Shown: in pieces, positions 1-64,000 of the stretch
How the letters are laid out: the number at the start of each line of letters is the position of its first letter
Numbering within the stretch: the first letter of the stretch is position 1
Virus record (IMG/VR): IMGVR_UViG_3300018494_004239
Reading direction: 5' to 3' (one strand)
Length of the DNA stretch: 64,000 bases
Origin: an uncultured virus (IMG/VR IMGVR_UViG_3300018494_004239)
Lineage: Duplodnaviria > Heunggongvirae > Uroviricota > Caudoviricetes
Program-made: the position numbers and the translations under genes
The notes under the pieces: model-generated
The model's input: only the letters and a program-made list of their open reading frames with translations
The model's database searches: none
Told to the model about the DNA's origin: nothing

Positions 1-200
1 CTTTTTCTGAAAAAGTCAAGTATTGAATGTGTTTTTTATAATTAAAAAATAAAATCCCTCTCATTACGAGAGGGATTTTTTGTTTTAGATTAAATGATTA
101 TTTACATTTGTTTCGGAATAAGTTTCAAACCTACTTTTAGAGAACTTTCCTATGTTTCAGAATAAGTTTCTATGTTTCGGTTTAAGTTTCTATTTTACAA

Positions 201-647
201 TTACATCATCTTGTTAACGGTGTCTGCTACGAGTTTGCCATCTGCTTTGCCCTTAACCTTTGGCATAAGGTTCTTCATAAGCAAACCACGAGACTTGTTA
301 TCAAGAGTTTCGATGCCACACTCTGCCATCGTTTCCTTGATGACAACGACGATTTCATCTTCGGTCATCAAAGTTGGAAGGAATTGTGAATAGATTTCCA
401 TTTCGAATTTTACCTTCTCAATGAATTCTCCACCTTTGCCTTCTGGCACAGAATCAATGCTGTCCTTGCACTGCTTGACCATCTTTGTGACTACGGCAAT
501 CTCCTCGTCGTCCGTAAGTGGGTGACGGAGGTCGATTTCTTTCTTCTTAAGTTGGTCGTAAAGCATTGCATAGGCATCTTTCTTCTGCTTGTCGTGCGCC
601 TTCATAGCGGCATACATATTCTGCTTTGCAGTTTCTTGAATGCTCAT
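201..647 (-). CDS. GatB/YqeY domain protein
   Basis: 148 aa; 'MYAAMKAHDK', 'EMEIYSQFLP..MTEDEI', 'GLLMKNLMPKVKGKADGKLV' match the YqeY pattern. Confidence 0.85.
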   Translation of the reverse strand: MSIQETAKQNMYAAMKAHDKQKKDAYAMLYDQLKKKEIDLRHPLTDDEEIAVVTKMVKQCKDSIDSVPEGKGGEFIEKVKFEMEIYSQFLPTLMTEDEIVVVIKETMAECGIETLDNKSRGLLMKNLMPKVKGKADGKLVADTVNKMM

Positions 648-724
648 TGGTATAACCTCCTTGTTTAGATTTCTCGTTTATTATATCATAAACAATTTGG
701 TTTGTCAACTGGTTTTTTGCATTT

Positions 725-1723
725 TTATTGGGTGATTGGAGTTACAACAGTTGATGTATAGGCATATCTTGTTTGACCATTTTCTTCATATTCATAAACT
801 AATCTAAAATATTTATTTATATTTTCATTTGATGTGCTATATGTGATGCTGAAGTTAACAACTTTTTTGTCGGGATTCTGTAACGAAGCAAAATCTCCTG
901 CATCAATTCTGTCTTTTAATAAGATTTTTGATGCGGCGGTATTGATATTGAGCGCTCCATGATTTTCGCTATGATATATAATATATATTTTGTCAAAATC
1001 AACATTTATGCCTTCCTCTTTTACAAGCACCATGTCATATTTTGTATAGTAAAGTCCATTTTCTTTTCCAATATAGGAATTTTCTATAATTGAAATATTT
1101 GGTATTTTAGTATCCGAAGATAAATCAATCCATTCATTTAGAGAAGTTTTTGTATGTGAATAATTGATATTGGAAGGTAATAAATCAGATAAAGTGGAAG
1201 TGTCGATATTCTTTTCTGCAACAAGTGTATAACCCGTTACAGTATTGTACCAATAAGTCATGTCGCTTTGCTTTGGTTCGAAAGTGGAAGAACTGGTCTT
1301 CATATAATTCTGCATAACTGCTTTTGCGGTTTCATGGTTTTGTGCATACTTATTATCAATATCGATGCGAATGCCGTTGAAACCTGCCAAACTTTCGAGT
1401 TTTTCAATATCAGCACGGGTTACTGCTTTGGTAACATTATATACTCTGCCTTGTGCGGCATCCATATTATCAGGAACTCCATCACCGTCTCCATCTTTGA
1501 TTGCACCAGATGCGATATCCTGCTTATATAATTCGTATTCGCTTACAAACCTTTCCATCGCATTCGTCATTTCACTGGCATTGGTGTTATCCGCAGATAC
1601 ATTTGCTCTGTCGATAAGTCCAGCAACGGAAGGAATAGCAATTGCCGCCAACACAGCAAGAATTCCGATTACCACAAGTAACTCGATAAGTGTAAAACCT
1701 TTTCGGGAAGTTAAAATTTTCAT
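725..1723 (-). CDS. Type IV pilin-like protein (copy 1), orphan C-terminal domain
   Basis: Class III signal RKG|FTLIELLVVIGILAVLAAIAIP; shared module through 'FEPKQSD..YWY'. Confidence 0.9.
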   Translation of the reverse strand: MKILTSRKGFTLIELLVVIGILAVLAAIAIPSVAGLIDRANVSADNTNASEMTNAMERFVSEYELYKQDIASGAIKDGDGDGVPDNMDAAQGRVYNVTKAVTRADIEKLESLAGFNGIRIDIDNKYAQNHETAKAVMQNYMKTSSSTFEPKQSDMTYWYNTVTGYTLVAEKNIDTSTLSDLLPSNINYSHTKTSLNEWIDLSSDTKIPNISIIENSYIGKENGLYYTKYDMVLVKEEGINVDFDKIYIIYHSENHGALNINTAASKILLKDRIDAGDFASLQNPDKKVVNFSITYSTSNENINKYFRLVYEYEENGQTRYAYTSTVVTPITQ

Positions 1724-1754
1724 AAAAAATCATCCTTTCATTTATGTTAAACAT

Positions 1755-1782
1755 AGCATAGATGATTTTTTTTTCTTGTCAA
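1755..1782 (-). promoter_or_regulatory. Pilin-1 promoter TTGACA-16 bp (contains A9)-TATGCT
   Basis: Read on the minus strand; RBS GAAAGGATGA downstream. Confidence 0.6.
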
Positions 1783-1804
1783 AGATATTTACAAATAATT
1801 ATTT

Positions 1805-2075
1805 TTCCGCCCACCCTTCTCCCCAAAACCCCCTCAAAAAGAAAAAACTCTTTCCCAACCCCCTTAAAAAAAGAAGAATTATTCTCCTTAAACTTCTTAA
1901 AAAGAAACACTGTTCTCCATAAACCCCTTTGGGGAAGAAAAACTATTTCCCCAAACCCCCTCAAAAAAGAAACACTGTTCTCCATAAAACCCTTTTGGGG
2001 AGAGACACTGTTCTCCACAAAATCCTTTGAAAAAGAAAAATTATTTTACTTAAACCACTTAAAAAAGAAACTTCT
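1805..2075. repeat. Degenerate tandem repeat, about 8 units of ~31-33 bp
   Basis: Recurring TTCTCC(A/C)..AAACCCC.T.AAAAAGAAACACTG; AAAAAGAAACACTGTTCTCCATAAA occurs twice. Confidence 0.75.
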
Positions 2076-2103
2076 TTTATCTTCCCAAAACGAAACTTTT
2101 ATG

Positions 2104-2132
2104 TTGACATTGCCAACTATTTATGGTATAAT
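2104..2132 (+). promoter_or_regulatory. Sigma-A promoter TTGACA-17-TATAAT with extended TG
   Basis: ttgacattgccaactatttatggtataat. Confidence 0.8.
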
Positions 2133-2216
2133 ATACTCACACTCCCCCAATACAATCCTGTAAAAGAATTCACTACATAACCATAATACACTATAAGAAA
2201 GAAGAGAGTATTAAAT

Positions 2217-2813
2217 ATGACAACAGACTATTATGGAACTCAAAAATATCTAATAACATTCTATAAAGGAGAATATCCTGATATAGACCCTAATGTAACA
2301 TATAGTGATGGGGAATTACTCAAAGAGGGACTAACGATGAAACCCATAGGAAATAATTCTTATATAGAGGATGAAACAAGACATTACTTTGGAATTCCCA
2401 TCAATGTAGTTACCCAAGATTATGACTATGATAAAATCCAAAGAGTTTGTGGATTTAAGAAACTTCCCCGAATTGAAACCGCTTCGAGAAAAGAGATTAC
2501 CTTTACCGACGGAAGAGATTCCTATACTATGGGTAAGCACGAAAGTGTTCATTTCCTCAAAAAGGAAAACAAGGATATGCTGGTTTTCCGAAAGAAGGAG
2601 ATTTGTAAGGTAAAACAGAAAAGTTATGAAATGTATTCTTTTCTTTGTTCTATCTTTAAGAAGGAAAGAGGTTTTACTCCTCTGCTTGGTAATACCTATG
2701 TGCTTTCCGATGTTTTGATTGATAAACTTGAAAGATATGAAAGAAAAACATGGTTGTCTCATTTGTTTGATGCAGAACACCCTAATATTTTCTTTACCGT
2801 AACCGATGCTTAA
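2217..2813 (+). CDS. Hypothetical protein, 'PDIDPN' paralog family
   Basis: 198 aa; aligns by eye with 36426..37049 and 40999..41574. Confidence 0.75.
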   Translation: MTTDYYGTQKYLITFYKGEYPDIDPNVTYSDGELLKEGLTMKPIGNNSYIEDETRHYFGIPINVVTQDYDYDKIQRVCGFKKLPRIETASRKEITFTDGRDSYTMGKHESVHFLKKENKDMLVFRKKEICKVKQKSYEMYSFLCSIFKKERGFTPLLGNTYVLSDVLIDKLERYERKTWLSHLFDAEHPNIFFTVTDA

Positions 2814-2828
2814 TAAGGAGGATTATAT

Positions 2829-3200
2829 ATGAATGTACTGGCGGCAATTACTATCGTTTTAGCAGCACCTTTAATTTGGGTATTTATTGTTTTTTCTACG
2901 AAGAAGAAATGGGTATCCATTCTTTGTTTCGTACTCGCTTTTTCTATCGTTGGAGGTTTTTGCTTCTATATTGAAGGGGCAAGAGATAACTTCGTAGAGG
3001 GCTCTAATATTGTTTGTACCTTTGATGGTGAAAAGGTATATGAAGATGATGGCGAATACTTTATTGTAGTTACCAATAAATATAATCCACTTAATATCTA
3101 TGAGCGACAGGTCGTTGACAAAGAGTTCGTTGATGAGTGGGTGTCTTTCTCGGATAAATATGGAGATACCATTACGAGTATTCAGAGCAATAATGAGTAA
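2829..3200 (+). CDS. Hypothetical membrane protein
   Basis: AGGAGG RBS; two N-terminal hydrophobic segments. Confidence 0.75.
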   Translation: MNVLAAITIVLAAPLIWVFIVFSTKKKWVSILCFVLAFSIVGGFCFYIEGARDNFVEGSNIVCTFDGEKVYEDDGEYFIVVTNKYNPLNIYERQVVDKEFVDEWVSFSDKYGDTITSIQSNNE

Positions 3201-3266
3201 TATCTTCTTATCTACTTCGGGTTAAAATGTAATTCTGAATAATATATGCTAAAATAAGACAGTGGG

Positions 3267-4076
3267 GTGAATGATATGTTTTTTATATTACAAGCGCAAG
3301 ACGATATGAAGTTGATGCAGGTTGATTATGCTATATTAAAGGAACTTCTTGAATATTCTCATTTTGACTATGCTGAAATGCGTTTAGCAGATTTTTATAA
3401 CGGTGATAAACAATTGAAAAAATCTACTGAATTTCCAAATGAATATAAAGATGCTATTCCGCTCGGCACTATCAATTTCGTTACTGCATATCTTAATATT
3501 TTCAAAAATATAGAGAAAATGAATCCAATAGAGATTCCCAAATGCTTACGGACGGATGAGTTTTTGAAAAGAAAATATAGTATAATGTACGGCAAAGATA
3601 TTCCAAAGGACAAAGCATATTTTATAAAAAATGTTTCTACCTTAAAAACATTTTCTTATACTGGTCGAATAGATGCTATTTACAATGAACCCGATGCACT
3701 GTCGCAAAAAAGACCTATTGAGGATGATGATTTGTATCAAGTTTCTGATATTTTGAATATTCGTTCTGAATATCGAGTTTACTTTATCGCTGGAGAGTTA
3801 TATGCTATTGCTTATTATGATGGTGATGCAACGGTTTTTCCCGATGTTAATTTGATACAAAAGGCAAACTTAATCTATTCTATGCAGAAAGATTATCCAA
3901 GAAGTTATACTATGGACGTTGCGGTTTCTGATAAGGGCACTGCAATTTTGGAATGCCATCCCCTATTTAGTTGCGGTATTTATCAGACAGTTTTGGGAGT
4001 AGACTTTCTCTATGGGTATCGTGACTCTATGTATTATCTTGAGCGATACAATACAAAACATGAAGCGGATACGTGA
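3267..4076 (+). CDS. ATP-grasp domain protein (DUF4343/R2K-like)
   Basis: 'FIKN', 'SEYRVYF', 'YTMDVAV..GTAILECH...CGIY'. Confidence 0.7.
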   Translation: MNDMFFILQAQDDMKLMQVDYAILKELLEYSHFDYAEMRLADFYNGDKQLKKSTEFPNEYKDAIPLGTINFVTAYLNIFKNIEKMNPIEIPKCLRTDEFLKRKYSIMYGKDIPKDKAYFIKNVSTLKTFSYTGRIDAIYNEPDALSQKRPIEDDDLYQVSDILNIRSEYRVYFIAGELYAIAYYDGDATVFPDVNLIQKANLIYSMQKDYPRSYTMDVAVSDKGTAILECHPLFSCGIYQTVLGVDFLYGYRDSMYYLERYNTKHEADT

Positions 4077-4087
4077 GGAATATAAAA

Positions 4088-4135
4088 ATAGCGGTCTTAT
4101 CTGCCTTTTAGGGCGGGTAAGACCGTTTTTCTTTT
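4088..4135 (+). terminator. Intrinsic terminator
   Basis: gcggtcttatctgcc/gggcgggtaagaccgt stem followed by T-run. Confidence 0.75.
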
Positions 4136-4308
4136 ATTGGGGATATTCGGTTATTGGTTATATATTGGATGTGTTATAGGGTGTTCTGTGGGGTTATGGA
4201 AGTATTGGGTATTTAATATTGTGTCGTTATTAGTATATTTAAGGCTGGTTAATGGAATGTAGTTAATAGTTTTCTTTTTTATGAGTCGTGAACAAAGGGA
4301 TTGGTGGG

Positions 4309-4404
4309 TGAACTATTTTAGTGGGTTATGGGAATAGGCGAGGGGATGTGAATTATTTTAGTGGGTTATGGGAATGGGGTTGGATGGTGGGGTGGGTGGG
4401 TAGG
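4309..4404 (+). repeat. G-rich tract with a 27-bp direct repeat and G-quadruplex-capable motif
   Basis: TGAA(C/T)TATTTTAGTGGGTTATGGGAAT twice, then GGGG-N9-GGGG-T-GGG-T-GGG. Confidence 0.75.
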
Positions 4405-4467
4405 TGATATTTTTCACGAGCATGCATAAAAAAATCGGGGAACTTTCGTTCCCCAGATTATATATGA

Positions 4468-5775
4468 TTAACTGATGACGAAGGCAGGGTAAACAGGACG
4501 ACTATCGTATGCATTGACATGGTATTCATCGCCACGACCATAACAGAAGAAATCCTCATAACAGCGAGAATAAGGCGAACGAAGCCAGAACCAATCGTCA
4601 ACATAACCGTCGTCGGCAAACCAATCAAATGTTTCGCCTTCTGCTTCAATTTCAGTTATATACTCGTACCAACCAGACATGTCGTCATTAAAACCAACCT
4701 CTTTGATGGAAGGTAAGAATAAATAACAAGTTACACACTTTGAGCTATTCAAATTATTATCACCATCGGCACATGTAATGGTTGTAGGACTAATTACTGC
4801 TCTTAAATTTGCATCGAGATTATTATATACTTCTCCATCCAACCATGTCTTCATTTCTGTATCTGTATAACCATTGATATTATCGCCCCAAGGATAATCT
4901 GTACTTGGTGCAGTCATTCTGTGGTTGCCAATGTTTGATGTAAGCATAAATGTAACTTTATCACTATCAATGTCAACAATCCGTGCTTGTCTTGTATTCC
5001 CGTTGATTGTAAAACTTGGAGTCAAATCCCCTGTTTTCCAACCTGCATCGGTAACTTTTCCTGCACGAATTACTGCTTGAATTGTTGTCCAGTCGTTATT
5101 GGCAAGAGTTGAATCAACGGTGGACATATCAAGAGAAGTGTCTCCACTTAACGTAGCACCAAGTGTAAGGTCAATCCACTGTGCATTTACACTGTCTGAT
5201 GTGATATCATTACCTTTTGCATCCATACCAGAGATAGCATACTTATCTAATTCAGCAGCAGTTTTTGTCGGTTCTGCAACTACAACAACACCACAATCTG
5301 GTGAATACCAATAGTGCACATCTGATTGCTTTGGTTCAAAGGTGGAACTGGAAGTTTTTGTATAGTTTTCTACAACTTTTTGCATAGTGTAAGCATTCAT
5401 AGGATATTTGGTGTCTCTATAAATTGCAATCACATCATCAGCAACTGTTGCATTTTGAGCGAACTCGATTCCTTCAATACCAGCACGAGTTGTCACATCA
5501 ATTACATTTTTAACTCTACCCTGTGCACTGTCTAAATTATCTGGGTCTAATGTACCAGAGGCAATGTCCTGACAGTAGAGTTCATACTCCGAAGCAAATC
5601 TTTCGAGTGCATTTGTCATCTCGTTGCTATTAGTTTTATCAGCAGATACATTTGCTCTGTCAATAAGTCCTGCAACTGAAGGAATTGCGATAGCGGCAAG
5701 AACTGCGAGAATGCCAATAACTACGAGTAATTCAATTAAAGTAAAACCCTTACGGGATTTAATATTTAGTTTCAT
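4468..5775 (-). CDS. Type IV pilin-like protein (copy 2) with DUF6273-like/C-lectin-type C-terminal domain; candidate DGR target
   Basis: Prepilin signal; C-terminus 'YLFLPSIKEV', 'WFWLRSP', 'VYPAFVI'. Confidence 0.85.
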   Translation of the reverse strand: MKLNIKSRKGFTLIELLVVIGILAVLAAIAIPSVAGLIDRANVSADKTNSNEMTNALERFASEYELYCQDIASGTLDPDNLDSAQGRVKNVIDVTTRAGIEGIEFAQNATVADDVIAIYRDTKYPMNAYTMQKVVENYTKTSSSTFEPKQSDVHYWYSPDCGVVVVAEPTKTAAELDKYAISGMDAKGNDITSDSVNAQWIDLTLGATLSGDTSLDMSTVDSTLANNDWTTIQAVIRAGKVTDAGWKTGDLTPSFTINGNTRQARIVDIDSDKVTFMLTSNIGNHRMTAPSTDYPWGDNINGYTDTEMKTWLDGEVYNNLDANLRAVISPTTITCADGDNNLNSSKCVTCYLFLPSIKEVGFNDDMSGWYEYITEIEAEGETFDWFADDGYVDDWFWLRSPYSRCYEDFFCYGRGDEYHVNAYDSRPVYPAFVIS

Positions 5776-6064
5776 AAGAAATCATCCTTTCACATATAGT
5801 ATATTTACTATACGTGATTTTTTTCTTGTCAATGAAAAATCTCTACGAACTTTTCGTGGAGATTTGTATTCACCGTCGTCTACTTCTTTGTTTTTTGTTA
5901 TTTAATGGTGTCTATTGCATAAGTTTAATTTTTGTGGGGTTTTGAAGTGGGAAGATAGATAATATTATAGGGATAAAAGGCAAAAATGTTTGAATTTTTG
6001 GGAAGTGCTATTGGGTAGTAGAAAACATAAAAAGGACATCGATATCGATGTCCTTTTTGGAAAA

Positions 6065-7435
6065 TTATTTGCAACCTGCATTGTGGACAACTACACCATT
6101 AACAATGTAATTGTGGAAATTTGCAACACCTAAATTGTAAGTGTTATAGTTATCTATTGCAGGTCTGGTTTCAATAGAAATTATTGTGACATTGTTGTTG
6201 TATCCGACCAAGGTGTCTCCAACTTCTAACATTGGTACAATTCCAACATCAGTAATTGTCTCAACCATTTCTGGTCTCAAAGATTTCCAGCCATCTGTGG
6301 TGAGGAGTGGATGATATGCTCTCATTCCGATTTGTGTACCATCAGAAAGATTTACATATACAAGGTCATCAGAATTGTGCTTGATAATGGTATTGGTTAC
6401 TGGTTGTGCAACAAATTCGCCAGTAGTTTCATTGAGTGACATTACCATATCACCAACAATAACATCTTCAATGTTCTTGGTTGTTCCATCTGCCATCAAA
6501 ACTTGTGAACCAGCATCAAAGCAACACCAATGGATTGGTTGATAATCTCTTCCATCAACTATAACATGGGTTCTTTCGACCCAATAAGAATCTGGCGCAC
6601 CACTTAAACTCCAAGAATCAGCGGATGTATGTTTTGGTGTATAAATTCTTATAGCATCATCATGCATAAAGTCAAAGTAAATTTCTGGTGTTGGAGTTGT
6701 TCTTTGATATTCTGGATGTTCATTCAACCATTCTTCCCAAGTTTGACCTTCTTTTGCTGTAAATCTATAACCAGCAAAACTAAAAGTTATTGTTTTTACC
6801 ATTGGTACTTGCGAGTCAGATGTTACATTACACCAATTTGCATAATTATCATCAAGTGCATTTCCTTTTGCATCCTTGCCAGAAACCACTAAATCATTAA
6901 GTTGTGCAATAGAGGCATTAGTATCAGCAACTACAACAATACCACAATCTGGATTGTACCAATAACTGCAATCTGATTGTTTTGGTTCAAATGTTGCGCT
7001 TGATGTTTTTGTATAATTTTGAATAATGGCTTCAAGTGTATATGTATTTAGTGGGTATTTAGTATCTCTACTAATTTTAGAATTTAAGTGTCCATTGCTT
7101 TCTAAATTAGTGATGTCTTCACGAGATACAGCACCAGTTACATTGAATACTCTACCTTGTGCACTATCTAAATCGCCATCTGGTTTGCCATCGCCATTTT
7201 CGTCTTTAATGACACCACTGGCAATATCCTGACAATAGAGTTCGTATTCGCTTGCGAATCTTTCGATTGCATTAGTATATTCATTAGCATTGGTATTGTC
7301 GGCAGAAACATTTGCTCTGTCAATCAAACCAGCAACACTTGGAATGGCAATTGCTGCGAGCACAGCAAGAATACCAATGACCACAAGTAGTTCAATTAGT
7401 GTGAAACCCTTACGGGATTTGTAATTAAATTTCAT
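6065..7435 (-). CDS. Type IV pilin-like protein (copy 3) with C-terminal Hint (intein-like) domain
   Basis: Prepilin signal; Hint 'CFDAGSQVLMADG..KNIEDVIVGDMV', 'HPLLT..GW', 'TYNLGVANFHNYIVNGVVVHN' (6080..6523). Confidence 0.9.
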   Translation of the reverse strand: MKFNYKSRKGFTLIELLVVIGILAVLAAIAIPSVAGLIDRANVSADNTNANEYTNAIERFASEYELYCQDIASGVIKDENGDGKPDGDLDSAQGRVFNVTGAVSREDITNLESNGHLNSKISRDTKYPLNTYTLEAIIQNYTKTSSATFEPKQSDCSYWYNPDCGIVVVADTNASIAQLNDLVVSGKDAKGNALDDNYANWCNVTSDSQVPMVKTITFSFAGYRFTAKEGQTWEEWLNEHPEYQRTTPTPEIYFDFMHDDAIRIYTPKHTSADSWSLSGAPDSYWVERTHVIVDGRDYQPIHWCCFDAGSQVLMADGTTKNIEDVIVGDMVMSLNETTGEFVAQPVTNTIIKHNSDDLVYVNLSDGTQIGMRAYHPLLTTDGWKSLRPEMVETITDVGIVPMLEVGDTLVGYNNNVTIISIETRPAIDNYNTYNLGVANFHNYIVNGVVVHNAGCK

Positions 7436-7537
7436 AAGAAATCATCCTTTCATACTTGATAAACTAAATATAAATGATTTTCTTCTTTTTGTCAATGAAA
7501 AATCTCCACCATAAAGGTGGAGATTTGTATTGTGTAT

Positions 7538-8161
7538 TTACTTTCTGTTTTCCCAAGACTCAACAACCATACATCCAGCAATTTCTTTTAGAATTTCAAT
7601 ATCATCGCCCTGAAGGATTAAATCAAAAACAGTTTCCTCATTTCCTGCTTTGGTAAAAAGTCTATACTTTGTTTGTTCTGATGTAGTTAACTTTTTAATT
7701 GTCCAAGCATAATCTGATGAAATTTCTATATCTTTCATTTCTTCGACGGTAAATTCGCTGCTAATAGAAAGATACTGCTCTTGATACAAAGAAATAACTC
7801 CAAGAATGTTTCCGTCATCATCCCTAAATATACGAGAATAATCGCCTAATGTTTCGGAATTTCCATATTTTTTATTCGTGAAATGGAGTCTGACTGTTGA
7901 ACTATTGGACAAATCGTTTGTTAGATTATAGATGATGTAAGTTTGACTTTTGTATTCACCGTCATCCACTTCTTCGTTTTTTGTTATTTCATCCTCAACA
8001 GGTTTGGTATCTTCTGTTGTGGGTTCGGTTTGTGTTTCGTCTTCTGTGGTGTCTTGAACAATACTTTCATCAGTGTTATTGGTAGTATTGTTGTTTTGAC
8101 CACAAGCAACTATAGAGAATAGCAACAAAACCGATAAAATTAAACATAATATTTTTTTCAT
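7538..8161 (-). CDS. Putative lipoprotein
   Basis: Lipobox IVAC followed by a T/E/D-rich linker. Confidence 0.75.
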   Translation of the reverse strand: MKKILCLILSVLLLFSIVACGQNNNTTNNTDESIVQDTTEDETQTEPTTEDTKPVEDEITKNEEVDDGEYKSQTYIIYNLTNDLSNSSTVRLHFTNKKYGNSETLGDYSRIFRDDDGNILGVISLYQEQYLSISSEFTVEEMKDIEISSDYAWTIKKLTTSEQTKYRLFTKAGNEETVFDLILQGDDIEILKEIAGCMVVESWENRK

Positions 8162-8196
8162 AAGATATACTCCTTTTTGTATTTTATTTAGAAAAA

Positions 8197-10653
8197 TTAT
8201 GAAAAGTTATCGCTCGACATAATAAATTCTCTTCTTGCTGGCACATCATTGCCCATAAGAATAGAAGTGATATTATTTGCTTCGATAGCATCTTCAATTT
8301 CAACTTTTTTGAGTTTTCTTGTTTCTGGATTCATCGTGGTTTCCCACAATTGTTTTGCATCCATTTCGCCTACGCTTTTATCCGATATTACTATCGGTGC
8401 TGACTATTTCTTGTCTCTGGCTGGTAACTAACTGCCTTCATAGACTCTACCTTTTCCAACTGTGTATCAATAACAGTTGTACTCTCCAACAACGGAGATA
8501 GTCGATACATGATTAAAGATTAAAAATCTTATTTCACACGAGACCATCCTCATTCACAACTATATGTTGTAGTAGGAATATCCCTCGTTAGCCACACATT
8601 GTGTGACCCCTCTGATAGAGGAAAAGTAGATAAGGGCCAGACTACTCGTACCCTTTGTACCGTTGTATATCAAAATTCTTATGTGTTTTTCTGTATTCTT
8701 CTAATTCTTTGTCGGAATACATATAAACTTCAGACTTTGATGTTTTTGCTCGATATAGCGGAGGCATCGCATTATAAACTTTACCAGCATAAATAAGTTC
8801 TGGCATAAATCTATAAAAAAATGTTAATAAAAGTGTTCTGATGTGCCCGCCGTCAATATCCGCGTCAGCCATGATTATGATTTTATCATAATTGAGTTTT
8901 GAAATATCAAAATCATTACCAAGACCAGTTGAAAAACCACAACCGAAAGCATTTATCATTGCCTTAATTTCGGCATTGTCTAAAATTTTTCCAATCGATT
9001 GTCTTTCAACATTAAGAATTTTACCTCGAATTGGGAGGATTGCTTGATATTTTCTGTTTCTTGCGGTTTTTGCTGAACCGCCTGCAGATTTCGTTACAAC
9101 CACAATTTCTTATGGAACTGACTATTTCTTCACTCCGACTTGTCAGGTCATCATCGTGTCCAACATTTCCCAGTGTGTATCAATAACACCAGTACTCTCC
9201 AACAACGGAGATAGTCGATACAGAGTTGTATTTTACAACTTCCACGAGATTAACTTCGCCTAACCTTGTTTTGACATTCAAGGATAACGGTCAGTCTTCC
9301 TCGTTAGCAAATACATTGTATTTACCCCTGTGATAGCAGGAAAGAAGGATAAGGGCAAATCTTTCTCTCACCCTCAACGATAAAGATTTCGCATTTTGAG
9401 GCATCATTGGATTCTTGTCTCGAAAGTTTTCCGTTGCCTTCAAATGAGAATTTCTTATCGGCAATATTTGTTTTGATTTTTTCTTCTTCTCGGCGTAATT
9501 TTGCCGATTTTTCAGCACTTGCAATAATTGTCTTCAATACATCAACATTTCTATCGAAGAAAACCTGCAGTTCTGTGTTTAATATGGATTGAATTATGTT
9601 TTTAGCATCCGTATTGTCTAACTTTGTTTTTGTTTGACCTTCGAAACGAGGTGCTGGGTGTTTGATAGAAAGAACACAAACCATACCATTTCTTGTGTCA
9701 TTGCCTGTGAAGTTCGGGTCTTTTTCCTTGAGAGAACCAATATCTCTCGCATATTGATTGAGAATACGGGCAAATCCTGCTTTGAAACCATCAATATGTG
9801 TTCCGCCTTCAACAGTGTTGATGTTGTTACAAAAACCAATTAGATTGTCTCCAAATTCATTAACATATTGAAAGGCACACTCAAAAATAATTCCATCTTT
9901 TTCACCGTTGATAAATGCAACGGGTGTGCTCTTTTCTTTATCTTTTGTTAACGATAAGACAAAACCTTTTAATCCATCTTCTTCGTGAAATACCTTTTCT
10001 GGTAAATCATCTCTATCATTTCTAAAAACGATTGTTAAGTTTGGATTTAGGAATGCTGTTTCGTGCAATCTTTGTTCAATAGATGATGCCTTGAATTTTG
10101 TAGTATCAAAAATTGTTTCATCTGGGTAAAAAGTAACTGTTGTTCCAGTTTCCTTCGTTTTTCCTTTTGTGGGGAGTGGTTCGTTTTTCTTTAATGGAAA
10201 AGCGGGTTTGCCAAAAGCATATTCGTCATAATGCACAAAACCATCTTTTTTGATAGTTACTATCATCTTTGAAGATAGTGCATTAACAACAGAAGAACCA
10301 ACACCGTGCAAACCACCAGATGTTTTGTAGTTTGAATTATCAAACTTACCGCCAGCATGGAGTGTGGTAAAGATAATTCTTTCTGCTGGATAACCTTTCG
10401 CATGAATATCTACTGGAATACCACGACCATTGTCCTCAATTGTTGCTGAACCGTCTTTGTTCAGGCTCACAATGATTTTGTCGCAATAACCAGAAAGGTG
10501 TTCATCAACGGAGTTATCCACAATTTCAAATATTAGATGGTTTAATCCTTTTACTGATGTAGAACCGATATACATACCTGGTCTTTTTCGTACAGGGTCT
10601 AAACCTTCCAATACGGTAATGCTATCTGCATTATATTGCTTCAAAATAATCAC
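8197..10653 (-). CDS. gyrB: Type IIA topoisomerase B subunit (GyrB/ParE-like), three exons: 10653-9370, 9091-8650, 8372-8197; 633 aa spliced
   Basis: [66 protein letters not shown]...LWETTMNP; exons sum to 1902 nt in frame. Confidence 0.92.
8373..8649 (-). ncRNA. Group I intron 2 of gyrB (277 nt, no ORF)
   Basis: 5' exon ends AAAGGGU and pairs with GCCCUU; intron ends in G; P7 elements AUCGACUA / AAGAAAUAGUC; removal restores YKGLGEM. Confidence 0.9.
9092..9369 (-). ncRNA. Group I intron 1 of gyrB (278 nt, no ORF)
   Basis: 5' exon ends GAGGGU and pairs with GCCCUU; IGS AGAUUU pairs with 3' exon AAAUCU; ends in G; same core as intron 2. Confidence 0.9.
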
Positions 10654-10746
10654 CGTCCTTTATTCTAAATTATAACATAAATTTTTCGTTTTGTCAAAAA
10701 TACAAAAAAGAAAAGTCCGAGAAAATCTCGGACTTAACTTATGTTT

Positions 10747-11019
10747 TTAGTCTTTGTAGACAACCCAGATACCTACGGTATCGCAATCGTCGGCATGTAC
10801 AGAAGTGACTTCATCGACATCGAAATAGTCAGTCAACTTTTCAAGCAGGACATTTTCGATTTCATCTTCGACTGCTTCTTCATTGTATTCATACCAGATA
10901 CCATCAAGGTCAGGATGAACGGTTACATCGGTTCCGAAGATTTCGATAAGTGCCTCTTCATACTGTTCTTTTTCCAAAAAGATTGCCTTTTTCAGTTGGG
11001 TTTCTTTAACATTCTTCAC
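10747..11019 (-). CDS. Small acidic hypothetical protein
   Basis: 90-aa ORF with GGAGG RBS, overlapping the upstream gene. Confidence 0.65.
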   Translation of the reverse strand: MKNVKETQLKKAIFLEKEQYEEALIEIFGTDVTVHPDLDGIWYEYNEEAVEDEIENVLLEKLTDYFDVDEVTSVHADDCDTVGIWVVYKD

Positions 11020-11602
11020 AGCAGACTACCTCCTTAACGTGTTTAACGATTGCATTGTAATCGTTACTTCTGAAAGCATCTCCGACCTTCAAATCTCTAT
11101 TATGGAACATAGAGAAAAGAATCTTGGTGTCGGCAACAGAAGCATCCAGATTCCCCATGTGGTCATCAATGATGATGTCGGTTTCAGCATTGACCTTTAC
11201 CTTACCAACAGAAATGTTGTAGGTAGGACAAATGCCGAGTTTTGCGGAAATGGTTTCCAACTGCTTACGGCGAACATCGCCAACTGCCTGATTGAAGCAG
11301 TGAGTGTTGAAGATGAATTCACCACCATGACTGGTAATGCAGTCATAGAGTTCCTTAACGAACTTCAAACTACCTTTCTTGAAAGTGTACTGCTCAACAA
11401 TTTCTGCATCTCCCATGCAGTCAAGAGCGAAACGACGAACTTCTTCGGGAAGTTCCATCATATTCCAACTTCTTACTACTCGCTGGATACGGAAATCTTC
11501 GGGCATATCGAACTTTGCGATAATTCGTGCATTGATAGGCGGGTAACATTCCATCAATACGCCATCTACATCGAGGGCAAGGGACTTTCTTTCTTTACAC
11601 AT
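11006..11602 (-). CDS. HAD-family 5'(3')-deoxyribonucleotidase-like protein
   Basis: Motif I 'ALDVDGVL', motif 'IIIDDH..NL', 'HN'; start placed after GGAGG RBS. Confidence 0.7.
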   Translation of the reverse strand: MCKERKSLALDVDGVLMECYPPINARIIAKFDMPEDFRIQRVVRSWNMMELPEEVRRFALDCMGDAEIVEQYTFKKGSLKFVKELYDCITSHGGEFIFNTHCFNQAVGDVRRKQLETISAKLGICPTYNISVGKVKVNAETDIIIDDHMGNLDASVADTKILFSMFHNRDLKVGDAFRSNDYNAIVKHVKEVVCCEEC

Positions 11603-11722
11603 AATTACATTCCTCCTTTTAGAATTTTTGTTTAAATGAAAGTCTGTGAAGATTTTAAAATAATCTTTGTTTTTTCTCAAGAAAAGAAACGGTTTCCTTG
11701 CGGAAACCATTTCTTATTACTT

Positions 11723-12121
11723 TTAGTCAGTATCGAACAAGATTGCATTTTCTCCAAGAGATTCAGCGAAAATGGAAACAAACGAGGTCAAACCATCGTC
11801 GCCATATCCGATATCCTTTGTGAGAATGACGAAGCCTTTTTCGATGCACTCCAGTTCCTTGTTGTACTGTTCTTCGAGATATTCATCGTCTTCGAGAATT
11901 TCTTCAAGAGTCTTACAACGAGAAGACTTGAAATTTTCAACATAATACTTGTCGAGTTCTTCCTTTGTCTTATACGAATGACCCTTGCGAGTTTCATTGT
12001 AATCTTCCGAATCCACAAATGCCTTCATAAAAGCATTTAGAGTTTCAGAACCGTCGTCCTTTACAGCAACGATAAAAGATGAACTCGAACTGTTGGTAAC
12101 AAAACCTTTTCTAAATTTCAT
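11723..12121 (-). CDS. Hypothetical protein with N-terminal GFVTNSSSSSF motif
   Basis: MKFRKGFVTNSSSSSF. Confidence 0.8.
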   Translation of the reverse strand: MKFRKGFVTNSSSSSFIVAVKDDGSETLNAFMKAFVDSEDYNETRKGHSYKTKEELDKYYVENFKSSRCKTLEEILEDDEYLEEQYNKELECIEKGFVILTKDIGYGDDGLTSFVSIFAESLGENAILFDTD

Positions 12122-12139
12122 ATCTTTTCTCCTTTCAGA

Positions 12140-12844
12140 TTAACCCATGTGATTGCAGGCAAAAGTTGACAAACCAGACAACCTCTGCACAACATAATCG
12201 GGAATATAACCGCACTCACTTGCAACACAGAACTGTCCAAAGACTTCAAACACAACATCGATATCACCGTTTGCATCTTTAACCTTATCGATTAGGTCAG
12301 GACACTTCTTATTAAAGTCGCAATACTTGGTGTACCTACAAGTGTTGCAATTTCTGCTGTTGTCGTCATAGCAAGGCATATACCAGCAAAGGATGCTCAT
12401 AAGACTTTCTTCCTCATCAGAATCTCTATCTTCTGGTTTTGAGAAATCGAGAATTCTAAAAGGACCATATTCACCTTCAAACTTCTTTAAGAAGTCTTGA
12501 TAGGTGGGGCAAGTCTCCATCCAAGTAAGGTTATAACCCAAATAATCGAGAAGACCAATTCCGAATTCTGCTTCAAAAGCATCGGTTTCGGTCAACCAAT
12601 CATAACCTTTCTCTTTCGTGAGAGTAATGTGAACAACCTTATTGTTGTCGTCCTTATCTCTTACGATAGTATATTTGGGATTATCTTTGCAAGCATTTAC
12701 TGCATTGTCAATTACATTTTTGAATTCAACATACAGTTGTTTTACGGTTTGATAAACATCTTCGACCGAATTGAAATTGTCCTTCTTTTTGATAATGAAA
12801 GAAGAACTCGAACTGTTTGTTACAAAACCATATCTAATTTTCAC
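12140..12844 (-). CDS. Hypothetical protein with N-terminal GFVTNSSSSSF motif, Cys-rich C-terminus
   Basis: MKIRYGFVTNSSSSSF; CxxCxxxxxC cluster. Confidence 0.8.
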   Translation of the reverse strand: MKIRYGFVTNSSSSSFIIKKKDNFNSVEDVYQTVKQLYVEFKNVIDNAVNACKDNPKYTIVRDKDDNNKVVHITLTKEKGYDWLTETDAFEAEFGIGLLDYLGYNLTWMETCPTYQDFLKKFEGEYGPFRILDFSKPEDRDSDEEESLMSILCWYMPCYDDNSRNCNTCRYTKYCDFNKKCPDLIDKVKDANGDIDVVFEVFGQFCVASECGYIPDYVVQRLSGLSTFACNHMG

Positions 12845-12846
12845 AG

Positions 12847-13269
12847 TTATTCCTCCTGTCCAAAATAATATTTTTTCAGATTTTCCTGTCCAACTTCAAT
12901 AATCGCTTGTTCTGCGATTTCTTTTGAGGAGAACACAATATCGCCGACTGGTTCATACACACAAGCAACCACTTCGATTGCATCGATGTTTCGCTTATAT
13001 CGCAGATAAAACTTTTCTGTGTTCTTTTTCCAAGAAATTTCACCATTATTCACATCTGCGAAGCACTTTAACTTTGCAATTACAATCGACTTATTGAATG
13101 CAAAAATTGCATCAGCACCAGTCTTGAAACAATTACCTGTTCGCCATCTAATCATATCGACAGGCGCATCTTCCCAGTTTTGCTTCTGAATTTTACCATC
13201 GGAGACGAAGTAGTATTCGTCTCCTTTGGTGGGACAATTTTTATAAAAACAATCTCTTCCAACAATCAT
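12847..13269 (-). CDS. Hypothetical protein
   Basis: 140-aa ORF in the operon, with RBS. Confidence 0.7.
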   Translation of the reverse strand: MIVGRDCFYKNCPTKGDEYYFVSDGKIQKQNWEDAPVDMIRWRTGNCFKTGADAIFAFNKSIVIAKLKCFADVNNGEISWKKNTEKFYLRYKRNIDAIEVVACVYEPVGDIVFSSKEIAEQAIIEVGQENLKKYYFGQEE

Positions 13270-13280
13270 AATATCACCTC

Positions 13281-14630
13281 TTAATTCAATTCTTTTGTCT
13301 GACGATTACACAAAACGGTCTGTCTGCGAATCGGGCAACCACCGTAACAAGATGTTCTGTTCGGGCAATTAGGACAAGAGTTCAAAAAGTGACTTCTAAA
13401 ATCATTGAAACTGTCGCTATTCCAAGCATCTTCGATGAGCCCGTTGGAAATATCAACTGCCCACTTCATGTCCTGATTGTCAAAAGAGCAAGGAAGTGCT
13501 TTCATATCGGAAGTGATATACATAGAGAAGCGACCGCCCTCACAACTGTCAATGCTTTCGCCTGCGATGTTCTTTGTGCAGTTGATAATGCCAGGAACTG
13601 TGCAACTATCAAAACCAATCTGGAAAGGGAACTTTCCAGTATCGATAAGGTTGAAAAATTCCTTTACTCTGACATCATTGATGTCAAGGACATTATCTTC
13701 CTTGCCAAGACCAACAGGTTTGTGGAGCAGGAAAATAACTGCATTGATTCCAGTCGGAAAACCATTGTACTTCAATCTTGCGATTGCCTCATCAATGGTG
13801 TTGTTGCCAATTACATAGTGAATGTTGGTAGTTACACCAGCATCAATAAGCATATTAACTGCATTGATAGTGTAATTGGGGATGTCGTTCTTTGCGATAG
13901 AGTTCTTTTCGTTGAAAATTCGGAAATATTCGTACTCCTGCTCTTCATCGGAGAATACAATGTGATGAAGTTCATCCCACTCGTATGTCTCACCGTTGAT
14001 GATGTAGTTGGGAGCATCCCAATAACATTCCTTATTTTCATTGTTGAAGGTAAACAGAACAGGAATATCGTCAACAGAACGATAAACTCTCTTGCTACCA
14101 TCAGTCAACTTTCTGCGAGCAATATCGGGAACGATATTATCGAGACGAGAATACATACTTACGGCAACTGCACCACAGTAAGTCTTGCAAGTCTGTGCGA
14201 TTTCTTTGGTCATACCAAGACCAGATGTGGTGAAGTTGGGAACGATGTGATTTTCCGCACAATAACGAAGAATTTCTTCAAAGTTCTCGTGCTGGTCAAC
14301 ATCTCCACGACCACCAAGTGCAAACTGGAAGCACTTATCCTTGCACTCGTCAACAATTTTCTTAAAGTTATCGAGAGACATATTGGGTTCGTAAGTCTTA
14401 AGACCGTTCTGGTAACACTGAACACCAGACTTTGCACAAAGACCAGATGCACCATGTACACAGTGTCCCATTACACCGATGTCAATTAGTGCAGGGAAGT
14501 CTCTCATAAAGGGGTCTACTCCAGTATCCTTGCCATTTGCATCAAGGACACCTGTACGGAAGTAAAATCCATTTACGGTATTAAACATTTCTCCAAAGCG
14601 ATTTTTCTTATCAAAATACTTCTTAATCAT
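13281..14630 (-). CDS. Radical SAM/SPASM domain protein
   Basis: Expanded Cys motif CVHGASGLCAKSGVQC, 'ALGGRGD', SPASM 'CEGGRFSMYI..PCSF' and 'CPNCPNRTSCYGGCP'. Confidence 0.85.
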   Translation of the reverse strand: MIKKYFDKKNRFGEMFNTVNGFYFRTGVLDANGKDTGVDPFMRDFPALIDIGVMGHCVHGASGLCAKSGVQCYQNGLKTYEPNMSLDNFKKIVDECKDKCFQFALGGRGDVDQHENFEEILRYCAENHIVPNFTTSGLGMTKEIAQTCKTYCGAVAVSMYSRLDNIVPDIARRKLTDGSKRVYRSVDDIPVLFTFNNENKECYWDAPNYIINGETYEWDELHHIVFSDEEQEYEYFRIFNEKNSIAKNDIPNYTINAVNMLIDAGVTTNIHYVIGNNTIDEAIARLKYNGFPTGINAVIFLLHKPVGLGKEDNVLDINDVRVKEFFNLIDTGKFPFQIGFDSCTVPGIINCTKNIAGESIDSCEGGRFSMYITSDMKALPCSFDNQDMKWAVDISNGLIEDAWNSDSFNDFRSHFLNSCPNCPNRTSCYGGCPIRRQTVLCNRQTKELN

Positions 14631-14738
14631 AGTATTTCCTCCTTTATTTGTTACTATTATTATACCATAAATCACTTTCAATGTCAACTGTTTTTTGAGA
14701 AAAAGTAAAGGGATTCGAACAAGTCGAATCCCTCTGCT

Positions 14739-16877
14739 TTAGTTGATTTTGTACTTCTTAAATACAGCAGAAAGGGCACTATTTGCTTTTACAATTCTGT
14801 AATAATTATTACGGCCATGCAGTGCTGTATTTCCGAAAGCATAAAACTGAATCAGTTTGGCAGATGCGAGTGTATCGTCAACGAACTCTCCATCGAGGTC
14901 AATCAAATACTTGATGCAATCTCTTCTTTTGTCGTAGACAACGAGAGAAATTCGATTGACAACATTGTGGTAATAGAGTGCCTGTGAATTCATAAGAGCA
15001 TTTTTGTGCTTAATGAATTCATCAATGTTTTCAACGGTTTTGATACACCATCTTTCGTCTTCGTAATGCACATTTGCCTTTTTAGCATTTTCTGCATACT
15101 CTTCAATTTCTTGTTCAGAAAGATTTCTTTCACGAAGGGTTCTGCTTAAAACATCGGAAGTCATTTTTAAGGACTTCGGGAAGCAAACGGCATCTTTTGT
15201 GAGGTCCAACTTCAAGTTCTTTGCGGTATTGAGGTATCCACACCACAAAGGAATGCTTTCAACAGGAGAGAGTGCTTCTTCGCCATTGAGATATGCAATA
15301 TAGTTATATGCCTTATCAAAGCGAATGTCGGGGATTCGACGATAGATTTCTGCAATGGAGTTCTTTCCAGCAACATCAGACAGAGCACAATAATCTCCGT
15401 AAAGGATAGTGATATCCTTTTTGAAAATCTGCATAAAACCAACAAAGTAGTCAACCATTACATAATGAAGTGCAAAGTCTTCAATCTGCTCTGGTGTAAA
15501 CATATTTGCGGTAAACTTACCGTTGTTTTTCTGCAAATAAACGGGGAGTTTTGCCGAACTCGGTCTCGCCATATCGAAAATGAGAGAATGGAGGTTGCAA
15601 GCAACCAATTCTTTAACGAGTTCTGTCTTCATACATCCGAAGAAGTACTGAAGAGAGAAATTGTCATTCATCTTCGCATAATCTACAAACCCAATGTTCT
15701 TGGTAAAGTTATCATTTTCGAGGATTTGCTCGATATCGGAATTAGCAACAGATTCAACAAAAACCGTATTCTCAACTTCAAACGGAGTGAGAGGTTCATA
15801 GTTTTCGTTAAATACTGCTACTTTACCATCGGCAAAGCAACAAACATAATAAATTTGCTCAATTTTTGCAGACAATTCTGTCTTCGCATCGAACGAAGGG
15901 ATGAACGCCTGATTAACAAGGGAAGAGATAATGCTGAAATTTGTGTATCTCAATACCGTGCAATCATTTTCAAACTGCACATCGATATACACATTCATGC
16001 CTCCATTGGTAACTACCTCATAGCGGTTTGTTCCAACATAAACTGAACCGATAGCACAATCGCAGGACAAATCTACACGGGGAGACGTGTAACTTGCAGG
16101 AAAAGTTGCAGTAGCAAATTTACCGCATTTGCCACACCATGCATTGTAAACAGCGGCATTGCCGATGTTTTGTTTTTCAACATGGTGTATGATTTTGGAG
16201 ATGTTTTTATAGTTGGTTTTCAAAAGAAAATCTTCGGTAAGAGGAGGTTTGTTGAAAACGGGACAAGTATATGCAACAGAGTTTTTTGCTGCATTTTTTG
16301 CTATGTCCTTAAATACATTTTCAAGAATCGTGTCTTCATCAAGAATGGCAAGAGTTTTGATGAAATCATCGCTACAGACATTTGCTTCATAATTATGATG
16401 CTCGTAAACATCCATATCTTTGAAATAGCGATTATAATCCATTTCTGCACTTGCATGCTTTTTGAGAGTCTTACCGTCAGACAACTTGTAAATCTCGTAA
16501 TCAACCTTGTCGGTATAAATACGATACATTTCTTCTGCAAAGAAATCTTCACCATTTTCGTTTACATGGTATTCAAAACCAATAAAACGGAAAATAATTA
16601 CTCCATCTCTCTTGTCGATAATCAGTGTTCCCTTATAAGACTCCGAAGAGTACATATAGGCATTCTTGGTTTCTGCGGCATTGCAAATAGGGCAACTGTA
16701 TCGTGCTTTTTCGAATTCACTATATGCTCCTGTCCAACCACAAGAAGCACAGTGTGCTTTTCCACTATACGAAGAAGTATAAACACCCTGAAAGTGGAAG
16801 TGCTTTCTGTACCAATTCAACATTTCATCATAGATGGGATGAGAACTGTCAAATGGTGCAATTTTAGGTTTTTTCAT
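14739..16877 (-). CDS. PcfJ-like domain protein with zinc ribbons
   Basis: CASC/CPIC and CGKC; C-terminal 'W.GYL..AK.LKLDL....FPKSLK..SD'. Confidence 0.6.
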   Translation of the reverse strand: MKKPKIAPFDSSHPIYDEMLNWYRKHFHFQGVYTSSYSGKAHCASCGWTGAYSEFEKARYSCPICNAAETKNAYMYSSESYKGTLIIDKRDGVIIFRFIGFEYHVNENGEDFFAEEMYRIYTDKVDYEIYKLSDGKTLKKHASAEMDYNRYFKDMDVYEHHNYEANVCSDDFIKTLAILDEDTILENVFKDIAKNAAKNSVAYTCPVFNKPPLTEDFLLKTNYKNISKIIHHVEKQNIGNAAVYNAWCGKCGKFATATFPASYTSPRVDLSCDCAIGSVYVGTNRYEVVTNGGMNVYIDVQFENDCTVLRYTNFSIISSLVNQAFIPSFDAKTELSAKIEQIYYVCCFADGKVAVFNENYEPLTPFEVENTVFVESVANSDIEQILENDNFTKNIGFVDYAKMNDNFSLQYFFGCMKTELVKELVACNLHSLIFDMARPSSAKLPVYLQKNNGKFTANMFTPEQIEDFALHYVMVDYFVGFMQIFKKDITILYGDYCALSDVAGKNSIAEIYRRIPDIRFDKAYNYIAYLNGEEALSPVESIPLWCGYLNTAKNLKLDLTKDAVCFPKSLKMTSDVLSRTLRERNLSEQEIEEYAENAKKANVHYEDERWCIKTVENIDEFIKHKNALMNSQALYYHNVVNRISLVVYDKRRDCIKYLIDLDGEFVDDTLASAKLIQFYAFGNTALHGRNNYYRIVKANSALSAVFKKYKIN

Positions 16878-16993
16878 TTTGTATTCCTCCTTTATAAAAA
16901 CTGTAAATAAACCTATAAAAATTATATCATATGGGGTATTTTTTTCAAGAAAAGACGAAACCCCCGCTTGTGGCGGAGGTTTCTTTTTTGGGG

Positions 16994-17593
16994 TTACTTG
17001 ATTACATTTGCAAAGAACCAAAACTCGTATTCAGGGAAGTAATTATCAACTTCTGTTTTTCTGAATGCAGGTTCAGTAGGTTGGGTTTCCTTCGTGGCAA
17101 CATTGGAGAAAGTAGTAACTACATCTCCACCAGAAAGGATGACCATTGCCTTTCTAACCATAACTTCTTCGCCCAAAAGGACATAAGACAGAGCCTTTTC
17201 GTCTGCCTGACCCTTGAATTCAAAAGTGTGGTCAGCGGCAGGTTCGAGAACCTTACCATCGAGGTCCGTTACAATGTAATGCTGACGATACACGGCATCA
17301 TACTGATGCACATCTCGCTTAACATGGATAATGCGGTAATGTACACGACCCATGTTGATAAAGTGAGCGACATTGTCATCACCATATCCGAGTTCTTTAA
17401 TCAGGCGCATGGCCTTGCTGTCGTTGTACTTAAGATATCTGTCAAATTCCATCTGACAGGTACCCATAGTACAAGTAGCGATTGTACCAGAAAACGGATT
17501 TTTGCCATACATTTTTATCGCTTCACGCTTTGCTTTGTCAAAAGCAATTTTTGCGGAAGGTGCAATGACCTTCACTAAAATAGGTTCTTTCAT
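16994..17593 (-). CDS. Hypothetical protein
   Basis: 199-aa ORF with GGAGG RBS and downstream terminator. Confidence 0.75.
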   Translation of the reverse strand: MKEPILVKVIAPSAKIAFDKAKREAIKMYGKNPFSGTIATCTMGTCQMEFDRYLKYNDSKAMRLIKELGYGDDNVAHFINMGRVHYRIIHVKRDVHQYDAVYRQHYIVTDLDGKVLEPAADHTFEFKGQADEKALSYVLLGEEVMVRKAMVILSGGDVVTTFSNVATKETQPTEPAFRKTEVDNYFPEYEFWFFANVIK

Positions 17594-17712
17594 ACTATAT
17601 ATTCCTCCTTTATATTGTATGTATAAAAAATACCGTATAAATATTTTATATTTTTAAATGTTTTTTATCAAGAAAAAAGAATTGCCGTTTTGCAACGGCA
17701 ACTCTTTGTATA

Positions 17713-18333
17713 TTAGTGCATCATATGATTCGCAACAGAAACATAGTAGGGATAATAGAACAATGTGTTTTGTTCAATAGAACTTTCTACATCTCTGCAA
17801 TATTTCTTCTTTTCTTGTACCAAGTTCATCTTGCTTGGAACTGGGTCGTAAGTGAAAGTGTCCTTGATGTTTTGAATAAAAGCAAGTGCTTGCTGTCGGT
17901 TCCATTTTTCAACATCTGCAACGGAAACCGCTAACGAGAAGAAAATGTCTGCACAAATTTCATATAGATGGAATGTGCTTGCAGAAAGAGGACAAACATT
18001 TGCATTTAATACATTAGCAATGCTTGTGCAATCGCACTCTCGTCTATCACACAACATCATTGTGTCAAACGGAGAACGATTTCTGCTTACACTTTCCATT
18101 ACTTCATTTGGAATGACCAAAAAGACATCTCTGTCCGTATGAGAATTTCCCATAGAAATATACGGGGAACAAATCAAATATAAATCCTCTGTCTTTTCGT
18201 CTGTGTTTGCGAGCAACTTATCCAATCTCTTATTGAATTCATGCTCTGAAAAACTACCAAGATTGTGATTGTCCTTCAAAAAACAATATATCTTGTGTGG
18301 GTCGCACTGACCAAATAATTCTTTTACTACCAT
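17713..18333 (-). CDS. Hypothetical protein
   Basis: 206-aa ORF, co-oriented in the ung operon. Confidence 0.7.
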   Translation of the reverse strand: MVVKELFGQCDPHKIYCFLKDNHNLGSFSEHEFNKRLDKLLANTDEKTEDLYLICSPYISMGNSHTDRDVFLVIPNEVMESVSRNRSPFDTMMLCDRRECDCTSIANVLNANVCPLSASTFHLYEICADIFFSLAVSVADVEKWNRQQALAFIQNIKDTFTYDPVPSKMNLVQEKKKYCRDVESSIEQNTLFYYPYYVSVANHMMH

Positions 18334-18336
18334 ACT

Positions 18337-18948
18337 TTAATAACGCTCCTTACCGCTGCACCATTTTCCAAGTGCATTATATAATAATTTTGTTTTTGTT
18401 TCTTCCGACACTTCCTGAAAATCTGATTCTTTGACAGTGCGAAATTTATCTGAATCTGGATAATATGCTATAATTCCAATCCCTTGCGGAACCAATGGTT
18501 CTATTTTCTTCACAAGGTCTTTTGGAACAACATAGTAATTTTTATTTCCGTGAAAATTGTGACCGTTTGGTGATTTGAAATCTTGTAGTGTTATCTTACA
18601 TTCATAACAAGTGATTAGCATTCCGATATCATAAGACCTTGAATGCCAAAAACAACCCGTACAATGTTCATTAGGGTAAGTGCATCCAGCAACTTTACAT
18701 TCTCCTAATTTTTGATGTGGGTGCATTTGCTGCCAAGTTTGTTGATAACTTTTATCGAACTTTTGATAATCGATTACAGAACAAAATGAATAGTCTCTTG
18801 ATTTGTAATCTTCAAATCGGATTGCATCCACAATTCCACTTGGTGTCCAAACCTCTGTTGCGTGCCGTATAATTCGCATTTTAGTTGTTAATGCGGGTTT
18901 GTGCCATACAACACCGTGTTTCATTTTCTTTGTTAAATCTGTTTCCAT
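18337..18948 (-). CDS. PD-(D/E)XK / MmcB-like nuclease
   Basis: 'EV..PSGIVDA', 'CYECKITLQDFKS...NFHGNKNYYVVP'. Confidence 0.55.
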   Translation of the reverse strand: METDLTKKMKHGVVWHKPALTTKMRIIRHATEVWTPSGIVDAIRFEDYKSRDYSFCSVIDYQKFDKSYQQTWQQMHPHQKLGECKVAGCTYPNEHCTGCFWHSRSYDIGMLITCYECKITLQDFKSPNGHNFHGNKNYYVVPKDLVKKIEPLVPQGIGIIAYYPDSDKFRTVKESDFQEVSEETKTKLLYNALGKWCSGKERY

Positions 18949-19697
18949 TAAGGCAACCTCCATTCAATCGGAGATTGTCCATTTTTAATGAGAAAATCAT
19001 TTGTTTTGCTGAATGGTTTACTACCAAAGAAACCCCGATATGCTGAAAGTGGACTTGGATGAGGTGCTGTGAGAATCATATAGTTTTTATCAGCATGTTT
19101 GATAGTGCTATTTAACTCTCTGAAATTTTCCGTTAACAAAACATTTCTAAATACTTCGTCATCAATTGCCGATGCAAAAGATTGCTTCGCTTGATTACCC
19201 CACAAAATAAATACCTTTGGAGTATCAGTATTTAATACTATTTTTAGAATTTCTTTTGTGAAGTTTTGCCAACCAAAATTGATATGAGAATTTGTTTCAT
19301 TTTCTCTAACAGTTAATATTGTGTTTAATAGCAACACACCCTGTTCTGCCCATTTTTCAAGGCAACCAGAGGTTGGGATTGAACAATTCTGGTCAACGCT
19401 TAATTCATTAAAAATATTGATTAGAGATTTTGGGAATGCGATACCATCTTGAACTGAAAAACTCAAACCGTGTGCTTGCCCCTGTTTAATATAGGGGTCT
19501 TGCCCCAGAATTACGACTTTGATATCTTCTGGTTTAGAAAAAGAAATGGAATTAAAGATATTTTCTTTTGCTGGGAAAACTGTATGATTTTTATATTCTT
19601 CATTAATTTTATTTTCTAATTCTAAAAAATACGGTTTTTCAAATTCTGCCGACAATGCTTCATCCCAAGTATCTGGAATTAGATTTCGTAATTGCAT
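18948..19697 (-). CDS. ung: Uracil-DNA glycosylase, family 1
   Basis: VVILGQDPY, QAHGLSFSV, QGVLLLNT, FILWG, HPSPLS. Confidence 0.95.
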   Translation of the reverse strand: MQLRNLIPDTWDEALSAEFEKPYFLELENKINEEYKNHTVFPAKENIFNSISFSKPEDIKVVILGQDPYIKQGQAHGLSFSVQDGIAFPKSLINIFNELSVDQNCSIPTSGCLEKWAEQGVLLLNTILTVRENETNSHINFGWQNFTKEILKIVLNTDTPKVFILWGNQAKQSFASAIDDEVFRNVLLTENFRELNSTIKHADKNYMILTAPHPSPLSAYRGFFGSKPFSKTNDFLIKNGQSPIEWRLP

Positions 19698-19977
19698 ATT
19701 TGTCACCTTTTCACGAATTATTTTTCTTAATTTTACCATAAAGTGTTCTAAATGTCAACTACTATTTTTGCAAAAAGTTTTCTTTTTTGGTTGACACGGT
19801 TTCGAGAATATGGTATAATAAAAACAACAAAATAGCATTTAGAAGGCTTATATGGGAAGAATTTGGGGTAAAGTAGATTTAACTATATTAAAAAGAATTA
19901 CAACATCAAAAGATATTATTAACCTTTGCAAAAAGGTAAAATATCTTAAGACAGTAAGTGTATATGTTCCTTCTTAT

Positions 19978-21539
19978 TATTTAAGTGTCAAAACATCCGT
20001 CTTTGACGGTGGATGCAGGCACAGCGGTCGCACTTGAAGTGCAAGACCGCATATCTTAAACAAACAGTAGAGCGGTAGCGGTGCTGTTTGTTTATTGGAT
20101 TCTATTGACATTTTCTTACTTTTTAAGTATAATTTATACATATAAAACTTATGAAAGGAGTGATAAAAATGTTTAAGAAAGGTTCTTTCAAAAGCAATGG
20201 AACGAATACTGTTAATATTAAATGCAGTATAGACATACCCGTTTCAAAATTAGAACTTCTCAATAAATATTTTGGTCACTCTCGTTTTATATATAACTGG
20301 GCAATTGATTTTAATACCGATAGGTACAAGAATAACTTGCAACAGTATAATTTTGTAAATTTGGCAAAAGAATTACCAAATTTAAAGAAAGTAAACCCAT
20401 TTCTTAAAGAAGCAGATGCTACTTGTTTACAACAAGCGTTGCAGGACTATTGGACCACAATGCAACACTTTTATCAAAAGAAATGCGGTTTACCAAAATA
20501 CCGCAGCAAACACAGTAACCAGAGTTTTCGTATAATGAATGTTACAAATGGCATTCGTTTTGATGGTAACAAAATTAAGTTGGGAAAATTTGGTTGGGTG
20601 AGAACCAAACCTAATCAAGCGATACCTAACGGCACTATTCAATCTGCGACTGTTAAAAAAACGAAATCTGGTAAAGTTTATGTAACTCTTACTATTCGTC
20701 GTGCAGATAGAATTGAACAGTTTGATAAAACTGGCAAAGAAGTAGGTATCGATATCGGAATTAGTCATTTCACTACATTTTCCGATGGAACAGTTATCGA
20801 AAAACCCAATTTTATCAAGCAAAACGAAAAGAAAAAGAGAAGACTCTATCGGCAACTCTCTAAAAAGCAAAAGGGTTCAAAAAATAGAGAGAAAGCAAAA
20901 CTAAAATTAGCAAAATTCTGTGGAAAAGATGCGAACTGTAGAGAAGATTTTCTTCATAAGTTATCTCTTGATATAGTAAGAGAATATGACTTAATTGCGG
21001 TAGAGCATCTTAATGTTAAGAAAATGCTAATGGACAATTCTTTGCCTTACAGTAAGGAATTGCATAAAAACATTGGCGAACTTGGTTGGTATTCATTTAT
21101 ATCTAAATTAAAATATAAATCTGAATGGTATGGTAAAACTTTCATACAGGTTGATACCTACTACCCAAGTTCACAAATCTGCAGTTGCTGTGGATACAAA
21201 AATGCAGAAGTAAAAAATCTCTCCGTTAGAAATTGGATATGTCCCAATTGCAATACTGCCCACGATAGAGATTTTAATGCTTCTGTCAACATATTGAACG
21301 AAGGCAAGAGATTGCTCACTGCCTAATTATATAAACAGTACCGTGGGACACACGGGAACTTACGTCTGTGGACATCGTGTAAGACCAGTTGAGTTATGCT
21401 CAATTGGCAGTGATGGAAGAAGCAGAAACCTTGTAATTCCACTTTAATGGTGGTTTCTATAAAAAATGAACAACCCGTGGTTAGACCGTTAGGGTTGTTC
21501 GTAATGGAAACTACCGCTTGAAGCGGTAGAGGATGTCAT
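19978..21539 (+). mobile_element. IS200/IS605-family non-autonomous element (tnpB only)
   Basis: Subterminal hairpins catccgtc..gacggtggatg and ctaccgcttgaagcggtag; inserted after TTAT, ends TCAT (boundary may shift 3 nt); removal restores the deoC frame. Confidence 0.85.
20169..21326 (+). CDS. tnpB: RNA-guided endonuclease TnpB
   Basis: 'FGHSRFIYN', RuvC GIDIG / IAVEHL / HDRDFNASVNI, zinc finger CSCC..CPNC. Confidence 0.93.
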   Translation: MFKKGSFKSNGTNTVNIKCSIDIPVSKLELLNKYFGHSRFIYNWAIDFNTDRYKNNLQQYNFVNLAKELPNLKKVNPFLKEADATCLQQALQDYWTTMQHFYQKKCGLPKYRSKHSNQSFRIMNVTNGIRFDGNKIKLGKFGWVRTKPNQAIPNGTIQSATVKKTKSGKVYVTLTIRRADRIEQFDKTGKEVGIDIGISHFTTFSDGTVIEKPNFIKQNEKKKRRLYRQLSKKQKGSKNREKAKLKLAKFCGKDANCREDFLHKLSLDIVREYDLIAVEHLNVKKMLMDNSLPYSKELHKNIGELGWYSFISKLKYKSEWYGKTFIQVDTYYPSSQICSCCGYKNAEVKNLSVRNWICPNCNTAHDRDFNASVNILNEGKRLLTA

Positions 21540-21989
21540 TATGTATCACAGGCAAAGGCACATCTTGAATGTAGTGATGTAAAAGTTTGCACTGTTGTTG
21601 GTTTTCCAAATTGGGATTGTTCTACTTTTGCAAAAGTTGCAGAAGAGATTAGAACAATCGTTGAAGCGATTGATGACCACAAAAGAGGTTGCGACATTGT
21701 AATTCTAAAAGTTATTGTCGAAACCTGTTGTCTCACGGAATGGCAGATTAAAAAGATGTGTCAGATTTGTGCGGAATGTGGTGCTGACTACATTAAGACA
21801 TCTACTGGTTTTGCAGAACACGGTGCAACACCAGAGGCAGTTTCTATTATGAAAGAAATGATTGATAGAAACAATTTTGACCTTAAAATTAAAGCATCGG
21901 GAGGTATTAGAACTCTTGTAGATGCTAAAAAATATATTGATATTGGTGCCGATAGAATCGGTGCGAGTAATCTATGCTAAAAGAAAGGG

Positions 21990-22700
21990 GTGTTCGTTGT
22001 GTCCACCTATGTTATGTCGGATATTCACGGTAGATACGACGAATATCTCGAAATGTTACTAAAAATAAATTTCTCCCACAAAGATAAATTATATATTCTT
22101 GGGGATGTCATTGACCGTGGGCAAAATCCAATCAAGGTCTTAAGACACACAATGTATGCAGACAATATTGTTCTTTTGATGGGTAATCATGAAAAAATGA
22201 TGCTCGATTCTGCAAGCACAGACGAAGAGAAAAGAGCAGAAGCAAACGATATGTGGGAGTGGAACGGTGGTTATACCACAAAGAGAGAATTCTTTGAATT
22301 ATCAAAAGAAGTTCGACAAGAAATTATTGATTATATTGCCGAACTTAAATGGTACGAGTTTGTGGAAATTGGTGATAAAAAATTCTTTTTATCCCATGCT
22401 GCTCTTTGTATGAGAGATGGAGATAGTTTTGAAGAAACTCTTGAAAATGAAGTTAAAAGTGAAAACATCCTCTGGAATAGAGGAGAGTTGAGATTTTGGG
22501 AGAACACTTCCGATTATATATTTGTACATGGTCATACACCAAGTGGTAAATGGCATCCTTTTGGTTTTTATGAAATTCTCACTTACGATGATGGGAAAAA
22601 GATAAATATTGATTGCGGATGTGCAAAAATACAGAGACTTGGTTGCTTGAGACTTGACGATATGTGTCAATTCTATGTTGAGTGCGACAAGAGTTTATAA
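21990..22700 (+). CDS. Calcineurin-like metallophosphoesterase (Ser/Thr phosphatase-like)
   Basis: SDIHG, GDVIDRG, GNHE, HGHTP, IDCGC. Confidence 0.9.
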   Translation: MFVVSTYVMSDIHGRYDEYLEMLLKINFSHKDKLYILGDVIDRGQNPIKVLRHTMYADNIVLLMGNHEKMMLDSASTDEEKRAEANDMWEWNGGYTTKREFFELSKEVRQEIIDYIAELKWYEFVEIGDKKFFLSHAALCMRDGDSFEETLENEVKSENILWNRGELRFWENTSDYIFVHGHTPSGKWHPFGFYEILTYDDGKKINIDCGCAKIQRLGCLRLDDMCQFYVECDKSL

Positions 22701-22755
22701 AAAAATTTTTCTTAAAATACTTGACAAATGTAATTTTATGTTTTATAATAGCAGA

Positions 22756-23264
22756 ACGATAACAAAAATGTTATCGAGCAATCTCCTTCGACTGGGTTGA
22801 AAAATGAGTTGAAGGTCGTGGCAAATAGAAGTAATTTGGATTTTGACCTGAACTTCTTTGGAAACATTGGAAATTCCTTGGGAACTTCTACACGAAGCAT
22901 CTATTGAGATGTGGACGTATTGGGGAACACTGAATGGAAGGTGCGGAAAAAGTGGGGATGCGATAATGAAGGATTAGTTTCGGTCCTGATTGCATTGCTA
23001 TTCGCTTGTCGAATAGTTACAAGGAGACACTTACCGCAGGTTTCCTCACCGAAAGGTTCGCCTTTCGATTGTGCACCAAGAATGGTGCTTGTGGTATATT
23101 GGAGATGAATGGGTTGAACTTCTCCACTAACTTGCCTTCATACTTGGGTTGAAAATGAGTATGATGACCGTAAGGGCATTCGGAAACGAATGGCAAAATA
23201 ATAAAGTACAAAACTTAATTGTTTGTATAAATTAGGACTTAATCGAAAGGTTAAGTCCTTTTTT
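22756..23264 (+). ncRNA. Candidate ~500-nt structured noncoding RNA
   Basis: Promoter TTGACA(22721)-17-TATAAT; terminator 23234-23264; many hairpins; GGGUUGAA loop three times; no credible ORF. Confidence 0.65.
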
Positions 23265-23345
23265 ATTTTATTTTTTGAAAAAATAAAGTCCATATGATAT
23301 TGTTTTTGTATTGGTATATTAAACACAATATTAAGGAGGAATAAT

Positions 23346-24059
23346 ATGAAAGCACAAATTAGCCAATTTATCGTCGAGGTAGGAAGAAAATGCAACCGTC
23401 AATGTGCTCATTGCCTGCGCGGTGCTATGGAAGATGTAACGATTGATATTGAATATGTTAAGCATATCATCAATCAGGTAAGTTACATTGGTTGCATCAC
23501 TTTCACTGGTGGCGAACCTACTCTCTACAGCAAGGAAATTGCTGAAATTGTCGATTACATCGTAGATAATCATGTCGAGGTTGGCGGTTTCTATATCGCA
23601 TCCAATGGAGAGATTTACAGTCACGAACTCATGACTGCTCTCATCAAACTCTATGCACATAGTCTGGAGTTTGGCGACAACGAATTGACTGCATACGATG
23701 TATCAAATGACCAGTTCCACTCTCCAAATCCCGACGTTATCGCAAAACTGAAGGCATTTTCTTTCTTCAGTCAGCGAAATGAGATTCCTGCAAAGGGTCT
23801 TATTGCAGAGGGTTTTGCAAAGGACACTGGTTATCGTTATCTGAACTACGACAAGAAGTTCTATGTAAGTGAATATCCAGATTACGATGGCGAGGATACT
23901 GTGTATGAGTTCGATATGCTTTATCTTAATGCCCTTGGCAAGATGCTTACTGATTGTGATTACTCTTTCGCCTCTCAAAGAAACATTGATGCTCCCGCAT
24001 ACAATGAGATTTCTCTCGTTGACCTTGCTTTGAACGAAAAGTATTCCAATATCGAGTAA
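23346..24059 (+). CDS. Radical SAM protein
   Basis: CNRQCAHC, FTGGEP. Confidence 0.85.
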   Translation: MKAQISQFIVEVGRKCNRQCAHCLRGAMEDVTIDIEYVKHIINQVSYIGCITFTGGEPTLYSKEIAEIVDYIVDNHVEVGGFYIASNGEIYSHELMTALIKLYAHSLEFGDNELTAYDVSNDQFHSPNPDVIAKLKAFSFFSQRNEIPAKGLIAEGFAKDTGYRYLNYDKKFYVSEYPDYDGEDTVYEFDMLYLNALGKMLTDCDYSFASQRNIDAPAYNEISLVDLALNEKYSNIE

Positions 24060-24103
24060 AAAAGAAAGTACCAGACATTTGTCTGGTACTTTTGCTTTGT
24101 ATG

Positions 24104-24940
24104 TTATTTAATTTCTGATTTTTTGAATTTTGCATAACCAAACCATACAAATAGTAGGATGTATAAAAGTGTACTACCATATATTGTTGCATAGTTGATT
24201 GCTGATACATCAAAATTAACAAGTTCAATACACTGATATAGAGGGAAAAGAAGTGTTACATTCATGTCCCAACCAAGCACCATATTGAACATTGGTAAAA
24301 TGGTGTTAAAAATCATAAAAGAAACGATAAATAAAGAAACAGATGCTACCGTTGATTGTGTCGCAAATACGAAACAATGTGCGGCGGCGATTACACCGAT
24401 ATAAATCGGAATTTGCCTAATTCCTGTAAATAACAATTCTCCAAGTTGGGATGCAGAAATACCTTCCCAATATACAAGCATACTACTTAAAATTGCAAAT
24501 ACGAAAAATACTAAATAGTAACCAATCGTATACAAACAAGAAAGTGTAAACTTTGAAAAATAGATATTTTTTCTACTGATACCAGCAGTAAGCGAGTTTT
24601 TAATCGTTCCCGATGAAAATTCAACCGCAGAAACCAAAATGAAAATCGCAATTAAGCAATAAATAAGCGTATCGGATTTTAGAATTTCCTGTGCCGTTGT
24701 AAATGCTGTTGAAGAACCAAAACTTCCTACCAGCATATCTCCCATTTCGGCGATATCTCCGCCTTCAACGGGGGTTTCTTGCATAATACTTTCACCTGGC
24801 AACAAAGTGTTGGCAACAATATCAATGCCTTTATAAAGTAATGCGGAAAGCAATACAAAAACAATACATACAATTGCCGTTACATAAAGAGATTTTGATT
24901 TACTTGTTCTATACAAGTCTGCTTTCAATAAGTTTGTCAT
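24104..24940 (-). CDS. ABC-2 type transporter permease
   Basis: Six hydrophobic segments; 'EFSSGTIKNSLTAGISRKNIYFSK'. Confidence 0.85.
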   Translation of the reverse strand: MTNLLKADLYRTSKSKSLYVTAIVCIVFVLLSALLYKGIDIVANTLLPGESIMQETPVEGGDIAEMGDMLVGSFGSSTAFTTAQEILKSDTLIYCLIAIFILVSAVEFSSGTIKNSLTAGISRKNIYFSKFTLSCLYTIGYYLVFFVFAILSSMLVYWEGISASQLGELLFTGIRQIPIYIGVIAAAHCFVFATQSTVASVSLFIVSFMIFNTILPMFNMVLGWDMNVTLLFPLYQCIELVNFDVSAINYATIYGSTLLYILLFVWFGYAKFKKSEIK

Positions 24941-25842
24941 CATGCATTACCTCCATTACTCAAAATAGTTAAGAACAAATCTTCCAAAGTGATTTTCTTA
25001 TGATAAATTGCATCGATAACGATTTCTTTTTCAACCATATCTTTTGCAAATGTGTGAGTTTGCATATCTTTACTCTCAACCTCAACAGTGTTGTGGTCGA
25101 TTTCTTCGAATGCCAATTTCTTTGATGTGAGATATTCTTTTAATTTATCGAATTCTGGTGAAGCAATAATAATCTTATCACTTGTCATTTCTGCCAATTC
25201 ATCCTTTGTAAATTCCTTGATGAATTTACCTTCATTGATAATGCCAAACTTTGTGGCAATTTGAGAAAGTTCTGACAAGATATGACTACAAATGATAAAG
25301 GTAACACCATTATCATTAAGTTCTTTGATAATTTCTCTTAATTCGGAAATGCCGACTGGGTCAAGACCATTTGTGGGTTCGTCCAAAATTACAAGTTTTG
25401 GATTATTCATCAAAGCAAGAGCAATTCCGAGTCTCTGTTTCATTCCGAGAGAATATTCTCTAAACTTTTTCGTGTTTTTAACACTGGATAACTTCACTTT
25501 TTCCAAGCAAATATCAACAATTTCTTCTTTGCAGTTAAACTGTTTGCAATAGAAAATCAAATTTTCTCTTGCTGTTAAATTTTTGAAGAATACTGGTGTT
25601 TCGATAATAGAACCGATATTTCTTCTTGGTTCTTCTAAATTAGCAGAATCAAAAATAGTTAGTTCGCCAGTTGTTGGCATTGTAAGACCAGTAATAACCT
25701 TGATAAAAGTAGATTTACCAGCACCATTTGGTCCGATTAAACCGTAAATATCACCTTTGTTGATTTCAATAGAAAAATCATTCAATGCTTTTGTATTTCG
25801 ATAAACTTTCGAAATATTTTTCATAGAAATTACACTGCTCAT
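24940..25842 (-). CDS. ABC transporter ATP-binding protein (BcrA/lantibiotic-immunity type)
   Basis: GPNGAGKST, YSLGMKQRL, ILDEPTNGLDP. Confidence 0.92.
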   Translation of the reverse strand: MSSVISMKNISKVYRNTKALNDFSIEINKGDIYGLIGPNGAGKSTFIKVITGLTMPTTGELTIFDSANLEEPRRNIGSIIETPVFFKNLTARENLIFYCKQFNCKEEIVDICLEKVKLSSVKNTKKFREYSLGMKQRLGIALALMNNPKLVILDEPTNGLDPVGISELREIIKELNDNGVTFIICSHILSELSQIATKFGIINEGKFIKEFTKDELAEMTSDKIIIASPEFDKLKEYLTSKKLAFEEIDHNTVEVESKDMQTHTFAKDMVEKEIVIDAIYHKKITLEDLFLTILSNGGNA

Positions 25843-25845
25843 ATA

Positions 25846-26463
25846 TTACCCTCCATTGTTACTTGTATATAGTATATAGTTTTCTGTTGGCATTTCATTT
25901 GTTAGTCCGTTTTCAACAGATGAAGTAATATTAATCCACATTCCCGTTAAATCATCTTCATCTCTTGTACTCATTAAAATTTCTTTTAATACATTTCTGT
26001 CTGTAATGCCTTTTTCTGCTTTTACAACGAGACCTGTATCTACATTGTAATAGTAATCAAAACCAAATTGAGATGGTGTTGTTAATTTTTTGTTTTCAAC
26101 TTGACAGTAATTAAATACGACTGCTGAAAAACTTTTTGCAGTTATTGGTAAAAAGTCTTTATCAAATGTCGCATTACATCTGTTATTGATTAGTTCTTCA
26201 TAATTCGTTTCTCCATCTGTTACCTGTCTTAATACTGCTTCAACTTTTGGCATATCATAAGTCGCAGACAAATAAGAGCGACCATCAATAGCGTAGTGAT
26301 TTATTGCGATTTCCATTGCTCTAATCTCTTGCATATCGCTTGATGCTCTTGCCTTTTCTATAATTCCAGCAACAGAAGGTACAGTTACGAATGCTAAAAC
26401 AGCAAGAATGCCGATAACTACTAATAGTTCGATAAGGGTAAAACCCTTTTTAGAAGTGAGCAT
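25846..26463 (-). CDS. Short, divergent type IV pilin-like protein (copy 4), no tip domain
   Basis: MLTSKKG|FTLIELLVVIGILAVLAFVTVPSVAG; first gene of the ABC operon. Confidence 0.85.
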   Translation of the reverse strand: MLTSKKGFTLIELLVVIGILAVLAFVTVPSVAGIIEKARASSDMQEIRAMEIAINHYAIDGRSYLSATYDMPKVEAVLRQVTDGETNYEELINNRCNATFDKDFLPITAKSFSAVVFNYCQVENKKLTTPSQFGFDYYYNVDTGLVVKAEKGITDRNVLKEILMSTRDEDDLTGMWINITSSVENGLTNEMPTENYILYTSNNGG

Positions 26464-26611
26464 TTCAAAAGCACCTCCATAAAAATTTTCTACAGTATAA
26501 CATATTTTTTTCACAAAATCAATACAAAAAGTAGTTGACATAGGCACTATTTTGTGATACAATAATGGAGGTAAAACCGAGCACACAAAAGATAAAGGAG
26601 ATTAAAATTTT

Positions 26612-28015
26612 ATGAAGTATGATGTAGCGATTATTGGTGGTGGTGCAGGCGGTCTGTTTGCTGCCTACGAGTTCACGAAGAAGTACCCCAATATGAAGGT
26701 TTGTATTCTCGAAAAGGGAAACGAACTGAATAAGAGAAAGTGCCCGATTGACGGCAAGAAGATTAAGAATTGCATCGGATGCAAGAACTGTTCTATTACT
26801 ACTGGTATCGGTGGTGCAGGTGCTTTTTCCGATGGTAAGTATAATATCACCAATGATTTTGGTGGAAATCTTTTCGAGTATGTTGGTCGTGAGACCGCTA
26901 TCGAGTTGATGGAGTATGTTGATGCTATCAATATGGAAATGGGTGGCGATGGTTCTACCCTATATCCTTCTGCAAGTACTGCATTGAAGAGAGAGGCATT
27001 GAAGCACGATTTGCATCTGCTTGATGCGAATGTGCGCCATCTTGGTACTGAAAAGAATTACAATATTATCGGCAACATTGTCGAATATCTGTCTGATAAG
27101 ATTGATATTTTCTACAATGCTTCTGTTGATACTGTAAAGCAGTTTGAGGATATTTGGTACATCGGTGCTGGCGAAAAGTTGGGCGTCTATGCGAACAATG
27201 TCATTGTTGCAACTGGTCGTAGCGGTTCAAAGTGGACTTCCCAGTTGTGTGAGAGTTTCGGTATTGCTGGTAGCAATAACCGTGTAGATATCGGTATTCG
27301 CTTTGAGTGTCCTGCTGAAATTTGGGAACATATTACCGACGAGGTCTATGAGAGTAAGATTATGTACAGAAGTTCCAAGACTGGTTGTACTTGTCGTACT
27401 TTCTGTATGAATCCTCACGGCGAAATAGTTGCCGAGAACACCAACGGTATCGTGACTGTTAACGGGCATAGTTATGAAGATAAGTCTCTGCATACCAAGA
27501 ATACGAACTTCGCTCTGCTTGTCACTCATAAGTTCACAGAACCTTTTAAGGATAGTAATGCTTATGGGGAAGCAGTTGCAAGCATGGTAAATATGCTTGC
27601 TGGTGGTGTTATGGTTCAGCGATTTGGTGATTTGCTTGCAAATAAGCGAACCAATGCTGACAGACTTGAAAAGTCTTTTACTCGCCCCACTCTGTCTGCA
27701 GAACCTGGCAACCTTGCCCTGTGTATGCCGAAGATGACCTTGGACACTATTATCGAGATGATTTATGCTCTTGATAAGATTGCTCCTGGTACGGCAAACT
27801 ACGACAATCTGCTATATGGTGCAGAAGTTAAGTTCTATAATTCCGTTGTCAATGTTGATAATAATTTTGAGAGCGAGAAGAAGGGACTCTACTTTATCGG
27901 CGATTGCAGTGGCACTACCCACTCTTTAGGTCAGGCCAGTGCAGAAGGTGTATATGTAAGTCGTGTAATTGGCGAAAAAACGGCTGATGATAATGTCCAA
28001 GTCGATATGAAATGA
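26612..28015 (+). CDS. FAD-dependent oxidoreductase
   Basis: IIGGGAGG, GGAGAFSDGK, RTFCMNPHG, GLYFIGD. Confidence 0.85.
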   Translation: MKYDVAIIGGGAGGLFAAYEFTKKYPNMKVCILEKGNELNKRKCPIDGKKIKNCIGCKNCSITTGIGGAGAFSDGKYNITNDFGGNLFEYVGRETAIELMEYVDAINMEMGGDGSTLYPSASTALKREALKHDLHLLDANVRHLGTEKNYNIIGNIVEYLSDKIDIFYNASVDTVKQFEDIWYIGAGEKLGVYANNVIVATGRSGSKWTSQLCESFGIAGSNNRVDIGIRFECPAEIWEHITDEVYESKIMYRSSKTGCTCRTFCMNPHGEIVAENTNGIVTVNGHSYEDKSLHTKNTNFALLVTHKFTEPFKDSNAYGEAVASMVNMLAGGVMVQRFGDLLANKRTNADRLEKSFTRPTLSAEPGNLALCMPKMTLDTIIEMIYALDKIAPGTANYDNLLYGAEVKFYNSVVNVDNNFESEKKGLYFIGDCSGTTHSLGQASAEGVYVSRVIGEKTADDNVQVDMK

Positions 28016-28076
28016 TACAAGTCGATATGAAATTATAAAAAATTCAAAAAGTTGAAAGTCCAAGTCGATATGAAAT
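27994..28076 (+). repeat. Three 16-bp direct repeats CAAGTCGATATGAAAT behind a terminal TGT (Tn7-like transposon end candidate)
   Basis: Exact copies at 27998, 28018 and 28061. Confidence 0.75.
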
Positions 28077-28271
28077 CATAATAACATTATCGATGAAAAA
28101 AATAAATATAAAAATAGGCATCTTGCATAAAATTGCAGGATGCCTATTATTTTTTTTATCATTTTTACTTGACATTTTTGAAAAAATGTTAAATTATTTT
28201 AATATTGTAATTATACATATTCTATATTTAATATAAAAAATAATTAACAAACATATAGAGGAGTTACCAAT

Positions 28272-29003
28272 ATGGCGAAAGGATATATTTACATAATGAC
28301 CAATCCAGCATTGACAAATATGGTTAAGATAGGATATGCCACGGATGTTGAGGAGAGACGAAAACAATTGAGTGGTACTGCTCTCCCTTATGATTATGAG
28401 GTGTATGCCACTTACGAAACCGCTGGTAATCTGGAAGATAAGAAATTGCATTCCCTAATTGACTTATTAAATCCAAAATTAAGAGTTTCAAAGCACAGAG
28501 AGTTTTATATCATGACACCAGAAGATGCTTTTGCTATGTTAACTGCAATTGCAAGAATCAGTAATACTGCAGAACCAAAGTTTTGGACACAAAATAAACC
28601 ACAACACATCCAAGATGTTGATGGTGATGGTTCAAACAAAGGTAATAATCTTGCCGAAGAAGAGTGGCTTGCAGAAAAAACACCAGAGATGGTTAATTGG
28701 TATCGAATGTTAAAGCGAGACATCTTTGACAAGGTTTCGGGAACATCATTGCGAGTCACACCTAACTATATCTTATGGTTGGCAAACGGCATTGGTTTTT
28801 GCGAGTTCCATTTGCAAAAAAACAAAATCCAAATGTATACTCTTCCTCCTATTGATGACCACGAATTGGGAGACCTGCTCCCAGATAGTTACAATTGGAC
28901 AATGAAGTACCGATTATATATGAATTCATTAGATGATAAAGAAAAAGTAAAAGAAGTATTGATGGATTCTTATAAACAAAGAAATCCTAATTGGAAGGAG
29001 TAA
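28272..29003 (+). CDS. GIY-YIG (T5orf172) domain protein with DUF5655-like C-terminus
   Basis: 'GYIYIMTNP..MVKIGY..VEERRKQL', 'REFY'. Confidence 0.8.
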   Translation: MAKGYIYIMTNPALTNMVKIGYATDVEERRKQLSGTALPYDYEVYATYETAGNLEDKKLHSLIDLLNPKLRVSKHREFYIMTPEDAFAMLTAIARISNTAEPKFWTQNKPQHIQDVDGDGSNKGNNLAEEEWLAEKTPEMVNWYRMLKRDIFDKVSGTSLRVTPNYILWLANGIGFCEFHLQKNKIQMYTLPPIDDHELGDLLPDSYNWTMKYRLYMNSLDDKEKVKEVLMDSYKQRNPNWKE

Positions 29004-29008
29004 ATGAT

Positions 29009-29272
29009 ATGTCAAATGTGAAATATTTTACAAACGATAAGTTTCGTGCATTAGCATACCTTTATGATGTAAAAGGCAATGATAATCGCGCACGTATTAC
29101 ACAGCAAGAGGTTGCCGATGAACTCGGTTTAAGTAGAGTAACAATGAATGGCATCTTCAAGCAGTTAAAAGAAGATGGATATTTAGAACAAGATACAGTA
29201 CACATTGGAAGATATTTGCTGACTGATAAGGCTATTTCAGCAGTAGAAATGTTTAGAGCATCTGATAAATAA
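29009..29272 (+). CDS. Small helix-turn-helix regulator
   Basis: 'ITQQEVADELGLSRVTMNGIFKQLKEDGYL'. Confidence 0.8.
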   Translation: MSNVKYFTNDKFRALAYLYDVKGNDNRARITQQEVADELGLSRVTMNGIFKQLKEDGYLEQDTVHIGRYLLTDKAISAVEMFRASDK

Positions 29273-29291
29273 GAATTAGGAGGCGCATTAA

Positions 29292-31391
29292 ATGACTGAT
29301 ATTAAAAATATGATTTGGGACGAAACTCCCGTAGATGTAACTGCGGAGGCTAACTTTATTTGGTCTATCGCAAACAAATTAAGGGGTTCTTATATGCCCG
29401 ACAAGTATGGTGATGTAATCATCCCTATGGTTATCATTCGCCGTTTTGAATGCACTCTTGCTGATACAAAGCAAGCAGTAGTTAATAAATTTAAGGAAAA
29501 TCCACTGTATCCTTACAAGGCAATGTGCCGTATATCTGGATATCAGTTTTATAATACCAGTGAATTTGATTTGAAAGAACTTTGCAATGATGCTGACCAT
29601 ATCGCCTCCAACTTTAATGCATATATTGCTGGATTCTCCAATAATGTTCAGGACATCTTAAATGAGTTAGAAATGAAGAAACACATCGAAAAGATGGACA
29701 AGGACGGTTGTTTGTATTCTGTTGCAAAGGCATTCTCCGAACTTGACCTTAATCCTTCTACTTACGATAGCATTAAGATGGGTTATATCTTTGAAAATCT
29801 GATTGGTCGTTTTTATCAGAATGTTGATGCAGGTCAGTTCTACACTGGACGTGACATAGTAAAACTGTGTGTATCTCTCTTGATTGCAGAAGGTTGCGAT
29901 GATATCTTTGATGATAAGAAAATTTTGACCGTTTGTGACCAAGCATGTGGTACTGGCGGTATGTTGTCTACTGCTTATACATATTTGAAGCACTTCAATC
30001 CTACTGCCGATGTTCGTTTGTTTGGTCAGGAATTTATGGGTCCTTCTTATGCTGTTGGTCTTGCTGAAATGCTTATCAAAGGTCAGAATGCAGAGAACTT
30101 CCGTCATACAGATACTTTGAAGAATGATTGTTTCCCTGAAACCAAGATGAGATTCTTGTTGGAAAATCCTCCTTTTGGCACACCTTGGTCTGGAGAAAGT
30201 GCCAAGGCAGGTCAGGAAGATGCAGTTAAGACAGAACATGCAAAGGGTATGGTTGGTCGTTGGGGAGCAGGTCTTCCTGGTGGTGGCGACTCACAGTTGC
30301 TCTTTATGCAGTCGGCAGTTCATAAGATGGATGATAATGTTGGTCGTGCTGCTATTATTTCCAATGGTTCTCCATTGTTTACTGGTGGCACAGCATCTGG
30401 CGAATCTCAAATTCGTAGATGGTTGCTTGAAAACGATTTGATTGAAGCAATTATTCAGTTACCTACCGATTCCTTTTATAATACATGCATCGCAACTTAT
30501 ATTTGGTTACTTTCCAAGAACAAGAGACCTGAAAGGAAAGGCAAGATTCAGTTAATTGATGCATCTGCCATTTGCCATAAATTAAGAAAACCTCTGGGCA
30601 ATAAGAAAAACGAATTCTTGCCAGAGGATAGAGCAATGATTACAAAGTTGTATGCTGATTTTGTCAATACCGATGTCGTTAAGATTTACGACAATACAGA
30701 GTTTATTTATAAGGAATATGCAGTAATGCAACCGCTTCAGAGAAGTTATTCCATCACAGAAAAAAGTATTGCTAATATGCTTCAATCTGGTGCATTGAAT
30801 GGTCTTTACGATGAAGCAAAGGTTGCTGAATTAGAAAACAAGGGTGTTTCTATTAGTGGCAAGGAACAAACAAAGTTGGATGGTTTTAGAAAGAACAAAC
30901 CACTCTATGATGCCGTTCTCGAAGCATTAAATAATGCCATTAGTACAATTAAACACCTTTCTGTAAATGATTTCATGCCTGTTTTGAATGATATTCTTGC
31001 TGATACTGGCATTGATGCTAAACTTATTGCAAAGATTGCCGATGGCTTATCTGTGATGGATAAAGAAGCCGAAATTCAGAGAGAACCCAAGGGCAAAAAC
31101 AAGGGAGAAATTATTTATGATAAGACAACAAAAGATACAGAAATCGTTAAGTGGGATGAAGATATTGAAAATTATATGGCAAGAGAAGTTCTTCCTCATG
31201 TTCCTGATGCGAAGTGGTTCTGGGAAGAAGATATGACCAAGAAGAATCCTGTGATTCGTGTTGGTGCAGAAATCCCATTCACCAAATATTTCTATCAGTA
31301 TAAGCAACCCACTGCAAGTGAAGAACTTGAGGCAAGGTTTGCAACATTGGAGAATTCCGTATCAGAGAGAATCAAGAAGTTATTTGCTTAA
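29292..31391 (+). CDS. hsdM: Type I restriction-modification methyltransferase subunit
   Basis: 'FIWSIANKLRG', 'AGQFYT', DQACGTGGML, NPPFG, 'SNGSPLF','ESQIRRWL'. Confidence 0.9.
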   Translation: MTDIKNMIWDETPVDVTAEANFIWSIANKLRGSYMPDKYGDVIIPMVIIRRFECTLADTKQAVVNKFKENPLYPYKAMCRISGYQFYNTSEFDLKELCNDADHIASNFNAYIAGFSNNVQDILNELEMKKHIEKMDKDGCLYSVAKAFSELDLNPSTYDSIKMGYIFENLIGRFYQNVDAGQFYTGRDIVKLCVSLLIAEGCDDIFDDKKILTVCDQACGTGGMLSTAYTYLKHFNPTADVRLFGQEFMGPSYAVGLAEMLIKGQNAENFRHTDTLKNDCFPETKMRFLLENPPFGTPWSGESAKAGQEDAVKTEHAKGMVGRWGAGLPGGGDSQLLFMQSAVHKMDDNVGRAAIISNGSPLFTGGTASGESQIRRWLLENDLIEAIIQLPTDSFYNTCIATYIWLLSKNKRPERKGKIQLIDASAICHKLRKPLGNKKNEFLPEDRAMITKLYADFVNTDVVKIYDNTEFIYKEYAVMQPLQRSYSITEKSIANMLQSGALNGLYDEAKVAELENKGVSISGKEQTKLDGFRKNKPLYDAVLEALNNAISTIKHLSVNDFMPVLNDILADTGIDAKLIAKIADGLSVMDKEAEIQREPKGKNKGEIIYDKTTKDTEIVKWDEDIENYMAREVLPHVPDAKWFWEEDMTKKNPVIRVGAEIPFTKYFYQYKQPTASEELEARFATLENSVSERIKKLFA

Positions 31392-31403
31392 TAGGAGGGT
31401 TTT

Positions 31404-31615
31404 ATGGATAAATATTTCAAACAAAAACTCGACCAAATAATTGGGATTAGTGATGAGAAAACAATAACCATTCAAATAGATAAGTACCCACGATATTTGT
31501 ACAAATATAGAGACTGCAATAGTGTTTACAACTTCGATATGATAGAGTCTCAATATTTATGGGCAGATATTCCACAACGTTTTTATGACCCCGCCGATTC
31601 TTTGGTGCATTTGAA
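31404..31615 (+). pseudogene. Truncated gene (DUF2971-like N-terminus)
   Basis: 'PRYLYKYR...LWA..P..FYDPADS' then runs into antisense serpin sequence. Confidence 0.55.
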
Positions 31616-32611
31616 ATTGTCTTTGTGTGTAAGACCTTTGCTGAATTTCGAAGTCCATTGTGCTTTTAAATACAGAGCATTTATCAAAACTGTGTTTTTA
31701 TTGGCAACGGAATCATCAACCATATTCTTAATCATTCCATTTGTTTCTTTTTCAATCCAAGTATTGATTTCGTTCTTTAATTTATTTCCGTTTACATTGA
31801 ATACTTCTGCACCGCATGCTTTGTTTATAGCATTTATAAAGGTTGTTTTGATTTTACCACCCTTATTTGCATTGTGCCATACGGAGTTTGCAATATTGAG
31901 AGTTGTTTTGTCCGAACCACCAATAATACCAGGTGATGCGATAATACCATCTTCCTGCGGAGGAGTTTCTGTAATGAGATTATCGAGTGGTTTCGTCATT
32001 TCGAGGTAAGATTTTGCCCAATCTTCACACTCTTTAATAGATTTGAAACCCAAAACCTGTAAAAGTTCTTTTTGAGTTTCTCCATTAGAACCAATTGCTG
32101 CCATAGTAAGCATATATTTTAGAGAAAGAGGAGAAGCAAACATATTTTCTTTGACACCGTATTTTTGTTCCAAATAACTAATCATCTTACTATCGAATAC
32201 TTGAAGACCAACATTAGATTGCTTCACTTCAACTTCATCCTTTACTACAACACGGTCAGAACTGGAAGTCGTATTTTCTTTTTCTGTTTCTGTTTTGTTG
32301 TTATTTACTTTTTCTTGTTCTTTTTCTGTAGTGTTTTCTGTTTCCTTATTTGTATCTTGACTTGGTTTGGTCTCTTGTTCTGTGGTTGATTCTGTTGGTG
32401 TTGTGGCATCTTCTTCTGTTGTGGTATCAGATGGTTCTGTAACAGTTGTGTCTGTTTGTGTGTCATCTGGTGTCGTGTCAGAAGGTTCTGTAGATGTCTC
32501 TGTGTTTGTTGTTTCTTCGTTTGGTTTTGTGTCGTTTTTACTTGTTGCACAACCAGTAACGGAGAAAACTAAAATAATTGCTAAAAGCAATGACAAAAGT
32601 CTTTTAGTCAT
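31583..32611 (-). pseudogene. Secreted/lipoprotein serpin, 3'-truncated
   Basis: Signal with VTGC; 'NMFASPLSL', 'GETQKELLQVLG', 'INTWIEKETNGMI', 'VLINALYLKAQW'; no reactive-centre loop. Confidence 0.8.
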
Positions 32612-33062
32612 AAAAAAGACCCCCTTCTTTAATTGATGAAAAAATTGTAAATCATTTTTTCGCTAATATCAAAAAATATTTCAACATTTTTCCACCCACC
32701 CAACCACCACTCATAACCCACTCAAAAAAATAAACATTATCATTTCACAACCCTCTCGAAAGGTTTAACCCATTCAAAAAACATTCCCAGCCTTCCTCAC
32801 TTTTAATCTTCCGAAAAATAACACCCAAAGGCACTATTCGCCTTTGGGTTTCTTTTTGTCCATCCTCCTTTCCTTCCATCACGACCCCTTAAAAAAAGCA
32901 AACATGCCTCCTAAACCAGTCCTCCCTCCCAAACTATTCCTGTTTACGATTCCAACAACCATCTAATATACAATAATCCCTATGCCAATTGACAAATCTA
33001 CCAAAATATACTATAATATTTCTATGTAACAACCACAAAAATAAAGGCAGGCGAAACATTCC

Positions 33063-34649
33063 ATGATAAATCTCTTTATATACCAAAACACACCAAAGAT
33101 TAACTTCGATAACTATACCGAAGAACAATACTATAACGATATTACCACTTACGGTATCAAAGAAGTATGGTATGCTATTATAAAAGAGAATATCAACAAG
33201 AAACCCGATAATACATCTATTATTCATATAGATAACTTCGGAATGCTTTATGAGTTAGGACTTGCCTTTGTTAATAAAAAGAGTAAGCAGGAAGCAGGCA
33301 TCTACTATACTCCTTCCGATGTAGCAAATGTTATGGCAGATTTCTTTAATGAGTTAAAAGGTGAGAATATTGGCGATGTTGCCTGCGGTACTGGCAACCT
33401 TATTATTTCCGTATTAAGCAGAATAGATAATGCAAGAGATATTTTATTGAACGGTAATGTTTATTTGTATGACAATGATGAACTTGCACTTCTTATTTGC
33501 CGTCACAAAATCGCCATTTTATTTGGTCGAGAAGTCTTTGATAATATAAAGTGTTATTGTGGAAATTTCTTGGATGACAAAACTGCATTGCCTTCTAATT
33601 GCAAGGTAATTTCTAATCCACCTTATTATAAGATTGATGTGAACAATTGTGATTTCACCTTAACGGATATTGCAAAGCAATGTAGGGAGTTATACGGTGC
33701 TTTTATGGAGAAGATTATTCGCTATTCAAAAGCATCCGTGCTTATTACACCTTATAGTTTTCTATCTGGTAATAAGTTCTCTAAAATGAGGTATTTCCTT
33801 AACGACTATTCTGGTTATTTCTTCTCTTTTGATAATGTCCCTGGTAATATCTTTTGCGGTAATAAAATAGGTACTTTATCGTCCAGTAATAGAAACTCTG
33901 TAAGAACTACTATTACAGTTGTTAATAATGAGGGTGATAAGGGTTTCCGTACTTCTCAACTTATTCGGTTTCATAACAGTGAAAGAGAAGGTTTGCTTAA
34001 TAGGGACTTCTTATATGGTTTATTATCGGATAAGAAACAGATTATTGATGGTAGTAATCCTATCTATTGTAAGCATATAAAGGATTTGGAATGTTTGTAT
34101 GATTTATGGGTTAGTAAGTCTAATTCTACTCTTGCAGAGTGTACTGTGAAAAAGTCTTCTTTTACAGGGCAAGATGGGGAGGGGTGGGTGGTGTATATGC
34201 CACACGCCTGCAGGTACTTTACCTGCGGAGTTACTTATCCTATGAAACGAGCAATGCGAGATACTATATATGCCAAAGACGAAAAGTCTTTCTACTATAT
34301 CTATACAATGCTTAATTCCAGTTTCGCTTATTGGTACTGGAGAATGTTCGATGGCGGTATCAATTTCTCGTCTTCTCTTGCTCTTAAAATGCCATCTTTT
34401 ATAGATGTTATTTCTGACGAACAGTATCAGAAAATGAAAGAATTGGTTGATGAGATAATTGCAGATGAAACAAAATATATCGTTAAAAAGATGAATGCTG
34501 GGGAATATCAGGAAAATGTAAAGTTTCCTATTGAGTATCGAAGAAAATTCGATGAACTTATTTTGGAGATTTTAGGTTTGGAGATTGATTTACATATACT
34601 CGATGTGCCTTATAGTAAAACTATACTGGGAGTGTCAGGTGTTGAATAG
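33063..34649 (+). CDS. N6-adenine DNA methyltransferase (orphan)
   Basis: 'GIYYTP', DVACGTGNL, ISNPPY. Confidence 0.85.
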   Translation: MINLFIYQNTPKINFDNYTEEQYYNDITTYGIKEVWYAIIKENINKKPDNTSIIHIDNFGMLYELGLAFVNKKSKQEAGIYYTPSDVANVMADFFNELKGENIGDVACGTGNLIISVLSRIDNARDILLNGNVYLYDNDELALLICRHKIAILFGREVFDNIKCYCGNFLDDKTALPSNCKVISNPPYYKIDVNNCDFTLTDIAKQCRELYGAFMEKIIRYSKASVLITPYSFLSGNKFSKMRYFLNDYSGYFFSFDNVPGNIFCGNKIGTLSSSNRNSVRTTITVVNNEGDKGFRTSQLIRFHNSEREGLLNRDFLYGLLSDKKQIIDGSNPIYCKHIKDLECLYDLWVSKSNSTLAECTVKKSSFTGQDGEGWVVYMPHACRYFTCGVTYPMKRAMRDTIYAKDEKSFYYIYTMLNSSFAYWYWRMFDGGINFSSSLALKMPSFIDVISDEQYQKMKELVDEIIADETKYIVKKMNAGEYQENVKFPIEYRRKFDELILEILGLEIDLHILDVPYSKTILGVSGVE

Positions 34650-34761
34650 AAAGTTAATGGAGATATAAAAGAATTGCCCGAACAGAATGTTCGGGCAATT
34701 TGTGATTCTTGAACAATGTTGAAATGGGTTATGGGGAGGGGTGGAGGGCTGATTGTAAAAA

Positions 34762-36177
34762 TTATTGTGGGTTTTTTATAAATTCAATTCTTGGTGCACT
34801 ATTAGAGGTTATTTTCTCAACTTCTATGTCGTCGCCGTAAACAGTGATTTTTGAAGCACCGACATTCATAAACCAATCTGCATGAGAAACGAGATTGGTG
34901 CCTTTGCTAATTGTTATTGTTCCTTCAAGGTTTGAACAACCAACAAAAACTCCGTTTGCATCTTTAACAGATGATGGTATTACAAAATTTTCAAACCTCT
35001 TAACAGAAGAACATCCTTGGAATAAATAGTCAATAATTCTTGCACTTTGGGGGAGTTTAAAGTTATCTATGTTTGTTATGTTTTTACATTCTTTGAACAT
35101 TCCATACACATCAAAAACATTGTCTGGTATAATCAAATTATCAATGTTTGTTAAATTTGCACAACCTGCATAACAACCTCTCATTGATGATATTGGGACT
35201 TCATTAATGGATTCGATAACTGGTGAGTATGATGTTTTGTTTTTATCTATAGTTGTTACATACCATCTTGCCCACTTATAATAATAGTAATAATCTCCAT
35301 AGATATATACATCGCCTTCTTTAGGTGTATCTGGAAATACATAGACTCGTCTATCTACATCAGGAAAATTGTAACTATGGCCACAACTTAAAGCACTTAT
35401 GTATTTCCCATCCGCAAAGGTCCACTGACATGTCGGGCATATAACACATTCTTTAAGATAGATTGCATCATTTGGAACATTTTTGACTGGATTTAAGTCT
35501 GGGTCATTAGAACCATAATCAAGTTTTCCGTCATTTGCTCCATTTGTTAAATTTATCCAAATGGTAGCATTTTCTCCGTTATCTACAAGTGGTCTCCCCT
35601 TTGCATCAACACCAGAAGTTATCATTTTATTTTTGTCTGCGATAGAAGAGTTTGGTGATGCATAAATAACTACACCACAATCTGGACTATACCAATAATG
35701 CATATCTGATTGTTTTGGTTCAAAGGTTGAAGAAGATGTTTTTGTATAACTCTCAATAATTTTCTTTAGTGTATAAGCATTTGCGGGATATTTTGTGTCT
35801 CTATAAAGTTGAGGAATATTGTTGTTGATAGTTCCGTTATATGCTATTTCTGTTGTTTCTATACCATTTCTTGTTGTTATGCCAGTAACACTATAGACTC
35901 TGTTTTGTGTGGCATCCATATTATCTGGTTTGCCATCATTATTTGTATCTATTAATACACCAGATGCAATGTCCTGACAGTAGAGTTCGTACTCACTTGC
36001 AAACCTTTCAATAGCATTTGTATATTCATTGGTGTTAGTTTTGTCAGCAGATACATTCGCTCTATCGATAAGTCCAGCAACTGATGGGATTGCGATAGCG
36101 GCGAGGACTGCAAGGATACCTATAACTACAAGAAGTTCGATTAGTGTAAAACCTGCTTTTGATTTTAGTAGTTTCAT
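34762..36177 (-). CDS. Type IV pilin-like protein (copy 5) with BspA-like LRR C-terminus
   Basis: Prepilin signal KAG|FTLIEL; repeats 'F.GC.NL..I..F.IP.SV'. Confidence 0.88.
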   Translation of the reverse strand: MKLLKSKAGFTLIELLVVIGILAVLAAIAIPSVAGLIDRANVSADKTNTNEYTNAIERFASEYELYCQDIASGVLIDTNNDGKPDNMDATQNRVYSVTGITTRNGIETTEIAYNGTINNNIPQLYRDTKYPANAYTLKKIIESYTKTSSSTFEPKQSDMHYWYSPDCGVVIYASPNSSIADKNKMITSGVDAKGRPLVDNGENATIWINLTNGANDGKLDYGSNDPDLNPVKNVPNDAIYLKECVICPTCQWTFADGKYISALSCGHSYNFPDVDRRVYVFPDTPKEGDVYIYGDYYYYYKWARWYVTTIDKNKTSYSPVIESINEVPISSMRGCYAGCANLTNIDNLIIPDNVFDVYGMFKECKNITNIDNFKLPQSARIIDYLFQGCSSVKRFENFVIPSSVKDANGVFVGCSNLEGTITISKGTNLVSHADWFMNVGASKITVYGDDIEVEKITSNSAPRIEFIKNPQ

Positions 36178-36303
36178 AAGTAATCATCCTTTCATTCATA
36201 TTGAATATATTATGGATAGCATTCGTTTTATTGTCAATAAAATTAAAATTTGTTTTTGTAAAAAAGGCTTGACAATAGTGATAATGTGTGATATAGTAAC
36301 GAT

Positions 36304-36425
36304 ACAAAAATTGTGCTTTGGAAATCTACTATTAAACAGAGGTTGGATTCGAACCAAAATACAATTGTGGGTGTGAGTAGGAACACACCTATACAGAAAG
36401 ACGGCATCGTTTGATGCCGTCTTTT
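36304..36425 (+). ncRNA. Candidate ~120-nt small RNA
   Basis: Promoter TTGACA(36269)-17-TATAGT; two stems and a terminator; no ORF after the promoter. Confidence 0.55.
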
Positions 36426-37049
36426 TTAATATGATATATATAGTTTTGGGTCTTCTTCTGAATAATAACTCATAAGGTCAAGAGTTTTGTCTTTTTCTTC
36501 CAAAACAGCGATTTGATTTGATGAAAGAAAAGTATATGAGTAATTATTTGTATCGAATTGTCGCTCTTTTTTGAAACTGCTTTCTAAATAATTAATTGTA
36601 TTTTTGCCTACACGACGAGATGCAATTTCTTTTTCTGAAAACACAAAAAATTCTCTAACAGACTGTTCATAAAAATTACAAATTGCGTTAATTGGGACTT
36701 TGATTGTTTTGTCGTTATCGGAGAAAATAGCATAATCATCTTCTTCTCCGTGAAATTTCAACTGACCGTGACAATCAAAATACTTTCTTATTGCCTTGTA
36801 ATTATACTTTGTAACTATGACATTTATCGGTACACCAAATGTTTTGGTTACATCTCTGGGATGCGATTGAATACCGAGGTCACTGTAGTTTGCAACAAGA
36901 GTATATCCTTCTTTCTTAAGAAACTCTTCTCTATATGTTTGGTTTGGGTCAATATCTGGGAAATCTGCTATTCTGTAAGAGATTTTCTTTTTTGAGTGAC
37001 TGATAAAATCACTTCCCTTCGCTTTTTCGTTATCTCTATTATACCACAT
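36426..37049 (-). CDS. Hypothetical protein, 'PDIDPN' paralog family (start uncertain)
   Basis: 'FPDIDPNQTY..EG','FGVPINV','FKKER.F' shared with 2217..2813. Confidence 0.7.
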   Translation of the reverse strand: MWYNRDNEKAKGSDFISHSKKKISYRIADFPDIDPNQTYREEFLKKEGYTLVANYSDLGIQSHPRDVTKTFGVPINVIVTKYNYKAIRKYFDCHGQLKFHGEEDDYAIFSDNDKTIKVPINAICNFYEQSVREFFVFSEKEIASRRVGKNTINYLESSFKKERQFDTNNYSYTFLSSNQIAVLEEKDKTLDLMSYYSEEDPKLYISY

Positions 37050-37165
37050 ATCAAGTTCTATGTCAACGGTAAAATATTATGTTATAAGAATGTGTTTTGT
37101 GTTGACATTGATGTGGTTTTGTGGTATAATATATTTAAGAAAAACGAGAGAAAGAGGATACTAAA

Positions 37166-37573
37166 ATGGGAAAGAAATTCACACGAAAAGGCATTAAATA
37201 CGAACTCGATAATAATGAAATCACTGTTGTCGGTTTGAAAAAGAAAGACATCATTGACCTTATTATCCCTGATGTTGTTGATGGTTTCCCTGTTAAATGG
37301 ATTTACGAACATGCTTTTATGCACGAGTGGTTTGAAACCGTAAGTTTACCAGAGGGCATTACTAAAATTCCCAATGCAACTTTCTATGGTTGTCCCGCTT
37401 TGCGAGAAATTGAATTTCGTGGTGTTGTCGATACTGTTGAAATTGCACAGTGCGGAATTGGTTATTGTAATAATCTTGTCGCTATCAAAAGCAAAAGACC
37501 TATTAAAAAAGTTTGGGGAGATATATCTATTCAACATTGTGATAATCTCAAACATATAGATAATCTTGTTTGA
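37166..37573 (+). CDS. Short BspA-type leucine-rich-repeat protein
   Basis: 'LIIPDVVDGFPV.WI..AF','LPEGITKIP..TFYGC..L'. Confidence 0.7.
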   Translation: MGKKFTRKGIKYELDNNEITVVGLKKKDIIDLIIPDVVDGFPVKWIYEHAFMHEWFETVSLPEGITKIPNATFYGCPALREIEFRGVVDTVEIAQCGIGYCNNLVAIKSKRPIKKVWGDISIQHCDNLKHIDNLV

Positions 37574-37747
37574 TAGGTAAGAGAGGAAAATTCGTTTCTA
37601 AATACGACTAATAGTTAACCTACGATTTTGTTATTTTGCGAAAATGTAGGTTAACTTTTTCTTTTTTAAAGGGGGTTCTTCTATTGAAAAATTATAAAAA
37701 ATGTGATAATATAATAGTGCAAAATATAACAACAAGGGGGCAACTAA

Positions 37748-38683
37748 ATGAAGTTTAGAAGCGGTTTTGTTACGAATAGTTCCAGTTCGAGTTTTCTCGT
37801 ATTTAATGTTAAAAATCCAGAACTGTACAATTTTCTAATATCGTTGGGAGTGAAAATTGAAAATTCTGACGATGGAGAATTTAACGATGGTATGGAAATT
37901 GTTTTACCAACAGGAGAAAAGATGAATTTGTATGATGACGACATTGCTGATTGGATTGCAACACCAGACGAGGCATCATCTATTTCCAGTTGGATTGTGG
38001 AAACTATTCTGTGTGAAGTTGAATCTGTATATCCTGCAAAAGAACTTGATGAATACTCTGATTTCGTAATTGCATTTTTGAAGTTACTTGTTGAGAAAGG
38101 CGTTATTAAGTTCGATATGGACGATGTTGAACATTGGGATAGAGAAACATTAGAAAATGAATTGTCTTGTTTTGATGAAATGGATGCATCCATTGAAGAT
38201 GCTAATATCGAACTCAATACTGGTTTCGAGGGCGAAGTTATTCATCTTCAAGATGTAACTGCCAAGAATGGTTATATGTTGTCGATTTCGATGGACGAAT
38301 ACGATACTGATGAAGATGTCGAAGAAGCAAATGGTCTTAAAGTTCTTATTGTTGGAGAAAAAGATGATTTCGATGATTATGATGAACTTGTTCGTCTAAT
38401 TGAAGAAAAAGGTGCTGTACTTCAAGGCGAAATTGAGGACGATACAGATTATGTAATTTGTAACGATATTTCTATGGATGATGGACAACTAAAACGAGCA
38501 CGAAACATTTGTATTCCTATTATTTCGGAGAATGGTTTTATATATCGTTTTGGCGATAGAAATCCTTCAGAAGAAAATGATGATATTTACGGCGAATTAT
38601 TTGAGTGCACATATGACGGAGATTTTTATAGTATGTTTTATGAGTATGGCATCGGCAAAGTGGTTCGCACAAAGTTAAGATAA
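37748..38683 (+). CDS. GFVTNSSSSSF-motif protein, acidic, with BRCT-like domain
   Basis: MKFRSGFVTNSSSSSF; 'LIEEKGA....TDYVICND...LKRA...IPIISE'. Confidence 0.75.
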   Translation: MKFRSGFVTNSSSSSFLVFNVKNPELYNFLISLGVKIENSDDGEFNDGMEIVLPTGEKMNLYDDDIADWIATPDEASSISSWIVETILCEVESVYPAKELDEYSDFVIAFLKLLVEKGVIKFDMDDVEHWDRETLENELSCFDEMDASIEDANIELNTGFEGEVIHLQDVTAKNGYMLSISMDEYDTDEDVEEANGLKVLIVGEKDDFDDYDELVRLIEEKGAVLQGEIEDDTDYVICNDISMDDGQLKRARNICIPIISENGFIYRFGDRNPSEENDDIYGELFECTYDGDFYSMFYEYGIGKVVRTKLR

Positions 38684-38790
38684 TGTAGAACAACCCGCAT
38701 TTTGCGGGTTGTTTTTTGTATAAATAGGGTTGACACGCATGGTGTTTTGTGATATAATAATAAAAAAATACGGATAACGGAGTGATGCGA

Positions 38791-39495
38791 ATGAGTAGAA
38801 AATTTACATTGCATAAAAGATATTATGGAGAGGATTATGACCTCTATAAAAAGAAAACTATTACCATTAAAGAAGGTTTGACTGTTTTAGTTGGTTGCAA
38901 CGGAATCGGCAAAACAACTCTTCTTCGACAGATTAAAGACCAGTGTAAAAAGGAAGACATTCCCGTTCTTTCTTTTGATAATCTCAAAGAGGGTGGTGGA
39001 CATGCGGTGTCCTCTGCTGGATTTTATGGAGATTTTGGTTTTATGGCAACTGCTATGGCATCTTCTGAAGGCGAAAACATCGTTATGAACATTGGAAAAC
39101 TTGCCTCTAATCTTCGTGGATTTATCAAGAATGGCGAAGTAAAAGGCAATAGTGATGCCCTTGCAAGAGCATTCGCAAAAGCAATGTGGGGCGAAGGCGA
39201 AGAAGATGAAAAAGAAGTACCAAATGAAAGATGGTTGCTTCTTGACGCCGTTGATAGCGGTTTGAGTGTCGATAACATCGTTGACATCAAAGAATATCTG
39301 TTTAAGACTATCTTCGCTGATAAGGGCGACACAAAGGTTTACATTGTTGTATCTGCTAACGAATACGAAATGGCTCGTGGAGAAAACTGTTTCGATGTTT
39401 ATAATGGCAAATATGTGAAATTTAAGGATTACGAAGAATATCGTGATTTTGTCATTGAAAGCAGAAAAATTAAAGACCAACGTTACCCAGAATAA
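38791..39495 (+). CDS. ABC/AAA-type ATPase
   Basis: GCNGIGKTT, SEGE, LLLDAVDSGLS. Confidence 0.8.
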   Translation: MSRKFTLHKRYYGEDYDLYKKKTITIKEGLTVLVGCNGIGKTTLLRQIKDQCKKEDIPVLSFDNLKEGGGHAVSSAGFYGDFGFMATAMASSEGENIVMNIGKLASNLRGFIKNGEVKGNSDALARAFAKAMWGEGEEDEKEVPNERWLLLDAVDSGLSVDNIVDIKEYLFKTIFADKGDTKVYIVVSANEYEMARGENCFDVYNGKYVKFKDYEEYRDFVIESRKIKDQRYPE

Positions 39496-39598
39496 TATTA
39501 AGAAAATCGGCATTCAAAATGCCGATTTTTTGTATTTTGGTTGACATTAGACTTGTTTTGTGATATAATAATTGTATAAAGAAAAAAGGAGAATGATT

Positions 39599-40207
39599 AT
39601 GTCTTACAGATATAGATTTGCTTATGCTGATAAAGAAAAAGTCGATAAGATGAAAGGTATGTCTTACGATGAACTCTTGAATTATATTAAGGAAACCAAC
39701 CCAAGTATCTATGATGAAGAAGAACAGTATTTTGATTGCTGGGCATTATTTGGACAGAAAGAGTTTTTTGATTTTGGCGGTTGCTCTTTTTATGACGAAA
39801 TTGAAAAAACATCTGTTGTTTTGTTTGAAAAAGAAGATACCGAAGAAGCATTCAAAGAGTGTCATTTCCGTCTTTGTGATAGAACGACTTTCCTCGCTGC
39901 AATTGATGGCATGAGAAAACTTATTTACGATTATATGATTGAAATGAGAAATGATGAAAATCGTGCAAAACTTCATTTTGATGAAAAAATTCGTGAATGG
40001 GGAATGTTTAGCGATTACATCGACTGTTCTTCTATGTCGGAAGAAAGGCGAAATAAACTCAATGAAATGCAACTTCCTTACAGTTTGAACCTCGGAACCG
40101 ATGAAATCGTAAGTTCTTGGAGATATGAATATGCGGTTTTTGAACTGGTTCGCTTTTATAAGTCTTTTGACTGGGATAAGCATTATTTAATTTTCTATGG
40201 ATGGTGA
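39599..40207 (+). CDS. Hypothetical protein
   Basis: Own consensus promoter and RBS; ~200-aa ORF. Confidence 0.75.
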   Translation: MSYRYRFAYADKEKVDKMKGMSYDELLNYIKETNPSIYDEEEQYFDCWALFGQKEFFDFGGCSFYDEIEKTSVVLFEKEDTEEAFKECHFRLCDRTTFLAAIDGMRKLIYDYMIEMRNDENRAKLHFDEKIREWGMFSDYIDCSSMSEERRNKLNEMQLPYSLNLGTDEIVSSWRYEYAVFELVRFYKSFDWDKHYLIFYGW

Positions 40208-40213
40208 TATGTT

Positions 40214-40864
40214 GTGAAAAATAAAGCGATTTTTATTACACTCATTGTTTTTATGATTGGTGCAATAGTTTTGGGTGTTGTTGCTAAAAATAAAATGCTC
40301 GATACTGTTGCCCAGAATAAAGCATATGTAGATAAATATGTAGAGAATCTGGATGATAGTTTCGTTTTCAGAAATGAAGAAGTTGTTAGCGAAACGGAAA
40401 AGAGATTTTATTATACTTCTCCAAAATATCCGTCATTCACTCTTATCGTTACATCTAATACTTCTGGAGAAGGTTATGCAATAACCGATAACTATTCTTC
40501 TCTCAATATGAATTTTCAGATTTTTGAATATTTTAAGAATTTCTTTGGAGAAGATGTTTTAGTCAATATTATGAATTTGGGCGAACTCAATGTTCTGCCG
40601 ACAATCGAAGAAGCAATAGATTATAATTATTTCAATATTGCAGTTGGTATTTTAGAAAACGAAGATATTGAAAATCAAATTGCTGGTTATAAAACAAAAC
40701 TTACGCAAAATAAGATAGACTGCAATATTTACTTTTATTATCTTACACAAGAGCAATATGACAGATACAAGGAGCAATTTGTAGTTGTTGATGCTGGTTT
40801 TGTAAACTATCAAATGTGTATAGTTGAAAAAGGAAAAATAACAACTGAAATTAGATACGAATAA
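40214..40864 (+). CDS. Membrane-anchored hypothetical protein
   Basis: N-terminal hydrophobic segment. Confidence 0.7.
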   Translation: MKNKAIFITLIVFMIGAIVLGVVAKNKMLDTVAQNKAYVDKYVENLDDSFVFRNEEVVSETEKRFYYTSPKYPSFTLIVTSNTSGEGYAITDNYSSLNMNFQIFEYFKNFFGEDVLVNIMNLGELNVLPTIEEAIDYNYFNIAVGILENEDIENQIAGYKTKLTQNKIDCNIYFYYLTQEQYDRYKEQFVVVDAGFVNYQMCIVEKGKITTEIRYE

Positions 40865-41007
40865 TAAGAAAGAGACGAGTAATCGTCTCTTTTTTTGTTG
40901 AAAAAACTTTTCATCATTTTGATAAAAAGTAGTTGACTTTGATGATGTTTTGTGGTATAATAAATATACAAAAGATAAAGAAAAACACTTAATGGAGGAT
41001 GAATTTT

Positions 41008-41574
41008 ATGGGATTAGATATGTATGTTTTTAAGGCAGAAGCACCTGCTATCGACCCTAATGTCGTGCATCGTTTTGAAGACATTAAAGACCTTGGCTAT
41101 ACCTTGATAGAAGAAGAATATTTCGGTCAAGATGATACTGTCGCATTAAAGGAGTTTGCAGTTCCTTTTAATGTGATTTATGAAGAATTGGATTATGACA
41201 GAATTCGCAAAGACCATAATATGGGCGAAGGTTTCCATTCTTCGGTTTGCACTGGTCAATACACGATTTTCCGTGATGGCAAAAAAGAAGTTCAGATTGA
41301 TGCCAAGACACTTGATGAGAAATATAAGATTGAAGTCGAAAGACCTATTTGGGGTCTTAAACTGACGGAAGTTGCATATTGGCGGAAGGCATATGAACTT
41401 CAGAGCAAGATTTATAAAAGTTTTGAAGATGACCACAATATTTTGGTTGAAAACTGTGGATACTATCAGTTGTCTATGAAACAGGTGGCAATGATTTGTC
41501 GTGAAGACAGGGAACAGTGTAATGCACTTGTTTCGCACGAAAATGGCACTTTGTTTTATCACGAGTGGTATTAA
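41008..41574 (+). CDS. Hypothetical protein, distant 'PDIDPN' family member
   Basis: MGLDMY start, 'PAIDPNV','EVAYWRK', ends 'YHEWY'. Confidence 0.75.
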   Translation: MGLDMYVFKAEAPAIDPNVVHRFEDIKDLGYTLIEEEYFGQDDTVALKEFAVPFNVIYEELDYDRIRKDHNMGEGFHSSVCTGQYTIFRDGKKEVQIDAKTLDEKYKIEVERPIWGLKLTEVAYWRKAYELQSKIYKSFEDDHNILVENCGYYQLSMKQVAMICREDREQCNALVSHENGTLFYHEWY

Positions 41575-41814
41575 AAACGAAAAAGCACCGATGGCAAATC
41601 GGTGCTTTTTTCTGATATATAGGAGTCTGGTCATTAACATGGCAAAAGAGCCAAAGGAGATGTGCGATGTTCAATCACAATTATATTGTATTGTGTTTCG
41701 TTGCGAAATTCAAGTAAAAAAATAGGGAGTTGATAAAAAATATTTTTCTTCAGATTGACTTTCTAATTGATTTGTGATATAATTATATCATTACAAAAGA
41801 AAGGAGAGATATCG

Positions 41815-42216
41815 TTGAAAACCAAAACTATGGGGCAAATATTTACACCGAAACATATTGTCAATAATATATTGGATATGGTAGGGTTTTGTGATGATAA
41901 TGTCGTAAAAATGAAGATTATGGAACCATCTTTTGGCGATGGTGCTTTCCTTTCTGAAATCATTCGCAGGATAGTGGAATATTGTAAGAATAATGATTAT
42001 AGCATTGTTAAAACAATGGATATTGTTACGGGCAATGTTCATGGTGTTGAAAAAGACAGTAAATATTACGGAATGGCAATAGACAATATTCGTAGAGTGC
42101 TTTTTCAATACGGTATTTCTTATGATGGTAGTTTCCCATACTTGGTAAATGCTGATACATTTGATGTTTATGAAAAATATATGGGCGAGTTTGACATAGT
42201 TTGTGGTAATCCGCCT
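41815..42216 (+). pseudogene. 5' half of an Eco57I/TaqI-like adenine methyltransferase split by the island
   Basis: 'GQIFTP', 'MEPSFGDGAFL', 'FDIVCGNPP', then homology stops. Confidence 0.88.
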
Positions 42217-42316
42217 TTATCAATAAATCTCTTGCTGTGTAAGAAAGATAGTTATATTAGTAATAATCCTTATAAACATTTACACGCTCATTGCGTTAAC
42301 GGAGGTGTTATTGTTT

Positions 42317-43747
42317 ATGAATAACTGTCAAGTATTTACACCTACCTATATAGTTGATTTGATGTTAGATAAACTTAACTACAAAGACGATAACATTAAA
42401 AACAAAACTATCTTTGAACCATCTTTCGGAGATGGTGCTTTTCTCACAGCAATTGTTAAAAGAATTCTTACATATTCTAATGAGAATAAACTTACTCACA
42501 AAGAAACGATAGGTATTCTTAACAATGTGTATGCTGTTGAGATTGATAAAAAGTATTATGATATAACCATTCAGAAGTTGAACAATATTCTGTCTGAATA
42601 TGGTATCAAATACGAATGGAACAATATCGTTTGTGGTAATACGCTTCATTATGTTCCTCCTGTCAAGTTTGACCTAACTGTTGCTAACCCACCCTATCAG
42701 AGAGCGATGCATATGGATTTGTCTACCAGAAATGAAATTGAAACGAATTATCAATTCGGAGTTGGTAATACAGACTTATATGTTGTTTTCTTTGAATATT
42801 GTTTGAAGGCAATGAAACATGATGGTAAGTTATGCTTTATTACACCTAACTCATATTTCAAAAACAGTTCACAGACATTGTTTAGAAAATATCTTTCTGA
42901 CAACAATTTGGTTGATACAATCGTTGATTACTGCAATGTCAAAGTGTTCGATTCCATTGCAACATACACAGCAATTATCTTACTCGATTTTGATAGAGAA
43001 AACAAAACCACCAAATATATCATGATGAAATCAGAAACAGAAGAGGAATATCAGTCCAATGTTGACCTGAAATCTTTTGGGAAGAAACCTTGGGTCTTTA
43101 CAAGTTCATCTGATGCAAAATTCTTGGAGAAAATCGCCAAAAGGAAAACCAAGTTGAAAGACCTGTGTGACATTCAACATGGACTTGCAACGAATGCTGA
43201 TAAAGTCTATGTAGTCAATAAAGATGATGTTGGTAATTTTGAGAGCGACATTCTGCGACCAGTTGCAAAGGCCTCTACATTAAATGTTGATAACAAAATC
43301 ATCTTCCCTTATGAGTGGGACGAAGAAATGGGTCGTTATGTGGTTATAAGTGAAAAAGATATGAGAGAAAAATACCCAAAAACATATCAATATCTCTCTG
43401 ATAACCGCACTGTTTTGAGTAAGCGTGATATGGAAAAGGATTGCTTGTGGTATCAGTATGCTCGCAGTCAAGGCATTCAAAATTCTAATAACAAGAAGTT
43501 TGCTTTGAAACATATTCTTTCCAACGAAGATGCATCTTGCGAAATTAAAGAACTTGATACAAAAACTCTTGTTTACTCTGGTATCTACATTGTCGTCAAA
43601 GAGGAAAAGAATTACAATAGGGTAAAGCAGATTTTATTAAGTAAAGAATTTCACAAATATCTATTTCTTGTTGGGAAGAATATGGCAGGTGGATATCGTA
43701 ATGTAAGTGCTAAATTCGTTAAGGAATTCGGCATCGAGACAAAATAA
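42317..43747 (+). CDS. Eco57I/TaqI-like adenine DNA methyltransferase (island cargo)
   Basis: 'QVFTP', FEPSFGDGAFL, ANPPY, TDLYVVFFE, ITPNSYF. Confidence 0.9.
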   Translation: MNNCQVFTPTYIVDLMLDKLNYKDDNIKNKTIFEPSFGDGAFLTAIVKRILTYSNENKLTHKETIGILNNVYAVEIDKKYYDITIQKLNNILSEYGIKYEWNNIVCGNTLHYVPPVKFDLTVANPPYQRAMHMDLSTRNEIETNYQFGVGNTDLYVVFFEYCLKAMKHDGKLCFITPNSYFKNSSQTLFRKYLSDNNLVDTIVDYCNVKVFDSIATYTAIILLDFDRENKTTKYIMMKSETEEEYQSNVDLKSFGKKPWVFTSSSDAKFLEKIAKRKTKLKDLCDIQHGLATNADKVYVVNKDDVGNFESDILRPVAKASTLNVDNKIIFPYEWDEEMGRYVVISEKDMREKYPKTYQYLSDNRTVLSKRDMEKDCLWYQYARSQGIQNSNNKKFALKHILSNEDASCEIKELDTKTLVYSGIYIVVKEEKNYNRVKQILLSKEFHKYLFLVGKNMAGGYRNVSAKFVKEFGIETK

Positions 43748-43773
43748 AAAGTGGTATGAGAAATCATACCACT

Positions 43774-43965
43774 TTATTTCTTTTTATTAAGTTGATTGAG
43801 AATATTTTGTTGTTCCTCATAAGAGCGAAGATATTGTTGAATTGCTTTTTCTACAACGAATGTTTTATTCGAACCTGTATTTTTACAATGTTCATCAAGA
43901 TTTTGCCAAATTGTAATCTCAACCTTACAATTAAGTGCTTTATAGTTTTTCTTCTGCCTTGCCAT
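43774..43965 (-). CDS. Small ribbon-helix-helix-type regulator
   Basis: 'ALNCKVE..IWQNLDEHC..TG.NKTFVVEKAIQQYL'. Confidence 0.6.
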   Translation of the reverse strand: MARQKKNYKALNCKVEITIWQNLDEHCKNTGSNKTFVVEKAIQQYLRSYEEQQNILNQLNKKK

Positions 43966-44027
43966 TTTGTTTACCTCCCGATATATCATACCACGATGCA
44001 GTAAGGATTGGAAAGATGAATACAACA

Positions 44028-45311
44028 TTATTCATCTTGATTATCCCACTTTTCAATATCAAATGGAGTGTAATCTTTTCCGTCCCAAGGGTTAAACTGT
44101 GTATCGTAGGCAGACTTCTTAATGTTACATTCTGTGCAGAGCATCTGTAGATTTTCTCTTTCTGTTGCTCCACCTTTTGACCAAGGTTTAATGTGGTCTC
44201 CGTGCATTTCAGATTCTTCAAAATGTCTGTGACAATATGGGCATTCTCCACCTTGCTTCTTATAAGCCCAAGATATATCTTTTTTGTCGAATGCGCGAGA
44301 GTGAATAAACTTAATATTTTTACTCAATACTGCTTCATATACACCTTTGGGGTTGCTTATTTCATCAGAAGCATTTTCAAAAATAGCATTTGCCATATCA
44401 TCAGCATTTTTAGGTGTATTGTTGTGATATTTGTTATACAGAATACCCCAGTCCACACCAATCATATGTTTGCGATATGTTGGGAATGTTTCTTTTACCC
44501 ACTCCATAACATCTTCATAATATCTCCATAATTCACGGGCATTGGGGTCTTTGCGATGTGCATCCATATAACTATCAATAGTTTCTTTGCGACCAAATTC
44601 TTTATTATATGCATCAACTGCCCATTCAAGAACAATCTCTAATAATTTTTGACGAACAACAGCATTTTCTTTTTCAGATTTATTACCACCAACGACATTA
44701 AGATAATCACCGTATGTATGACCGTTAGAAACATGACCTTCTGAAAGATAACCTTCTCCATCAATACGAGAAAAATATCTCTTTGCATCAGTTACCCAAG
44801 TTCCGTTATAAATGGCATTTCGCATTTCTTGGTCAGTAAGTTTAATTCCTGAAATGTTGATAATTTGAAACCAAGCAAGTTTTTCATCTTCATCGCCGTC
44901 ACAAATATAAATTGTAACAGGATAATCGAGAAAATCGTCTGTCTTGCTGCCAAGATTGCTGAATGTTTTCGCAACTTCTTTTCCGCCGATGGAGAGAGAA
45001 ACGGAATATTGGTCCTCTGCAAACTTACAAATAGATAAGGTTCTTTGCTGACCATCCATAAGTTCATATTTGCCATCATCAGATTTTGCCCAATACATAA
45101 CATTAAGTGGATAACCCTTTAATATTGTATCGATAACAGCAATTTGCTTTGGGATTTCGTAAACAAATTCTCTTTGATAGGGTGGTCTTACATTGAGATT
45201 ACCACCAAATGCAGTTACTTCACCAGTTTTTGTATTTTCGTTAAATCCGTTAATTAAATCACGAATGGTAAGTTTTTTACCAAATAGTTCTTCATATGTT
45301 TTGACTATCAT
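44028..45311 (-). CDS. DUF262 + HNH nuclease (GmrSD-like restriction endonuclease)
   Basis: RPPYQREFVY, DGQQRT; CPYC..GDHIKPWSKGGAT..NLQMLC..CN. Confidence 0.88.
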   Translation of the reverse strand: MIVKTYEELFGKKLTIRDLINGFNENTKTGEVTAFGGNLNVRPPYQREFVYEIPKQIAVIDTILKGYPLNVMYWAKSDDGKYELMDGQQRTLSICKFAEDQYSVSLSIGGKEVAKTFSNLGSKTDDFLDYPVTIYICDGDEDEKLAWFQIINISGIKLTDQEMRNAIYNGTWVTDAKRYFSRIDGEGYLSEGHVSNGHTYGDYLNVVGGNKSEKENAVVRQKLLEIVLEWAVDAYNKEFGRKETIDSYMDAHRKDPNARELWRYYEDVMEWVKETFPTYRKHMIGVDWGILYNKYHNNTPKNADDMANAIFENASDEISNPKGVYEAVLSKNIKFIHSRAFDKKDISWAYKKQGGECPYCHRHFEESEMHGDHIKPWSKGGATERENLQMLCTECNIKKSAYDTQFNPWDGKDYTPFDIEKWDNQDE

Positions 45312-46295
45312 TTATTTGGTCTCCTTTCTTTTAATTATAATTCTCATATATGGAACAATTGCCTTATTGCCATCATAATAGCACAAATCTGGATGACCCT
45401 CCGTAATTTGTCCAGTATTCCCCTGTGCATAATATGTATCTACAAAATCTTTGGACATTCCGCTACTATCTTTTAGATATCTGCTCAATTCAACAATATC
45501 AAATTGCTCTGGGCAGAATGAATTAAGAAATGTAATAGGAACACCCATCTTTCCAAAATAATCTTTTGGAATTTCCGAAACTTTATTGATATTTATAGCG
45601 TCATAATTTTCATATTTCGGATATCTACTTTCATTGCCTTTATGGTTTTTAGTTAAAATTAAAGGTTCGTGATGCTTATCTAAATCCATATTTGTAAACC
45701 ATGTTTTGTTGCCGAACTTTTTAGTAGTGCCATCTGGTGTTATAAATTCCTTTACATTTGTGTATCCGAAAAACATCTTATTGCTCTTAAATAAGGGAAA
45801 CACTGTTTTGTATGTAATCCAATTCAAATCGCCGATAATGATGAATTTTTTATTATGTTCGATTAGTAGCGGAATAAAACTTTCACGAGCGATTGAAAAC
45901 GGCGGATTTGTAACAACTATGTCTGCTTCTTTCAAAATACTAACACATTCATCACTCCTGAAATCTCCGTTTCCTAAAAGAGGAGTCTTAACAAGATTTA
46001 CCATGTCATCATTCAACATTTCTCCTGCCCACTCCAACTTATATGAAGGAGAACCATCTTTATTAAAATGTGTTGTAATGAGTTTTTTAAGTTTTAACTG
46101 TTTGAAGTGCAACTTAAAGAATTGAAAAAAATTTGACCATTCTGGGTCATCACAATTACAAAGGACTGTTTTTCCTTCAAATTGTTTTACATAATCTTTA
46201 TGTTGAGAAATTTCTGCTTCTATATCTTCAAGACGAGTATAGAATTCATCATTTTTAGCGTCTTTTGCTTTGTTTAAATTATCATGTTTTGCCAT
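45312..46295 (-). CDS. Adenine-specific methyltransferase, EcoRI family
   Basis: KNDEFYT, CNCDDP, GDFRS.EC, VVTNPPFS, MGVPITFL. Confidence 0.9.
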   Translation of the reverse strand: MAKHDNLNKAKDAKNDEFYTRLEDIEAEISQHKDYVKQFEGKTVLCNCDDPEWSNFFQFFKLHFKQLKLKKLITTHFNKDGSPSYKLEWAGEMLNDDMVNLVKTPLLGNGDFRSDECVSILKEADIVVTNPPFSIARESFIPLLIEHNKKFIIIGDLNWITYKTVFPLFKSNKMFFGYTNVKEFITPDGTTKKFGNKTWFTNMDLDKHHEPLILTKNHKGNESRYPKYENYDAININKVSEIPKDYFGKMGVPITFLNSFCPEQFDIVELSRYLKDSSGMSKDFVDTYYAQGNTGQITEGHPDLCYYDGNKAIVPYMRIIIKRKETK

Positions 46296-46368
46296 TTATA
46301 ATACTCCTTTCGTGACATAAAATTGTTTTATTGAAAAACAAAAGAGCATTTTGTCAAGAACAAGAGTG

Positions 46369-46450
46369 TTTTTCATTTATGTTAATAAATGAAAAAAGAC
46401 ATATGTCTTTTTTCATTTATGTTAATAAATGAAAAAAGACATATGTCTTT
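46369..46450. repeat. Perfect 40-bp tandem duplication built from two palindromes
   Basis: TTTTTCATTTATGTTAATAAATGAAAAAAGACATATGTCT twice. Confidence 0.9.
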
Positions 46451-46774
46451 TGAATTTCTAATGTGTATATATTTCTATTTTTGAATTTTATTTCGTGTAG
46501 AAACGACTACACTATTGAGGTAAAAAATATATGACCGCTATGGTCAATTTCTGTTTGAAAATATAAACTAAAGTTTTGTAAAAGTCAAATAAACCGCAGA
46601 TTTTATATTATAGATTGATTATGATAAAATATTAAAAATTTTATCGCAGTTGTTTTTTGATATCATATATAATTATGACATTTTAGTTCAACAAACGGTT
46701 TTACTTAAGATAGAATATCTAAAACATGAATAATAAAATAAGCACCCTGCAAATGCAAAGTGCTTATGATTTTT

Positions 46775-47725
46775 TTATGATACTCTATTGGGGTCATTAT
46801 AAATATATAGCGAATTTTGTGCCATAATCAACATGGTATCATGATTTCCAGTTTGTGTAATGTTGAGCAATTTCATATCTGGATTTTCTTTGTAAAAATT
46901 CGTTAATTCCTCGTTAAGAACAAATGTGTAGTCCTTGTTTCTGTTGTTATAATAGTAAATGTTATCATCTGTTTGTAAGAGAACGCGATAATTTCTTTCT
47001 CTTGAGTATGACATCGATTTAATATCACTTACTACAACTCCTTCTGGTAGCACGAATTCCATATACTCCAAGTCTCCATATCCTTTATGAGTTAGTGTTC
47101 TTTCATCTTTGATTCTAAATTCTGGAATTCCAAGTCTTAATGAACAAGGGAGCGATACGATTTCTGGCATTGGGTCGCCATCATCTTTTATTTTTTGCAG
47201 GGTGCCATTATAGTTGTAAGTAGTCCAAGTATTATCTATATAACACAATGTTAATACTCCGCGTTCAAGATAACCTCTGCCAAGCAAATCAAATCTTACA
47301 CCATTTGCATCGCAATCTGCTATCACTTCTCCAACATACATAAACGCATTATTATCTTCATCTTTAGTGATGTAAAGATGATTAGAGTATCCAGTAAAAA
47401 TTCGTTTATCGTTTCCAGCAAAAATAATCTCTGAACCTTTTACTTTTCTTATTTCTTGTATTTCTTTATCGGTTCTTATGTAATAAAGAAAACCATCTGC
47501 AATAAAGTAATCATTTACAGCATCGGTAATTTTTCCACTATATTCTGTCGCAAATGGTACGAGATTGGGGTATTTATTTTCTGGTTTTTCTTCTGGTTTT
47601 GTTGTTTCCAAATTTGTCGAAGGTGCAGTGGGGGTATTATTCGGAGTTGCGGAACATCCAAATAAAGACAAAAGGGTGCAACAACAAAGTGTGAAAGAGA
47701 GTGCGGTTTTAATAAATTTGTTCAT
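46775..47725 (-). CDS. Putative lipoprotein
   Basis: Signal with LFGC lipobox, P/T linker. Confidence 0.75.
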   Translation of the reverse strand: MNKFIKTALSFTLCCCTLLSLFGCSATPNNTPTAPSTNLETTKPEEKPENKYPNLVPFATEYSGKITDAVNDYFIADGFLYYIRTDKEIQEIRKVKGSEIIFAGNDKRIFTGYSNHLYITKDEDNNAFMYVGEVIADCDANGVRFDLLGRGYLERGVLTLCYIDNTWTTYNYNGTLQKIKDDGDPMPEIVSLPCSLRLGIPEFRIKDERTLTHKGYGDLEYMEFVLPEGVVVSDIKSMSYSRERNYRVLLQTDDNIYYYNNRNKDYTFVLNEELTNFYKENPDMKLLNITQTGNHDTMLIMAQNSLYIYNDPNRVS

Positions 47726-47812
47726 AAAATCATCCTTTCGATAAATTTTCTTAAATTCTATATAATACAAAAATTATTTTCAATAAAAAAACAGGACATA
47801 TAGTCCTGTTTT

Positions 47813-48352
47813 TTATTCTGGTCTTTTTAATTGGATGATTCTTGCTCCAATTTGAGCAGATTGTTTTAATTTTTCATAATCATCTTGTAATTGTTCATAT
47901 TGTTCTTCAAGAGAAGAATTCCTTGATTGTATGTTTTTAATTTCAACCTGTAATCGCATATTTTCATGGCGAAGATTTTCAGTTTCAAAATCTCTTAAAA
48001 GAAATTGTCTGACCTGTCTCTCCAGTTCCTCGCATTTTGATTTTAAGCGCTCTACATCGCCCGCAGAGGCAGTCTTTTCATCAAACGAAGAAGAATACTC
48101 CTCTACAAATAAACGCAGTAATTCGTTATTGTAGAAGGTCTTGCGGGCTATCCCAGTGTCTGCTGCGATAACAGAAACATTAATGGGTCTGCCCTGCAAA
48201 ATCTCCCTTGCTTTATTAACTTCCATAAGTCTTGCTTGTATAGCATCGTCTGCCTTTTCAAACTGTGCTAATTTTTGCTTTGAAATAGTATCAACACTTG
48301 CTCCGTGACGAGCAAGGAATTCATTGATGCGAATTATTTTTTCGTTCTCCAT
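47813..48352 (-). CDS. HTH/coiled-coil accessory protein (GinD/TnpC-like)
   Basis: 'INVSVIAADTGIARKTFY' plus long coiled coil; overlaps the third recombinase. Confidence 0.7.
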   Translation of the reverse strand: MENEKIIRINEFLARHGASVDTISKQKLAQFEKADDAIQARLMEVNKAREILQGRPINVSVIAADTGIARKTFYNNELLRLFVEEYSSSFDEKTASAGDVERLKSKCEELERQVRQFLLRDFETENLRHENMRLQVEIKNIQSRNSSLEEQYEQLQDDYEKLKQSAQIGARIIQLKRPE

Positions 48353-50205
48353 AACTCAATCTCCTTTCTGATTTCTTCACGATTCTCCATAATTTCAACG
48401 AGAGATGGATGTTTATCGAGGATTGTATCGAAACCCTTTAACAATATTTCTTTATCTAATTCATCAAGTTCGGGCAACAATCGTCTATTGATGATATCTT
48501 TGAGTTTAGCCAACTCTTTCTGTGCTGCTTTTGTTTTACCAGCATCAGACATCGCTTTATAAGTTCCTTGTAATGTTTGGAAGTTCAAGTAAGACACATC
48601 TACCATATAATAGAAGTGGAAGAGGTTTGGGCATAAATTATATGCACACATCATTTCATTGGTTCTGGCGTCCTTTGAACAAGGCATGAGAGAGGTTTTA
48701 ATGCAAACGCCACCAGTTTTACCCCTGATAACAACTTTGTCTCCAAGAGCCTTCACAATCGCTTCAATATCGGTGTGAACATTGAAACCATTATCAGCAA
48801 TAAACTTCTGAATATTTTCTTTTAATTCTTGACCAAGCATATTGCCACCAAGAGGGGTCACATTGTCTTCAGCAATCTCACGAATAACTTTTTCTGAATA
48901 TTGAATGTTTTCCTGATAAGTATCTTTTGGTCTCACATAATAACCCAACATATAATCAGATAAGTGACCCATGTATTTTTGAATATAAACAAGTGGAACA
49001 CCACGATTATAAAGTGTTGTACAAAGATGTACACGATATTGACGGGTTTCAGGAACATACAAAGAAACAACTTCATTTTCTTTGTTGTTTTTTGTGGTTC
49101 TATGCAATGTGTATTTGTATGGCGAAATTCCTTCCCATTCTGTTGTGCTTTCAACTGGAAGATATTTATACATAAAGTTGTGATATATTCTTCTCCACTG
49201 CACATTTGTATGTGGGACTCTATTGGTTGCAAAAGAAAGTTCGGACGGATTAAATACACACAAGGTTTTGTTGCCATTAGAAAGAGTGGATTTCTTTCGT
49301 AAATTTTTCATCAAATCAAATGCTTCTTTACCAAGACTGTTACAGAAAATATCAAATTCTAATAATGGTTGATGCGCTTTGCTTGGTTTTCTTTCTGTAA
49401 AATGGATATAATGTGTGCGATTGTCGCTTTTAGATAGTTTTTTCTCAAACAATCTATCAGTAGTTAATTCTAAAAAATCGCCTAACCTTAAACCAGTTTG
49501 AGATAACAATACGATAGATGCAGCCATCATTCGCATATCCGTCTCTTCATTCTTGTTTCTCATCACGGACAAGCATTTGGTCAATATGATATTAAAATAT
49601 GTTTCTGGAATATCTGGTAGTTTGGTATCGGTCTGTTTGTCCAATCTTTTCGATTTAACACTTTCTTCGTCCAAAACAGAAATGTCTACTGGGAGTTTCA
49701 ATTCATAGTATTTGGTGAAAAAATAATAAAACTGATACATAGCTTGATACAAATTGTGTGTCGTGGACATAGATGCATTCCTTCGTTTAATTTCATTCAC
49801 AATGTCATCCGTTGTAACAATATGGATGTTTTTATGAGAGGTGCTATTAAAAATGTGTAACATAACACTGACAAAATTAGCATATCTCACTCCAACTGTA
49901 CTGACTTTTGTCTTTCCAGATATTTTATGTAAGACAAAAAATTTGCAATACTCCGCTAATTCAGATGGGAGTTCCGAGAAATTAAATTTACATGCCTTTG
50001 ACTGTCCACCATTGAAATATGGATTAAAGTCCCAAACATCATCAGCAAAAGAAATCTTAAGGTCTTTTGTTGGTACTTTATCAACCACATTTTCGAAGGC
50101 ATCCAAATATTTCTGGGTATCATCAGAAAAAGCGAATGCTGGACTTTTGTGCCAAGGCACATTATCTACATAATCAAATTTTAAAGCAGATGTTCCATCA
50201 ATCAT
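48334..50205 (-). CDS. Tyrosine recombinase 3
   Basis: TGLRLGD, 'RQYR', YMGH....LGYY. Confidence 0.88.
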   Translation of the reverse strand: MIDGTSALKFDYVDNVPWHKSPAFAFSDDTQKYLDAFENVVDKVPTKDLKISFADDVWDFNPYFNGGQSKACKFNFSELPSELAEYCKFFVLHKISGKTKVSTVGVRYANFVSVMLHIFNSTSHKNIHIVTTDDIVNEIKRRNASMSTTHNLYQAMYQFYYFFTKYYELKLPVDISVLDEESVKSKRLDKQTDTKLPDIPETYFNIILTKCLSVMRNKNEETDMRMMAASIVLLSQTGLRLGDFLELTTDRLFEKKLSKSDNRTHYIHFTERKPSKAHQPLLEFDIFCNSLGKEAFDLMKNLRKKSTLSNGNKTLCVFNPSELSFATNRVPHTNVQWRRIYHNFMYKYLPVESTTEWEGISPYKYTLHRTTKNNKENEVVSLYVPETRQYRVHLCTTLYNRGVPLVYIQKYMGHLSDYMLGYYVRPKDTYQENIQYSEKVIREIAEDNVTPLGGNMLGQELKENIQKFIADNGFNVHTDIEAIVKALGDKVVIRGKTGGVCIKTSLMPCSKDARTNEMMCAYNLCPNLFHFYYMVDVSYLNFQTLQGTYKAMSDAGKTKAAQKELAKLKDIINRRLLPELDELDKEILLKGFDTILDKHPSLVEIMENREEIRKEIELWRTKK

Positions 50206-52390
50206 TTATTATGCCCTCCTTATGTTTAATAATTGCTTTTAAATACAGAACATAGAGTTCTTTTATCGTTACGAGGTCTTCTTTATCGTGGCGATTTTTT
50301 GTGCTTTCAATTAAGCGATTAACATTTTCAATTGCTTTTTTGAAAAACACTTCATGTTTAGTTGTTGTAATAAAATGCTTACATGCCATACAGGGCAAAG
50401 CATTAGTCATTATGCAGGTTTCTGCAGAACATTTTCCACAACCATCCTCAACATCGTTTTCTTCACCAGCGAGATGTTCTGGAATGTCATCAACAATTTT
50501 GGAATCGGTTTCAATCAGTTCTGCTCCGATTGTAATACCGTAAGTGGATTCCAACATCTTTTCTAATTCCATTTCAATATAATGGTTTTTAGTTGTGTCA
50601 AGATGTTTATGTTTGGATAACACAGTCATTTCCATATCGCTCTTACCATTTCGCATGATATGTTCCAAAGATTTAGTCATATGAGTATCACGAAGATTGG
50701 ATGCTGTGTAACTGTGTGATAGACCGAGTTCTTTGCATATATCTGACATATTATTGCTAAATAATTGTGCAGATAAAGCACTGATATTCTTTCCTTTTTT
50801 GGGTTTAAATAGGAAAATGTAATTTTTAATACTATCAACCACACACTCTTCTCTGGCAGATTCCGTGTATTCAATAATATCCATTAGTAAATGATATGTC
50901 AATGGACTAATAACACTCGATATTTTTTTACCATGAGATATCTTTGTATTAGATACAACTATAAATTGATTTGGTTTTATTGTTGGTTTTATACAATCTG
51001 TGGTTAAGGTACATATTTGATTTATTCTAAACTCGGTTTGTAATGCTAAATGAAAAATTGTATGCATAAGTTTAAACTTATCGCTTGTTTGACTTTTTTC
51101 TAACAAATATTCATTTATTTTAATCAGGTCTTCATCTGGAATTGTTTTTGCGGTGTTTTTATTTGGTTCTTCATATTGAGATAGGTAATCGAAAAACAAA
51201 TCGTCGAATTGTAACTTTTTACTGTCTTTTGCCCACATCAAGAACCTTCTAATTGCACCTATTTCGTTATTCTTGGTTGATATGTTAATATCTTTTGAAT
51301 TGATTTTTTCTCTTAATAAAATCGCTTCTTGATTTGTGAAATATTTGGTGTTTTTATTGGGATATTTTGCTTGTTTTTTAAGTTCAACAAAGAATTGCAT
51401 ATAGTTGGCAATTAGCATTGGAGAACTTGATTTGAATATCAGTCCACCAACATTTTTATTTGTCACTATATACTCTAACATCAAGTTGACATAATCTGTA
51501 TTTTGTACAAAACTGAAATCAAATGTCATATGGTCTTCTTTTTTCATTCTTGTAGATTGATTGTCAAGACCTTTCAAAATAATACAAATCTTACTTTTAT
51601 TTTTTGGAATGTTTGTAGGATTTAATGTATAAAAGTAAAAATCGTTTGCTAACCAATGTGGGAATCTTCTTGTGAAGATTATTGGTTGTGTCATATAAAA
51701 AGAATTGGTGAACAGATTCTCTTCTGGGTATAATTTAACCAACTCTCTATAAAAATCCGCTATTGCTAAAGCACAGTCATAAATTATTTTGTTGTAGTCG
51801 TCTATGCCATTGAATTTTTGTTTATAGTAGTTTATCTGTGAGAATAACACATTCTCATTAAAATCGCTGGGTTTGTTAATTTTGTTTTCGTATTCAACAA
51901 AACTTTCAATAAAGTTATGTGATAAAAACTCATGCTTCCATAACTCTTCATTAGGACTGTTGGATAAACATTGGCCAATGACTTGCTTCAAAAATTTATT
52001 TTTAGTTTCTATAAATCGAAGCGAATAACTATTGACAGCTTTTATTACGAACAATGATTCGATTTTATTGCTACACATAATTTTTGGAAGCAAAGTACTG
52101 TTTGCATCAACAAGTGTATTAAACACTGGCAACAATTCATAAAGAGTATCTGCATATTCACCGTGATATAAGTTGTTTTTCAATAAAATATACATAACAT
52201 AAAATGCATGTTTTCGGGAATCGTATTTTACAGAATCATTGCAAATATCAGACCAATTGATTTCAGAAATCTTTTTTTGACAATATTCAACGACAAAGGG
52301 ATTGCTTTTGTGTTCTGTTTTTCGCGTGCTATATAGTTTTCTAACCTCTTGAAACACATCATTCATTGTGTTTAATTTATTCAATAGCAT
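50198..52390 (-). CDS. Tyrosine recombinase 2 (divergent)
   Basis: 'EFRINQI','SNLRDT','KHKHLDTTKNHY'. Confidence 0.8.
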   Translation of the reverse strand: MLLNKLNTMNDVFQEVRKLYSTRKTEHKSNPFVVEYCQKKISEINWSDICNDSVKYDSRKHAFYVMYILLKNNLYHGEYADTLYELLPVFNTLVDANSTLLPKIMCSNKIESLFVIKAVNSYSLRFIETKNKFLKQVIGQCLSNSPNEELWKHEFLSHNFIESFVEYENKINKPSDFNENVLFSQINYYKQKFNGIDDYNKIIYDCALAIADFYRELVKLYPEENLFTNSFYMTQPIIFTRRFPHWLANDFYFYTLNPTNIPKNKSKICIILKGLDNQSTRMKKEDHMTFDFSFVQNTDYVNLMLEYIVTNKNVGGLIFKSSSPMLIANYMQFFVELKKQAKYPNKNTKYFTNQEAILLREKINSKDINISTKNNEIGAIRRFLMWAKDSKKLQFDDLFFDYLSQYEEPNKNTAKTIPDEDLIKINEYLLEKSQTSDKFKLMHTIFHLALQTEFRINQICTLTTDCIKPTIKPNQFIVVSNTKISHGKKISSVISPLTYHLLMDIIEYTESAREECVVDSIKNYIFLFKPKKGKNISALSAQLFSNNMSDICKELGLSHSYTASNLRDTHMTKSLEHIMRNGKSDMEMTVLSKHKHLDTTKNHYIEMELEKMLESTYGITIGAELIETDSKIVDDIPEHLAGEENDVEDGCGKCSAETCIMTNALPCMACKHFITTTKHEVFFKKAIENVNRLIESTKNRHDKEDLVTIKELYVLYLKAIIKHKEGIIND

Positions 52391-53735
52391 TCCCTCCCTT
52401 TAATTCTGGTATCATGTCGTATAATTCCTTTTGGAACTCTGTTTTAATCTTATATTCATCTTCTGGTGTAGGATTGTAATACACCATCGTAGATGAAATA
52501 TTTTTATGCCTCATCATTTTTTGCAAAGATAATGCATCAGCGGGATGCTTTGAAAATCTTGCATGGAACATTGCAAAACCGTGTCTAAAGCGATGACTTA
52601 AATTATTATCACGAACATCAATATCGATAGGGATGCCTGCAATATCAAAATATTTTTTTAGGGCATTATTCCATGTTTGGTCACTCAATACACGACCATA
52701 TCTATTTAAAAACACATAATGATTAGTGTCTGGTTTATCTCTTACAGAAACAATGTCGGCAATGCCTTCTTCATAGTTTGCTGGATATTTTTCAATCATT
52801 TCCGAATGCATTTCTTCAATAAGTTCTACCAGTTCTTCATATAGTGGATAAGTGATAATAATTTTTTGAGTTGCTGCACGATAATCTCTGGATGCATATT
52901 GGCGCTGGTCAACAATATGAGGTAATCCTTTCGCAAATTGGAATTTAGCATCACTCATTCTGTTGCGAAGCATAATGACTGGAACAAGTTTACCATTGTC
53001 GCGTATCTCACAAATGTCTTCAATGGTTATGCCAAGCACCTCTCCGAGTCTCAAACCATACCCATACATAAGATGGACAATTAATCTCGCTTGTTTATCA
53101 TTGGCATCAATGATGGATTTAAATATTTTCTTAAAGTCATCGGGTCCAATATATTTTGGCACAGTATTCGTATTGTAATCGGGTGTTTTTAGGTTATTAT
53201 CATACTTCTTTCTTTCTGGGGAAGAAGGAGTTCCTTCAAAGATATGTTCGCTTTGAACTGTATGAGATTTGAATATTGCCTCACAGTTAACCCTTGCATA
53301 AGAAAAGTAAGAACGATATACAGACAAATATCCGTTAACAGTGTTGTTGCTTCGCTGGGTTTTCATTGCATATTGTTCTGGGTTTGTATTGATACCACGA
53401 AGGAAAAATAGCAATTCATTGAATGCTGTTTCATTTAATGTATTTATCTTATAACCAGAAAGGGACAAGAAGCAATAAAGTAATCTCAATGCAAAAGCTG
53501 ATTTGCTCCTGCTGGTTAGTGGACTTTCTTTTAATTTGAAATTAAGGTAGTTATAAACAGTGGTAATGGGTTTCATATTGTCGTCATATTGGATGAAATA
53601 TGTATATCCGTCTTGTTCTAATTGATAAAGTGGCATTGACACCTTTCTTTCGGACATAACATTTCCTTTTTCGTCGAGTATTGATTTAACAAATACAGAT
53701 TGATTACCTAATTTATTTTCACTATAAATAATCAT
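52377..53735 (-). CDS. Tyrosine recombinase 1
   Basis: GLRLGEVL, SHRFRHGFA, MRHKNISSTMVY. Confidence 0.9.
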   Translation of the reverse strand: MIIYSENKLGNQSVFVKSILDEKGNVMSERKVSMPLYQLEQDGYTYFIQYDDNMKPITTVYNYLNFKLKESPLTSRSKSAFALRLLYCFLSLSGYKINTLNETAFNELLFFLRGINTNPEQYAMKTQRSNNTVNGYLSVYRSYFSYARVNCEAIFKSHTVQSEHIFEGTPSSPERKKYDNNLKTPDYNTNTVPKYIGPDDFKKIFKSIIDANDKQARLIVHLMYGYGLRLGEVLGITIEDICEIRDNGKLVPVIMLRNRMSDAKFQFAKGLPHIVDQRQYASRDYRAATQKIIITYPLYEELVELIEEMHSEMIEKYPANYEEGIADIVSVRDKPDTNHYVFLNRYGRVLSDQTWNNALKKYFDIAGIPIDIDVRDNNLSHRFRHGFAMFHARFSKHPADALSLQKMMRHKNISSTMVYYNPTPEDEYKIKTEFQKELYDMIPELKGGNAIE

Positions 53736-54003
53736 TTTGCCCTCACTCCCTCTTGATTTTTACTATAATATATGGTATAATAAGTATGACAGATTGTCAA
53801 GAATTTTACACACTAATAAATTATAGATATAATATAGACGATTTATTCTATTCTTTTGTACGAATATATAGTGTGTAAATTGCAAAACTAACGAATTTCG
53901 CTTCATTATGTCATTATTATAGTGAAAAACCCTGCAAAATGCAGGGTTTAGACAATATTCTATAAAATTTACACAGTTTTACACATTTGAGAATTACTGA
54001 TAA

Positions 54004-54996
54004 CCACCATATGTGAATCTGCATCAAATTGAAGAAAAAAATGCAATTCGTGATTTTGAATATTCTGCTAATGGTATGACAGACCTCTATATTGCATTTT
54101 TTGAAATGGGAGTAAAAATGCTCAATCAGAGTGGTAAACTTGGTTATATTACTCCAAATTCTTACTTTACCAGTGTCGCTGGTAAAAATATGAGAAAAAA
54201 CTTTGTTGATAAGAAGTTGTTGGTAAACATTGTTGATTTTGGTCATACACAGGTATTTAATAATGCATTGACTTATGCTTGTATCACAATTCTTGATAAA
54301 GACAATAAAAATGATAAAGTGGCATTTGAAAAAGAAAACAAAAGTTATAAACTTTCTTATGCAGATTTCTTTATCAATGAGAATTTCTATTTTTCTGCTA
54401 ATTCTGATTTTAAGAACATTATCAACTACAATGGTCAAAGATTTTGTTCAGTGAAAAATGGATGTGCTACTCTTTGGGATGAGTTTTTTATCAATTCTGA
54501 AATTGCAAAACAAAGTAAATTTTCTATTCCAATTGTTAAAAGTTCTACTGGTAAGCGATATCAATGCTATTATCCATACGACAAAAATGGAAAAGTTATA
54601 CCGTTTTCAGAAATTGAAAAAGATGAAATAACGGCAAAGTTTTTGGAACAAAATAAAGAGCGTTTGCTAAAAAGAAATCTTCACGATGTTTCTTTGTGGT
54701 ATGCATTTGGTCGAACACAAGCACTACCTGATACTTATAAAAACAAATATGGTATCAATGCCTTGTACAAAACACAAGATGATGTACATATTGTTGAGTG
54801 CGAGGCAGGATGTGCTGTTTATGGCGGGATGTATATATTAAGTGATTTAGATATAGGCACTCTTAAAAAAATACTTTGTACAGACGATTTTATCAAATAT
54901 GTATCTACTATTGGCAAGTACAAAAGTGGTGGATATTATACGGTTTCTACAAAAGATATTGAGAAATATCTAAACTATACACTATCAAAAAAGTAA
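54004..54996 (+). pseudogene. 3' half of the split adenine methyltransferase
   Basis: Frame opens CCA CCA TAT GTG (PPYV) right after TAA; TDLYIAFFE, YITPNSYF, GKYKSGGY. Confidence 0.88.
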
Positions 54997-55161
54997 AAAA
55001 TCTACCTATTATTTGACTAAAAATAACATCGCCCATGCTCGTGACTTTAGTCGTGAGCAAGGCGATGTTTCTTGTCTTTCTTTAATAAAAAGGTTGCAAT
55101 TTTAAGTAAAATATGTTATAATATATCTATCTTAAACAGAAAGGAAGTGCCTTATTAAAGA

Positions 55162-56030
55162 ATGAATATAACTACAAGTTATAAAGTTCAAATTGTTGGT
55201 ATTAATAAAATGTTAAGACCAACTGTAAATAAATATAGAGAAGCGCTTACTTTCTTAATTCCCATTGTTGATAAAGAATGGGATATTATCTCCACAGCAA
55301 GTGGAGTAAAAAGAAAAGCAATTGTCGAACATCTTATTCATACGACAAAGGATAATGTAGCAAAATATCCAGAATTTGACCAATTGTTTCATAAGATGCC
55401 GAGTTACTTCCGCAGAGGAGTAATTGCCGATGCAATCGGCATTGTATCTTCTTATAGAAGTAAATATGAAAATTGGGAAAAGAATGGCAAGATTGGCAAA
55501 CCGCCAAGATTGCAGACCAAACATTATAATTGCCCAATTTTTTATAGAGACAATACTTATGAAGAGACAGATAATCCTAACATTGTTAATCTAAAACTTT
55601 ATATTAATAATGATTGGGTTTGGTATCACGTGCATCTTCGTGCTACGGATATTAAGTATATTCAGAAGCATTGTCAAAATAAAGAGATGTCTGCTCCAAT
55701 TTTGGAGAGAAGATATAACAAATACTATTTGAGATTTGCTTTTACTGAAAAGGTTAGACTGAATGAAGTAAAAGTAGAAAACCAAAAAGTGTTAGCAGTT
55801 GACCTTGGCGTCAATAACGATGCAGTTTGTTCGGTAATGACAGCAGACGGAACTGTCCTCAATAGAAAGTTCATTAACTTTAAGAGTGATAAAGACCGTA
55901 TGTATCATACACTGAATAAGATTAAAAAGAAGCAGAAAAAACATCAATCTGTTTCTAAACTGTGGAGTTATGCCAAGAACTGCAATGAACAGCATTCTAT
56001 TAAAATTGCACAAGCAATAGTAGATTATGC
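55162..56030 (+). pseudogene. tnpB: Truncated TnpB (IS200/IS605 remnant) with left-end hairpin at 55025-55069
   Basis: 'VLAVDLG.NNDA.CSVM..DG'; lacks RuvC II/III and zinc finger. Confidence 0.8.
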
Positions 56031-56429
56031 TGCCAACTTTTCAGCAACGAGCAACTGGTTCATAGACGGGGCGGGAGTGTCCATGATTTTATCCAAAACT
56101 TCTCGTGCTTCAACTTCAACGATAATTGTACGAGTGCCATGAGCACACCAGTCCAAGGAAGACTGATTAGGGTCAGAGATTACTCTGATGTACTCGTCAT
56201 TATACTCATAGATGTCGCTTACTACTAAAGTGGCGCTTTCGGGAATTTCGGCGGTATAAGGTTCATTGATGTTTTCAGAACCTATGCAACAAGGAATTGC
56301 AATTGCCAAAAAGATAATGAAAGCAATGAGCGGAAGGGCTTCTTCACAACCACATAAAACAAAGAGAGCGATAGCGATGATTGCGAGTACGGTAAAGATT
56401 CCACCAATGATGCAAAGAGTTAAATACAT
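56025..56429 (-). CDS. Hypothetical membrane protein (3' end possibly truncated)
   Basis: GGAGG RBS, two TM segments; collides with the tnpB remnant. Confidence 0.65.
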   Translation of the reverse strand: MYLTLCIIGGIFTVLAIIAIALFVLCGCEEALPLIAFIIFLAIAIPCCIGSENINEPYTAEIPESATLVVSDIYEYNDEYIRVISDPNQSSLDWCAHGTRTIIVEVEAREVLDKIMDTPAPSMNQLLVAEKLAA

Positions 56430-56641
56430 AATTCCTCCTATGTATGTTATGAATTTGAAATTTTGTTCAATAAGTGGTTTAGCTTAAAGAACAGATTCAT
56501 AACAATAAAAAATAAAAAATTTAAACCAAATATATTTTATTTTTTCTATTGATTTTTATCAAGAAAAAATTATATTCTTTTCAGTTGACATTGACGATGA
56601 AATATGATATAATGTAAATATCAAAAGGTAAGGAGCAATAT

Positions 56642-57109
56642 ATGAAAAAGTTTTGGAATGAAAATAAAGGCATTATTATTTTTGCAACAGTTATGTTTGT
56701 AATAATTTCTACACTTGTCGGTTTTGCTATTAATGAAGGTGTTAAACATCAAAGGTGGTTGGACAGTCTTTCGCCAGAAGAACTCGCTGCATACGAAGCA
56801 GAACAAGAGGCAGAGCGACAGAGTAACATTCACGAATATGAATTAATTAGTGTTTCTCAATATGTAAAAAATGTGACAAATGGTTTTGGTGGTGTTGTGC
56901 GAACAGAAGTCTGCTATACATTTTGTTATCTTGATAATGGTGTCTTGAAACAGGTTGATGATTTTTCACACCTTGAATATGGTTTAACCAAACTGATTAT
57001 TGGCGACAAAGATATGTATATTATCGACACGAATGGTGCAGACGACTATAGATATTTGCAATTAACAGAAGAAACACTTAAAAACATCAAAACACTCGCA
57101 AATGGATAA
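56642..57109 (+). CDS. Membrane-anchored hypothetical protein
   Basis: Consensus promoter, RBS, one TM segment. Confidence 0.75.
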   Translation: MKKFWNENKGIIIFATVMFVIISTLVGFAINEGVKHQRWLDSLSPEELAAYEAEQEAERQSNIHEYELISVSQYVKNVTNGFGGVVRTEVCYTFCYLDNGVLKQVDDFSHLEYGLTKLIIGDKDMYIIDTNGADDYRYLQLTEETLKNIKTLANG

Positions 57110-57146
57110 AAAGAAAGAGGTATGACAATGAGTCATACCTCTTGTT

Positions 57147-58346
57147 TTAATAACCAAATTGTGTGCAACCGATAAATATGTTTGATGGTGCAAATTGTGC
57201 TGGGACATTTGGCATAGATACAAGTGATGTGCATTTTCCGAATAGTTTATTGGCGTTCACAAGAGTTGATGGAATTTGTGGTGCATATTTAAGTGATGTG
57301 CATCCGTAAAAAGTGCCATTGTAAGTATTTATTTCTCCCATATAGTTTACACCATCTGGAATTTTGTAGTTAGACATGTCTACAAGAGAAACACAATTCA
57401 TAAAGGTTTCGTTCATAGCAATTATTGTTTTTGGCATAGCGGGAGGAACAATGAGGTTTCGGCAATCTTTAAATGTTTGGAATGCACTTGTTACATTCAT
57501 TGTTCCAACTTTTTCAAGAATTGGACCATATGTTGTTTGATTTAATGAAACAACATCTTTATTTAAATGTACTTGCCATTGATTTGTTCCGCCCCTACGG
57601 ATATAATAATAGTCTCCATAGTAATATCTGTCCTCAAAACTTATATTTTGGGGGAATGGAGAACCACTATTTAGTACTTCACCGTTTGCCTTTACATAGT
57701 AAGCGCCTGTCGGGATAACATCCTTATGCATAAGAGAAACTACTGCATTATCAGTCATATCTAACCATATTGTAGTTGGACTTAAATCATTCCCTTTGGC
57801 ATCTGTGCCAGATTTTACCATTTTGTTTAATTCTTCAACGGAAATATTTTCATTTTCTGTGCACACAACCAAACCACAGTCTGGTGAATAATAATAGTGA
57901 CAATCTGATTGTTTTGGTTCAAAGGTAGAAGACGATGCCTTCGTGTAATTTTGCACAATTAATGCAAGTGTATTTGTGTTTTCTGGATATTTTGTATCAC
58001 GGTTTAATTTTATACCATTAAGACCAGAAGTTTCTAAATCAGTAATATCTTTGCGAGTTGTTGCTTTTGTAACATTGTATACACGACCTTGTGCACTGTC
58101 TAAATTGTTTGGGTCTAATGTTCCAGAAGCAATGTCTTGGCAATAGAGTTCGTATTCACTTACGAATCTTTCCATTGCATTAGTGTACTCATTAGCATTG
58201 GTATTGTCGGCAGATACATTTGCACGGTCAATTAAACCTGCAACCGATGGAATAGCAATTGCTACTAACACAGCAAGTATTCCTATCACAACAAGTAACT
58301 CTATTAAAGTAAAACCTTTGCGGGATTTGAAACTGAATTTTTTCAT
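57147..58346 (-). CDS. Type IV pilin-like protein (copy 6) with LRR C-terminus
   Basis: Prepilin signal; 'YYYGDYYY' domain and 'TF..C.SL' repeats shared with copy 5. Confidence 0.88.
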   Translation of the reverse strand: MKKFSFKSRKGFTLIELLVVIGILAVLVAIAIPSVAGLIDRANVSADNTNANEYTNAMERFVSEYELYCQDIASGTLDPNNLDSAQGRVYNVTKATTRKDITDLETSGLNGIKLNRDTKYPENTNTLALIVQNYTKASSSTFEPKQSDCHYYYSPDCGLVVCTENENISVEELNKMVKSGTDAKGNDLSPTTIWLDMTDNAVVSLMHKDVIPTGAYYVKANGEVLNSGSPFPQNISFEDRYYYGDYYYIRRGGTNQWQVHLNKDVVSLNQTTYGPILEKVGTMNVTSAFQTFKDCRNLIVPPAMPKTIIAMNETFMNCVSLVDMSNYKIPDGVNYMGEINTYNGTFYGCTSLKYAPQIPSTLVNANKLFGKCTSLVSMPNVPAQFAPSNIFIGCTQFGY

Positions 58347-58586
58347 AAAAATCTCACCTTTCTTATGATTTTTTGTTTAACTAAAATATCATAAGTGATT
58401 TTTCTTTTATTGTCAATGAAAGTTATGATATCTATTCCTTTTTGGTTATATATCATTAAAAACACAAAACACGTAAATAACTTTAAAAAATAACTACAAA
58501 TAATACTTAATTTCAATATTAAAAACACAAAATCCGTTTTTAATAAATTTGAAAAGAAAAAAGAGGCACAGATGTGCCTCTTAATA

Positions 58587-59588
58587 TTAAAACTCGTCTG
58601 CAGGAGCAGAAAGGATTTTGTTTTTAATTTCTTCAAACACTTCTGGATTATTTTTGAGATAATCCTTTGTTTTTTCTTTGCCTTGACCGATATTTTCTCC
58701 ATTATAAGAGAACCAAGCACCAGATTTTCTGATAATTTCTTTATCGACAGCAACATCGATAATTTCATTTTCCTGCGAAATACCACTGTCATAGAAAATA
58801 TCAAATTCTGCTTGTCTAAATGGAGGAGCAACCTTGTTTTTCACAACCTTTACCTTTGCTCTATGCCCAATCACTTCTGTGCCTTCTTTGATGTAATCGA
58901 CTTTTCTTACATCCAAACGAACACTCGCATAGAACTTAAGTGCTTTACCGCCAGTTGTTACTTCTGGGTTACCATACATAACTCCAACCTTTTCACGTAA
59001 CTGGTTGATAAAGATGCATACACAATTTGTGGAAGCAATTGCCGATGTTAATTTTCTTAATGCTTGGGACATAAGTCTTGCAACAAGACCAACATGGGCA
59101 TCGCCCATTTCTCCATTGATTTCTGCCTGTGGAACAAGAGCAGCAACCGAGTCAATAACGACGACATCAATCGTGCCAGAGCGAATTAACATTTCTGCAA
59201 TATCAAGTGCCTGCTCGCCAGAATCGGGTTGAGAAACAAGAAGCGATGCAACATCAACACCCAACTTCTTTGCAAAAGAAGGGTCTAATGCATGTTCTAC
59301 ATCAATATATGCTGCTACACCACCATTTTTTTGTACTTGTGACACAACAGATTGTGCAATCAAAGATTTACCTGCTGCCTCTGGACCATAAATTTCAACA
59401 ATTCGTCCACGAGGCAATCCGCCAACTCCAAGTGCAATATCCAATGTTAAAGAACCAGTAGAAATGGCAGAGACACTCATTTTTTCGTTATCGCCAAGTG
59501 CCATAACAGAACCTTTGCCATACTTTTTTTCAATTTGTGCTAATGCGGAATGTAATGCTTTTTCTCTATCAGCGTTCAATGTTTCCAT
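58587..59588 (-). CDS. recA: Recombinase RecA
   Basis: [54 protein letters not shown]. Confidence 0.97.
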
Positions 59589-59691
59589 CTCCTTATTTTT
59601 AGTAATTATAGCATAATTATAACACATTTTGTTCAAAAAAGCAATAGGTAAACAATTAAAGAAAATACAAAAAGACGGACAAAAATCCGTC

Positions 59692-60324
59692 TTATTTGAA
59701 CAAATGTTTTCTCTTTTTATAATATTTCATTATCAATCTAATTATTAGTATCAATATAAAAGCAATCATATATCCCATTAGGCAAGAGATGACAATCATT
59801 ATTAAAGGCAATGGAAATGCACTTTCAATTTCTAATATGTCGGATGCACTCCCGTAAAGATAATTGTAAATAAGATATATTGTTATTGCTGTTGCGATAC
59901 CGATTGAAGTGACAATGGAATATATATTTCTAATTTTGTTTAAAATGTATCCTATTTTTTTCTTTAATAACAAAAACACCAATGTCAATCCATCATATGT
60001 AGCAAAGAACAAAAATATGAAACCTAAAAACAAAATATTTTTATATTCATTTGGGTTTGCTAATATATCAATTCCCATCCACAACCAAAACAATGCAATA
60101 GTTGAGAGAAATATACAAAACACAATGTGAAATGTCATAGATAATGCAGTTTTTCTTAAGTGTCCGTATGTTCTTCTGTCATATTCTTGGATTGTCATTC
60201 CGTTGGGGAGTGGTTTTAGAAATGGGTTGTCTCTTAATCTTGGATTTGGTTCTATTTCACAACCGCAGTTTTCACATACAAGTGCATCCTGTAAATTCTC
60301 AAAATTACAATTTGGACAAATCAT
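59692..60324 (-). CDS. Zinc-ribbon membrane protein
   Basis: CPNC..CENCG, then four TM segments. Confidence 0.75.
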
Positions 60325-60639
60325 ACTACATCTCCTTTCTTACAGTAAATATCATTATACCCGAAAAAATATAAAAGTGCAAGTGAAAACAAAATTATTT
60401 TTCTTGACTTTTCTTGGAATTTATGATATATTGATTTTTAATGAGTGAAAAACTCACGGCACGAATGCCAAATTATACAAACACATCTTCAGTTATTTAA
60501 GTATGGAATTATTTTTACAGAATTACTATGCCCAAAGTATAGTTTTTTGTATCAATAATCAAAGTACACTGAAGGTGCTTTTTTATGTCTAAAAAAGTGT
60601 CTTCTATACTAAATTAAATAACTTTATGAGGTGATTTGT

Positions 60640-60870
60640 ATGAAAAAAACAAGCATTTACAAAAGTAGTTATGATAACTACGAAATCATTATCAACAAAC
60701 TTTCGAGATTGCTCGAAAAGAACGGATATGTTCTTATTAAGAACACAAGAGAAACCCCAAGTTTCAATACCAATCGCAAACACATCGAAAAGGTGATGGG
60801 CGATTTAAAATACTCGGAATTGCACGAGTATTTAGAATTGCTTGGTTACATTCTCGGTGAACAAGAATAA
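60640..60870 (+). CDS. Small hypothetical protein
   Basis: GAGGTG RBS; terminator follows. Confidence 0.6.
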   Translation: MKKTSIYKSSYDNYEIIINKLSRLLEKNGYVLIKNTRETPSFNTNRKHIEKVMGDLKYSELHEYLELLGYILGEQE

Positions 60871-61054
60871 CAGAATGCCTCCCGAAAGGGAGGTATTTTT
60901 CTATTGACAAAAGAACAAAAATGTATTATAATAAAACTGTTCATACTCGCCGCACCTACGGGGCGGCGGGTTTTTCTATTATAACATAAATTTTCGTTAA
61001 TAACAAAAGAAATGTTATAATGTAAAAAATATGTTATAATAAACAATTAGGTCT

Positions 61055-61648
61055 TCACAACGAAGACCTGATTTCTTTTATTGTTGTTTGTGCGACATCG
61101 ATTAAATCGCAAATCGTAGTTGAGTTATTTATAACAAAATCTGAATTTTCTATGAAAAATTGTTCAGGATATTGAGAATTTAAACGCTTTTCTGCTGCTT
61201 CATAAGAAATTTCATCTCTTTCCATTGCTCTCTCAATCAGTATTTCTCTTGGTGCAATTACGGATACAATTTTGTCACACATCTTGTTTACACCACTTTC
61301 AAATAGTTGGGGTGCATCCAATAGAAAGTAAACACAATCGGTTTCTTTGATTTTGTTTTTGATTTCTTTTGTTACAATTGGAAACATAATTGAGTTTAAT
61401 AATTGAAGTTTCTCTTTATCGCTAAAAACAATTCCTGCTAATTTACGACGATTTAGTGTGCCATCGTCTAAAATAATTGATTTGCCAAAATTGTTTTCTA
61501 ATATTTTTAATACATCTGGGCGAGCAGTTACTTCTCTTGAAACTCTGTCTGCATTAATAACAAAGAAACCATCTCTTTCAAAAAGGTGTGAAACAGTTGA
61601 TTTTCCCGCCCCAGATTGCCCTGTAAGACCAATAATGACTTTATCCAT
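61055..61648 (-). CDS. coaE: Dephospho-CoA kinase
   Basis: IGLTGQSGAGKSTV, 'INAD', 'LNRRKLAGIVFSD','LDAPQLFE'. Confidence 0.92.
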   Translation of the reverse strand: MDKVIIGLTGQSGAGKSTVSHLFERDGFFVINADRVSREVTARPDVLKILENNFGKSIILDDGTLNRRKLAGIVFSDKEKLQLLNSIMFPIVTKEIKNKIKETDCVYFLLDAPQLFESGVNKMCDKIVSVIAPREILIERAMERDEISYEAAEKRLNSQYPEQFFIENSDFVINNSTTICDLIDVAQTTIKEIRSSL

Positions 61649-61663
61649 ATTCGTATACCTCCT

Positions 61664-62059
61664 AAAAGAAAAAAGCGATACAGGCGGTTACACCGTCCAT
61701 ATCGCTTGTACGAGTGCAACACTCGCCTTGCTTATACATTTATGTTTATTCTTTATAGGTCTACTACAAGAATTCACAATACCTGGCAATCACTACTACA
61801 ACGGTCTACATTGCCTTGTGGTTTGCCAATGCATAATCCAATACGTACGGTCTCCCGCAATATTGCCTTTTCGTTTTCCAGTGTAAAAAACTCCGTCAGA
61901 GTCCTTAAGGTGTACATCCTCGTTTCTCTATTTTTCAAAACCACTGGTACTTATACTCTCTCGACATTTTTACTGGTTCGCAATTTCAAAATGACTTGTG
62001 ATGAGAGAATCGTTTATTTAGAAACCACGTGTGCGACCACCAGTTTCCTTCTCCGAAGT
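61664..62059 (-). ncRNA. Candidate ~390-nt structured RNA or leader upstream of coaE
   Basis: Promoter TTGACT(62094)-17-TATAAT; nested stems; terminator 61664-61706. Confidence 0.6.
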
Positions 62060-62158
62060 ATATATATTATATCATAAAAATATTCGAAAGTCAATAGGTT
62101 ATTTTGCATAAAGAAAGAGAACCGCATTGCGGTTCTCTTATCTTTTTTGTTATGTTGA

Positions 62159-62371
62159 TTAGAAGTCGAAGGATGCAATATCCTCGAATGTAATCTTTTC
62201 GGTATATGTGAAGCCGTTAGACGGGTCTTCGCAAGTAACCTCAACTACCTCTTCGTCTTCGTCAACGACAAAAGACTTGTTCTGAATACCATTGATGGCA
62301 CAGATGTTGTCGATGATATCGGCCAACTCCTCTTCAGAATATTCAACATTACCAATCATATAGTGTTCCAT
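62159..62371 (-). CDS. Small acidic hypothetical protein
   Basis: GGAGG RBS, coupled to the upstream ORF. Confidence 0.65.
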   Translation of the reverse strand: MEHYMIGNVEYSEEELADIIDNICAINGIQNKSFVVDEDEEVVEVTCEDPSNGFTYTEKITFEDIASFDF

Positions 62372-62372
62372 A

Positions 62373-62678
62373 TTAAACCTCCTCAATATTTGTGAAACCA
62401 GTGAATGTTGTGTCGCCAGCGATTTCGACATTGATGTCTTCGCTGTTTTCGAGAGTTTCTCGAAGTGTCTTGTTCAGGGTTTGTGCGATTTCTGCAATAG
62501 CAGATTTGCTGGGGATTTTTGCAGCATTCTCAATGGTAAGAGTGTTTGTGATTTCTCTTGCTACATAAGGAAGTGCATAATTTCCACAACCGCTAATCTC
62601 ACCGAGCATCTTTTCGAAAGATTTATCGATGATTTTAACTTTTACAGGTGTTACAAATACCAACTCCAAATTATACAT
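62373..62678 (-). CDS. Hypothetical protein
   Basis: 101-aa ORF with GGAGG RBS. Confidence 0.65.
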   Translation of the reverse strand: MYNLELVFVTPVKVKIIDKSFEKMLGEISGCGNYALPYVAREITNTLTIENAAKIPSKSAIAEIAQTLNKTLRETLENSEDINVEIAGDTTFTGFTNIEEV

Positions 62679-62795
62679 TTGACATTCCTCCTTTATTTGT
62701 TGAATATTTGTAGTTCTTATATTTTAAGTTTTTGTTTAATTTTTTTCAAAAAAATATGAGCGAGATATTCTCGCTCATATTTGTGTTATATATTT

Positions 62796-64000
62796 TTACT
62801 TTACAATTTCAAAATACACATAACCGCAAAGGATGATAGAACTACCGAGTTCTTTCACATCTGTCTGCTTAAGTGCCTTGATAACATCATCAGATTCGAA
62901 GTCTTCATAAGTTGCAAGGAACTCAAGAGAAGTATTGGCCTTTGCATTCTTCTTAATATATGCTTCGAGTTCTGCTTCGGTTGTAAGAGTGCAATCCTTA
63001 TATTTCGAATATTGAGTGCTGGAACTTACATACTTACCCTTTTCATCCTGTGTATAGAAAAGTTCATCTTCGAAATAACCAAGGGCAGTAGCAATTTGGT
63101 CGGGGTTTTCATACATAAAGTCCTTAATACCAAGAGACTTCTCGTTGTTTGTGACATCGACTACAAACCATTCGTTACCAATCTTGACCTTATTCCATGC
63201 ATGAGGGAGATAACCCAACATATCGCCAGTTACCATAATGCATTCGACGCCAGCAAGTTCGCATAGATAATCGAAAGTATATGCATAACTTTGACATACG
63301 CCGACTTTCTTAACGAGAATGCCATAGGTGGAAAAGGAATCACGATATTTATCATCAACCTTCTTGAAGTTGTTCTTTTCGGCATTTTCGAGTGCGGCAT
63401 CATCATAACTTGTATTTGCTTCAAGGTAACTGTAGATTGCACGACGCTTTGCGGCATCGTCCATGTCTTTTGTAATAATTGTTTCAATAACCTTTTTGCC
63501 TTCTGCCATAATTTCGTTTTGGCGAGAAACCATCTCATCGACGGTGTATTCGTACTTAACAACGAGTGTCATAGTACCATAGTCATAACCATATTGCTTA
63601 ACTCCGAGGATGAGGGGGTTTTGATAGATTACTTCACAAAGGACATCGGTAAGAATAGACCAGTTCTGAATTTCGGGGAATGCTGCGATAGAAATTTCTT
63701 CTTTACCAGCAATCATACTGCGAGCAAGATATTCTTCTGCAGCAGAACTTGCATTAACAACTACACCATCTGCAACCTGCACCGTTTCTTTATTCGCTTC
63801 TTCAAGAACCTTTTCGGTATTTTCAACCTGCTGTTCTACAACCGTCTTTTCGGTAGAAGGTTCTGGGTCGGGGTTGTCTGGTGTGGAGGGTTCGTCTGGT
63901 TTTGCAGGTTCGTCGGGTTCATTAGGTTCGACTGGAGGTGTCACATCAGCGGGTGGCATAGGAGCAATATCCTTGTCGGAAGTTTTTCCATCATTAACAG
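62796..64000 (-). CDS. Transglutaminase-like domain surface protein (5' end probably outside the window)
   Basis: GVCQSYA, HAWN, DVT catalytic triad; P/D/E-rich linker. Confidence 0.85.
   Translation of the reverse strand, partial: VNDGKTSDKDIAPMPPADVTPPVEPNEPDEPAKPDEPSTPDNPDPEPSTEKTVVEQQVENTEKVLEEANKETVQVADGVVVNASSAAEEYLARSMIAGKEEISIAAFPEIQNWSILTDVLCEVIYQNPLILGVKQYGYDYGTMTLVVKYEYTVDEMVSRQNEIMAEGKKVIETIITKDMDDAAKRRAIYSYLEANTSYDDAALENAEKNNFKKVDDKYRDSFSTYGILVKKVGVCQSYAYTFDYLCELAGVECIMVTGDMLGYLPHAWNKVKIGNEWFVVDVTNNEKSLGIKDFMYENPDQIATALGYFEDELFYTQDEKGKYVSSSTQYSKYKDCTLTTEAELEAYIKKNAKANTSLEFLATYEDFESDDVIKALKQTDVKELGSSIILCGYVYFEIVK

Follow-up and report, generated by a model that had tools for sequence, protein, structure and literature searches.

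A conserved prepilin stem carries different C-terminal tips

The stretch of DNA analysed here (the window, 64,000 nucleotides) encodes members of what we consider, with a probability of roughly two in three, a family of modular type IV pilins that is specific to one lineage and was shaped by duplication and by repeated replacement of the tip at a fixed junction, and not by programmed switching or cassettes. The pattern suggests that domains were swapped slowly in the course of evolution, and not that an active system switches them. A sequence-only reading of the window had described five dispersed genes (at 725, 4468, 6065, 34762 and 57147) that join a constant stem to differing C-termini, and a sixth, tip-less gene at 25846. 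All six were found at these positions, on the minus strand, and the combination of a constant stem with differing, mostly adhesin-like C-termini was borne out.

The common N-terminus of about 200 aa was confirmed: the five stems show 63–73% identity to P0005, and the mean column identity of the stem alignment is 73% over 200 aa. Assignment to the type IV prepilins was likewise confirmed. The Pfam N_methyl domain (prepilin cleavage/methylation motif, IPR012902) scored above its cut-off in six of six window pilins, the TIGR02532 domain exceeded its own cut-off in window pilins, and the motif G-F-T-L-I-E is present in 123 of 125 family proteins. The window proteins have signal peptides of class III, with Gly-1 and Glu5, and Glu5 together with the entire alpha-1N is strictly conserved. 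A stem profile matched 20 pilin or pseudopilin chains of solved structure over approximately residues 4–67, that is, over alpha-1 (for example 9egp, E 1.3e-12, and 8tj2 PilA, E 2.1e-7); the sequence match to solved pilins ends at about residue 67. AF2 models predict a helix spanning approximately residues 13–73 (13–45/49–73 and 14–46/53–74 in two models), followed by a small globular part of short helices and two to three strands with pLDDT 50–88, for which fold-search matches were dominated by the tips. At the two conserved Cys positions (207 scored), both residues were present in 136 cases, only one in 52 and neither in 19; these positions show no clean co-variation, and we therefore draw no disulfide argument from them.

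Table 1. Pilin genes of the window and associated sequence features (positions are those of the window).
Feature	Position	Strand	Description
Modular prepilin 1, P0001	725..1723	-	332 aa; stem 1 to ~202, then 130-aa tip
Modular prepilin 2, P0002	4468..5775	-	435 aa; stem and DUF6273 (C-type-lectin-like) tip, residues 275-434
Modular prepilin 3, P0003	6065..7435	-	456 aa; stem, ~100-aa middle region, C-terminal Hint/BIL-like domain
Tip-less divergent pilin	25846..26463	-	205 aa counted from M42
Modular prepilin 4, P0004	34762..36177	-	471 aa; stem, Cys-rich segment, LRR tip
Modular prepilin 5, P0005	57147..58346	-	399 aa; stem and BspA-type LRR tip
W-I-D-L-T motif in P0001-P0005	1118-1132, 5164-5178, 6821-6835, 35545-35559, 57753-57767	-	
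Promoter-like site, pilin 1	1755..1782	-	TTGACA, 16 nt including A9 run, TATGCT
Promoter-like site, pilin 2	5805..5832	-	14-nt spacer to TATAGT; A7 run 5817-5823
Promoter-like site, pilin 3	7467..7495	-	11/12 consensus positions
Conserved 5' region and putative promoter, pilin 4	36178..36242	-	-35 hexamer 36237-36232; repeat D5
Promoter-like site and 5' region, pilin 5	58347..58416	-	-35 hexamer 58416-58411
Terminator-like hairpin 3' of pilin 2	4436..4455	-	
Terminator-like hairpin 3' of pilin 3	6029..6058	-	

The DUF6273, Hint and two LRR tips read earlier were recovered. The tip of P0001, which is without a Pfam family match, had been taken for an orphan and is not unique: P0404 and P0411 are its paralogs, with 58% identity over the full length. 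The DUF6273 domain of P0002 (Pfam E 3.3e-17) was modelled by AF2 with pLDDT >90, and Foldseek matched the model to 9qa6 (E 4e-6). P0003 scored as Hint/PT-HINT (Pfam E 3.3e-9), and its Hint/BIL-like domain, at about residues 305–452, begins with Cys and ends in His-Asn. P0004 and P0005 are 41% identical over their whole length (417–426 aa) and have related LRR tips; P0004 was placed in tip cluster T1, and the BspA-type LRR tip of P0005 was assigned from the AF2 model and fold searches.

The tip-less pilin is present as described, but its start is most likely M42 (26463) and not 26586; a 205-aa protein identical to it from M42 is on record. It shares 31–37% identity with the tipped family and lies directly upstream of an ABC transporter ATPase gene (24940–25842), which it overlaps by 4 nt and which is followed by a permease gene (24104–24943). 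The repertoire is also larger than the six genes of the window. Four further family proteins (P0013, P0067, P0404 and P0411), none of them encoded in the window, have the same longest contig (678,911 bp) listed and are probably located on the contig of the window, so that at least ten paralogs, six in the window plus these four, appear to share one replicon.

Tips change at a fixed junction

The abrupt boundary between constant and variable parts was confirmed by alignment. Similarity ends at residues 200–215, just past the invariant Trp of the motif W-I-D-L-T (residues 194–211), and when 124 family proteins were compared pairwise by BLAST, the median end of the N-terminal match was at residue 204–215. 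In the AF2 models, pLDDT is low at the junction (49–68), between a stem of moderate confidence and tips above 90. Relatives carry dockerin, DUF285, LRR_8 and Hint tips, as well as many tips without a known family, and at least 22 unrelated tip clusters were found among 96–122 family proteins.

We propose that a carrier module of about 200 aa, made up of a class III signal peptide, a long hydrophobic alpha-1 helix and a small globular domain, would be joined by a flexible linker to one of many effector modules (BspA-type LRR, DUF6273/C-type-lectin-like, dockerin, DUF285, Hint and many familyless ones), with each gene forming a separate unit under a family-specific, putatively sigma-70-type promoter and a strong RBS. 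A prepilin peptidase would cut off the 7–10-residue leader after Gly, type IV filament machinery encoded beyond the window, on the replicon or by the host cell, would insert the stem into a pilus, and the bulky tip would be displayed at or along the filament, where it may bind proteins, glycans or cohesins. Filament incorporation, the location of the tip and ligand binding are suggested by analogy. The genes would have originated by duplication and repeated tip replacement at this one junction over evolutionary time, the stem being kept by purifying selection and the tips diverging fast.

None of the 60 window ORFs scanned is a PilB-, PilC- or PilD-type gene. This lack of assembly genes nearby would also suit a stem whose sole function is to anchor the protein in the membrane or to route it for export, be it for surface display as in the archaeal bindosome or for pseudopilus-dependent secretion, and which does not form filament subunits; so would its unusual size (200 aa), a model more helical than classical pilins, and the restriction of solved-pilin matches to alpha-1. 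We consider such a role unlikely, however, because Glu5 and the whole of alpha-1N are conserved as strictly as filament packing would demand, because the conserved tip-less paralog could be a structural subunit, and because characterised modular pilins with bulky modules enter pili (PMC8179133).

Tip replacement over evolutionary time

The sequence-only reading had regarded the tips as a library, possibly exchanged by the element's own RecA, for host or recipient range or antigenic variation, without a shufflon. The last point holds: the 64 kb contain only two inverted-repeat pairs, which are promoter-like and lie away from the pilins, and the three tyrosine recombinases form a tandem trio (48334–53735) that adjoins no pilin. 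At the DNA level the five stems are 61–77% identical, and the longest exact tract common to two stems ranges from 14 to 26 bp across the 10 pairs. Even the near-invariant N-terminal block is saturated at synonymous sites (pS 0.57–0.84); pS was 0.61–0.75 and dN/dS 0.11–0.27 (the latter in the 9 pairs with finite dS). As judged from these sequences, the window pilins are old paralogs with a stem under purifying selection. The tips are located in separate complete genes 1.6–29 kb apart, and tblastn found the six full genes only, with no silent or partial tip copies in the window.

Tips were replaced during the history of the family, as the stem phylogeny indicates. On a quick tree of 185–189 columns, tip type changes 30 times, compared with a minimum of 9 and with 54.7 ± 1.9 for shuffled labels, and an AU test rejects the DUF6273-tip stems as one clade (delta lnL 655, p 9e-42). 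Among proteins with LRR tips, stems are 72% and tips 23.5% identical, the tip being lower in 944 of 945 pairs. P0002 shares 83% identity with P0121 in the stem and 31% in the tip, versus 74% and 69% with P0052.

Past movement of tips between stem lineages, and the fact that the nearest-stem and nearest-tip partners differ (P0121 and P0052, respectively, for P0002), would be expected if tips were still exchanged between loci by homologous recombination through RecA, so as to vary host range or antigenicity in the manner of pilE/pilS or in place of a shufflon. The common stem could in principle serve as a recombination handle, and recA lies directly upstream of pilin 5. Yet we judge ongoing exchange of this kind very improbable. 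The absence of recent conversion tracts disfavours it: stem DNA is 61–77% identical with no exact tract above 26 bp in any pair, synonymous sites are saturated even in nearly invariant parts of the protein, every copy is full-length with a promoter-like site, the window holds no silent cassettes, and neither the inverted repeats nor the recombinase trio adjoin a pilin. The recA gene scores as an ordinary RecA equivalog, and nothing ties it to the pilins. Of the proposed interchange, repeated replacement over evolutionary time stands; RecA-driven exchange and antigenic variation find no support, and a role in host or recipient range would presuppose a conjugative element or a phage.

Promoter-like sites

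Each of the five dispersed tipped pilins had been credited with its own promoter, and in all five a conserved promoter-like site is indeed present, consisting of TTGACAA, an A-rich spacer, a -10-like hexamer and an RBS (GAAAGGATGAT). A consensus promoter scan did not call the pilin 2 site. The putative promoter region of pilin 5 lies in the gap that separates the stop codon of recA from the ATG of the pilin. Terminator-like hairpins were found 3' of three of the five genes (pilins 2, 3 and 5).

Poly-A runs in promoter spacers underlie phase variation of the Mycoplasma vlp genes. Slippage of this type could switch single pilins ON or OFF, varying expression and not sequence. In keeping with it, the spacers contain runs of A9 in pilin 1, A7 in pilin 2 and A9 in L006, and their lengths, counted by eye, are 14 nt for pilin 2, 16 nt for pilin 1 and L006, and 17 nt for pilin 3, L002, L014 and L018. 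Contigs of two runs have +TTTT exactly at the pilin 2 run (place 5817), with depths of 23.8/48.7 in X3 and 3.5/7.3 in X7. However, these contigs may represent paralogous promoters aligned at 80% likeness, the depth at place 5817 is about four times the unique depth, and the A-run is broken by G in most family members. Switching by slippage is distinctly unlikely in our view.

Comparison with known systems

The PilV shufflon of IncI plasmids (R64 thin pilus) joins an unchanging pilin N-terminus to one of several C-terminal adhesin segments, and these determine partner specificity. The window pilins share the constant N-terminus with alternative C-termini; unlike R64, the window has no clustered invertible segments, sfx-type inverted repeats or adjacent Rci-type recombinase, and each variant is a complete gene that could be expressed separately. 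A shufflon of this type was rejected, as neither of the two inverted-repeat pairs is at a pilin and the recombinases are elsewhere. In Neisseria, the pilS copies lack promoters and are partial cassettes that have long tracts in common. Both pilE/pilS and the window have several pilin copies and a RecA gene, whereas the window copies are complete, each with a putative promoter, share identical tracts of at most 26 bp and are saturated at synonymous sites. Gene conversion of the pilE/pilS type was rejected on the same tract length, on the pS of the conserved block and on the presence of six full genes only.

Of known concepts, the modular type IV pilin comes closest: in it, a short linker connects a carrier module with an effector module. 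An InterPro survey counted more than 1,200 such proteins in 264 architectures, and in Streptococcus sanguinis the effector of PilB is a vWA module and that of PilC a lectin module (Raynaud et al. 2021, PMC8179133). By the definition given there, the window pilins, with DUF6273, Hint and LRR tips behind a low-pLDDT junction, are modular pilins. Like PilB and PilC, they have an N-terminal pilin carrier, a linker and a bulky effector, which mediates adhesion in S. sanguinis (PMC8179133), and their signal peptide is likewise of class III, with Gly-1 and Glu5. They differ from known modular pilins in that a single, highly conserved carrier of 200 aa recurs with at least 22 unrelated tip clusters and in 151 clusters at 50% identity, in that at least ten paralogs, four of them by indirect placement, apparently occupy one replicon, and in that the window genes are dispersed with a family-specific promoter-like site and not arranged in a pil operon. 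The literature searched, including passages of PMC8179133, makes no mention of dockerin, BspA-LRR, DUF6273 or Hint tips on pilins.

DUF6273 has been described as the receptor-binding domain of Faecalibacterium phages ('tentaclins') and as the N-terminal domain of the T. ramosa IgA peptidase (PMC10743442 and PMC12402451). The P0002 tip resembles both in its C-type-lectin-like DUF6273 domain, which binds ligands in those proteins. In contrast to the tentaclins, whose domains are diversified by DGRs, DUF6273 sits here on a pilin. The scanned window ORFs contain no RT domain, and the window holds neither a repeat matching the P0002 tip region nor any template/variable repeat pair; a DGR target protein was rejected for want of a reverse transcriptase and a template repeat in the window.

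Family distribution and carrier replicon

The stem defines a tight family that was found in metagenomes only. At 50% identity, 151 representatives match with E <= 1e-30, followed by a gap to generic pilins; the family comprises at least 602 clusters at 90% identity, and stems are typically about 60–80% identical in the pairs examined. A pattern scan of 185,579 GTDB species genomes found no member, a profile search of 399 sampled Clostridia yielded matches to alpha-1 only, and no relative was found in IMG/VR, a phage collection or PLSDB (plasmids). The replicon measures at least 679 kb, is unclassified and comes from herbivore gut samples; it may be a giant mobile element or a very small bacterium.

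At slightly less than even odds, we consider the carrier a giant mobile element (a megaphage or plasmid-like extrachromosomal element) of gut Clostridia, whose accessory pilins would borrow the type IV pilus machinery of the host cell and so redirect the host's adhesion, for instance through dockerin tips that dock to cellulosomes. Such use of host machinery is plausible because generic pilin N-termini occur in 151 of the 399 sampled Clostridia. A mobile element would fit the absence of the family from the GTDB and Clostridia genomes and a RecA clade (87–100% identity, 10 clusters) found in raw ENA/Logan assemblies only, beyond which identity falls to at most 70%, with Clostridia nearest. It would further fit 14 perfect TTGACA-N16-18-TATAAT sites (0.23 expected), at least five DNA methyltransferase genes, TnpB, the recombinase trio, T5orf172, a NinI-like phosphatase, two intron-like inserts in gyrB, and 22 of 54 non-pilin ORFs without a Pfam match. 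However, the window contains no phage structural, terminase, plasmid replication or conjugation gene, and the virus, phage and plasmid collections hold no relative. In addition, recA, ung and coaE score above NCBIfam equivalog cut-offs, gyrB and yqeY are present, and the pilins of relatives have cellular-looking neighbours (FtsH, HtrA, LtaS-like sulfatase and LemA).

A joint reading, which we offer tentatively and regard as fairly unlikely, makes the carrier, at about 0.68 Mb, an undescribed kind of entity: a megaphage or giant extrachromosomal element of gut Clostridia, or else an ultra-small, Clostridia-like epibiont that genome catalogues have overlooked. At its surface it would rely mainly on one pilin carrier combined with more than 100 adhesin tips; among these would be dockerin tips, by which a pilus plugs into the cellulosomes of other cells, and a Hint tip that cleaves itself. 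Single members might be switched by promoter poly-A runs. The giant-mobile-element reading is about the carrier and does not conflict with the modular pilin explanation.

A conserved stem carries different tips

The sequence-only reading had described five genes of the window as prepilins in which a common N-terminus of about 200 residues (the stem) is followed by different C-terminal domains (the tips), together with a sixth, divergent pilin that has no tip. Our analysis confirmed both points. Each of the six proteins has the prepilin cleavage/methylation motif (Pfam N_methyl). In the five tipped proteins (P0001 to P0005, encoded by p1 to p5), the stems of roughly 200 residues are 63-73% identical to that of P0005, with a mean column identity of 73%, and they contain a near-invariant block that starts at G-F-T-L-I-E-L-L-V-V-I-G and extends to an R-A-N-V-S-A-D motif. 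The junction between stem and tip lies directly after the Trp conserved in W-I-D-L-T; in a comparison of 124 family proteins, the median end of the N-terminal BLAST match falls at residue 204-215. Foldseek and VIA-align match lists for the pilin models were filled by tip domains. An argument for a disulfide from conserved Cys residues was rejected, as no clean co-variation was seen.

Pilin genes of the window
Feature	Coordinates (nt)	Strand	Basis
Prepilin P0001 ORF	725-1723	-	ORF call and translation
Prepilin P0002 ORF	4468-5775	-	ORF call and translation
Prepilin P0003 ORF	6065-7435	-	ORF call and translation
Prepilin P0004 ORF	34762-36177	-	ORF call and translation
Prepilin P0005 ORF	57147-58346	-	ORF call and translation
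Tip-less pilin ORF, as called	25846-26586	-	ORF call and translation

The tip-less pilin shares 31-37% identity with the tipped family, the value for P0001 in a six-way alignment being 33%. Because P0369, a recorded protein of 205 aa, begins at Met42 of this pilin and its orthologs measure 204-220 aa, the gene is best placed at 25846-26463. It overlaps the start of an ABC transporter ATPase gene by 4 nt. The best NCBIfam match of this ATPase is of the lantibiotic-protection type, below cut-off, and an ABC-2 permease gene comes next; the three genes form an apparent operon (24104-26463, minus strand).

Tips belong to many types

The tip of P0002 is a DUF6273 domain (Pfam, E 3.3e-17), and a Foldseek search with the P0002 model hit the Thomasclavelia ramosa IgA peptidase (E 4e-6). 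One publication annotates the N-terminal domain of that peptidase as DUF6273 (PMC12402451), and another gives the DUF6273 of phage receptor-binding proteins a C-type-lectin-like fold (PMC10743442). P0003 ends in a Hint/PT-HINT domain (E 3.3e-9) whose first residue is Cys and which closes with His-Asn followed by four residues; since it has this start and end, general knowledge of Hint and BIL domains predicts that the tip cleaves itself. P0004 and P0005 are 41% identical over their whole length. The P0001 tip has no Pfam family, and its earlier description as an orphan was refuted by two paralogs, P0404 and P0411, which match P0001 at 58% identity over the full length.

Among 106 further representatives, we found LRR_5 (30), DUF285 (5), LRR_8 (3), DUF6273 (2), Hint (2) and dockerin (2) tips, the remainder matching no family; dockerin tips are common in the closer relatives. 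Tip clustering of 96 proteins yielded 22 groups. With a fixed cut, 122 proteins fell into groups of 44, 24, 13, 7, 4, 3, 3, 2, 2 and 2 plus 17 singletons, two motif-lacking proteins being left out and one protein having a tip of fewer than 40 residues. A stand-alone 135-aa ORF that lacks a pilin stem, 1 kb from p4 (37166-37573, plus strand), matches BspA-type LRR_5 (E 1.9e-7); it has no similarity to the P0004 and P0005 tips (tblastn, E 1e-3).

Tips were replaced in evolution, with no evidence of an active exchange system in the window

On a stem tree of 119 distinct rows built with a quick method, tip type changed 30 times, compared with a minimum of 9 and with 54.7 ± 1.9 in 200 label shuffles. 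Forcing together the 24 stems that carry DUF6273 tips cost 655 log-likelihood units (AU p 9e-42). Within one tip type, divergence is far greater in the tips than in the stems: for the LRR type, stems are 72% and tips 23.5% identical, the tip value being the lower in 944 of 945 pairs. These sequence comparisons show that tips were swapped during evolution.

It had further been proposed that the element keeps a dispersed library of interchangeable tips, possibly exchanged by its own RecA. The stems of the five genes are only 61-77% identical in DNA sequence, and the longest exact tract common to a pair is 14-26 bp across the 10 stem pairs. Synonymous differences are high (pS 0.61-0.75 over the stem and 0.57-0.84 within the near-invariant block), and dN/dS is 0.11-0.27, with dS not computable for one pair. 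The conservation of the stem protein is therefore explained by purifying selection on old paralogs and not by recent gene conversion. A tblastn search of the window with all six pilin proteins recovered just the six genes, so the window holds no silent tip cassettes. Inverted repeats in the window were only promoter-like sequences away from the pilins, and neither a reverse transcriptase nor a template repeat was found there. The constant stem with swapped tips stands; an active, RecA-driven library is not supported, given tracts of at most 26 bp and no silent cassettes.

We also examined contigs of four sequencing runs. Stems were covered 5-10 times as deeply as unique flanks, in keeping with many paralogs, and none of these short-read contigs spanned a swapped tip at the same locus. 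In run X9, contigs matched the flanks at about 95% likeness and left the tip part of p1 at 853-1136 and that of p2 at 4545-5112 almost without cover; since this cover comes from short-read contigs broken at repeats, an uncovered tip part proves nothing. The many contig joints were rejected as evidence of rearrangement because they connect stems of paralogs at 80% likeness.

Upstream of p2, a 44-nt stretch (5863-5906) is 91% identical to 7949-7992 (repeat D13), an internal part of a lipoprotein gene (7538-8161) upstream of p3. This match looks like a duplication remnant and points to an origin of p2 and p3 from a tandemly duplicated lipoprotein-pilin unit.

Each tipped pilin gene has its own promoter

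The proposal that every tipped pilin gene has its own promoter was borne out. All five are preceded by TTGACAA, an A-rich spacer and a -10-like hexamer, with GAAAGGATGAT about 25 nt past the hexamer and ahead of the ATG. Counted by eye, about 13 of 20 upstream regions of metagenome relatives have the same layout; 4 lack any TTGACA and the others differed or were incomplete. A generic consensus scan called the p1 and p3 promoters and terminator-like hairpins 3' of p2 and p3, and a hairpin 3' of p5 was seen in the sequence. With their own promoters and these hairpins, the pilin genes are independent units. The spacer contains an A9 run in p1 (1755-1782) and in L006, the metagenome locus of a relative (upstream of 5209), and an A7 run in p2 (5805-5832); spacers measure 16 nt (p1, L006) and 14 nt (p2), and several other family members have 17 nt. 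At 5817, contigs from two runs contain an additional TTTT, which could reflect phase variation or simply paralog mapping.

The window also contains 14 perfect TTGACA-N16-18-TATAAT promoters, against 0.23 expected from shuffling (e.g. 680-708, 14659-14687, 37102-37130, 38730-38758, 39541-39569 and 56585-56613), many with an extended TG and conserved flanks (repeat families D6, D9 and D11). The pilin promoters are a class distinct from, and weaker than, these. Immediately upstream of the p1 promoter, within or beside ORF 1762-2163, lies a family of C-rich and A-rich direct repeats, with units of 71 nt and spacings of 96, 65 and 33 nt (1807-2071).

The stem defines a delimited family

With the P0005 stem as query, the matches listed comprised at least 602 clusters at 90% identity. 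When 1.84 billion representatives were searched exhaustively with a profile, 151 proteins scored E <= 1e-30, nearly all spanning the whole stem; below these lie generic pilins, the count rising to 419 for E <= 1e-10 and to 63,870 for E <= 1e-3. Owing to this sharp fall in score, the stem marks a sharply delimited family. Four proteins encoded outside the window, P0013 (LRR), P0067 (dockerin), P0404 and P0411, share their longest listed contig with P0005 (678,911 bp), and on this basis the replicon is likely to hold ten members or more.

No member of the stem family was found in GTDB species genomes or in 399 sampled Clostridia, the latter giving alpha-1 matches only (best 65.9 bits). IMG/VR returned nothing for P0002 or the stem alignment, neither the stem nor 50 kb of window DNA had a match in phage and plasmid collections, and ESM Atlas matches were generic N_methyl clusters only. 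A metagenome scan for related loci gave short contigs only (22 loci, 21 from one assembly). Runs containing window positions 3200-8200 were animal faeces and gut metagenomes, six with at least 95% of sampled words. On short metagenome contigs, the neighbours of relatives' pilins encode FtsH, HtrA, an LtaS-like sulfatase, LemA/DUF2207 and DNA methylases, and two contigs carry a second pilin in tandem.

Modular pilins are thought to explain how simple filaments have gained many functions. The window pilins have the architecture of modular type IV pilins (PMC8179133). Compared with those, what is new here is one conserved carrier reused with very many tips, the number of dispersed paralogs with a promoter each, the kinds of tip and the uncharacterised carrier. 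The window pilins lack the defining features of shufflons, of pilE/pilS systems and of DGR targets. In the literature accessible to our search, we found no paper on the stem family, nor one on pilins that carry a dockerin, BspA or DUF6273 tip. The family is an unusually clean natural case of a carrier kept near constant under selection, with very many modules and a fixed junction, and thereby a ready-made map of where pilins tolerate cargo. It also supplies adhesins of an uncultured inhabitant of the herbivore gut that can be put to the test (dockerin-cohesin, LRR, lectin, Hint autoprocessing).

The window combines housekeeping-type and mobile-DNA-type genes

No pilus assembly genes were found among the 60 window ORFs scanned. 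Genes of housekeeping type include recA, ung and coaE, all above equivalog cut-offs, as well as gyrB and yqeY. Those of mobile-DNA type comprise at least five methyltransferases, a GmrSD-HNH gene, TnpB, three tandem tyrosine recombinases, T5orf172, a PcfJ-like gene and a NinI-like phosphatase; 22 of 54 non-pilin ORFs had no Pfam match. RecA belongs to a clade of 10 clusters (87-100% identity) from raw assemblies only, the next relatives being at most 70% identical, with Clostridia nearest and IMG/VR relatives at only 48-56%. Matches of GyrB, RecA and Ung to "phage" records in tblastn were mostly to unannotated faecal or mixed records (45-66% identity). The carrier may be a giant mobile element or a very small bacterium absent from catalogues; the gene mix, the absence from catalogues, the faecal and gut runs and the neighbouring genes fit both alike. 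The pilin family and the RecA lineage are absent from genome, virus and plasmid catalogues yet lie on a 679-kb contig, which points to a large replicon type overlooked by current binning and classification.

Several further features were observed. gyrB (8197-10659, minus strand) is split into three reading-frame pieces (9322-10659, 8642-9109 and 8197-8403) by two inserts of about 277 nt (about 9092-9369 and 8374-8650), located exactly at the conserved EGDSAGG and YKGLGEM motifs; no gyrA was found near it. The inserts are related and alignable end to end (about 165 of 283 columns identical), and one weakly matches the group I intron model (RF00028, 21.3 bits, E 0.0086; gathering score 50, not reached). 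Both inserts probably represent self-splicing introns. An ORF at 31583-32611 (minus strand) starts with a low-complexity, lipoprotein-like N-terminus, and its serpin domain is limited to the first half (profile 11-185 of 370); the ORF may be truncated or frameshifted. TnpB-type genes are present at 20151-21326 and 55162-56142 (both plus strand), the first intact (IS605 OrfB / Cas12f-like TNB) and the second degenerate and OrfB-like. The three tandem tyrosine recombinase genes (452, 730 and 623 aa) adjoin a DUF6262-like gene within 47813-53735 (minus strand), an arrangement that resembles a recombinase-in-trio element. Beside them lie an EcoRI-type methyltransferase and the GmrSD/HNH gene (44028-46295), Eco57I-like methyltransferase genes or fragments flank the block (41767-43747 and 54013-54996), and the region contains a perfect 40-nt tandem duplication at 46369-46448.

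Follow-up and report, generated by a model that had tools for sequence, protein, structure and literature searches.

A type IV pilin ending in an intact Hint domain that may serve as a self-removing cap

Within the stretch of DNA analyzed here (64,000 nucleotides; the window), one complete gene encodes a modular type IV pilin of 456 residues that terminates in a Hint domain. Judged from its sequence, the Hint is intact and belongs with the type A bacterial intein-like (BIL) domains: it begins with Cys, ends in His-Asn, and has no nucleophile at position +1. By analogy with that family we favor, at a probability of roughly 0.6, the reading that the Hint is a single-turnover, type-A-BIL-like cap that would remove itself and thereby rewrite the C-terminal end of the pilin, and that it is not the truncated carrier of a toxin. 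The protein has four parts: a prepilin leader with a pilin body of about 200 residues, a hypervariable module of 100 residues (module X), the 148-residue Hint, and the tail AGCK. The features are positioned as follows.

6065..7435, minus strand: complete 456-residue gene, modular type IV pilin with C-terminal Hint cassette (ORF translation, Pfam and TIGR matches)
7467..7495, minus strand: promoter-like site upstream of the pilin-Hint gene, TTGACA, 17 nt, TATATT (11 of 12 consensus matches; a consensus match only)
7406..7435, minus strand: prepilin leader, Met1-Gly10, with the prepilin-peptidase cut predicted at Gly10-Phe11 from the motif and PF07963/TIGR02532
6824..7405, minus strand: pilin body (residues 11-204), in which a hydrophobic helix at the N-terminus is followed by a globular portion
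6524..6823, minus strand: module X, residues 205-304, hypervariable, motif ITFSFAGYRFTAKEGQTWEEW, last residue Cys304 (position -1)
6521..6526, minus strand: predicted scissile junction Cys304-Cys305 (conservation in 60 close Hint relatives); by codon check, Cys304 is encoded at 6524-6526 and Cys305 at 6521-6523
6080..6523, minus strand: Hint domain, Cys305-Asn452, 148 residues, type A bacterial intein-like in resemblance (Pfam, phmmer, fold of the AlphaFold2 model)
6299..6325, minus strand: block B, MRAYHPLLT, residues 371-379, with His375 and Arg372
6080..6085, minus strand: block G, the terminal His451-Asn452
6068..6079, minus strand: four-residue tail, Ala453-Gly-Cys455-Lys456
6065-6067, minus strand: TAA stop of the pilin-Hint gene (codon check)
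6029..6058, minus strand: intrinsic terminator-like hairpin, 13-bp stem and T run, 7 nt past the TAA stop
4468..5775, minus strand: neighboring pilin paralog whose C-terminal module is DUF6273

The codons confirm in every detail the preliminary description of a 148-residue Hint that runs from Cys to His-Asn and is followed by Ala at +1 and by AGCK and the stop. Two further cysteines, not remarked on there, flank the domain, one at -1 and one in the tail at +3.

The pilin portion is readily recognized. Its N-terminus bears a prepilin motif, MKFNYKSRKG followed by FTLIELLVV, in which a leader ending in Gly precedes a hydrophobic helix with Glu at +5, and it scores 35.7 bits against PF07963 (cut-off 21.2) and 32.6 against TIGR02532 (cut-off 16.3). 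The pilin body is 60–67% identical to those of four other pilin genes in the window and 62–84% identical to those of Hint-bearing homologs. Module X is far more variable: among homologs whose adjoining Hint is 76–79% identical, the module is only 20–28% identical, which argues that the Hint is under constraint. No Pfam family matches module X, even at E up to 10, and a word-index search with the module alone, which was uninformative, recovered only the protein itself. Modeled alone by AlphaFold2, it reached a pLDDT of 76.5. A fold search with this model gave a best VIA Z of 4.2, with beta-grasp folds abundant in the list and no row at Z of at least 5; Foldseek returned no row at E 0.001, and ESM Atlas TM scores were 0.34–0.41. 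The predicted topology is thus at most weakly beta-grasp-like.

Assignment of the Hint itself is secure by comparison. The search with Hint models that the preliminary description called for matched residues 313–453 to PT-HINT (PF07591) with E 3.3e-9 and a score of 37.6 bits, where the cut-off is 27.7. Against PDB sequences, phmmer found 8w20_A (E 1.8e-12), BIL2 (6y75/6tmm; E 2e-8), and a Clostridium thermocellum BIL (2lwy; E 1.3e-6). An AlphaFold2 model of residues 205–456 has a mean pLDDT of 84.9, with values of 85–98 over the Hint and low confidence in the tail. The modeled Hint superimposes on BIL2 (6tmm) with a TM score of 0.89 and an rmsd of 1.6 Å (Foldseek E 1.7e-11; VIA Z 23.1), and on 2lwy with a TM score of 0.89, Z of 19.9, and rmsd of 1.5 Å over 134 residues at 29% identity. 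Both of these structures outrank inteins as matches, in sequence and in predicted fold. Foldseek returned 66 matches at E ≤ 0.001, and the 44 among the matches listed are all BIL, intein, or Hedgehog entries.

Conservation of the catalytic residues is nearly complete. Among 60 close Hint relatives, Cys305, His375, and His451 are kept in 60/60 and Asn452 in 59/60, and these residues persist in relatives with identities down to about 45%. Cys occurs at +1 in none of the 60. Together with the Pfam scores, the retained residues bear out the earlier view that the pilin ends in a Hint whose catalytic set is complete and which has no +1 nucleophile; self-processing, also proposed there, would be the natural expectation for a Hint of this class. 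A 97%-identical natural variant, P0001, has His-His in place of the terminal His-Asn. It may be that C-terminal cleavage is not essential, or the P0001 record may be in error. The other natural variants, P0269, P0270, and L001, retain HN-AGCK.

The cysteine pair defines a clade. Cys is present at -1 in 46 of the 60 close relatives, and in 45 of these 46 Cys-Cys relatives one tail Cys lies 2–14 residues past His-Asn (mode +3), amid about 40 different tail sequences by hand count of rows. Position 372, in block B, is Thr in all 14 relatives that lack Cys at -1; of the 46 that have it, 33 carry Arg and 10 carry Asn at this position, and Tyr374 is kept in all 46. Because block-B Thr helps the first step in most Hint domains, its replacement by Arg372 could mean that the first step of the reaction here runs differently or slowly. 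In the alignment, then, Cys at -1, the tail Cys, and Arg or Asn for the block-B Thr go together throughout the Cys-Cys clade, through one or two events on the tree. The pairing of the two cysteines looks striking when relatives are simply counted (45 with both, 13 with neither, 2 mixed; Fisher p 4e-11), but the tree shows only 2 changes per trait and 1–2 independent contrasts, and the covariation was therefore rejected as independent evidence. Among more distant terminal Hints there are some, such as P0198, P0229, P0234, and P0256, that have the Cys-Cys junction with a Cys-free tail of one residue.

The Hint closes the protein not only here but in its relatives. All 12 Hint-bearing relatives among the pilins end 4–6 residues past the His-Asn motif, as do 54 of the 60 close Hint relatives within 30 residues of it and all 46 Cys-Cys relatives within 0–30 residues; more broadly, the last Hint lies at most 30 residues from the protein end in 85 of the best 150 of 7115 library representatives. 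A strong terminator lies directly 3' of the stop, an indication that this is the genuine end of the gene. To map the junctions, the 110 residues that precede each Hint were compared by BLAST. Hint-less relatives stop 2–14 residues beyond the upstream module's final conserved strand, and in Hint-bearing relatives the Cys-Cys junction falls 3–13 residues beyond that strand; a leucine-rich repeat (LRR) carrier behaves likewise. These alignments place the attachment point of the cassette at a natural terminus, the site where Hint-less relatives stop. A different origin for the tail was considered, in which AGCK would be the native pilin C-terminus, split off by an intein-like insertion. Only 3 of 25 Hint-less, motif-bearing pilins end in CC, CCPS, or CCPT, and most lack Cys at their end, so that this idea was set aside and is at best a weak lead.

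These observations bear directly on the suggestion, made in the preliminary description, that the domain is the remnant of a polymorphic-toxin tip, a PT-HINT whose downstream toxin domain was lost by truncation. PT-HINT is indeed the best Pfam model, and the name reflects its place before a C-terminal toxin domain; moreover, a sister clade with Gly-Cys junctions includes phage tape-measure-like proteins with 107–135 residues past His-Asn. Here, however, only AGCK follows the Hint, and the close relatives are likewise terminal. It had been envisaged that homologs might all carry a long domain after His-Asn, in which case this copy would be a truncation; the survey came out the opposite way. The terminator directly past the stop, the terminal position in 12/12 pilin homologs and 46/46 Cys-Cys relatives with a tail Cys in 45 of the latter, the intact catalytic residues, and the failure to detect a toxin or immunity gene among the neighboring genes scanned all argue against decay. 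As far as sequence can show, the toxin-remnant explanation is refuted, and we regard it as highly improbable.

A course of events for the favored self-removing cap can be proposed from the chemistry of the type A BIL family. After export and folding, Cys305 would attack the carbonyl of Cys304, and an N-to-S acyl shift aided by His375 would yield a thioester. Cyclization of Asn452 would then free the tail. The thioester might be resolved by water, in which case the Hint would drop off and leave a pilin that ends at Cys304; alternatively, the thiol of Cys455 could attack, followed by the amine of Ala453, to give a new terminus, Trp-Cys-Ala-Gly-Cys-Lys. Type A BILs are described as forming an N-terminal thioester and cleaving at Asn, with mostly cleavage products and with ligation possible through the freed amine (PMC4031507). 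The earlier premise that splicing needs Cys, Ser, or Thr at +1 does not hold for them, since low-yield splicing, in which the freed amino group attacks the thioester, is reported in the same paper. A point against the cap is that removal as its only purpose would need neither the conserved His-Asn nor the conserved tail Cys.

Pilins do have a self-cutting analogue. The S74 module is a self-cleaving chaperone with a fold unrelated to that of Hint. A survey of 1219 modular pilins contains 29 with an S74 peptidase module (PMC8179133).

It is possible, though unlikely, that the cassette is instead a device for covalent ligation, the main idea of the preliminary description. An outside amine, thiol, or hydroxyl would then attack the Cys304 thioester and so anchor or cross-link the pilus tip; this nucleophile could belong to a further pilin, to the cell wall, to a substrate, or to the surface of a host or prey. 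The closest solved structure, BIL2, conjugates its upstream ubiquitin-like domain to Lys by an isopeptide bond, as demonstrated in PMC8616854, and the cassette is found at the distal end of adhesin-type carriers (pilins, LRR/Big_2 proteins, and phage tail-fibre-like proteins), a place where gripping covalently would be of use. The need to stay chemically competent would also fit a strongly conserved Hint beside a hypervariable module. The weakly beta-grasp-like topology predicted for module X points the same way, but that assignment is at noise level by the Z and Foldseek values given above. The analysis turned up no acceptor nucleophile, partner gene, recognition region, or sign of an adduct, and published type A BILs yield mainly cleavage products according to PMC4031507. 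Hedgehog, which joins its N-terminal part to cholesterol, needs a sterol-recognition region past the Hint, where only four residues are present here, and transfer of the Hedgehog type would require neither the conserved His-Asn nor the tail. A more specific and somewhat less probable version takes the cassette together with the small, beta-grasp-like module before it as a bacterial and phage counterpart of Tetrahymena BUBL: an ATP-independent, one-shot conjugation warhead at the tips of pili, adhesins, and tail fibers. On contact, the latent Cys304 thioester would be passed to Lys or Cys of a target surface or neighboring subunit, with the Cys pair and the Arg/Asn-for-Thr exchange as trigger or relay, and irreversible covalent adhesion would need neither sortase nor thioester-domain adhesins.

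Hint folds can also serve noncatalytic purposes, and the domain might be kept as a stable, non-processing tip. It would then be a binding or structural module, or a latent one, held shut (for example, by a Cys304–Cys455 disulfide or a metal) and rarely or never fired. The loss of the block-B Thr throughout the Cys-Cys clade and the variant P0001, which lacks the terminal Asn, are consistent with such a role, as are the two flanking cysteines that adjoin the active site, given that redox or zinc control is described for inteins and BIL2 in PMC8616854. Retention of Cys1, the block-B His, and His-Asn in 59–60 of 60 relatives is nevertheless hard to explain without catalysis, and a cassette that is always terminal on otherwise complete proteins is what one would expect of a leaving group, not of a working head. 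We consider a stable tip quite doubtful.

Comparison with known systems places the domain nearest the type A BILs, exemplified by 2LWY of C. thermocellum. Shared features are the Hint fold, the N-terminal Cys, the C-terminal His-Asn, the lack of Cys, Ser, or Thr at +1, and placement within the variable part of a bacterial protein that is secreted and not conserved; PMC4031507 and PMC7765530 set out these features as defining ones. The differences lie in position, since this Hint stands at the very end of its protein with a C-flank of four residues whereas the BIL lies between two domains, and in the conserved Cys at -1 with the tail Cys, the Arg or Asn for Thr in block B beside an invariant Tyr, and the type IV pilin carrier. 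The best structural match, BIL2 from the BUBL1 polyubiquitin-like locus of Tetrahymena thermophila (6TMM/6Y75), resembles it in that a small domain precedes the BIL. BIL2, however, is eukaryotic and sits between two ubiquitin-like domains, whereas nothing but the tail follows the Hint here.

Hedgehog (Hog; 1AT0) shares the C-terminal Hint and the X-Cys-Phe junction, with a fold match at Z 17.0, and it transfers its N-terminal part through a thioester, as would be predicted here. Hog is not known to have the terminal Asn, whereas the pilin has His-Asn with four residues past it. The Hog region that follows the Hint is the sterol-recognition region described in PMC7765530. Canonical inteins have the same fold and catalytic blocks A, B, F, and G. 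Here, in contrast, +1 is Ala, and the domain is appended where relatives end rather than inserted at a conserved host site; no homing endonuclease was seen in the 148-residue Hint, and no endonuclease family was matched in the Pfam and TIGR scans.

Modular type IV pilins such as PilB of Streptococcus sanguinis have in common with this protein a pilin module with a grafted C-terminal module (PMC8179133). The combination of pilin and PT-HINT already appears in that 2021 survey, as one "IPR012902 - PF07591" protein in a single row of a supplementary table, and is undiscussed there, the main text mentioning neither Hint nor intein.

The mobile cassette, comprising the last 152 residues (a short linker, Cys-Cys, Hint, His-Asn, and a short tail with one Cys), is also carried by another pilin family, by adhesins that include LRR and Big_2 proteins, and by phage tail-fibre-like proteins. 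Since the same cassette is carried by tail-fibre-like proteins and adhesins, its role is probably general for extracellular fibers of gut Bacillota and their phages. Among cultured phage records no close relative was found; the 10 records returned are all helicase, terminase, or NTPase inteins at 28–33% identity.

Grafted modules are believed to extend the functions of type IV pili. A self-processing Hint on a pilin would add chemistry that acts after assembly: the subunit might mature by shedding the domain, or the filament might display a reactive thioester. If the Hint only falls off, the result is a neat piece of annotation. Ligation would amount to a new way of achieving covalent adhesion, and the domain might then provide a compact tool for joining proteins. 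For intein chemists, the Cys-Cys clade offers a defined natural variant in which to follow thioester resolution without a +1 nucleophile.

A scan of 57 ORFs in the window revealed no genes for pilus assembly, whether prepilin peptidase, assembly ATPase, or platform protein, and an Rfam scan of the whole window gave no match at the gathering score. Searches of a genome collection with the protein and then with the alignment found no relative. A metagenome scan recovered 31 short loci, all from one assembly, with the Hint present in L001 only; the neighboring DUF6273 pilin gene is missing from L001, a locus 98% identical to this one. A promoter-like block (family D3) is conserved 5' of four pilin genes within the window. 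The identical 456-residue protein occurs on 17 public contigs, the longest of 678,911 bp, one related cluster carries the label Bacillota MAG, and pieces from bovine and sheep gut sequencing runs match parts of the pilin-Hint gene. The source would seem to be an uncultured Bacillota bacterium that lives in animal guts, in which the gene specifies a complete type IV pilin of modular build. Contigs of an RNA library (run X15) cover positions 5947–6170, 6285–6605, and 6612–6805 at 93–99.5% likeness, which, as DNA carry-over is possible, gives a weak hint that the pilin-Hint gene is expressed.

The pilin-Hint gene agrees exactly with the preliminary description in coordinates and content: a 148-residue Hint domain runs from Cys to His-Asn, Ala stands at +1, and four residues follow before the stop. 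The N-terminus carries the prepilin motif MKFNYKSRKG/FTLIELLVV and scores above the cut-offs of PF07963 (35.7 versus 21.2 bits) and TIGR02532 (32.6 versus 16.3). Comparison with Hint/PT-HINT models bears out the domain assignment, the C-terminus exceeding the Pfam cut-off for PT-HINT (37.6 versus 27.7 bits); other Hint and intein models in Pfam match below their cut-offs. Judged from its signals, the gene appears to be a complete, self-standing unit.

Features of the pilin-Hint gene (codons read on the sequence)
7495-7467, minus strand: promoter-like site, 11/12 matches to the consensus
6065..7435, minus strand: pilin-Hint gene, translated ORF of 456 residues
6524-6526, minus strand: Cys304 codon
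6521-6523, minus strand: Cys305 codon
6080-6085, minus strand: His451-Asn452 codons
6068-6079, minus strand: Ala-Gly-Cys-Lys codons
6065-6067, minus strand: TAA stop
6058-6029, minus strand: terminator by hairpin prediction, 13-bp stem, seven bases past the stop

The nearest solved chains by sequence are 8w20_A (E 1.8e-12), the Tetrahymena bacterial intein-like (BIL) domain BIL2 (6y75/6tmm, E 2e-8) and the C. thermocellum BIL 2lwy (E 1.3e-6), with classical inteins ranking behind all three. Residues 205-456 were modelled with AlphaFold2 from 57 aligned sequences; the model has a mean pLDDT of 84.9 (85-98 across the Hint), and its top Foldseek matches are BIL2 (E 1.7e-11, TM 0.89, rmsd 1.6 Å) and 2lwy (TM 0.89). 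An aligner independent of Foldseek assigns the Hint model Z scores of 23.1 with BIL2, 19.9 with 2lwy, 15-19 with inteins and 17.0 with Hedgehog 1at0. Type A BILs, as defined in the reviews PMC4031507 and PMC7765530, possess an N-terminal nucleophile and a C-terminal His-Asn, lack a +1 nucleophile, and occur within the variable parts of bacterial secreted proteins; the present Hint shares every one of these features.

It had been suggested that the domain is the truncated remnant of a toxin tip, a reading that its relatives reject. In a word-index search with the full-length protein, 8000 candidates were scored and 651 proved to be relatives at E ≤ 0.001; among the matches listed, 12 of 120 relatives bear a Hint, and all 12 end 4-6 residues past the His-Asn position, so that this survey of C-terminal extensions reveals no long domain beyond the motif. 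With the Hint alone as query, a complete scan of 1.84 billion representatives yielded 7115 matches at E ≤ 0.001 (1063 at ≤ 1e-10, 60 at ≤ 1e-30). For the best 150 of the 7115, the distance from the last Hint to the C-terminus is at most 30 residues in 85 proteins, 31-150 in 26 and greater in 27; in the remaining 12 the Hint is cut off. A close set of 60 comprises the query and 59 proteins that have one Hint stretch each and match at 90 bits or more over nearly the full length; multi-Hint proteins, fragments, P0009 and P0076 were left out. In this set 54 proteins end 0-30 residues beyond His-Asn and 6 carry 107-135 more. HN-AGCK is kept in the natural variants P0269, P0270 and the metagenome locus L001 (98% identity). 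The variant P0001, 97% identical to the query, reads ...GGVVHH-AGCK, as against ...GVVVHN-AGCK in the query and three other variants; either the terminal Asn has been lost or the record contains sequencing errors.

The point of attachment was located by comparing, with BLAST, the 110-residue segment ahead of every Hint with Hint-less proteins. Hint-less relatives end 2-14 residues past the last conserved strand (...VIIPNGDYRVTVSN, ...GFAYKYGSTDPV, ...AICPNAVYATRP), and in Hint-bearing relatives the Cys-Cys junction follows the same Tyr by 3-13 residues (...IIIENNDYSFC and ...VIVPNAVYNAYYC, each up to the junction). The pattern recurs on an LRR carrier, with ...CSDGDIFVENNQC before the junction versus ...CTDGTITLP. 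Since the Hint-less ends coincide with the junction, the Hint is an appendage at a natural end rather than an insertion into a conserved site. The upstream module is complete without the Hint, and a cut at the Hint N-terminus would leave a product of ordinary length.

That module, residues 205-304, matches no Pfam family even at E 10. Modelled alone (mean pLDDT 76.5), it has the order strand-strand-helix-strand-strand, and beta-grasp folds recur throughout its lists of structure matches (ubiquitin-like, TGS, MoaD, 2Fe-2S N-domains, InlB B-repeat). These matches do not rise above noise, with a best Z of 4.2 (5.5 in the two-domain model), ESM Atlas TM of 0.34-0.41 and no Foldseek row reaching E 0.001; "beta-grasp-like" may be taken as a lead only.

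Within the close set, every protein has Cys305, His375 and His451, and 59 of 60 have Asn452. The residue at -1 is Cys in 46; the other 14 have mostly Gly after a Gly/Ser-rich linker. A single tail Cys stands 2-14 residues past His-Asn (mode +3) in 45 of the 46 Cys-Cys proteins, set in about 40 different tails by hand count, and is absent from 13 of the 14 others (Fisher p 4e-11). Block B distinguishes the same groups: Thr in 14/14 proteins without the Cys pair, Arg (33) or Asn (10) in the 46 that have it, where the Tyr preceding the block-B His is invariant. A maximum-likelihood tree requires two changes per trait, giving one or two independent contrasts; the link between Cys -1 and tail Cys could reflect a single historical event. 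Evidence of selection does come from the persistence of the tail Cys in tails that otherwise vary freely. More distant terminal Hints ending ...HNK have the Cys pair without a tail Cys. In tandem arrays of 2-9 Hints the next Cys1 lies 2-7 residues past the previous His-Asn, and a junction of this kind may be the origin of the tail Cys, or the tail Cys may serve as an offset nucleophile. Such arrays occur in P0136, P0138, P0142-P0144, P0149, P0150 and others, with very short linkers (His-Asn-Lys, Gly/Cys, then Cys-Phe); many other proteins end exactly in ...His-Asn-Lys. The sister clade of the Hint has a Gly-Cys junction and keeps the block-B Thr; in six proteins (P0186, P0220, P0225, P0231, P0242, P0257) it is placed 107-135 residues ahead of the C-terminus. 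Of these six, P0186 and P0225 hit PF10145, a phage minor-tail family, and P0186 has a second PT-HINT further upstream.

The carriers are diverse. Pilins of this family have a body of about 205 residues followed by varied C-terminal modules: dockerin PF00404, BspA-type LRR PF13306, DUF6273, DUF285 or none recognized. Between the query and Hint-bearing relatives P0002-P0007, identity is 62-84% in the body and 76-79% in the Hint but 20-28% in residues 205-304; the Hint is therefore strongly constrained beside a hypervariable module. Hints of the same clade occur on a second, ComG-like prepilin family (P0140, TIGR02532 18.5 versus 16.3), on proteins with Big_2, LRR_5, Listeria-Bacteroides or collagen repeats, and on phage tail-fibre-like proteins (P0129, phrog_3904, E 5e-34; P0261, PF22337). 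The exact query protein, P0272 (a near-copy of P0002) and P0009 belong to contig sets that each have a longest contig of 678,911 bp, which suggests one genome; if so, it holds at least three pilin-Hint genes. The Hint of P0009 is only 36% identical, with an Ile-Cys junction and the tail ADYS, and the pilin family has therefore acquired terminal Hints more than once.

Six prepilin genes lie in the window, all on the minus strand (725-1723, 4468-5775, 6065-7435, 25846-26586, 34762-36177, 57147-58346). Five share a common body at 60-67% identity, each of these with a different C-terminal module, and four have a conserved upstream promoter/RBS block; no pilus assembly gene was seen among the window ORFs scanned. 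Comparison of L001 1337-1701 with window 4076-6065 reveals that the DUF6273 pilin gene (4468-5775) is missing from L001, the gap falling between the Hint pilin and an R2K ATP-grasp gene, and thus a whole pilin gene differs between strains. Within the same pilin family, a dockerin (PF00404) ends P0024, P0031, P0038, P0043, P0055-P0060, P0063, P0065 and P0108, which suggests pili that recruit cohesin-bearing (cellulosome-type) partners; such layouts account for only three proteins in a 2021 survey of modular pilins (PMC8179133). The contig set of P0043 also has a longest contig of 678,911 bp.

The Hint on this pilin is intact, conserved, terminal and of BIL type. By family chemistry, Cys305 would form a thioester with the Cys304 carbonyl, and cyclization of Asn452 would free the tail. 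Resolution by water, with loss of the Hint, is the default because published type A BILs, as described in PMC4031507 and PMC7765530, give mainly cleavage products. According to the same reviews, splicing by these domains is also possible, through attack on the thioester by the amine that Asn cyclization releases, and the premise that splicing needs Cys, Ser or Thr at +1 was therefore too strict. A second route would use the tail itself: the Cys455 thiol would attack the thioester first and the Ala453 amine next, to give ...Cys-Ala-Gly-Cys-Lys. Conservation of His-Asn and of the tail Cys speaks for participation of the C-terminal side in the reaction, and so favors a tail-assisted over a purely Hedgehog-like outcome. 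Attack by an outside nucleophile would covalently ligate the pilin C-terminus to another molecule, as may occur by analogy with BIL2, which conjugates its upstream ubiquitin-like domain to Lys residues (PMC8616854); no acceptor or recognition region was found here. Of the two activities originally proposed, self-cleavage is the best-supported mechanism by analogy. Modular pilins with an S74 peptidase module, 29 in Dataset S1 of PMC8179133, offer an analogue of a self-removing cap.

The protein is a modular pilin that ends in a type-A-BIL-like cassette bearing a distinct sequence signature. In Dataset S1 a single row, "IPR012902 - PF07591", represents 1 protein of 1219, and the text of PMC8179133 never mentions Hint or intein. 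A full-text literature search on pilins with Hint, intein or PT-HINT, judged largely by titles, met no description of a natural fusion among the papers listed, and one on intein-like domains together with tail fiber returned nothing. The stretch occurs in public runs from faeces and gut metagenomes, bovine and sheep gut among them, which yield pieces at 95-99% likeness. In one metatranscriptome library, contigs match the gene at its 3' end, in the junction region and in the middle module; with DNA carry-over possible, they hint only weakly at transcription.

Elsewhere in the window, two gaps (approximately 9104-9321 and 8365-8641) divide a gyrB/parE-like gene (8197-10653, minus strand) into three ORFs. 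Both interrupt conserved motifs, and a 72-nt repeat, 85% identical, is common to the two. One of them shows weak full-length similarity to the Group I intron model (RF00028, 21.3 bits versus a gathering score of 50, E 0.008); the gaps may represent a pair of related, small group-I-like introns within a topoisomerase gene. An integrated mobile element is probably marked by a row of three large tyrosine-recombinase (Phage_integrase) genes, 623, 730 and 452 aa long (48334-53735, minus strand), with restriction-modification and GmrSD/HNH genes alongside. Three further genes are as follows.

Other genes in the window
20151-21326, plus strand: TnpB/IS605 OrfB-type gene
28272-29003, plus strand: T5orf172 protein, matching PADLOC candidate PDC-S57 (E 1.5e-43)
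31583-32611, minus strand: serpin

What the first reader, a model, noticed from the sequence alone, without database searches (positions are those of the whole stretch)
8197..10653. gyrB interrupted by two paralogous ORF-less group I introns
Seen: 278- and 277-nt inserts share GCCCTTATC, GCTAACGAGG, TGTATCGACTATCTCCGTTGTTGGAGAGTAC, TGTTATTGATACACA and AAGAAATAGTCAG. Both follow AGGGU, end in G, and have guide sequences adapted to their own 3' exon (AGAUUU/AAAUCU; GUCUG/UAGGC). Removal gives a contiguous 633-aa protein; exon 3 is absent from the ORF track. Established: bacterial and phage group I introns favour conserved motifs of DNA-metabolism genes. Inference: one intron family colonised two AGGGU sites of the same gene, by reverse splicing or a trans-acting endonuclease.
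Basis: partly seen in the sequence, partly recalled or inferred. Interest (0 to 1): 0.8.

Follow-up and report, generated by a model that had tools for sequence, protein, structure and literature searches.

The report
Two self-splicing introns in gyrB-like gene
A gyrase-B-type DNA topoisomerase gene is cut into three pieces by two related, gene-less group I (self-splicing type) introns of a phage-style family; this is a clear example of a known kind of mobile element that standard RNA-family scans miss.

Summary
On the minus strand, exon 1 (10653/10644-9370), a 278-nt insert (9369-9092), exon 2 (9091-8650), a 277-nt insert (8649-8373) and exon 3 (8372-8197) join into an uninterrupted 633-aa GyrB/ParE-type protein. 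An intron-1-less database allele reads exactly across junction 1, and junction 2 restores QRYKG|LGEM.

Both inserts are group I introns of the IA2 type. They have a U.G splice-site pair with the guide GCCCUU, P10 guides matched to each 3' exon, and a terminal G. P3, P4, P7, P7.1, P7.2, P8 and P9 are supported by covariation in 21-27 relatives. A model built from the family also finds the T4 nrdD and td introns.

Rfam misses them: 21.3 bits against a threshold of 50.

Each intron is closest to introns at its own site in other contigs (about 85%, against about 66% to each other). Those relatives carry GIY-YIG or HNH endonuclease genes, so these copies most likely lost theirs.

Introns in phage gyrB are already published, and this scan has met similar cases on other DNA. 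This is a new member of a known kind.

The parts
10669..10697 (-). Putative sigma-70 promoter: TTGACA (10697-10692), 17-nt spacer, TATAAT (10674-10669). The AAGGA ribosome-binding site is at 10660-10656.
   Evidence: Read directly from the sequence. Not tested with the promoter scanner.
9370..10653 (-). Exon 1 of the GyrB/ParE-type gene (ATPase and transducer domains). It ends ...IFIVEG with GGU. The start is GTG 10653 or, more likely, TTG 10644.
   Evidence: NCBIfam NF004189 profile positions 8-429. P0001 is identical at 424 of 425 residues.
9092..9369 (-). Intron 1: 278 nt, group I (IA2 type), no ORF. The exon-1 reading frame stops 15 codons into it.
   Evidence: (R1 122.4 bits).
9351..9362 (-). 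Intron 1 P10 guide AGAUUU (9362-9357) and internal guide GCCCUU (9356-9351). The internal guide pairs with exon GAGGGU, including the U.G pair at the splice site.
9120..9216 (-). Intron 1 catalytic 3' core. In order: P7 5' strand GACUAU, P7.1, AGUAC linker, P7.2 (loop UAUUGAUAC), GGAAA, P3 3' strand GUUGGA, P8, J8/7 AAGAA, P7 3' strand AUAGUC.
8650..9091 (-). Exon 2 (Toprim domain): KSAGGSAK...PIRGK...DADIDG...QRYKG, plus the first base of a Leu codon.
   Evidence: profile positions 432-578.
8373..8649 (-). Intron 2: 277 nt, group I (IA2 type), no ORF. There is an in-frame TAG 2 codons into it.
   Evidence: R1 135.5 bits; MFE z -3.40, reproduces P3, hairpin A, hairpin B, P4/P5, P6, P7.1, P7.2 and P9.
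8632..8643 (-). Intron 2 P10 guide (A)GUCUG (8643-8638) and internal guide GCCCUU (8637-8632).
8591..8623 (-). Intron 2 hairpins A (8623-8608) and B (8607-8591). They lie between the P3 5' strand (8630-8625) and J3/4 UAA (8590-8588). The matching elements in intron 1 are at 9342-9307.
   Evidence: hairpin B 98.6% paired, 4 of 6 pairs covary; absent from the T4 nrdD intron.
8402..8503 (-). Intron 2 catalytic 3' core. In order: P7 5' strand, P7.1, AGUAC linker, P7.2, GGAAA, P3 3' strand GGUAGA, P8, J8/7, P7 3' strand.
8197..8372 (-). Exon 3: (L)[20 protein letters not shown]... through the TAA stop at 8199-8197.
   Evidence: profile positions 580-631.

Best explanation
The gene encodes a type IIA topoisomerase B subunit (GyrB/ParE family). 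Two group I introns of the IA2 type interrupt its coding sequence, one inside the EG(D/K)SAGG Toprim motif and one inside QRYKG|LGEM.

After transcription each intron should fold into the standard ribozyme:
- P1 forms between the exon end (G/A)AGGGU and the guide GCCCUU.
- The P3/P7 pseudoknot carries P4-P6, P7.1, P7.2 and P8.
- P9 ends in a GNRA loop.
- P10 aligns the 3' exon.

The intron would then excise itself by the two guanosine-initiated transesterifications, giving an mRNA for a 630/633-aa protein. That step is inferred, not shown.

Neither copy has an endonuclease gene, so neither can home on its own. Each is the ORF-less form of a site-specific lineage whose other members carry GIY-YIG or HNH endonuclease genes in the P6 loop. 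The introns therefore most likely arrived by endonuclease-driven homing or recombination and later lost the ORF. The alternative is that they are compact forms mobilised in trans.

The replicon looks like a bacterial (Bacillota-type) chromosome from an animal gut rather than a recognisable phage. That point is uncertain.
For: **Exon structure**
- The spliced product has no internal stop.
- The exons map end to end on the GyrB profile NF004189 at positions 8-429, 432-578 and 580-631. The summed score is 782 bits against a cut-off of 740.
- Database protein P0001 is identical at 424 of 425 exon-1 residues and reads straight through junction 1 as ...[13 protein letters not shown].
- A DNA contig in run X13 joins 9091 to 9374 without the intron (table 5c).
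- P0003 is intronless and 637 aa.

**Ribozyme**
- P1 has 6-7 contiguous pairs with the U.G pair at the splice site. The guide covaries with the exon: exon AAGGAU with guide GUCCUU in L013, and exon AGGCU with guide GGCCU in L131.
- P10 follows synonymous exon changes: AGAUUU/AAAUCU here, GACUU/AAGUC in L006A, AGAAUU/AAUUCU in L009.
- All 15 introns with mapped ends finish in G.
- 3' half, 27 sequences: 92.7% of cells paired, against 66.7% in shuffles (0 of 500 reach the observed value) and 33-43% when partners are slid. P7.1 has 4 of 4 pairs with changes on both sides, P7.2 6 of 6, P8 4 of 4 and P9 6 of 6. P7 has one U-A to C-G swap in 3 sequences.
- 5' half, 23 sequences: hairpin B is 98.6% paired and P4 is 100% paired, with A-U changed to G-C in 4 sequences.
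- P3, 21 sequences at fixed columns: 85.7% paired against 57.8% shuffled (0 of 2000).
- P7.1 and P7.2 are joined by A-GUA-C. A passage of PMC3428280 gives the G-U-A link as the IA2 hallmark.
- Model R1, built from the family, finds the T4 nrdD intron (42.8 bits, E 3e-9) and the T4 td intron (33.9 bits, E 8e-7).

**Lineages and mobility**
- Identity clusters by insertion site.
- Relatives carry endonuclease ORFs: GIY-YIG in 4 and HNH in 1 of the 7 intron ORFs scanned.
- The same family occupies two places in one locus on three other contigs: L005/L006, L009 and L170.
Against: - No RNA evidence exists.
- Rfam RF00028 gives only 21.3 bits for intron 1, against a gathering score of 50, and nothing for intron 2.
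- Intron 1 has two U.U mismatches in the middle of P3 (4 of 7 cells paired). Its unconstrained MFE is not better than shuffles (z -1.17).
- Part of the covariation set was chosen with structure-dependent criteria. The IMG/VR members had to show at least 5 of 6 P7.2 pairs plus the R and S motifs. The P and Q elements were located by pattern. This inflates P7.2 and the invariant parts of P7 and P4.
- All metagenome members share an invariant 25-mer because they were found with it.
- No endonuclease homologue is present in the 64-kb window (best tblastn E 0.27), so present-day mobility is unsupported.
Confidence: 0.88

Rival explanations
1. The inserts are decayed, splicing-dead intron relics, and the gene is a pseudogene in this strain.
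For: - Intron 1 P3 carries tandem U.U mismatches.
- No endonuclease ORF is present.
- No adjacent A-subunit gene is found in the window, whereas intronless relatives have one directly downstream.
- No RNA data are available.
Against: - All three exons are intact and in frame, with every Toprim motif present.
- Exon 1 is identical at 424 of 425 residues to an intron-less allele.
- Every other helix in both introns is intact.
- L006A has the same P3 mismatches together with a full-length GIY-YIG ORF.
- The gene keeps a strong promoter-like sequence.
- Near-identical copies occur in runs from at least 6 studies.
Confidence: 0.06
2. The two introns arose by a recent jump within this genome, from one AGGGU site to the other. 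The route could be reverse splicing or relaxed endonuclease specificity. This is the strong form of the first reader's inference.
For: - Both sites end in AGGGU and both introns use the same guide GCCCUUA.
- The 30 nt of the P7/P7.1 block are identical in both.
- A passage of the review PMC3984707 cites related introns at two places in one gene as the main circumstantial evidence for reverse splicing.
Against: - Each intron is about 85% identical to an intron at its own site on another contig, but only about 66% identical to its neighbour.
- The identical 25-30-mer is also identical in all 14 metagenome loci and so dates nothing. Those loci were found with that very 25-mer.
- The contig behind L005/L006 has both sites filled by ORF-carrying versions.
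Confidence: 0.05
3. The inserts are removed or skipped by some other route: inteins, a group II intron, or T4 gene-60-style translational bypassing.
For: - T4 topoisomerase gene 60 has a 50-nt translational bypass (recalled, not checked here).
- Inteins occur in gyrase genes. A gyrA intein is described in a passage of Korn et al..
Against: - In-frame stops lie 15 and 2 codons into the inserts, so they cannot be translated as inteins.
- At 277-278 nt they are far too small for a group II intron and have no reverse transcriptase.
- The full group I helix set is supported by covariation, and the family model finds T4 group I introns.
Confidence: 0.01

Closest known systems
Phage T4 nrdD (sunY) and td group IA introns
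   Same: - The core elements come in the same order: CGACUAU (P7 5' strand), P7.1, A-GUA, P7.2, (G)GAAA, P3 3' strand, P8, AAGA(U/A)AUAGUC. This was read directly in the T4 nrdD intron.
- The family model R1 scores them 42.8 and 33.9 bits.
- There is no P2 before P3 in nrdD.
- The T4 introns carry GIY-YIG endonucleases (I-TevI, I-TevII), as relatives of the window introns do.
   Different: - The window copies have no ORF.
- In this family the ORF, where present, sits in P6. In nrdD it lies 3' of the core.
- This family has two extra hairpins between the P3 5' strand and J3/4, where nrdD goes straight from UCUGCC to UAAA and P4.
- The host gene differs.
- The T4 nrdB intron was not found by R1.
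[quoted passage not shown]
   Same: The host gene type is the same, and so is the idea that topoisomerase genes are a common target of mobile introns and inteins.
   Different: - Their introns were inferred from protein alignment. Table 4 is an image that I could not read, so sites and intron class could not be compared, and I had no accession with which to run R1.
- Those hosts are recognised jumbo phages, whereas this replicon looks bacterial.
- The AR9 gyrB homologue that I checked is uninterrupted: one 774-aa open frame.
Staphylococcus phage Twort orf142, with three group I introns in one gene (Landthaler and Shub 1999; recalled, and named in earlier scan notes)
   Same: Several related ORF-less or ORF-bearing IA2-type introns lie in one conserved gene. 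R1 gives matches of 33.5 and 32.4 bits in the Twort genome.
   Different: The host gene differs. I could not confirm that the R1 matches are the published introns, because the record annotates only ORFs.
Group I introns in bacterial protein-coding genes: Bacillus recA, nrdE, nrdF, flagellin, and cyanobacterial nrdE (review PMC3984707, passages; PMC2248736, abstract in search listing)
   Same: If the replicon is bacterial, this is the same situation: a phage-type IA intron in a conserved DNA-metabolism gene of a Bacillota chromosome.
   Different: The host gene is a topoisomerase. The review text contains neither 'gyr' nor 'topoisomerase' (0 occurrences). Two introns lie in one gene.

Membership tests
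Group I intron | The 5' splice site follows a U that forms a U.G wobble pair with the internal guide in P1. | tested here: met
   Exon ...GAGGGU and ...AAGGGU pair with guide GCCCUU(A), giving 7 and 6 contiguous pairs. The guide covaries with the exon in L013 and L131.
Group I intron | The last intron nucleotide is G (omega-G). | tested here: met
   Both window introns and all 15 of 15 family introns with mapped ends finish in G.
Group I intron | Conserved core: P3/P7 pseudoknot, P4-P6, P8 and J8/7. | tested here: met
   Pair counts with shuffle and slide controls support the core. J8/7 is AAGAA followed by AUAGUC. P6 covaries by eye (GUUGU/ACAAC against AAGAU/AUCUU) but was not counted with a tool.
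Group I intron | P10 pairing between the guide region and the 3' exon. | tested here: met
   6 and 5 contiguous pairs in the window introns. 9 of 15 family introns have at least 4 pairs; 5 have only 1.
Group I intron | GTP-dependent self-splicing. | not testable with these tools
   No RNA run holding the stretch was listed. A wet assay is needed.
Rfam RF00028 Intron_gpI | Score at or above the gathering threshold of 50 bits. | tested here: not met
   Intron 1 scores 21.3 bits (E 0.0086) and intron 2 has no match. Of the eight family loci given to Rfam, only L003 gave a gathering-level match, and that match is a second, different intron in the same gene (88.6 bits). The model is therefore blind to this family.
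Subgroup IA2 | P7.1 and P7.2 hairpins lie between the P7 5' strand and the P3 3' strand and are linked by G-U-A. | tested here: met
   P7.1 is 98.1% paired and P7.2 is 98.8% paired. The linker is A-GUA-C. The criterion is quoted from a passage of PMC3428280.
Subgroup IA2 | Extended domain 9 (P9.0, P9.1, P9.2), listed as an IA2 feature in a passage of PMC4227781. | tested here: not met
   There is a single P9 hairpin with a GNRA loop, followed by a 7-9-nt tail.
Mobile group I intron with homing endonuclease | An intron-encoded endonuclease ORF. | tested here: not met
   The P6 loops are 5 nt long, and no endonuclease homologue is in the window. Relatives carry GIY-YIG or HNH ORFs.
GyrB/ParE type IIA topoisomerase B subunit | A full-length match to curated family models. 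| tested here: inconclusive
   Summed exon scores are: NF004189 (GyrB subfamily) 782 against 740; TIGR01059 gyrB 747 against 882; parE_Gpos 683 against 900. The family is certain, but the assignment to gyrB or parE is open.
Intein | An in-frame insert with a Hint domain. | tested here: not met
   Stops lie 15 and 2 codons into the inserts.

The most novel reading that the evidence does not exclude
These introns may represent a distinct IA2 sub-architecture. It has no P2 and has two conserved hairpins nested inside P3, between the P3 5' strand and J3/4; hairpin A has a conserved AUCA loop. The architecture is invisible to Rfam and recurs mainly in type IIA topoisomerase B-subunit genes, besides other genes. 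Here it sits in a bacterial chromosome rather than a phage. If so, a Bacillota cell would depend on two RNA self-splicing events to make a topoisomerase subunit. That would be the first bacterial topoisomerase gene on the short list of intron-bearing bacterial protein genes.
Probability: 0.3. Interest if true: 0.55.

Novelty: new member of a known kind. Interest (0 to 1): 0.35.

Why it matters
**Annotation.** Gene finders call this gene as a 443-aa and a 153-aa fragment, and the public protein collection holds many such truncated entries ending ...[18 protein letters not shown]. Rfam's threshold does not flag the cause.

**A tool for re-annotation.** A family-specific model such as R1 finds these introns at 85-135 bits. 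It could be used to re-annotate split topoisomerase genes, and other split genes, in gut metagenomes.

**Biology.** The locus is one state of an intron hot spot with at least four insertion sites (EG|, PIRGK|, DAD|, RYKG|). Occupancy differs between near-identical alleles, which makes it a natural system for studying intron gain, endonuclease loss and co-conversion.

If the host is a bacterium, it also widens the set of bacterial protein-coding genes known to carry group I introns.

Tried and rejected
- **Rfam.** Gathering mode on the whole window gave 0 matches. E-value mode on the whole window gave no intron match.
- **Known phages.** blastn of intron 1 against 50,697 phage records found nothing. 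Megablast of window 10700-35000 and tblastn of the 760-aa neighbour against phages also found nothing.
- **Pattern GGGGT-N(8-38)-GCTAACGAG in IMG/VR.** It was unspecific: the first 25 loci I read were ordinary coding sequence. Of 120 matches, 26 had a CTCGT within 150 nt and 14 had both R-like and S-like motifs. I dropped this set.
- **Free search for the best P3 partner.** It did not discriminate: own mean 6.44 against cross mean 6.05. I replaced it with the fixed-column test.
- **Full-length covariance model.** Not attempted. The alignment has 351 columns and would exceed the calibration limit, so only the 3' half was modelled (R1).
- **More copies in the replicon.** R1 with filters off finds only the two introns. 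The next match scores 18.2 bits at 43653-43794, lacks P7 and is a chance match. The rest of the genome is not held.
- **Relatives in bacterial genomes.**
  - R1 found 0 of 80 GTDB gyrB-homologue loci.
  - It found 0 of 151 genomes in the order of G003. That search scored only 20 candidates per genome, so it is weak.
- **Relatives of the protein in IMG/VR.** Only 36-38% identity.
- **Expression.** No RNA holder listed.
- **Trans-acting endonuclease in the window.** None found; best E 0.27.
- **Twort record.** The annotation does not mark introns.
- **AR9.** The gyrB homologue is uninterrupted.
- **Literature.**
  - 'group I intron' + gyrB + phage returned 11 papers; none is about gyrB introns by title or abstract.
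  - 'P3.1' + 'group I intron' returned 3 papers, none relevant by title.
- **Host identity.** RecA is at most 66-71% identical to genomes of the family of G005. No close relative was found.
Full report
**1. The observation**

The gene lies on the minus strand. Exon 1 ends at 9370 with ...GUU GAG GGU. A 278-nt insert follows (9369-9092). Exon 2 runs from 9091 to 8650 and ends ...AAA GGG U. A 277-nt insert follows (8649-8373). Exon 3 runs from 8372 to the TAA at 8199-8197.

Joining the three exons gives 1902 nt and a 633-aa product with no internal stop. The two inserts share long identical blocks. The 30-mer around GACUAUCUCCGUUGUUGGAGAGUAC occurs exactly twice in 64 kb, against 0.00 expected, and AAGAAAUAGUCAG occurs twice against 0.16 expected. 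Overall they are identical at 200 of 300 aligned columns.

The exon-1 frame runs 15 codons into intron 1 before a stop. The exon-2 frame runs 2 codons into intron 2.

**2. The exons make one ordinary GyrB/ParE-type protein**

The three exons match the NCBIfam GyrB subfamily profile NF004189 at positions 8-429, 432-578 and 580-631 of 641, so they are contiguous on the profile. The summed score is about 782 bits against a cut-off of 740. The gyrB and parE equivalog cut-offs are not reached by simple sums.

Junction 2 restores the canonical QRYKG|LGEM. Junction 1 gives VEG|KSAGGSA. The Lys looks odd against the usual EGDSAGG, but it is the clade's normal residue:
- The intronless 637-aa relative P0003 (85% identical) has it.
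- The 70%-identical genes in six Clostridia-type MAG loci have it.
- P0001 is identical at 424 of 425 exon-1 residues and reads straight through the site as ...[33 protein letters not shown].

A contig of run X13 also joins 9091 to 9374 at the DNA level. It has four other letters in between and reads GAA GGA | AAA UCU, which is still V-E-G-K-S (table 5c).

**3. The inserts are group I introns**

Rfam does not say so. There are 0 matches at gathering score. With relaxed filters, intron 1 scores 21.3 bits (threshold 50) and intron 2 scores nothing. I therefore collected relatives:
- The invariant 25-mer found 1 IMG/VR contig and 14 metagenome loci on 13 contigs.
- The P7.2 loop motif found 118 IMG/VR loci from 7 of 64 parts of the collection. 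Of these, 20 are family members by my criteria, and the same 20 are found by model R1.

Anatomy of intron 2, with coordinates:
- a 12-nt leader holding the P10 guide
- guide GCCCUU (P1)
- A
- P3 5' strand UCUACU
- hairpin A
- hairpin B
- J3/4 UAA
- P4 ACGAG/CUCGU, enclosing P5
- P6 hairpin
- J6/7
- P7 5' strand GACUAU
- P7.1 CUCC-GUUGUU-GGAG
- A-GUA-C linker
- P7.2 with loop UAUUGAUAC
- GGAAA
- P3 3' strand GGUAGA
- P8
- J8/7 AAGAA
- P7 3' strand AUAGUC
- P9 with a GNRA loop
- a short tail ending in G

Tests of the structure:
- **3' half (27 sequences).** 92.7% of 696 cells are paired, against 66.7% in shuffles (0 of 500 reach the observed value) and 33-43% when partners are slid. Pairs with changes on both sides number 4 of 4 in P7.1, 6 of 6 in P7.2, 4 of 4 in P8 and 6 of 6 in P9. 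P7 shows U-A changed to C-G in 3 sequences.
- **5' half (23 sequences).** Hairpin B is 98.6% paired with 4 of 6 pairs covarying. P4 is 100% paired, with A-U changed to G-C in 4 sequences. The inner pairs of hairpin A are misaligned by MAFFT and score poorly (70.4%).
- **P3 (21 sequences present in both alignments).** 85.7% of 147 cells are paired against 57.8% for shuffled partners (0 of 2000). The first three pairs each occur as three different Watson-Crick types.
- **P1.** 5-7 contiguous pairs in 14 of 15 introns. The automatic guide search mis-placed L125.
- **P1 covariation.** The guide covaries with the exon: AAGGAU/GUCCUU in L013 and AGGCU/GGCCU in L131.
- **P10.** It tracks even synonymous differences in the 3' exon: AGAUUU/AAAUCU here, GACUU/AAGUC in L006A, AGAAUU/AAUUCU in L009.
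- **Terminal G.** All 15 introns end in G.
- **Folding.** The unconstrained fold of intron 2 (z -3.40, 0 of 200 shuffles as good) independently reproduces P3, hairpin A, hairpin B, P4/P5, P6, P7.1, P7.2 and P9. The fold of intron 1 does not stand out (z -1.17).

Caveats:
- The IMG/VR members were kept only if at least 5 of 6 P7.2 pairs formed and the R and S motifs were present.
- The P and Q elements were located by pattern.
- The metagenome members all share the 25-mer they were found with.
- As a result, P7.2 and the invariant columns are partly pre-selected. P7.1, P8, P9, P3, hairpin B and the P1/P10 exon matches were not selected for.

**4. Subgroup and a positive control**

A passage of Kong et al. 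(PMC3428280) gives the assignment rule for IA2: P7.1 and P7.2 linked by G-U-A. That intron also lacks P2. Both points hold here.

Model R1, built from the family's 3' half, was run on three complete phage genomes. It found the T4 nrdD intron (42.8 bits) and the T4 td intron (33.9 bits). The record's annotation identifies these as the introns that hold I-TevII and I-TevI. The third T4 match (13.6 bits, in alt) is noise, and the nrdB intron was missed.

Read directly, the T4 nrdD intron shows the same order of elements: CGACUAU, P7.1, AGUA, P7.2, GAAA, CGGCAGA (P3 3' strand), P8, AAGAUAUAGUC.

One difference stands out. In nrdD the P3 5' strand UCUGCC is followed at once by UAAA and P4. In this family two hairpins (A, with a conserved AUCA loop, and B, closed by G-C and U.G) sit between the P3 5' strand and J3/4, so they are nested inside P3. 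I found no name for this arrangement in the texts I searched. I cannot say that it is undescribed.

**5. How the introns got there**

The ribozyme cores group by insertion site:
- Intron 1 is closest to other EG|-site introns: L006A 85.8%, L186 70.4%, L009 68.9%.
- Intron 2 is closest to RYKG|-site introns: L005B 85.0%, L170 70.8%. By eye L008 differs from it at only a few positions.
- The two window introns are 65.6% identical to each other in the same alignment.

Relatives carry ORFs in the P6 loop:
- GIY-YIG in L006A, L013 and L015.
- A truncated GIY-YIG in L007.
- HNH in L009.
- A 65-aa fragment with a GIY-YIG-like start in L001, which had no Pfam match.
- In L005B, a membrane-anchored Phage_lysozyme2 domain instead of an endonuclease.

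The contig behind L005/L006 has both sites filled by ORF-carrying versions. L009 and L170 each hold a second family copy about 1.2-1.4 kb from the first.

Truncated database proteins show further insertion points after PIRGK and after DAD. P0001 combines an empty site 1, an occupied DAD site, and exon-2 differences that begin only at residue 454. That is the mosaic pattern expected from homing and recombination.

The simplest reading is this: two site-specific intron lineages spread by their endonucleases, and here both are present as compact forms without an endonuclease gene. Whether the first move between the two AGGGU sites used reverse splicing cannot be decided from these data.

**6. Which replicon**

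No whole genome is held for the window.

Points in favour of a bacterial chromosome:
- The window encodes RecA (537 bits to the equivalog), Ung, CoaE and YqeY.
- It also encodes an ABC transporter and a DeoC fragment beside TnpB.
- It carries seven prepilin-type ORFs, restriction-modification genes and three tandem tyrosine recombinases.
- It has no tRNA and no recognisable phage structural gene.
- The closest GyrB relatives (70%) and RecA relatives (60-66%) are in 1.4-2.4-Mb Clostridia-type MAGs. In the six closest loci the gene is intact and followed by a ParC/GyrA-like gene.
- IMG/VR has nothing closer than 38%, and known phages show no similarity to the flanks.
- The DNA occurs in animal faecal and bovine gut metagenomes from 15 studies. 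Six runs hold nearly all of it, and three of those are flagged as possible sources.

I therefore lean towards a bacterial chromosome with islands. A large unrecognised mobile element is not excluded.

Points that leave the question open:
- No A subunit is in the window.
- 0 of 80 bacterial homologue loci carry the intron family.

**7. Comparison with what is known**

Group I introns in phage DNA-metabolism genes are textbook (review PMC3984707, passages). [quoted passage not shown] (passages). Their Table 4 is an image that I could not read.

This scan has already reported gyrB-like genes with one to four group I introns on other DNA. The AR9 gyrB homologue is uninterrupted in the record I checked.

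For bacteria, the review lists only flagellin, recA and nrdE as protein-coding hosts. It contains neither 'gyr' nor 'topoisomerase'.

**Verdict.** The finding is real and correctly interpreted, and it is a new member of a known kind. Its modest extra interest comes from three things: a probable bacterial host, the P3-nested hairpins, and Rfam's blindness to the family.

Noticed in passing
L005:1593-2306 (-), contig JAEIGA010036745.1: The ORF in the P6 loop of the RYKG|-site intron encodes an N-terminal hydrophobic segment plus a Phage_lysozyme2 domain (PF18013, E 3.4e-31), not a homing endonuclease. This looks like a group I intron carrying a cargo gene.
   Followed up: partly
L003:2151-2382 (-), and the matching stretch of L012: A second group I intron that Rfam does recognise (RF00028, 88.6 bits) lies upstream in the same topoisomerase gene that also holds a family member at RYKG|. 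R1 gives it only 29-33 bits, so it belongs to a different lineage.
   Followed up: partly
Proteins P0001, P0024, P0039, P0045, P0071, P0082, P0067: Truncated database proteins end in non-homologous tails after PIRGK, after DAD, or after EG with a different tail. This implies at least four intron insertion sites in this gene clade. P0001 has an empty site 1 but an insert after DAD.
   Followed up: partly
window 9307-9342 and 8591-8623: Two conserved hairpins lie between the P3 5' strand and J3/4, so they are nested inside P3. They are absent from the T4 nrdD intron. Hairpin A has a nearly invariant AUCA loop. UUUCC at its base could alternatively pair with the invariant GGAAA that precedes the P3 3' strand.
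   Followed up: partly
window 9171-9191 / 8458-8478 and 9217-9223 / 8504-8510: The invariant 9-nt P7.2 loop UAUUGAUAC is complementary to GUAUC in J6/7. J6/7 varies (GUACA, GUAAC, GUAGA) while the loop was fixed by my search pattern, so a tertiary pairing could not be tested.
   Followed up: no
window 8480-8508 and 9193-9221: Contigs from all four laid runs break exactly at the 29-30-nt core that is identical in both introns. The twin introns therefore fragment short-read assemblies of this gene (table 8).
   Followed up: no
window 9088-9090 (Lys codon after junction 1): The Toprim motif reads EGKSAGG instead of EGDSAGG in this whole clade (P0003, P0010, loci L016-L021). More distant Lachnospiraceae homologues keep Asp.
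   Followed up: no
window 47813-53735: Three tandem tyrosine-recombinase genes (452, 730 and 623 aa) sit next to a DUF6262 gene. They are flanked by methyltransferase fragments (41767-43747, 54013-54996). This is probably an inserted element that split a restriction-modification gene.
   Followed up: no
window 725-7435, 25846-26586, 34762-36177, 57147-58346: Seven ORFs begin with a prepilin-type N-methylation motif. One (6065-7435) ends in a PT-HINT/intein-like domain and one (4468-5775) ends in DUF6273.
   Followed up: no
window 20151-21980: A TnpB (OrfB_IS605/Cas12f-like) gene lies beside a 74-aa DeoC C-terminal fragment, which suggests an IS insertion into deoC.
   Followed up: no

Follow-up and report, generated by a model that had tools for sequence, protein, structure and literature searches.

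A probable free-standing non-coding RNA gene presenting one loop word on three predicted hairpins, in chromosomal DNA of an animal-gut lineage

The stretch of DNA analysed here (hereafter the window; 64 kb) contains, between a metallophosphoesterase gene and a gene for a radical-SAM protein, a segment of about 500 nt that very probably constitutes a functional, free-standing non-coding RNA (ncRNA) gene with its own promoter and terminator (Table 1). The radical-SAM gene lies on the same strand as the RNA, with its ATG 87 nt beyond the RNA terminator, and has a promoter-like site of its own (9/12). The encoded protein gives weak core matches to peptide-modifying enzymes, e.g., YydG and HxsC, and a nearby ABC ATPase is closest to the lantibiotic-protection transporters (243 bits, below the model cut-off); PADLOC and PDB searches of the neighbors returned only generic radical-SAM/viperin-core and ABC-ATPase matches. 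The metallophosphoesterase has no relative in IMG/VR, and a distant IMG/VR relative of the radical-SAM protein (L013, 36%) has no such RNA upstream.

Elsewhere, the window contains recA, a fragmented gyrB, ung, and restriction-modification genes, as well as three tandem tyrosine recombinases and several prepilin-type proteins. The RecA protein is at most 63% identical to its counterparts in one sampled phylum and 55–61% identical in five others, and the N-terminal part of GyrB is 44–48% identical to those of the 393 matching genomes in a 401-genome sample of that same phylum, with a maximum of 48% overall. The window is chromosomal DNA rich in accessory genes, with no demonstrable phage or plasmid. 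The first-pass annotation of this DNA had likened the RNA to element-borne classes, a description that the analysis does not support: recA and gyrB are present, the same genes flank the RNA in an independent contig (L027), and a blastn search of the 544 nt matched none of the phage (50,697) or plasmid (72,556) records. A TnpB element lies nearby; homology to L027 starts at 21636 (BLAST, with a short 100% match to 21621), which places the end of this element 1.1 kb or more before the RNA promoter.

Table 1. Features of the RNA gene and its surroundings (window coordinates; pair probabilities and z-scores are from predicted folds).
Feature	Position	Strand	Remarks
TnpB element	gene 20151-21326; ends by ~21621-21636		L027 homology begins at its end
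ApaH/PrpA-like metallophosphoesterase	21990-22700		upstream of the RNA
Sigma-70 promoter	22721-22749	+	TTGACA 22721-22726, 17-nt spacing, TATAAT 22744-22749; 12/12 match
Predicted ncRNA transcript, ~508 nt	22757-23264	+	3/508 differences vs L027; RNA-library contigs; no Rfam match
5'-terminal hairpin CGAUAACA-AAAA-UGUUAUCG	22757-22776	+	pair probability 0.96; z = -8.8
Hairpin 1, CCUUCGACU / AGUUGAAGG	22785-22815	+	loop UGGGUUGAA at 22793-22801; pair probability 0.99; z = -3.5
Middle domain, alternative pairings	22816-22895	+	two GAACUUCU copies (22850, 22882); pair probabilities 0.1-0.3
Hairpin GCAUCU-AUUG-AGAUGU	22897-22912	+	probability >0.7 in window and L027 folds
Least constrained segment	22916-22972	+	6/8 variable positions among six sequences
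Two-tier hairpin GAUGCGAU / AUUGCAUU with AGGAUU / GGUCCU	22957-22996	+	pair probabilities 0.92, 0.83; z = -2.2
Hairpin GCUAUUCG / CGAAUAGU	22997-23017	+	in MFE fold of window and L027; low ensemble probability, 0.14 (window)
Hairpin GAAAGG-UUCG-CCUUUC	23051-23066	+	pair probability 0.99
Hairpin GCACCA-AGAA-UGGUGC	23073-23088	+	pair probability 0.95
Y-shaped domain bearing hairpins 2 and 3	23088-23174	+	helix CUUGUGGU (23088-23095) / ACCGUAAG (23167-23174); predicted, isolated segment
Hairpin 2, UGGAGA / UCUCCA	23100-23126	+	UGGGUUGAA (23110-23118) in 15-nt loop; pair probability 0.94
Hairpin 3, UCAUACUUG / UGAGUAUGA	23138-23164	+	loop UGGGUUGAA at 23145-23153; pair probability 0.94; z = -2.9
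Hairpin CAUUCG-GAAA-CGAAUG, GNRA tetraloop	23177-23192	+	pair probability 0.98
Intrinsic terminator	23234-23265	+	11-bp stem, GAAA loop (23234-23259), then U6 (TTTTTT); pair probability 0.99
Radical-SAM protein, 237 aa	23346-24059	same as RNA	downstream; generic core matches only
Divergent ABC-2 transporter			after the radical-SAM gene

The consensus promoter and strong terminator that the first-pass annotation had recognized are both confirmed (a 12/12 match and an 11-bp stem, respectively), and a transcription start at ~22755–22757 is inferred from the position of the −10 element. Perfect TTGACA-N16–18-TATAAT sites number 14 in the 64-kb window against 0.23 expected, a count reached in 0 of 100 shuffles. 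Perfect promoters are therefore ordinary for this organism and no peculiarity of the RNA locus, and, by the same excess, the RNA promoter is of a working type and should be functional. Of the ∼500 GC-enriched nucleotides claimed earlier, the length stands, with ∼508 nt between promoter and terminator, while the GC enrichment proves only modest (0.40 in the RNA vs. 0.348 in the whole window). The locus has the features of a stand-alone bacterial ncRNA gene, namely its own promoter, its own intrinsic terminator, and no credible reading frame.

The longest frames inside the RNA are of 65 aa (from GTG) and 64 aa (from TTG), and inspection of the sequence located no Shine-Dalgarno at a usable distance for any ATG, GTG, or TTG frame within it. 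A search of 5.8 billion protein clusters returned no candidate sharing words with the 65-aa frame, and seven further internal frames are absent from a 15-billion-protein collection that does include the neighboring radical-SAM protein (P0001), encoded by the same DNA. A natural variant, G to A at 22922 (X18 and X8), creates a stop in the only ATG frame, of 22 aa (codons read by eye). These results agree with the earlier statement that the segment holds no credible ORF, and they include a search for the translated conserved small ORF that the first-pass annotation had named as an alternative explanation: all eight internal frames are missing from the protein collections. A frame of 134 aa that appears when TGA is read as sense (code 4) is moot, since under code 11 stop-to-stop frames of at least 200 aa already cover 88% of the window and the standard code therefore applies.

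Comparison with L027, a 6459-nt metagenome contig that aligns with the window at 21636–27984 (96.6% identity over 6349 nt), indicates where selection acts. The 216 differences between the two are distributed unevenly, with 3/508 in the RNA (0.59%) vs. 213/5841 in the remainder (3.65%; Fisher p = 3.1e-5). In six flanking genes, the L027 substitutions by codon position number 18, 9, and 159 (third positions, 159/186), such that ∼9.0% of third positions have changed vs. 0.77% of first and second positions. In this alignment, the RNA is as constrained along its whole length as the amino-acid-determining (non-synonymous) positions of its neighbors. The spacers adjoining the RNA differ at 3.6–3.7% (13/354, 2/56, and 3/81), and the constraint stops at the terminator, the last of these fractions being that of 23265–23345. 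Substitutions within the RNA have neither codon periodicity nor a third-position excess. Constraint over the whole length, free of codon periodicity and ending at the terminator, is the strongest evidence that the functional product is the RNA itself.

Six sequences were compared in total: the window, L027, and contigs of X8, X13, X18, and X19, all of them near-identical copies (98–99%). Eight positions vary among them (22856, 22916, 22922, 22931, 22951, 22954, 22972, and 23092), with one further X18 difference unlisted. At 23092, either U or C preserves the predicted pairing to G23170 (G-U or G-C); this pair belongs to the helix bearing hairpins 2 and 3 and has a probability of 0.78 in the L027 fold. 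The L027 change at 22972 (G to A) disrupts a predicted G-C pair of the two-tier hairpin and is uncompensated, and the remaining variable positions lie where pairing is weakly predicted or absent.

The predicted fold of the full 505 nt has a free energy of −144.9 kcal/mol (z = −4.4), with an equally stable fold in 0 of 100 shuffles. Ten helices have a pair probability above 0.7 in the folds of both the window and the natural variant L027, and the RNA is, with good support from these models, predicted to form ten or more local hairpins in succession (Table 1). All seven stems listed in the first-pass annotation are present, including CGAAAGG/CCUUUCG, GCACCA/UGGUGC, CUAUUCG/CGAAUAG, and CAUUCG-GAAA-CGAAUG, and the local hairpins have predicted mean pair probabilities of 0.83–0.99 in the window sequence. 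Long-range helices are poorly determined (probabilities of 0.05–0.3), and hairpin 2, when folded alone, is no more stable than its shuffles (z = −1.0).

The Rfam search proposed in the first-pass annotation leaves this RNA an orphan to Rfam 15. At gathering scores, the whole window has 0 matches, and at E ≤ 10 the region 22600–23400 (801 nt) has only four, all at chance level (Yfr10, RT-6, bxd_6, and sR28; 11.6–19.4 bits against cut-offs of 39–50). ARAGORN predicts no tRNA or tmRNA in the window (0 genes). With no match from either program, the RNA gives no sign of membership in the ROOL, GOLLD, OLE, raiA, HEARO, RNase P, tmRNA, SRP RNA, 6S RNA, T-box, or riboswitch families, and the earlier suggestion of a ROOL/GOLLD-like identity is not sustained, as no model matches even at E ≤ 10. 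A full-text literature search for the loop word described below returned only unrelated miRNA and ribozyme papers, and the RNA is not found in print as far as the loop-word and topic searches reach.

Similar to ROOL, GOLLD, and OLE, the RNA is non-coding, spans several hundred nucleotides with many conserved hairpins, and comes from rumen/gut and other uncultivated bacteria; it differs from them in matching no Rfam model and no phage or plasmid record, in lying between ordinary genes, and in being known from only one species-level lineage. The raiA motif RNA, reported to be abundant, strongly conserved, and structured, with its own promoter and terminator (PMC12968392), offers a second comparison: the present RNA is likewise a strongly conserved structured RNA with its own promoter and terminator, but the Rfam raiA model does not match it, its length is roughly double, and it is known from a very narrow range of sources. 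Orphan structured bacterial ncRNAs are a familiar kind, to which this RNA adds a new family, one with an unusual display of three like loops.

Among the 24 sequencing runs listed, 20 contain all or part of the RNA stretch and 18 contain at least half of its words; RNA libraries number four, possible source runs six, and studies 16. By their records, the holder runs are mostly animal gut or faeces metagenomes, and one is terrestrial; the known distribution is one species-level lineage of animal guts. Four of the runs were aligned to the window; among them, two metatranscriptomes of separate studies each have one contig that contains nothing but the RNA stretch (456 nt, 22775–23230; and 422 nt, 22770–23191). 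These contigs begin 14–19 nt downstream of the inferred start and end at or before the terminator, and contigs of 16950 nt and 727 nt from DNA runs extend past both ends of the stretch. The RNA-library contigs are a weak hint of a discrete transcript, as contigs cannot prove transcription, strand, or ends. On the whole, the earlier description of a large, structured, orphan ncRNA is well founded, given no Rfam family, strong purifying selection on almost all positions, presence in RNA libraries, and no ORF.

Two side observations concern the same assemblies. In the two RNA runs, contigs matching the flanks of the RNA are scarce or absent, which is not counted as evidence, and the contig depths of 51 and 21 vs. 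2–3 are not usable as expression levels.

Homologs were also sought with sequence patterns. A pattern of the three motifs with their spacing matched 12 loci in IMG/VR, all of them high-GC genes or repeats of no relation to the RNA and none giving a blastn match to it, and exact 19-nt modules matched 2 + 2 loci there, all in unrelated sequence lacking the hairpin. A pattern combining loops 2 and 3 matched seven loci in 185,579 species genomes, all by chance, and 21 loci in JGI metagenomes, of which only L027 is genuine. When the RNA was compared by BLAST with 401 genomes (of the order of G001), the only matches were AT-rich or terminator ones of 20–50 nt, and no second copy (paralog) exists within the window. 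The collection of homologs that the first-pass annotation had advised yielded L027 and the run contigs, which are only near-identical copies (98–99%). Relatives surely exist, as radical-SAM homologs of 81–53% identity are present in public assemblies (P0002, 81%; P0003, 77%; P0004, 72%; P0005, 68%; and P0006–P0017, 53–59%, with the fragment P0012 at 78% over 62% of the query).

A further feature of the RNA is a repeated loop. The word GGGTTGAA has three copies in the 64-kb window (22794, 23111, and 23146), each of which is on the + strand and falls within the RNA. The word common to the three loops is the 9-mer UGGGUUGAA, each copy of which is in a predicted hairpin loop and which is absent elsewhere in the window, in accordance with the earlier claim of the same loop on three different stems. 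The presence of a non-trivial 9-mer in three copies is unusual, not extreme: 9 of 5000 dinucleotide-shuffled versions of the RNA also had one. The mean unpaired probabilities of the three copies are 0.73, 0.86, and 0.88 vs. 0.38 across the RNA, and these loops are invariant across all six sequences compared. Hairpins 1 and 3 have in common a 19-nt module, ACU(U)GGGUUGAAAA(A)UGAGU, and their stems otherwise differ; this occurrence of one module on different stems hints at separate selection on the sequence of the loop and on the pairing of the stem. A second word, GAACUUCU, is likewise present in three copies in the RNA. The middle domain contains a degenerate fourth copy of the loop motif at ∼22875 (UUGGGAACUUCU / UUGGGAAC), which suggests that the RNA grew via internal duplication.

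We infer that the RNA would act in trans. Three hairpins are predicted to expose the same single-stranded UGGGUUGAA, one near the 5' end and two adjacent to each other on the Y-shaped 3' domain, and together these loops could offer one partner a multivalent docking surface. We judge the chance that all three loops serve a single trans partner to be slightly below even. The favored partner would be an RNA-binding protein that the RNA titrates or scaffolds, an assignment made by analogy that we hold only tentatively and with some doubt. CsrB/RsmZ-type RNAs titrate a protein via repeated GGA motifs in loops, and, as in CsrB, RsmZ, and RsmY, one short single-stranded word recurs here in several hairpin loops of a stand-alone RNA, following the logic of multivalent titration; the protein sponge suggested in the first-pass annotation is to this extent a reasonable conjecture. 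Unlike in those RNAs, the word is UGGGUUGAA instead of GGA and has three copies only. GGA occurs 14 times in the RNA vs. 13.1 ± 2.4 in 1000 shuffles (431 shuffles reach 14), so the GGA signature of CsrB/RsmZ is lacking, and no CsrA-like gene is present among the window proteins scanned.

The repeated loops could instead make tertiary or quaternary contacts (e.g., through T-loop-like turns) by which an architectural, self-assembling RNA is compacted or homo-oligomerizes, a reading that we consider rather unlikely. It would account for a length of ∼500 nt with many short hairpins and GNRA and UUCG tetraloops, and for near-total constraint along the full length, beyond the loops alone. Precedent exists in the large ornate bacterial RNAs ROOL, GOLLD, and OLE, which are reported to form RNA-only homo-oligomers (PMC12286853). 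In the double T-loop module, one AG..A and one UG..A five-nucleotide loop are interlocked (PMC3664808), and the UGAAA in loops 1 and 3 would fit the UG..A half of this module; loop 2, however, has UGAAC, which departs from the UG..A pattern, and a partner loop of the AG..A type was not identified. Further points against an architectural role are that no Rfam model of any ornate RNA matches, that the loops are not self-complementary, and that no UUCAACCC complement occurs within the RNA. A more far-reaching version, which we regard as distinctly unlikely, is that the RNA would be the founding member of a new large structured RNA class, in which T-loop-like UGGGUUGAA turns may clamp a structured partner (e.g., the tRNA elbow) or lock an RNA-only assembly. 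If the T-loop-like reading were true, the RNA would represent a new fold with its own recognition module and not a linear sponge.

A base-pairing regulator with redundant seeds, in which the G-rich loops pair with C-rich, UUCAACCC-like sites in mRNAs or in another RNA, is an unlikely alternative that the display of the same exposed word on three hairpins, in a transcript with its own strong promoter and terminator, would suit. In RNAIII of Staphylococcus aureus and in RsaE/RoxS, C-rich loops pair with Shine-Dalgarno regions, and these RNAs resemble the present one in being long or multi-hairpin and in exposing the same motif on several loops. The loops here are instead G/U/A-rich, and the window has no target site for them: the perfect complement is absent from both strands, save for the antisense of the RNA itself, and the 38 one-mismatch sites (15 on the + strand and 23 on the − strand) showed no clustering near the starts of genes when their coordinates were glanced at. 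In addition, constraint over the full 500 nt exceeds what a seed regulator needs.

The position of the RNA on the same strand as the radical-SAM gene, with the terminator 87 nt before the ATG, raises the prospect of a cis-acting leader or attenuator of that gene (23346–24059), in which a signal would decide between termination at 23259 and read-through. The promoter-like site of the gene itself, at 9/12, is compatible with this arrangement, given that the typical promoters of the window are perfect. Improbable as we judge it, the idea is opposed by several lines of evidence: no riboswitch or T-box model matches at E ≤ 10, the only alternative to the 11-bp terminator is a weak one of 8 bp (found by eye), and the sequence separating the terminator from the gene changes at the neutral rate (3/81). 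No RNA contig bridges the terminator, which by itself proves nothing. A leader of 500 nt would also go far beyond known lengths, as all leaders known to us are far shorter.

The neighborhood resembles peptide-maturation clusters (through the weak YydG and HxsC core matches of the radical-SAM protein and the ABC ATPase closest to lantibiotic-protection transporters), and the segment might on that account be an mRNA for one or more small proteins, e.g., a precursor peptide on which the adjacent radical-SAM enzyme and the ABC exporter would act. This is highly improbable given the absence of any frame with a usable Shine-Dalgarno and hence of a RiPP precursor candidate, the eight frames missing from the protein collections, the variant stop in the 22-aa ATG frame, and the lack of a third-position excess among the substitutions. 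Scarcely credible, finally, is a very divergent housekeeping RNA (RNase P RNA, tmRNA, SRP RNA, or 6S RNA) of an unusual lineage, which would fit the strong constraint, the presence in RNA libraries, and the strings AGAUGAAUG, GUACAAAAC, and GGGU(U)GAAA, which we take to recall conserved regions of RNase P, but which is countered by the lack of any such Rfam model at E ≤ 10 in the 801-nt search and of any ARAGORN tmRNA or tRNA in the window, by inspection of the sequence, in which no GGAAAGUCC-type P4 strand was seen, and by the pattern scans of 185,579 species genomes, which found no copy where an essential RNA family would be expected to leave some.

The favored reading is thus of a trans-acting RNA whose three loops may dock a single partner, possibly a protein. 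Its known distribution is narrow, in one lineage of animal guts, and limits the generality of what can be drawn from it. The RNA is nevertheless a large structured bacterial RNA that is constrained like protein-coding sequence over ∼500 nt and is present in gut metatranscriptome assemblies. Large bacterial RNAs that are structured but have no known function are, to our knowledge, uncommon, and every example so far has revealed unexpected biology or architecture. In this case, a nine-letter loop shown three times offers a simple handle for pull-downs or structural work.

A second word, GAACUUCU, distinct from the 9-nt loop word displayed on the three hairpins of the predicted ~508-nt non-coding RNA, also occurs three times in this RNA, at 22850-22857, 22882-22889, and 23116-23123. 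Because GAACUUCU can pair alternatively with AGAAGU (22827-22832), the sequence suggests that the middle domain of the RNA may switch between two folds.

Upstream of the RNA, the TnpB gene has a tail richer in GC on its 3' side, as expected for its putative guide RNA. In L027, a 6459-nt metagenome contig, homology to the window starts only at ~21621-21636, and the ~95 nt upstream of this point have no match to the window.

Features of the window
Feature	Position	Strand	Remarks
TnpB gene, IS200/IS605-type	20151-21326		within 20105-21636
Perfect promoter of the TnpB gene itself	20105-20133		ahead of the gene
gyrB N-terminal part, 443 aa	9322-10653	-	ends abruptly after IFIVEGE
gyrB Toprim piece	8642-9103	-	frame differs from N-terminal part
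gyrB C-terminal end	from near 8200	-	back in frame of N-terminal part
Prepilin-type proteins (five)	4468-7435, 25846-26586, 34762-36177, 57147-58346		N-terminal methylation motif
Serpin-domain frame, 342 aa	31583-32611	-	domain E = 1e-35
Tyrosine-recombinase genes, three in tandem (623, 730, 452 aa)	48334-53735	-	

The recombinase genes have the same layout as a recombinase-trio mobile element, and are adjoined by methylase and GmrSD/HNH restriction genes. The prepilin-type proteins have long and varied C-terminal parts, with DUF6273 in one and a pretoxin-HINT domain in one. The serpin frame shares part of its extent with a 201-aa frame on the + strand, and the genes for type I restriction-modification are on the strand opposite to it. 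The gyrB gene is fragmented (8100-10653), for which frameshifts, inserted sequence, or an assembly error could be responsible.

Similar copies (~80-87% identity) of the ~47-nt promoter region of the RNA (22701-22747) are present in several other short contigs from the same metagenomes, flanked on either side by unrelated sequence; judged from these copies, this region looks like a promoter cassette common to other loci. Across the 64-kb window there are 14 perfect promoters (TTGACA-N16-18-TATAAT), as compared with 0.23 expected, most of them with an extended -10 element (TGTG/TATG). The promoters of this organism are unusually close in their match to the consensus.
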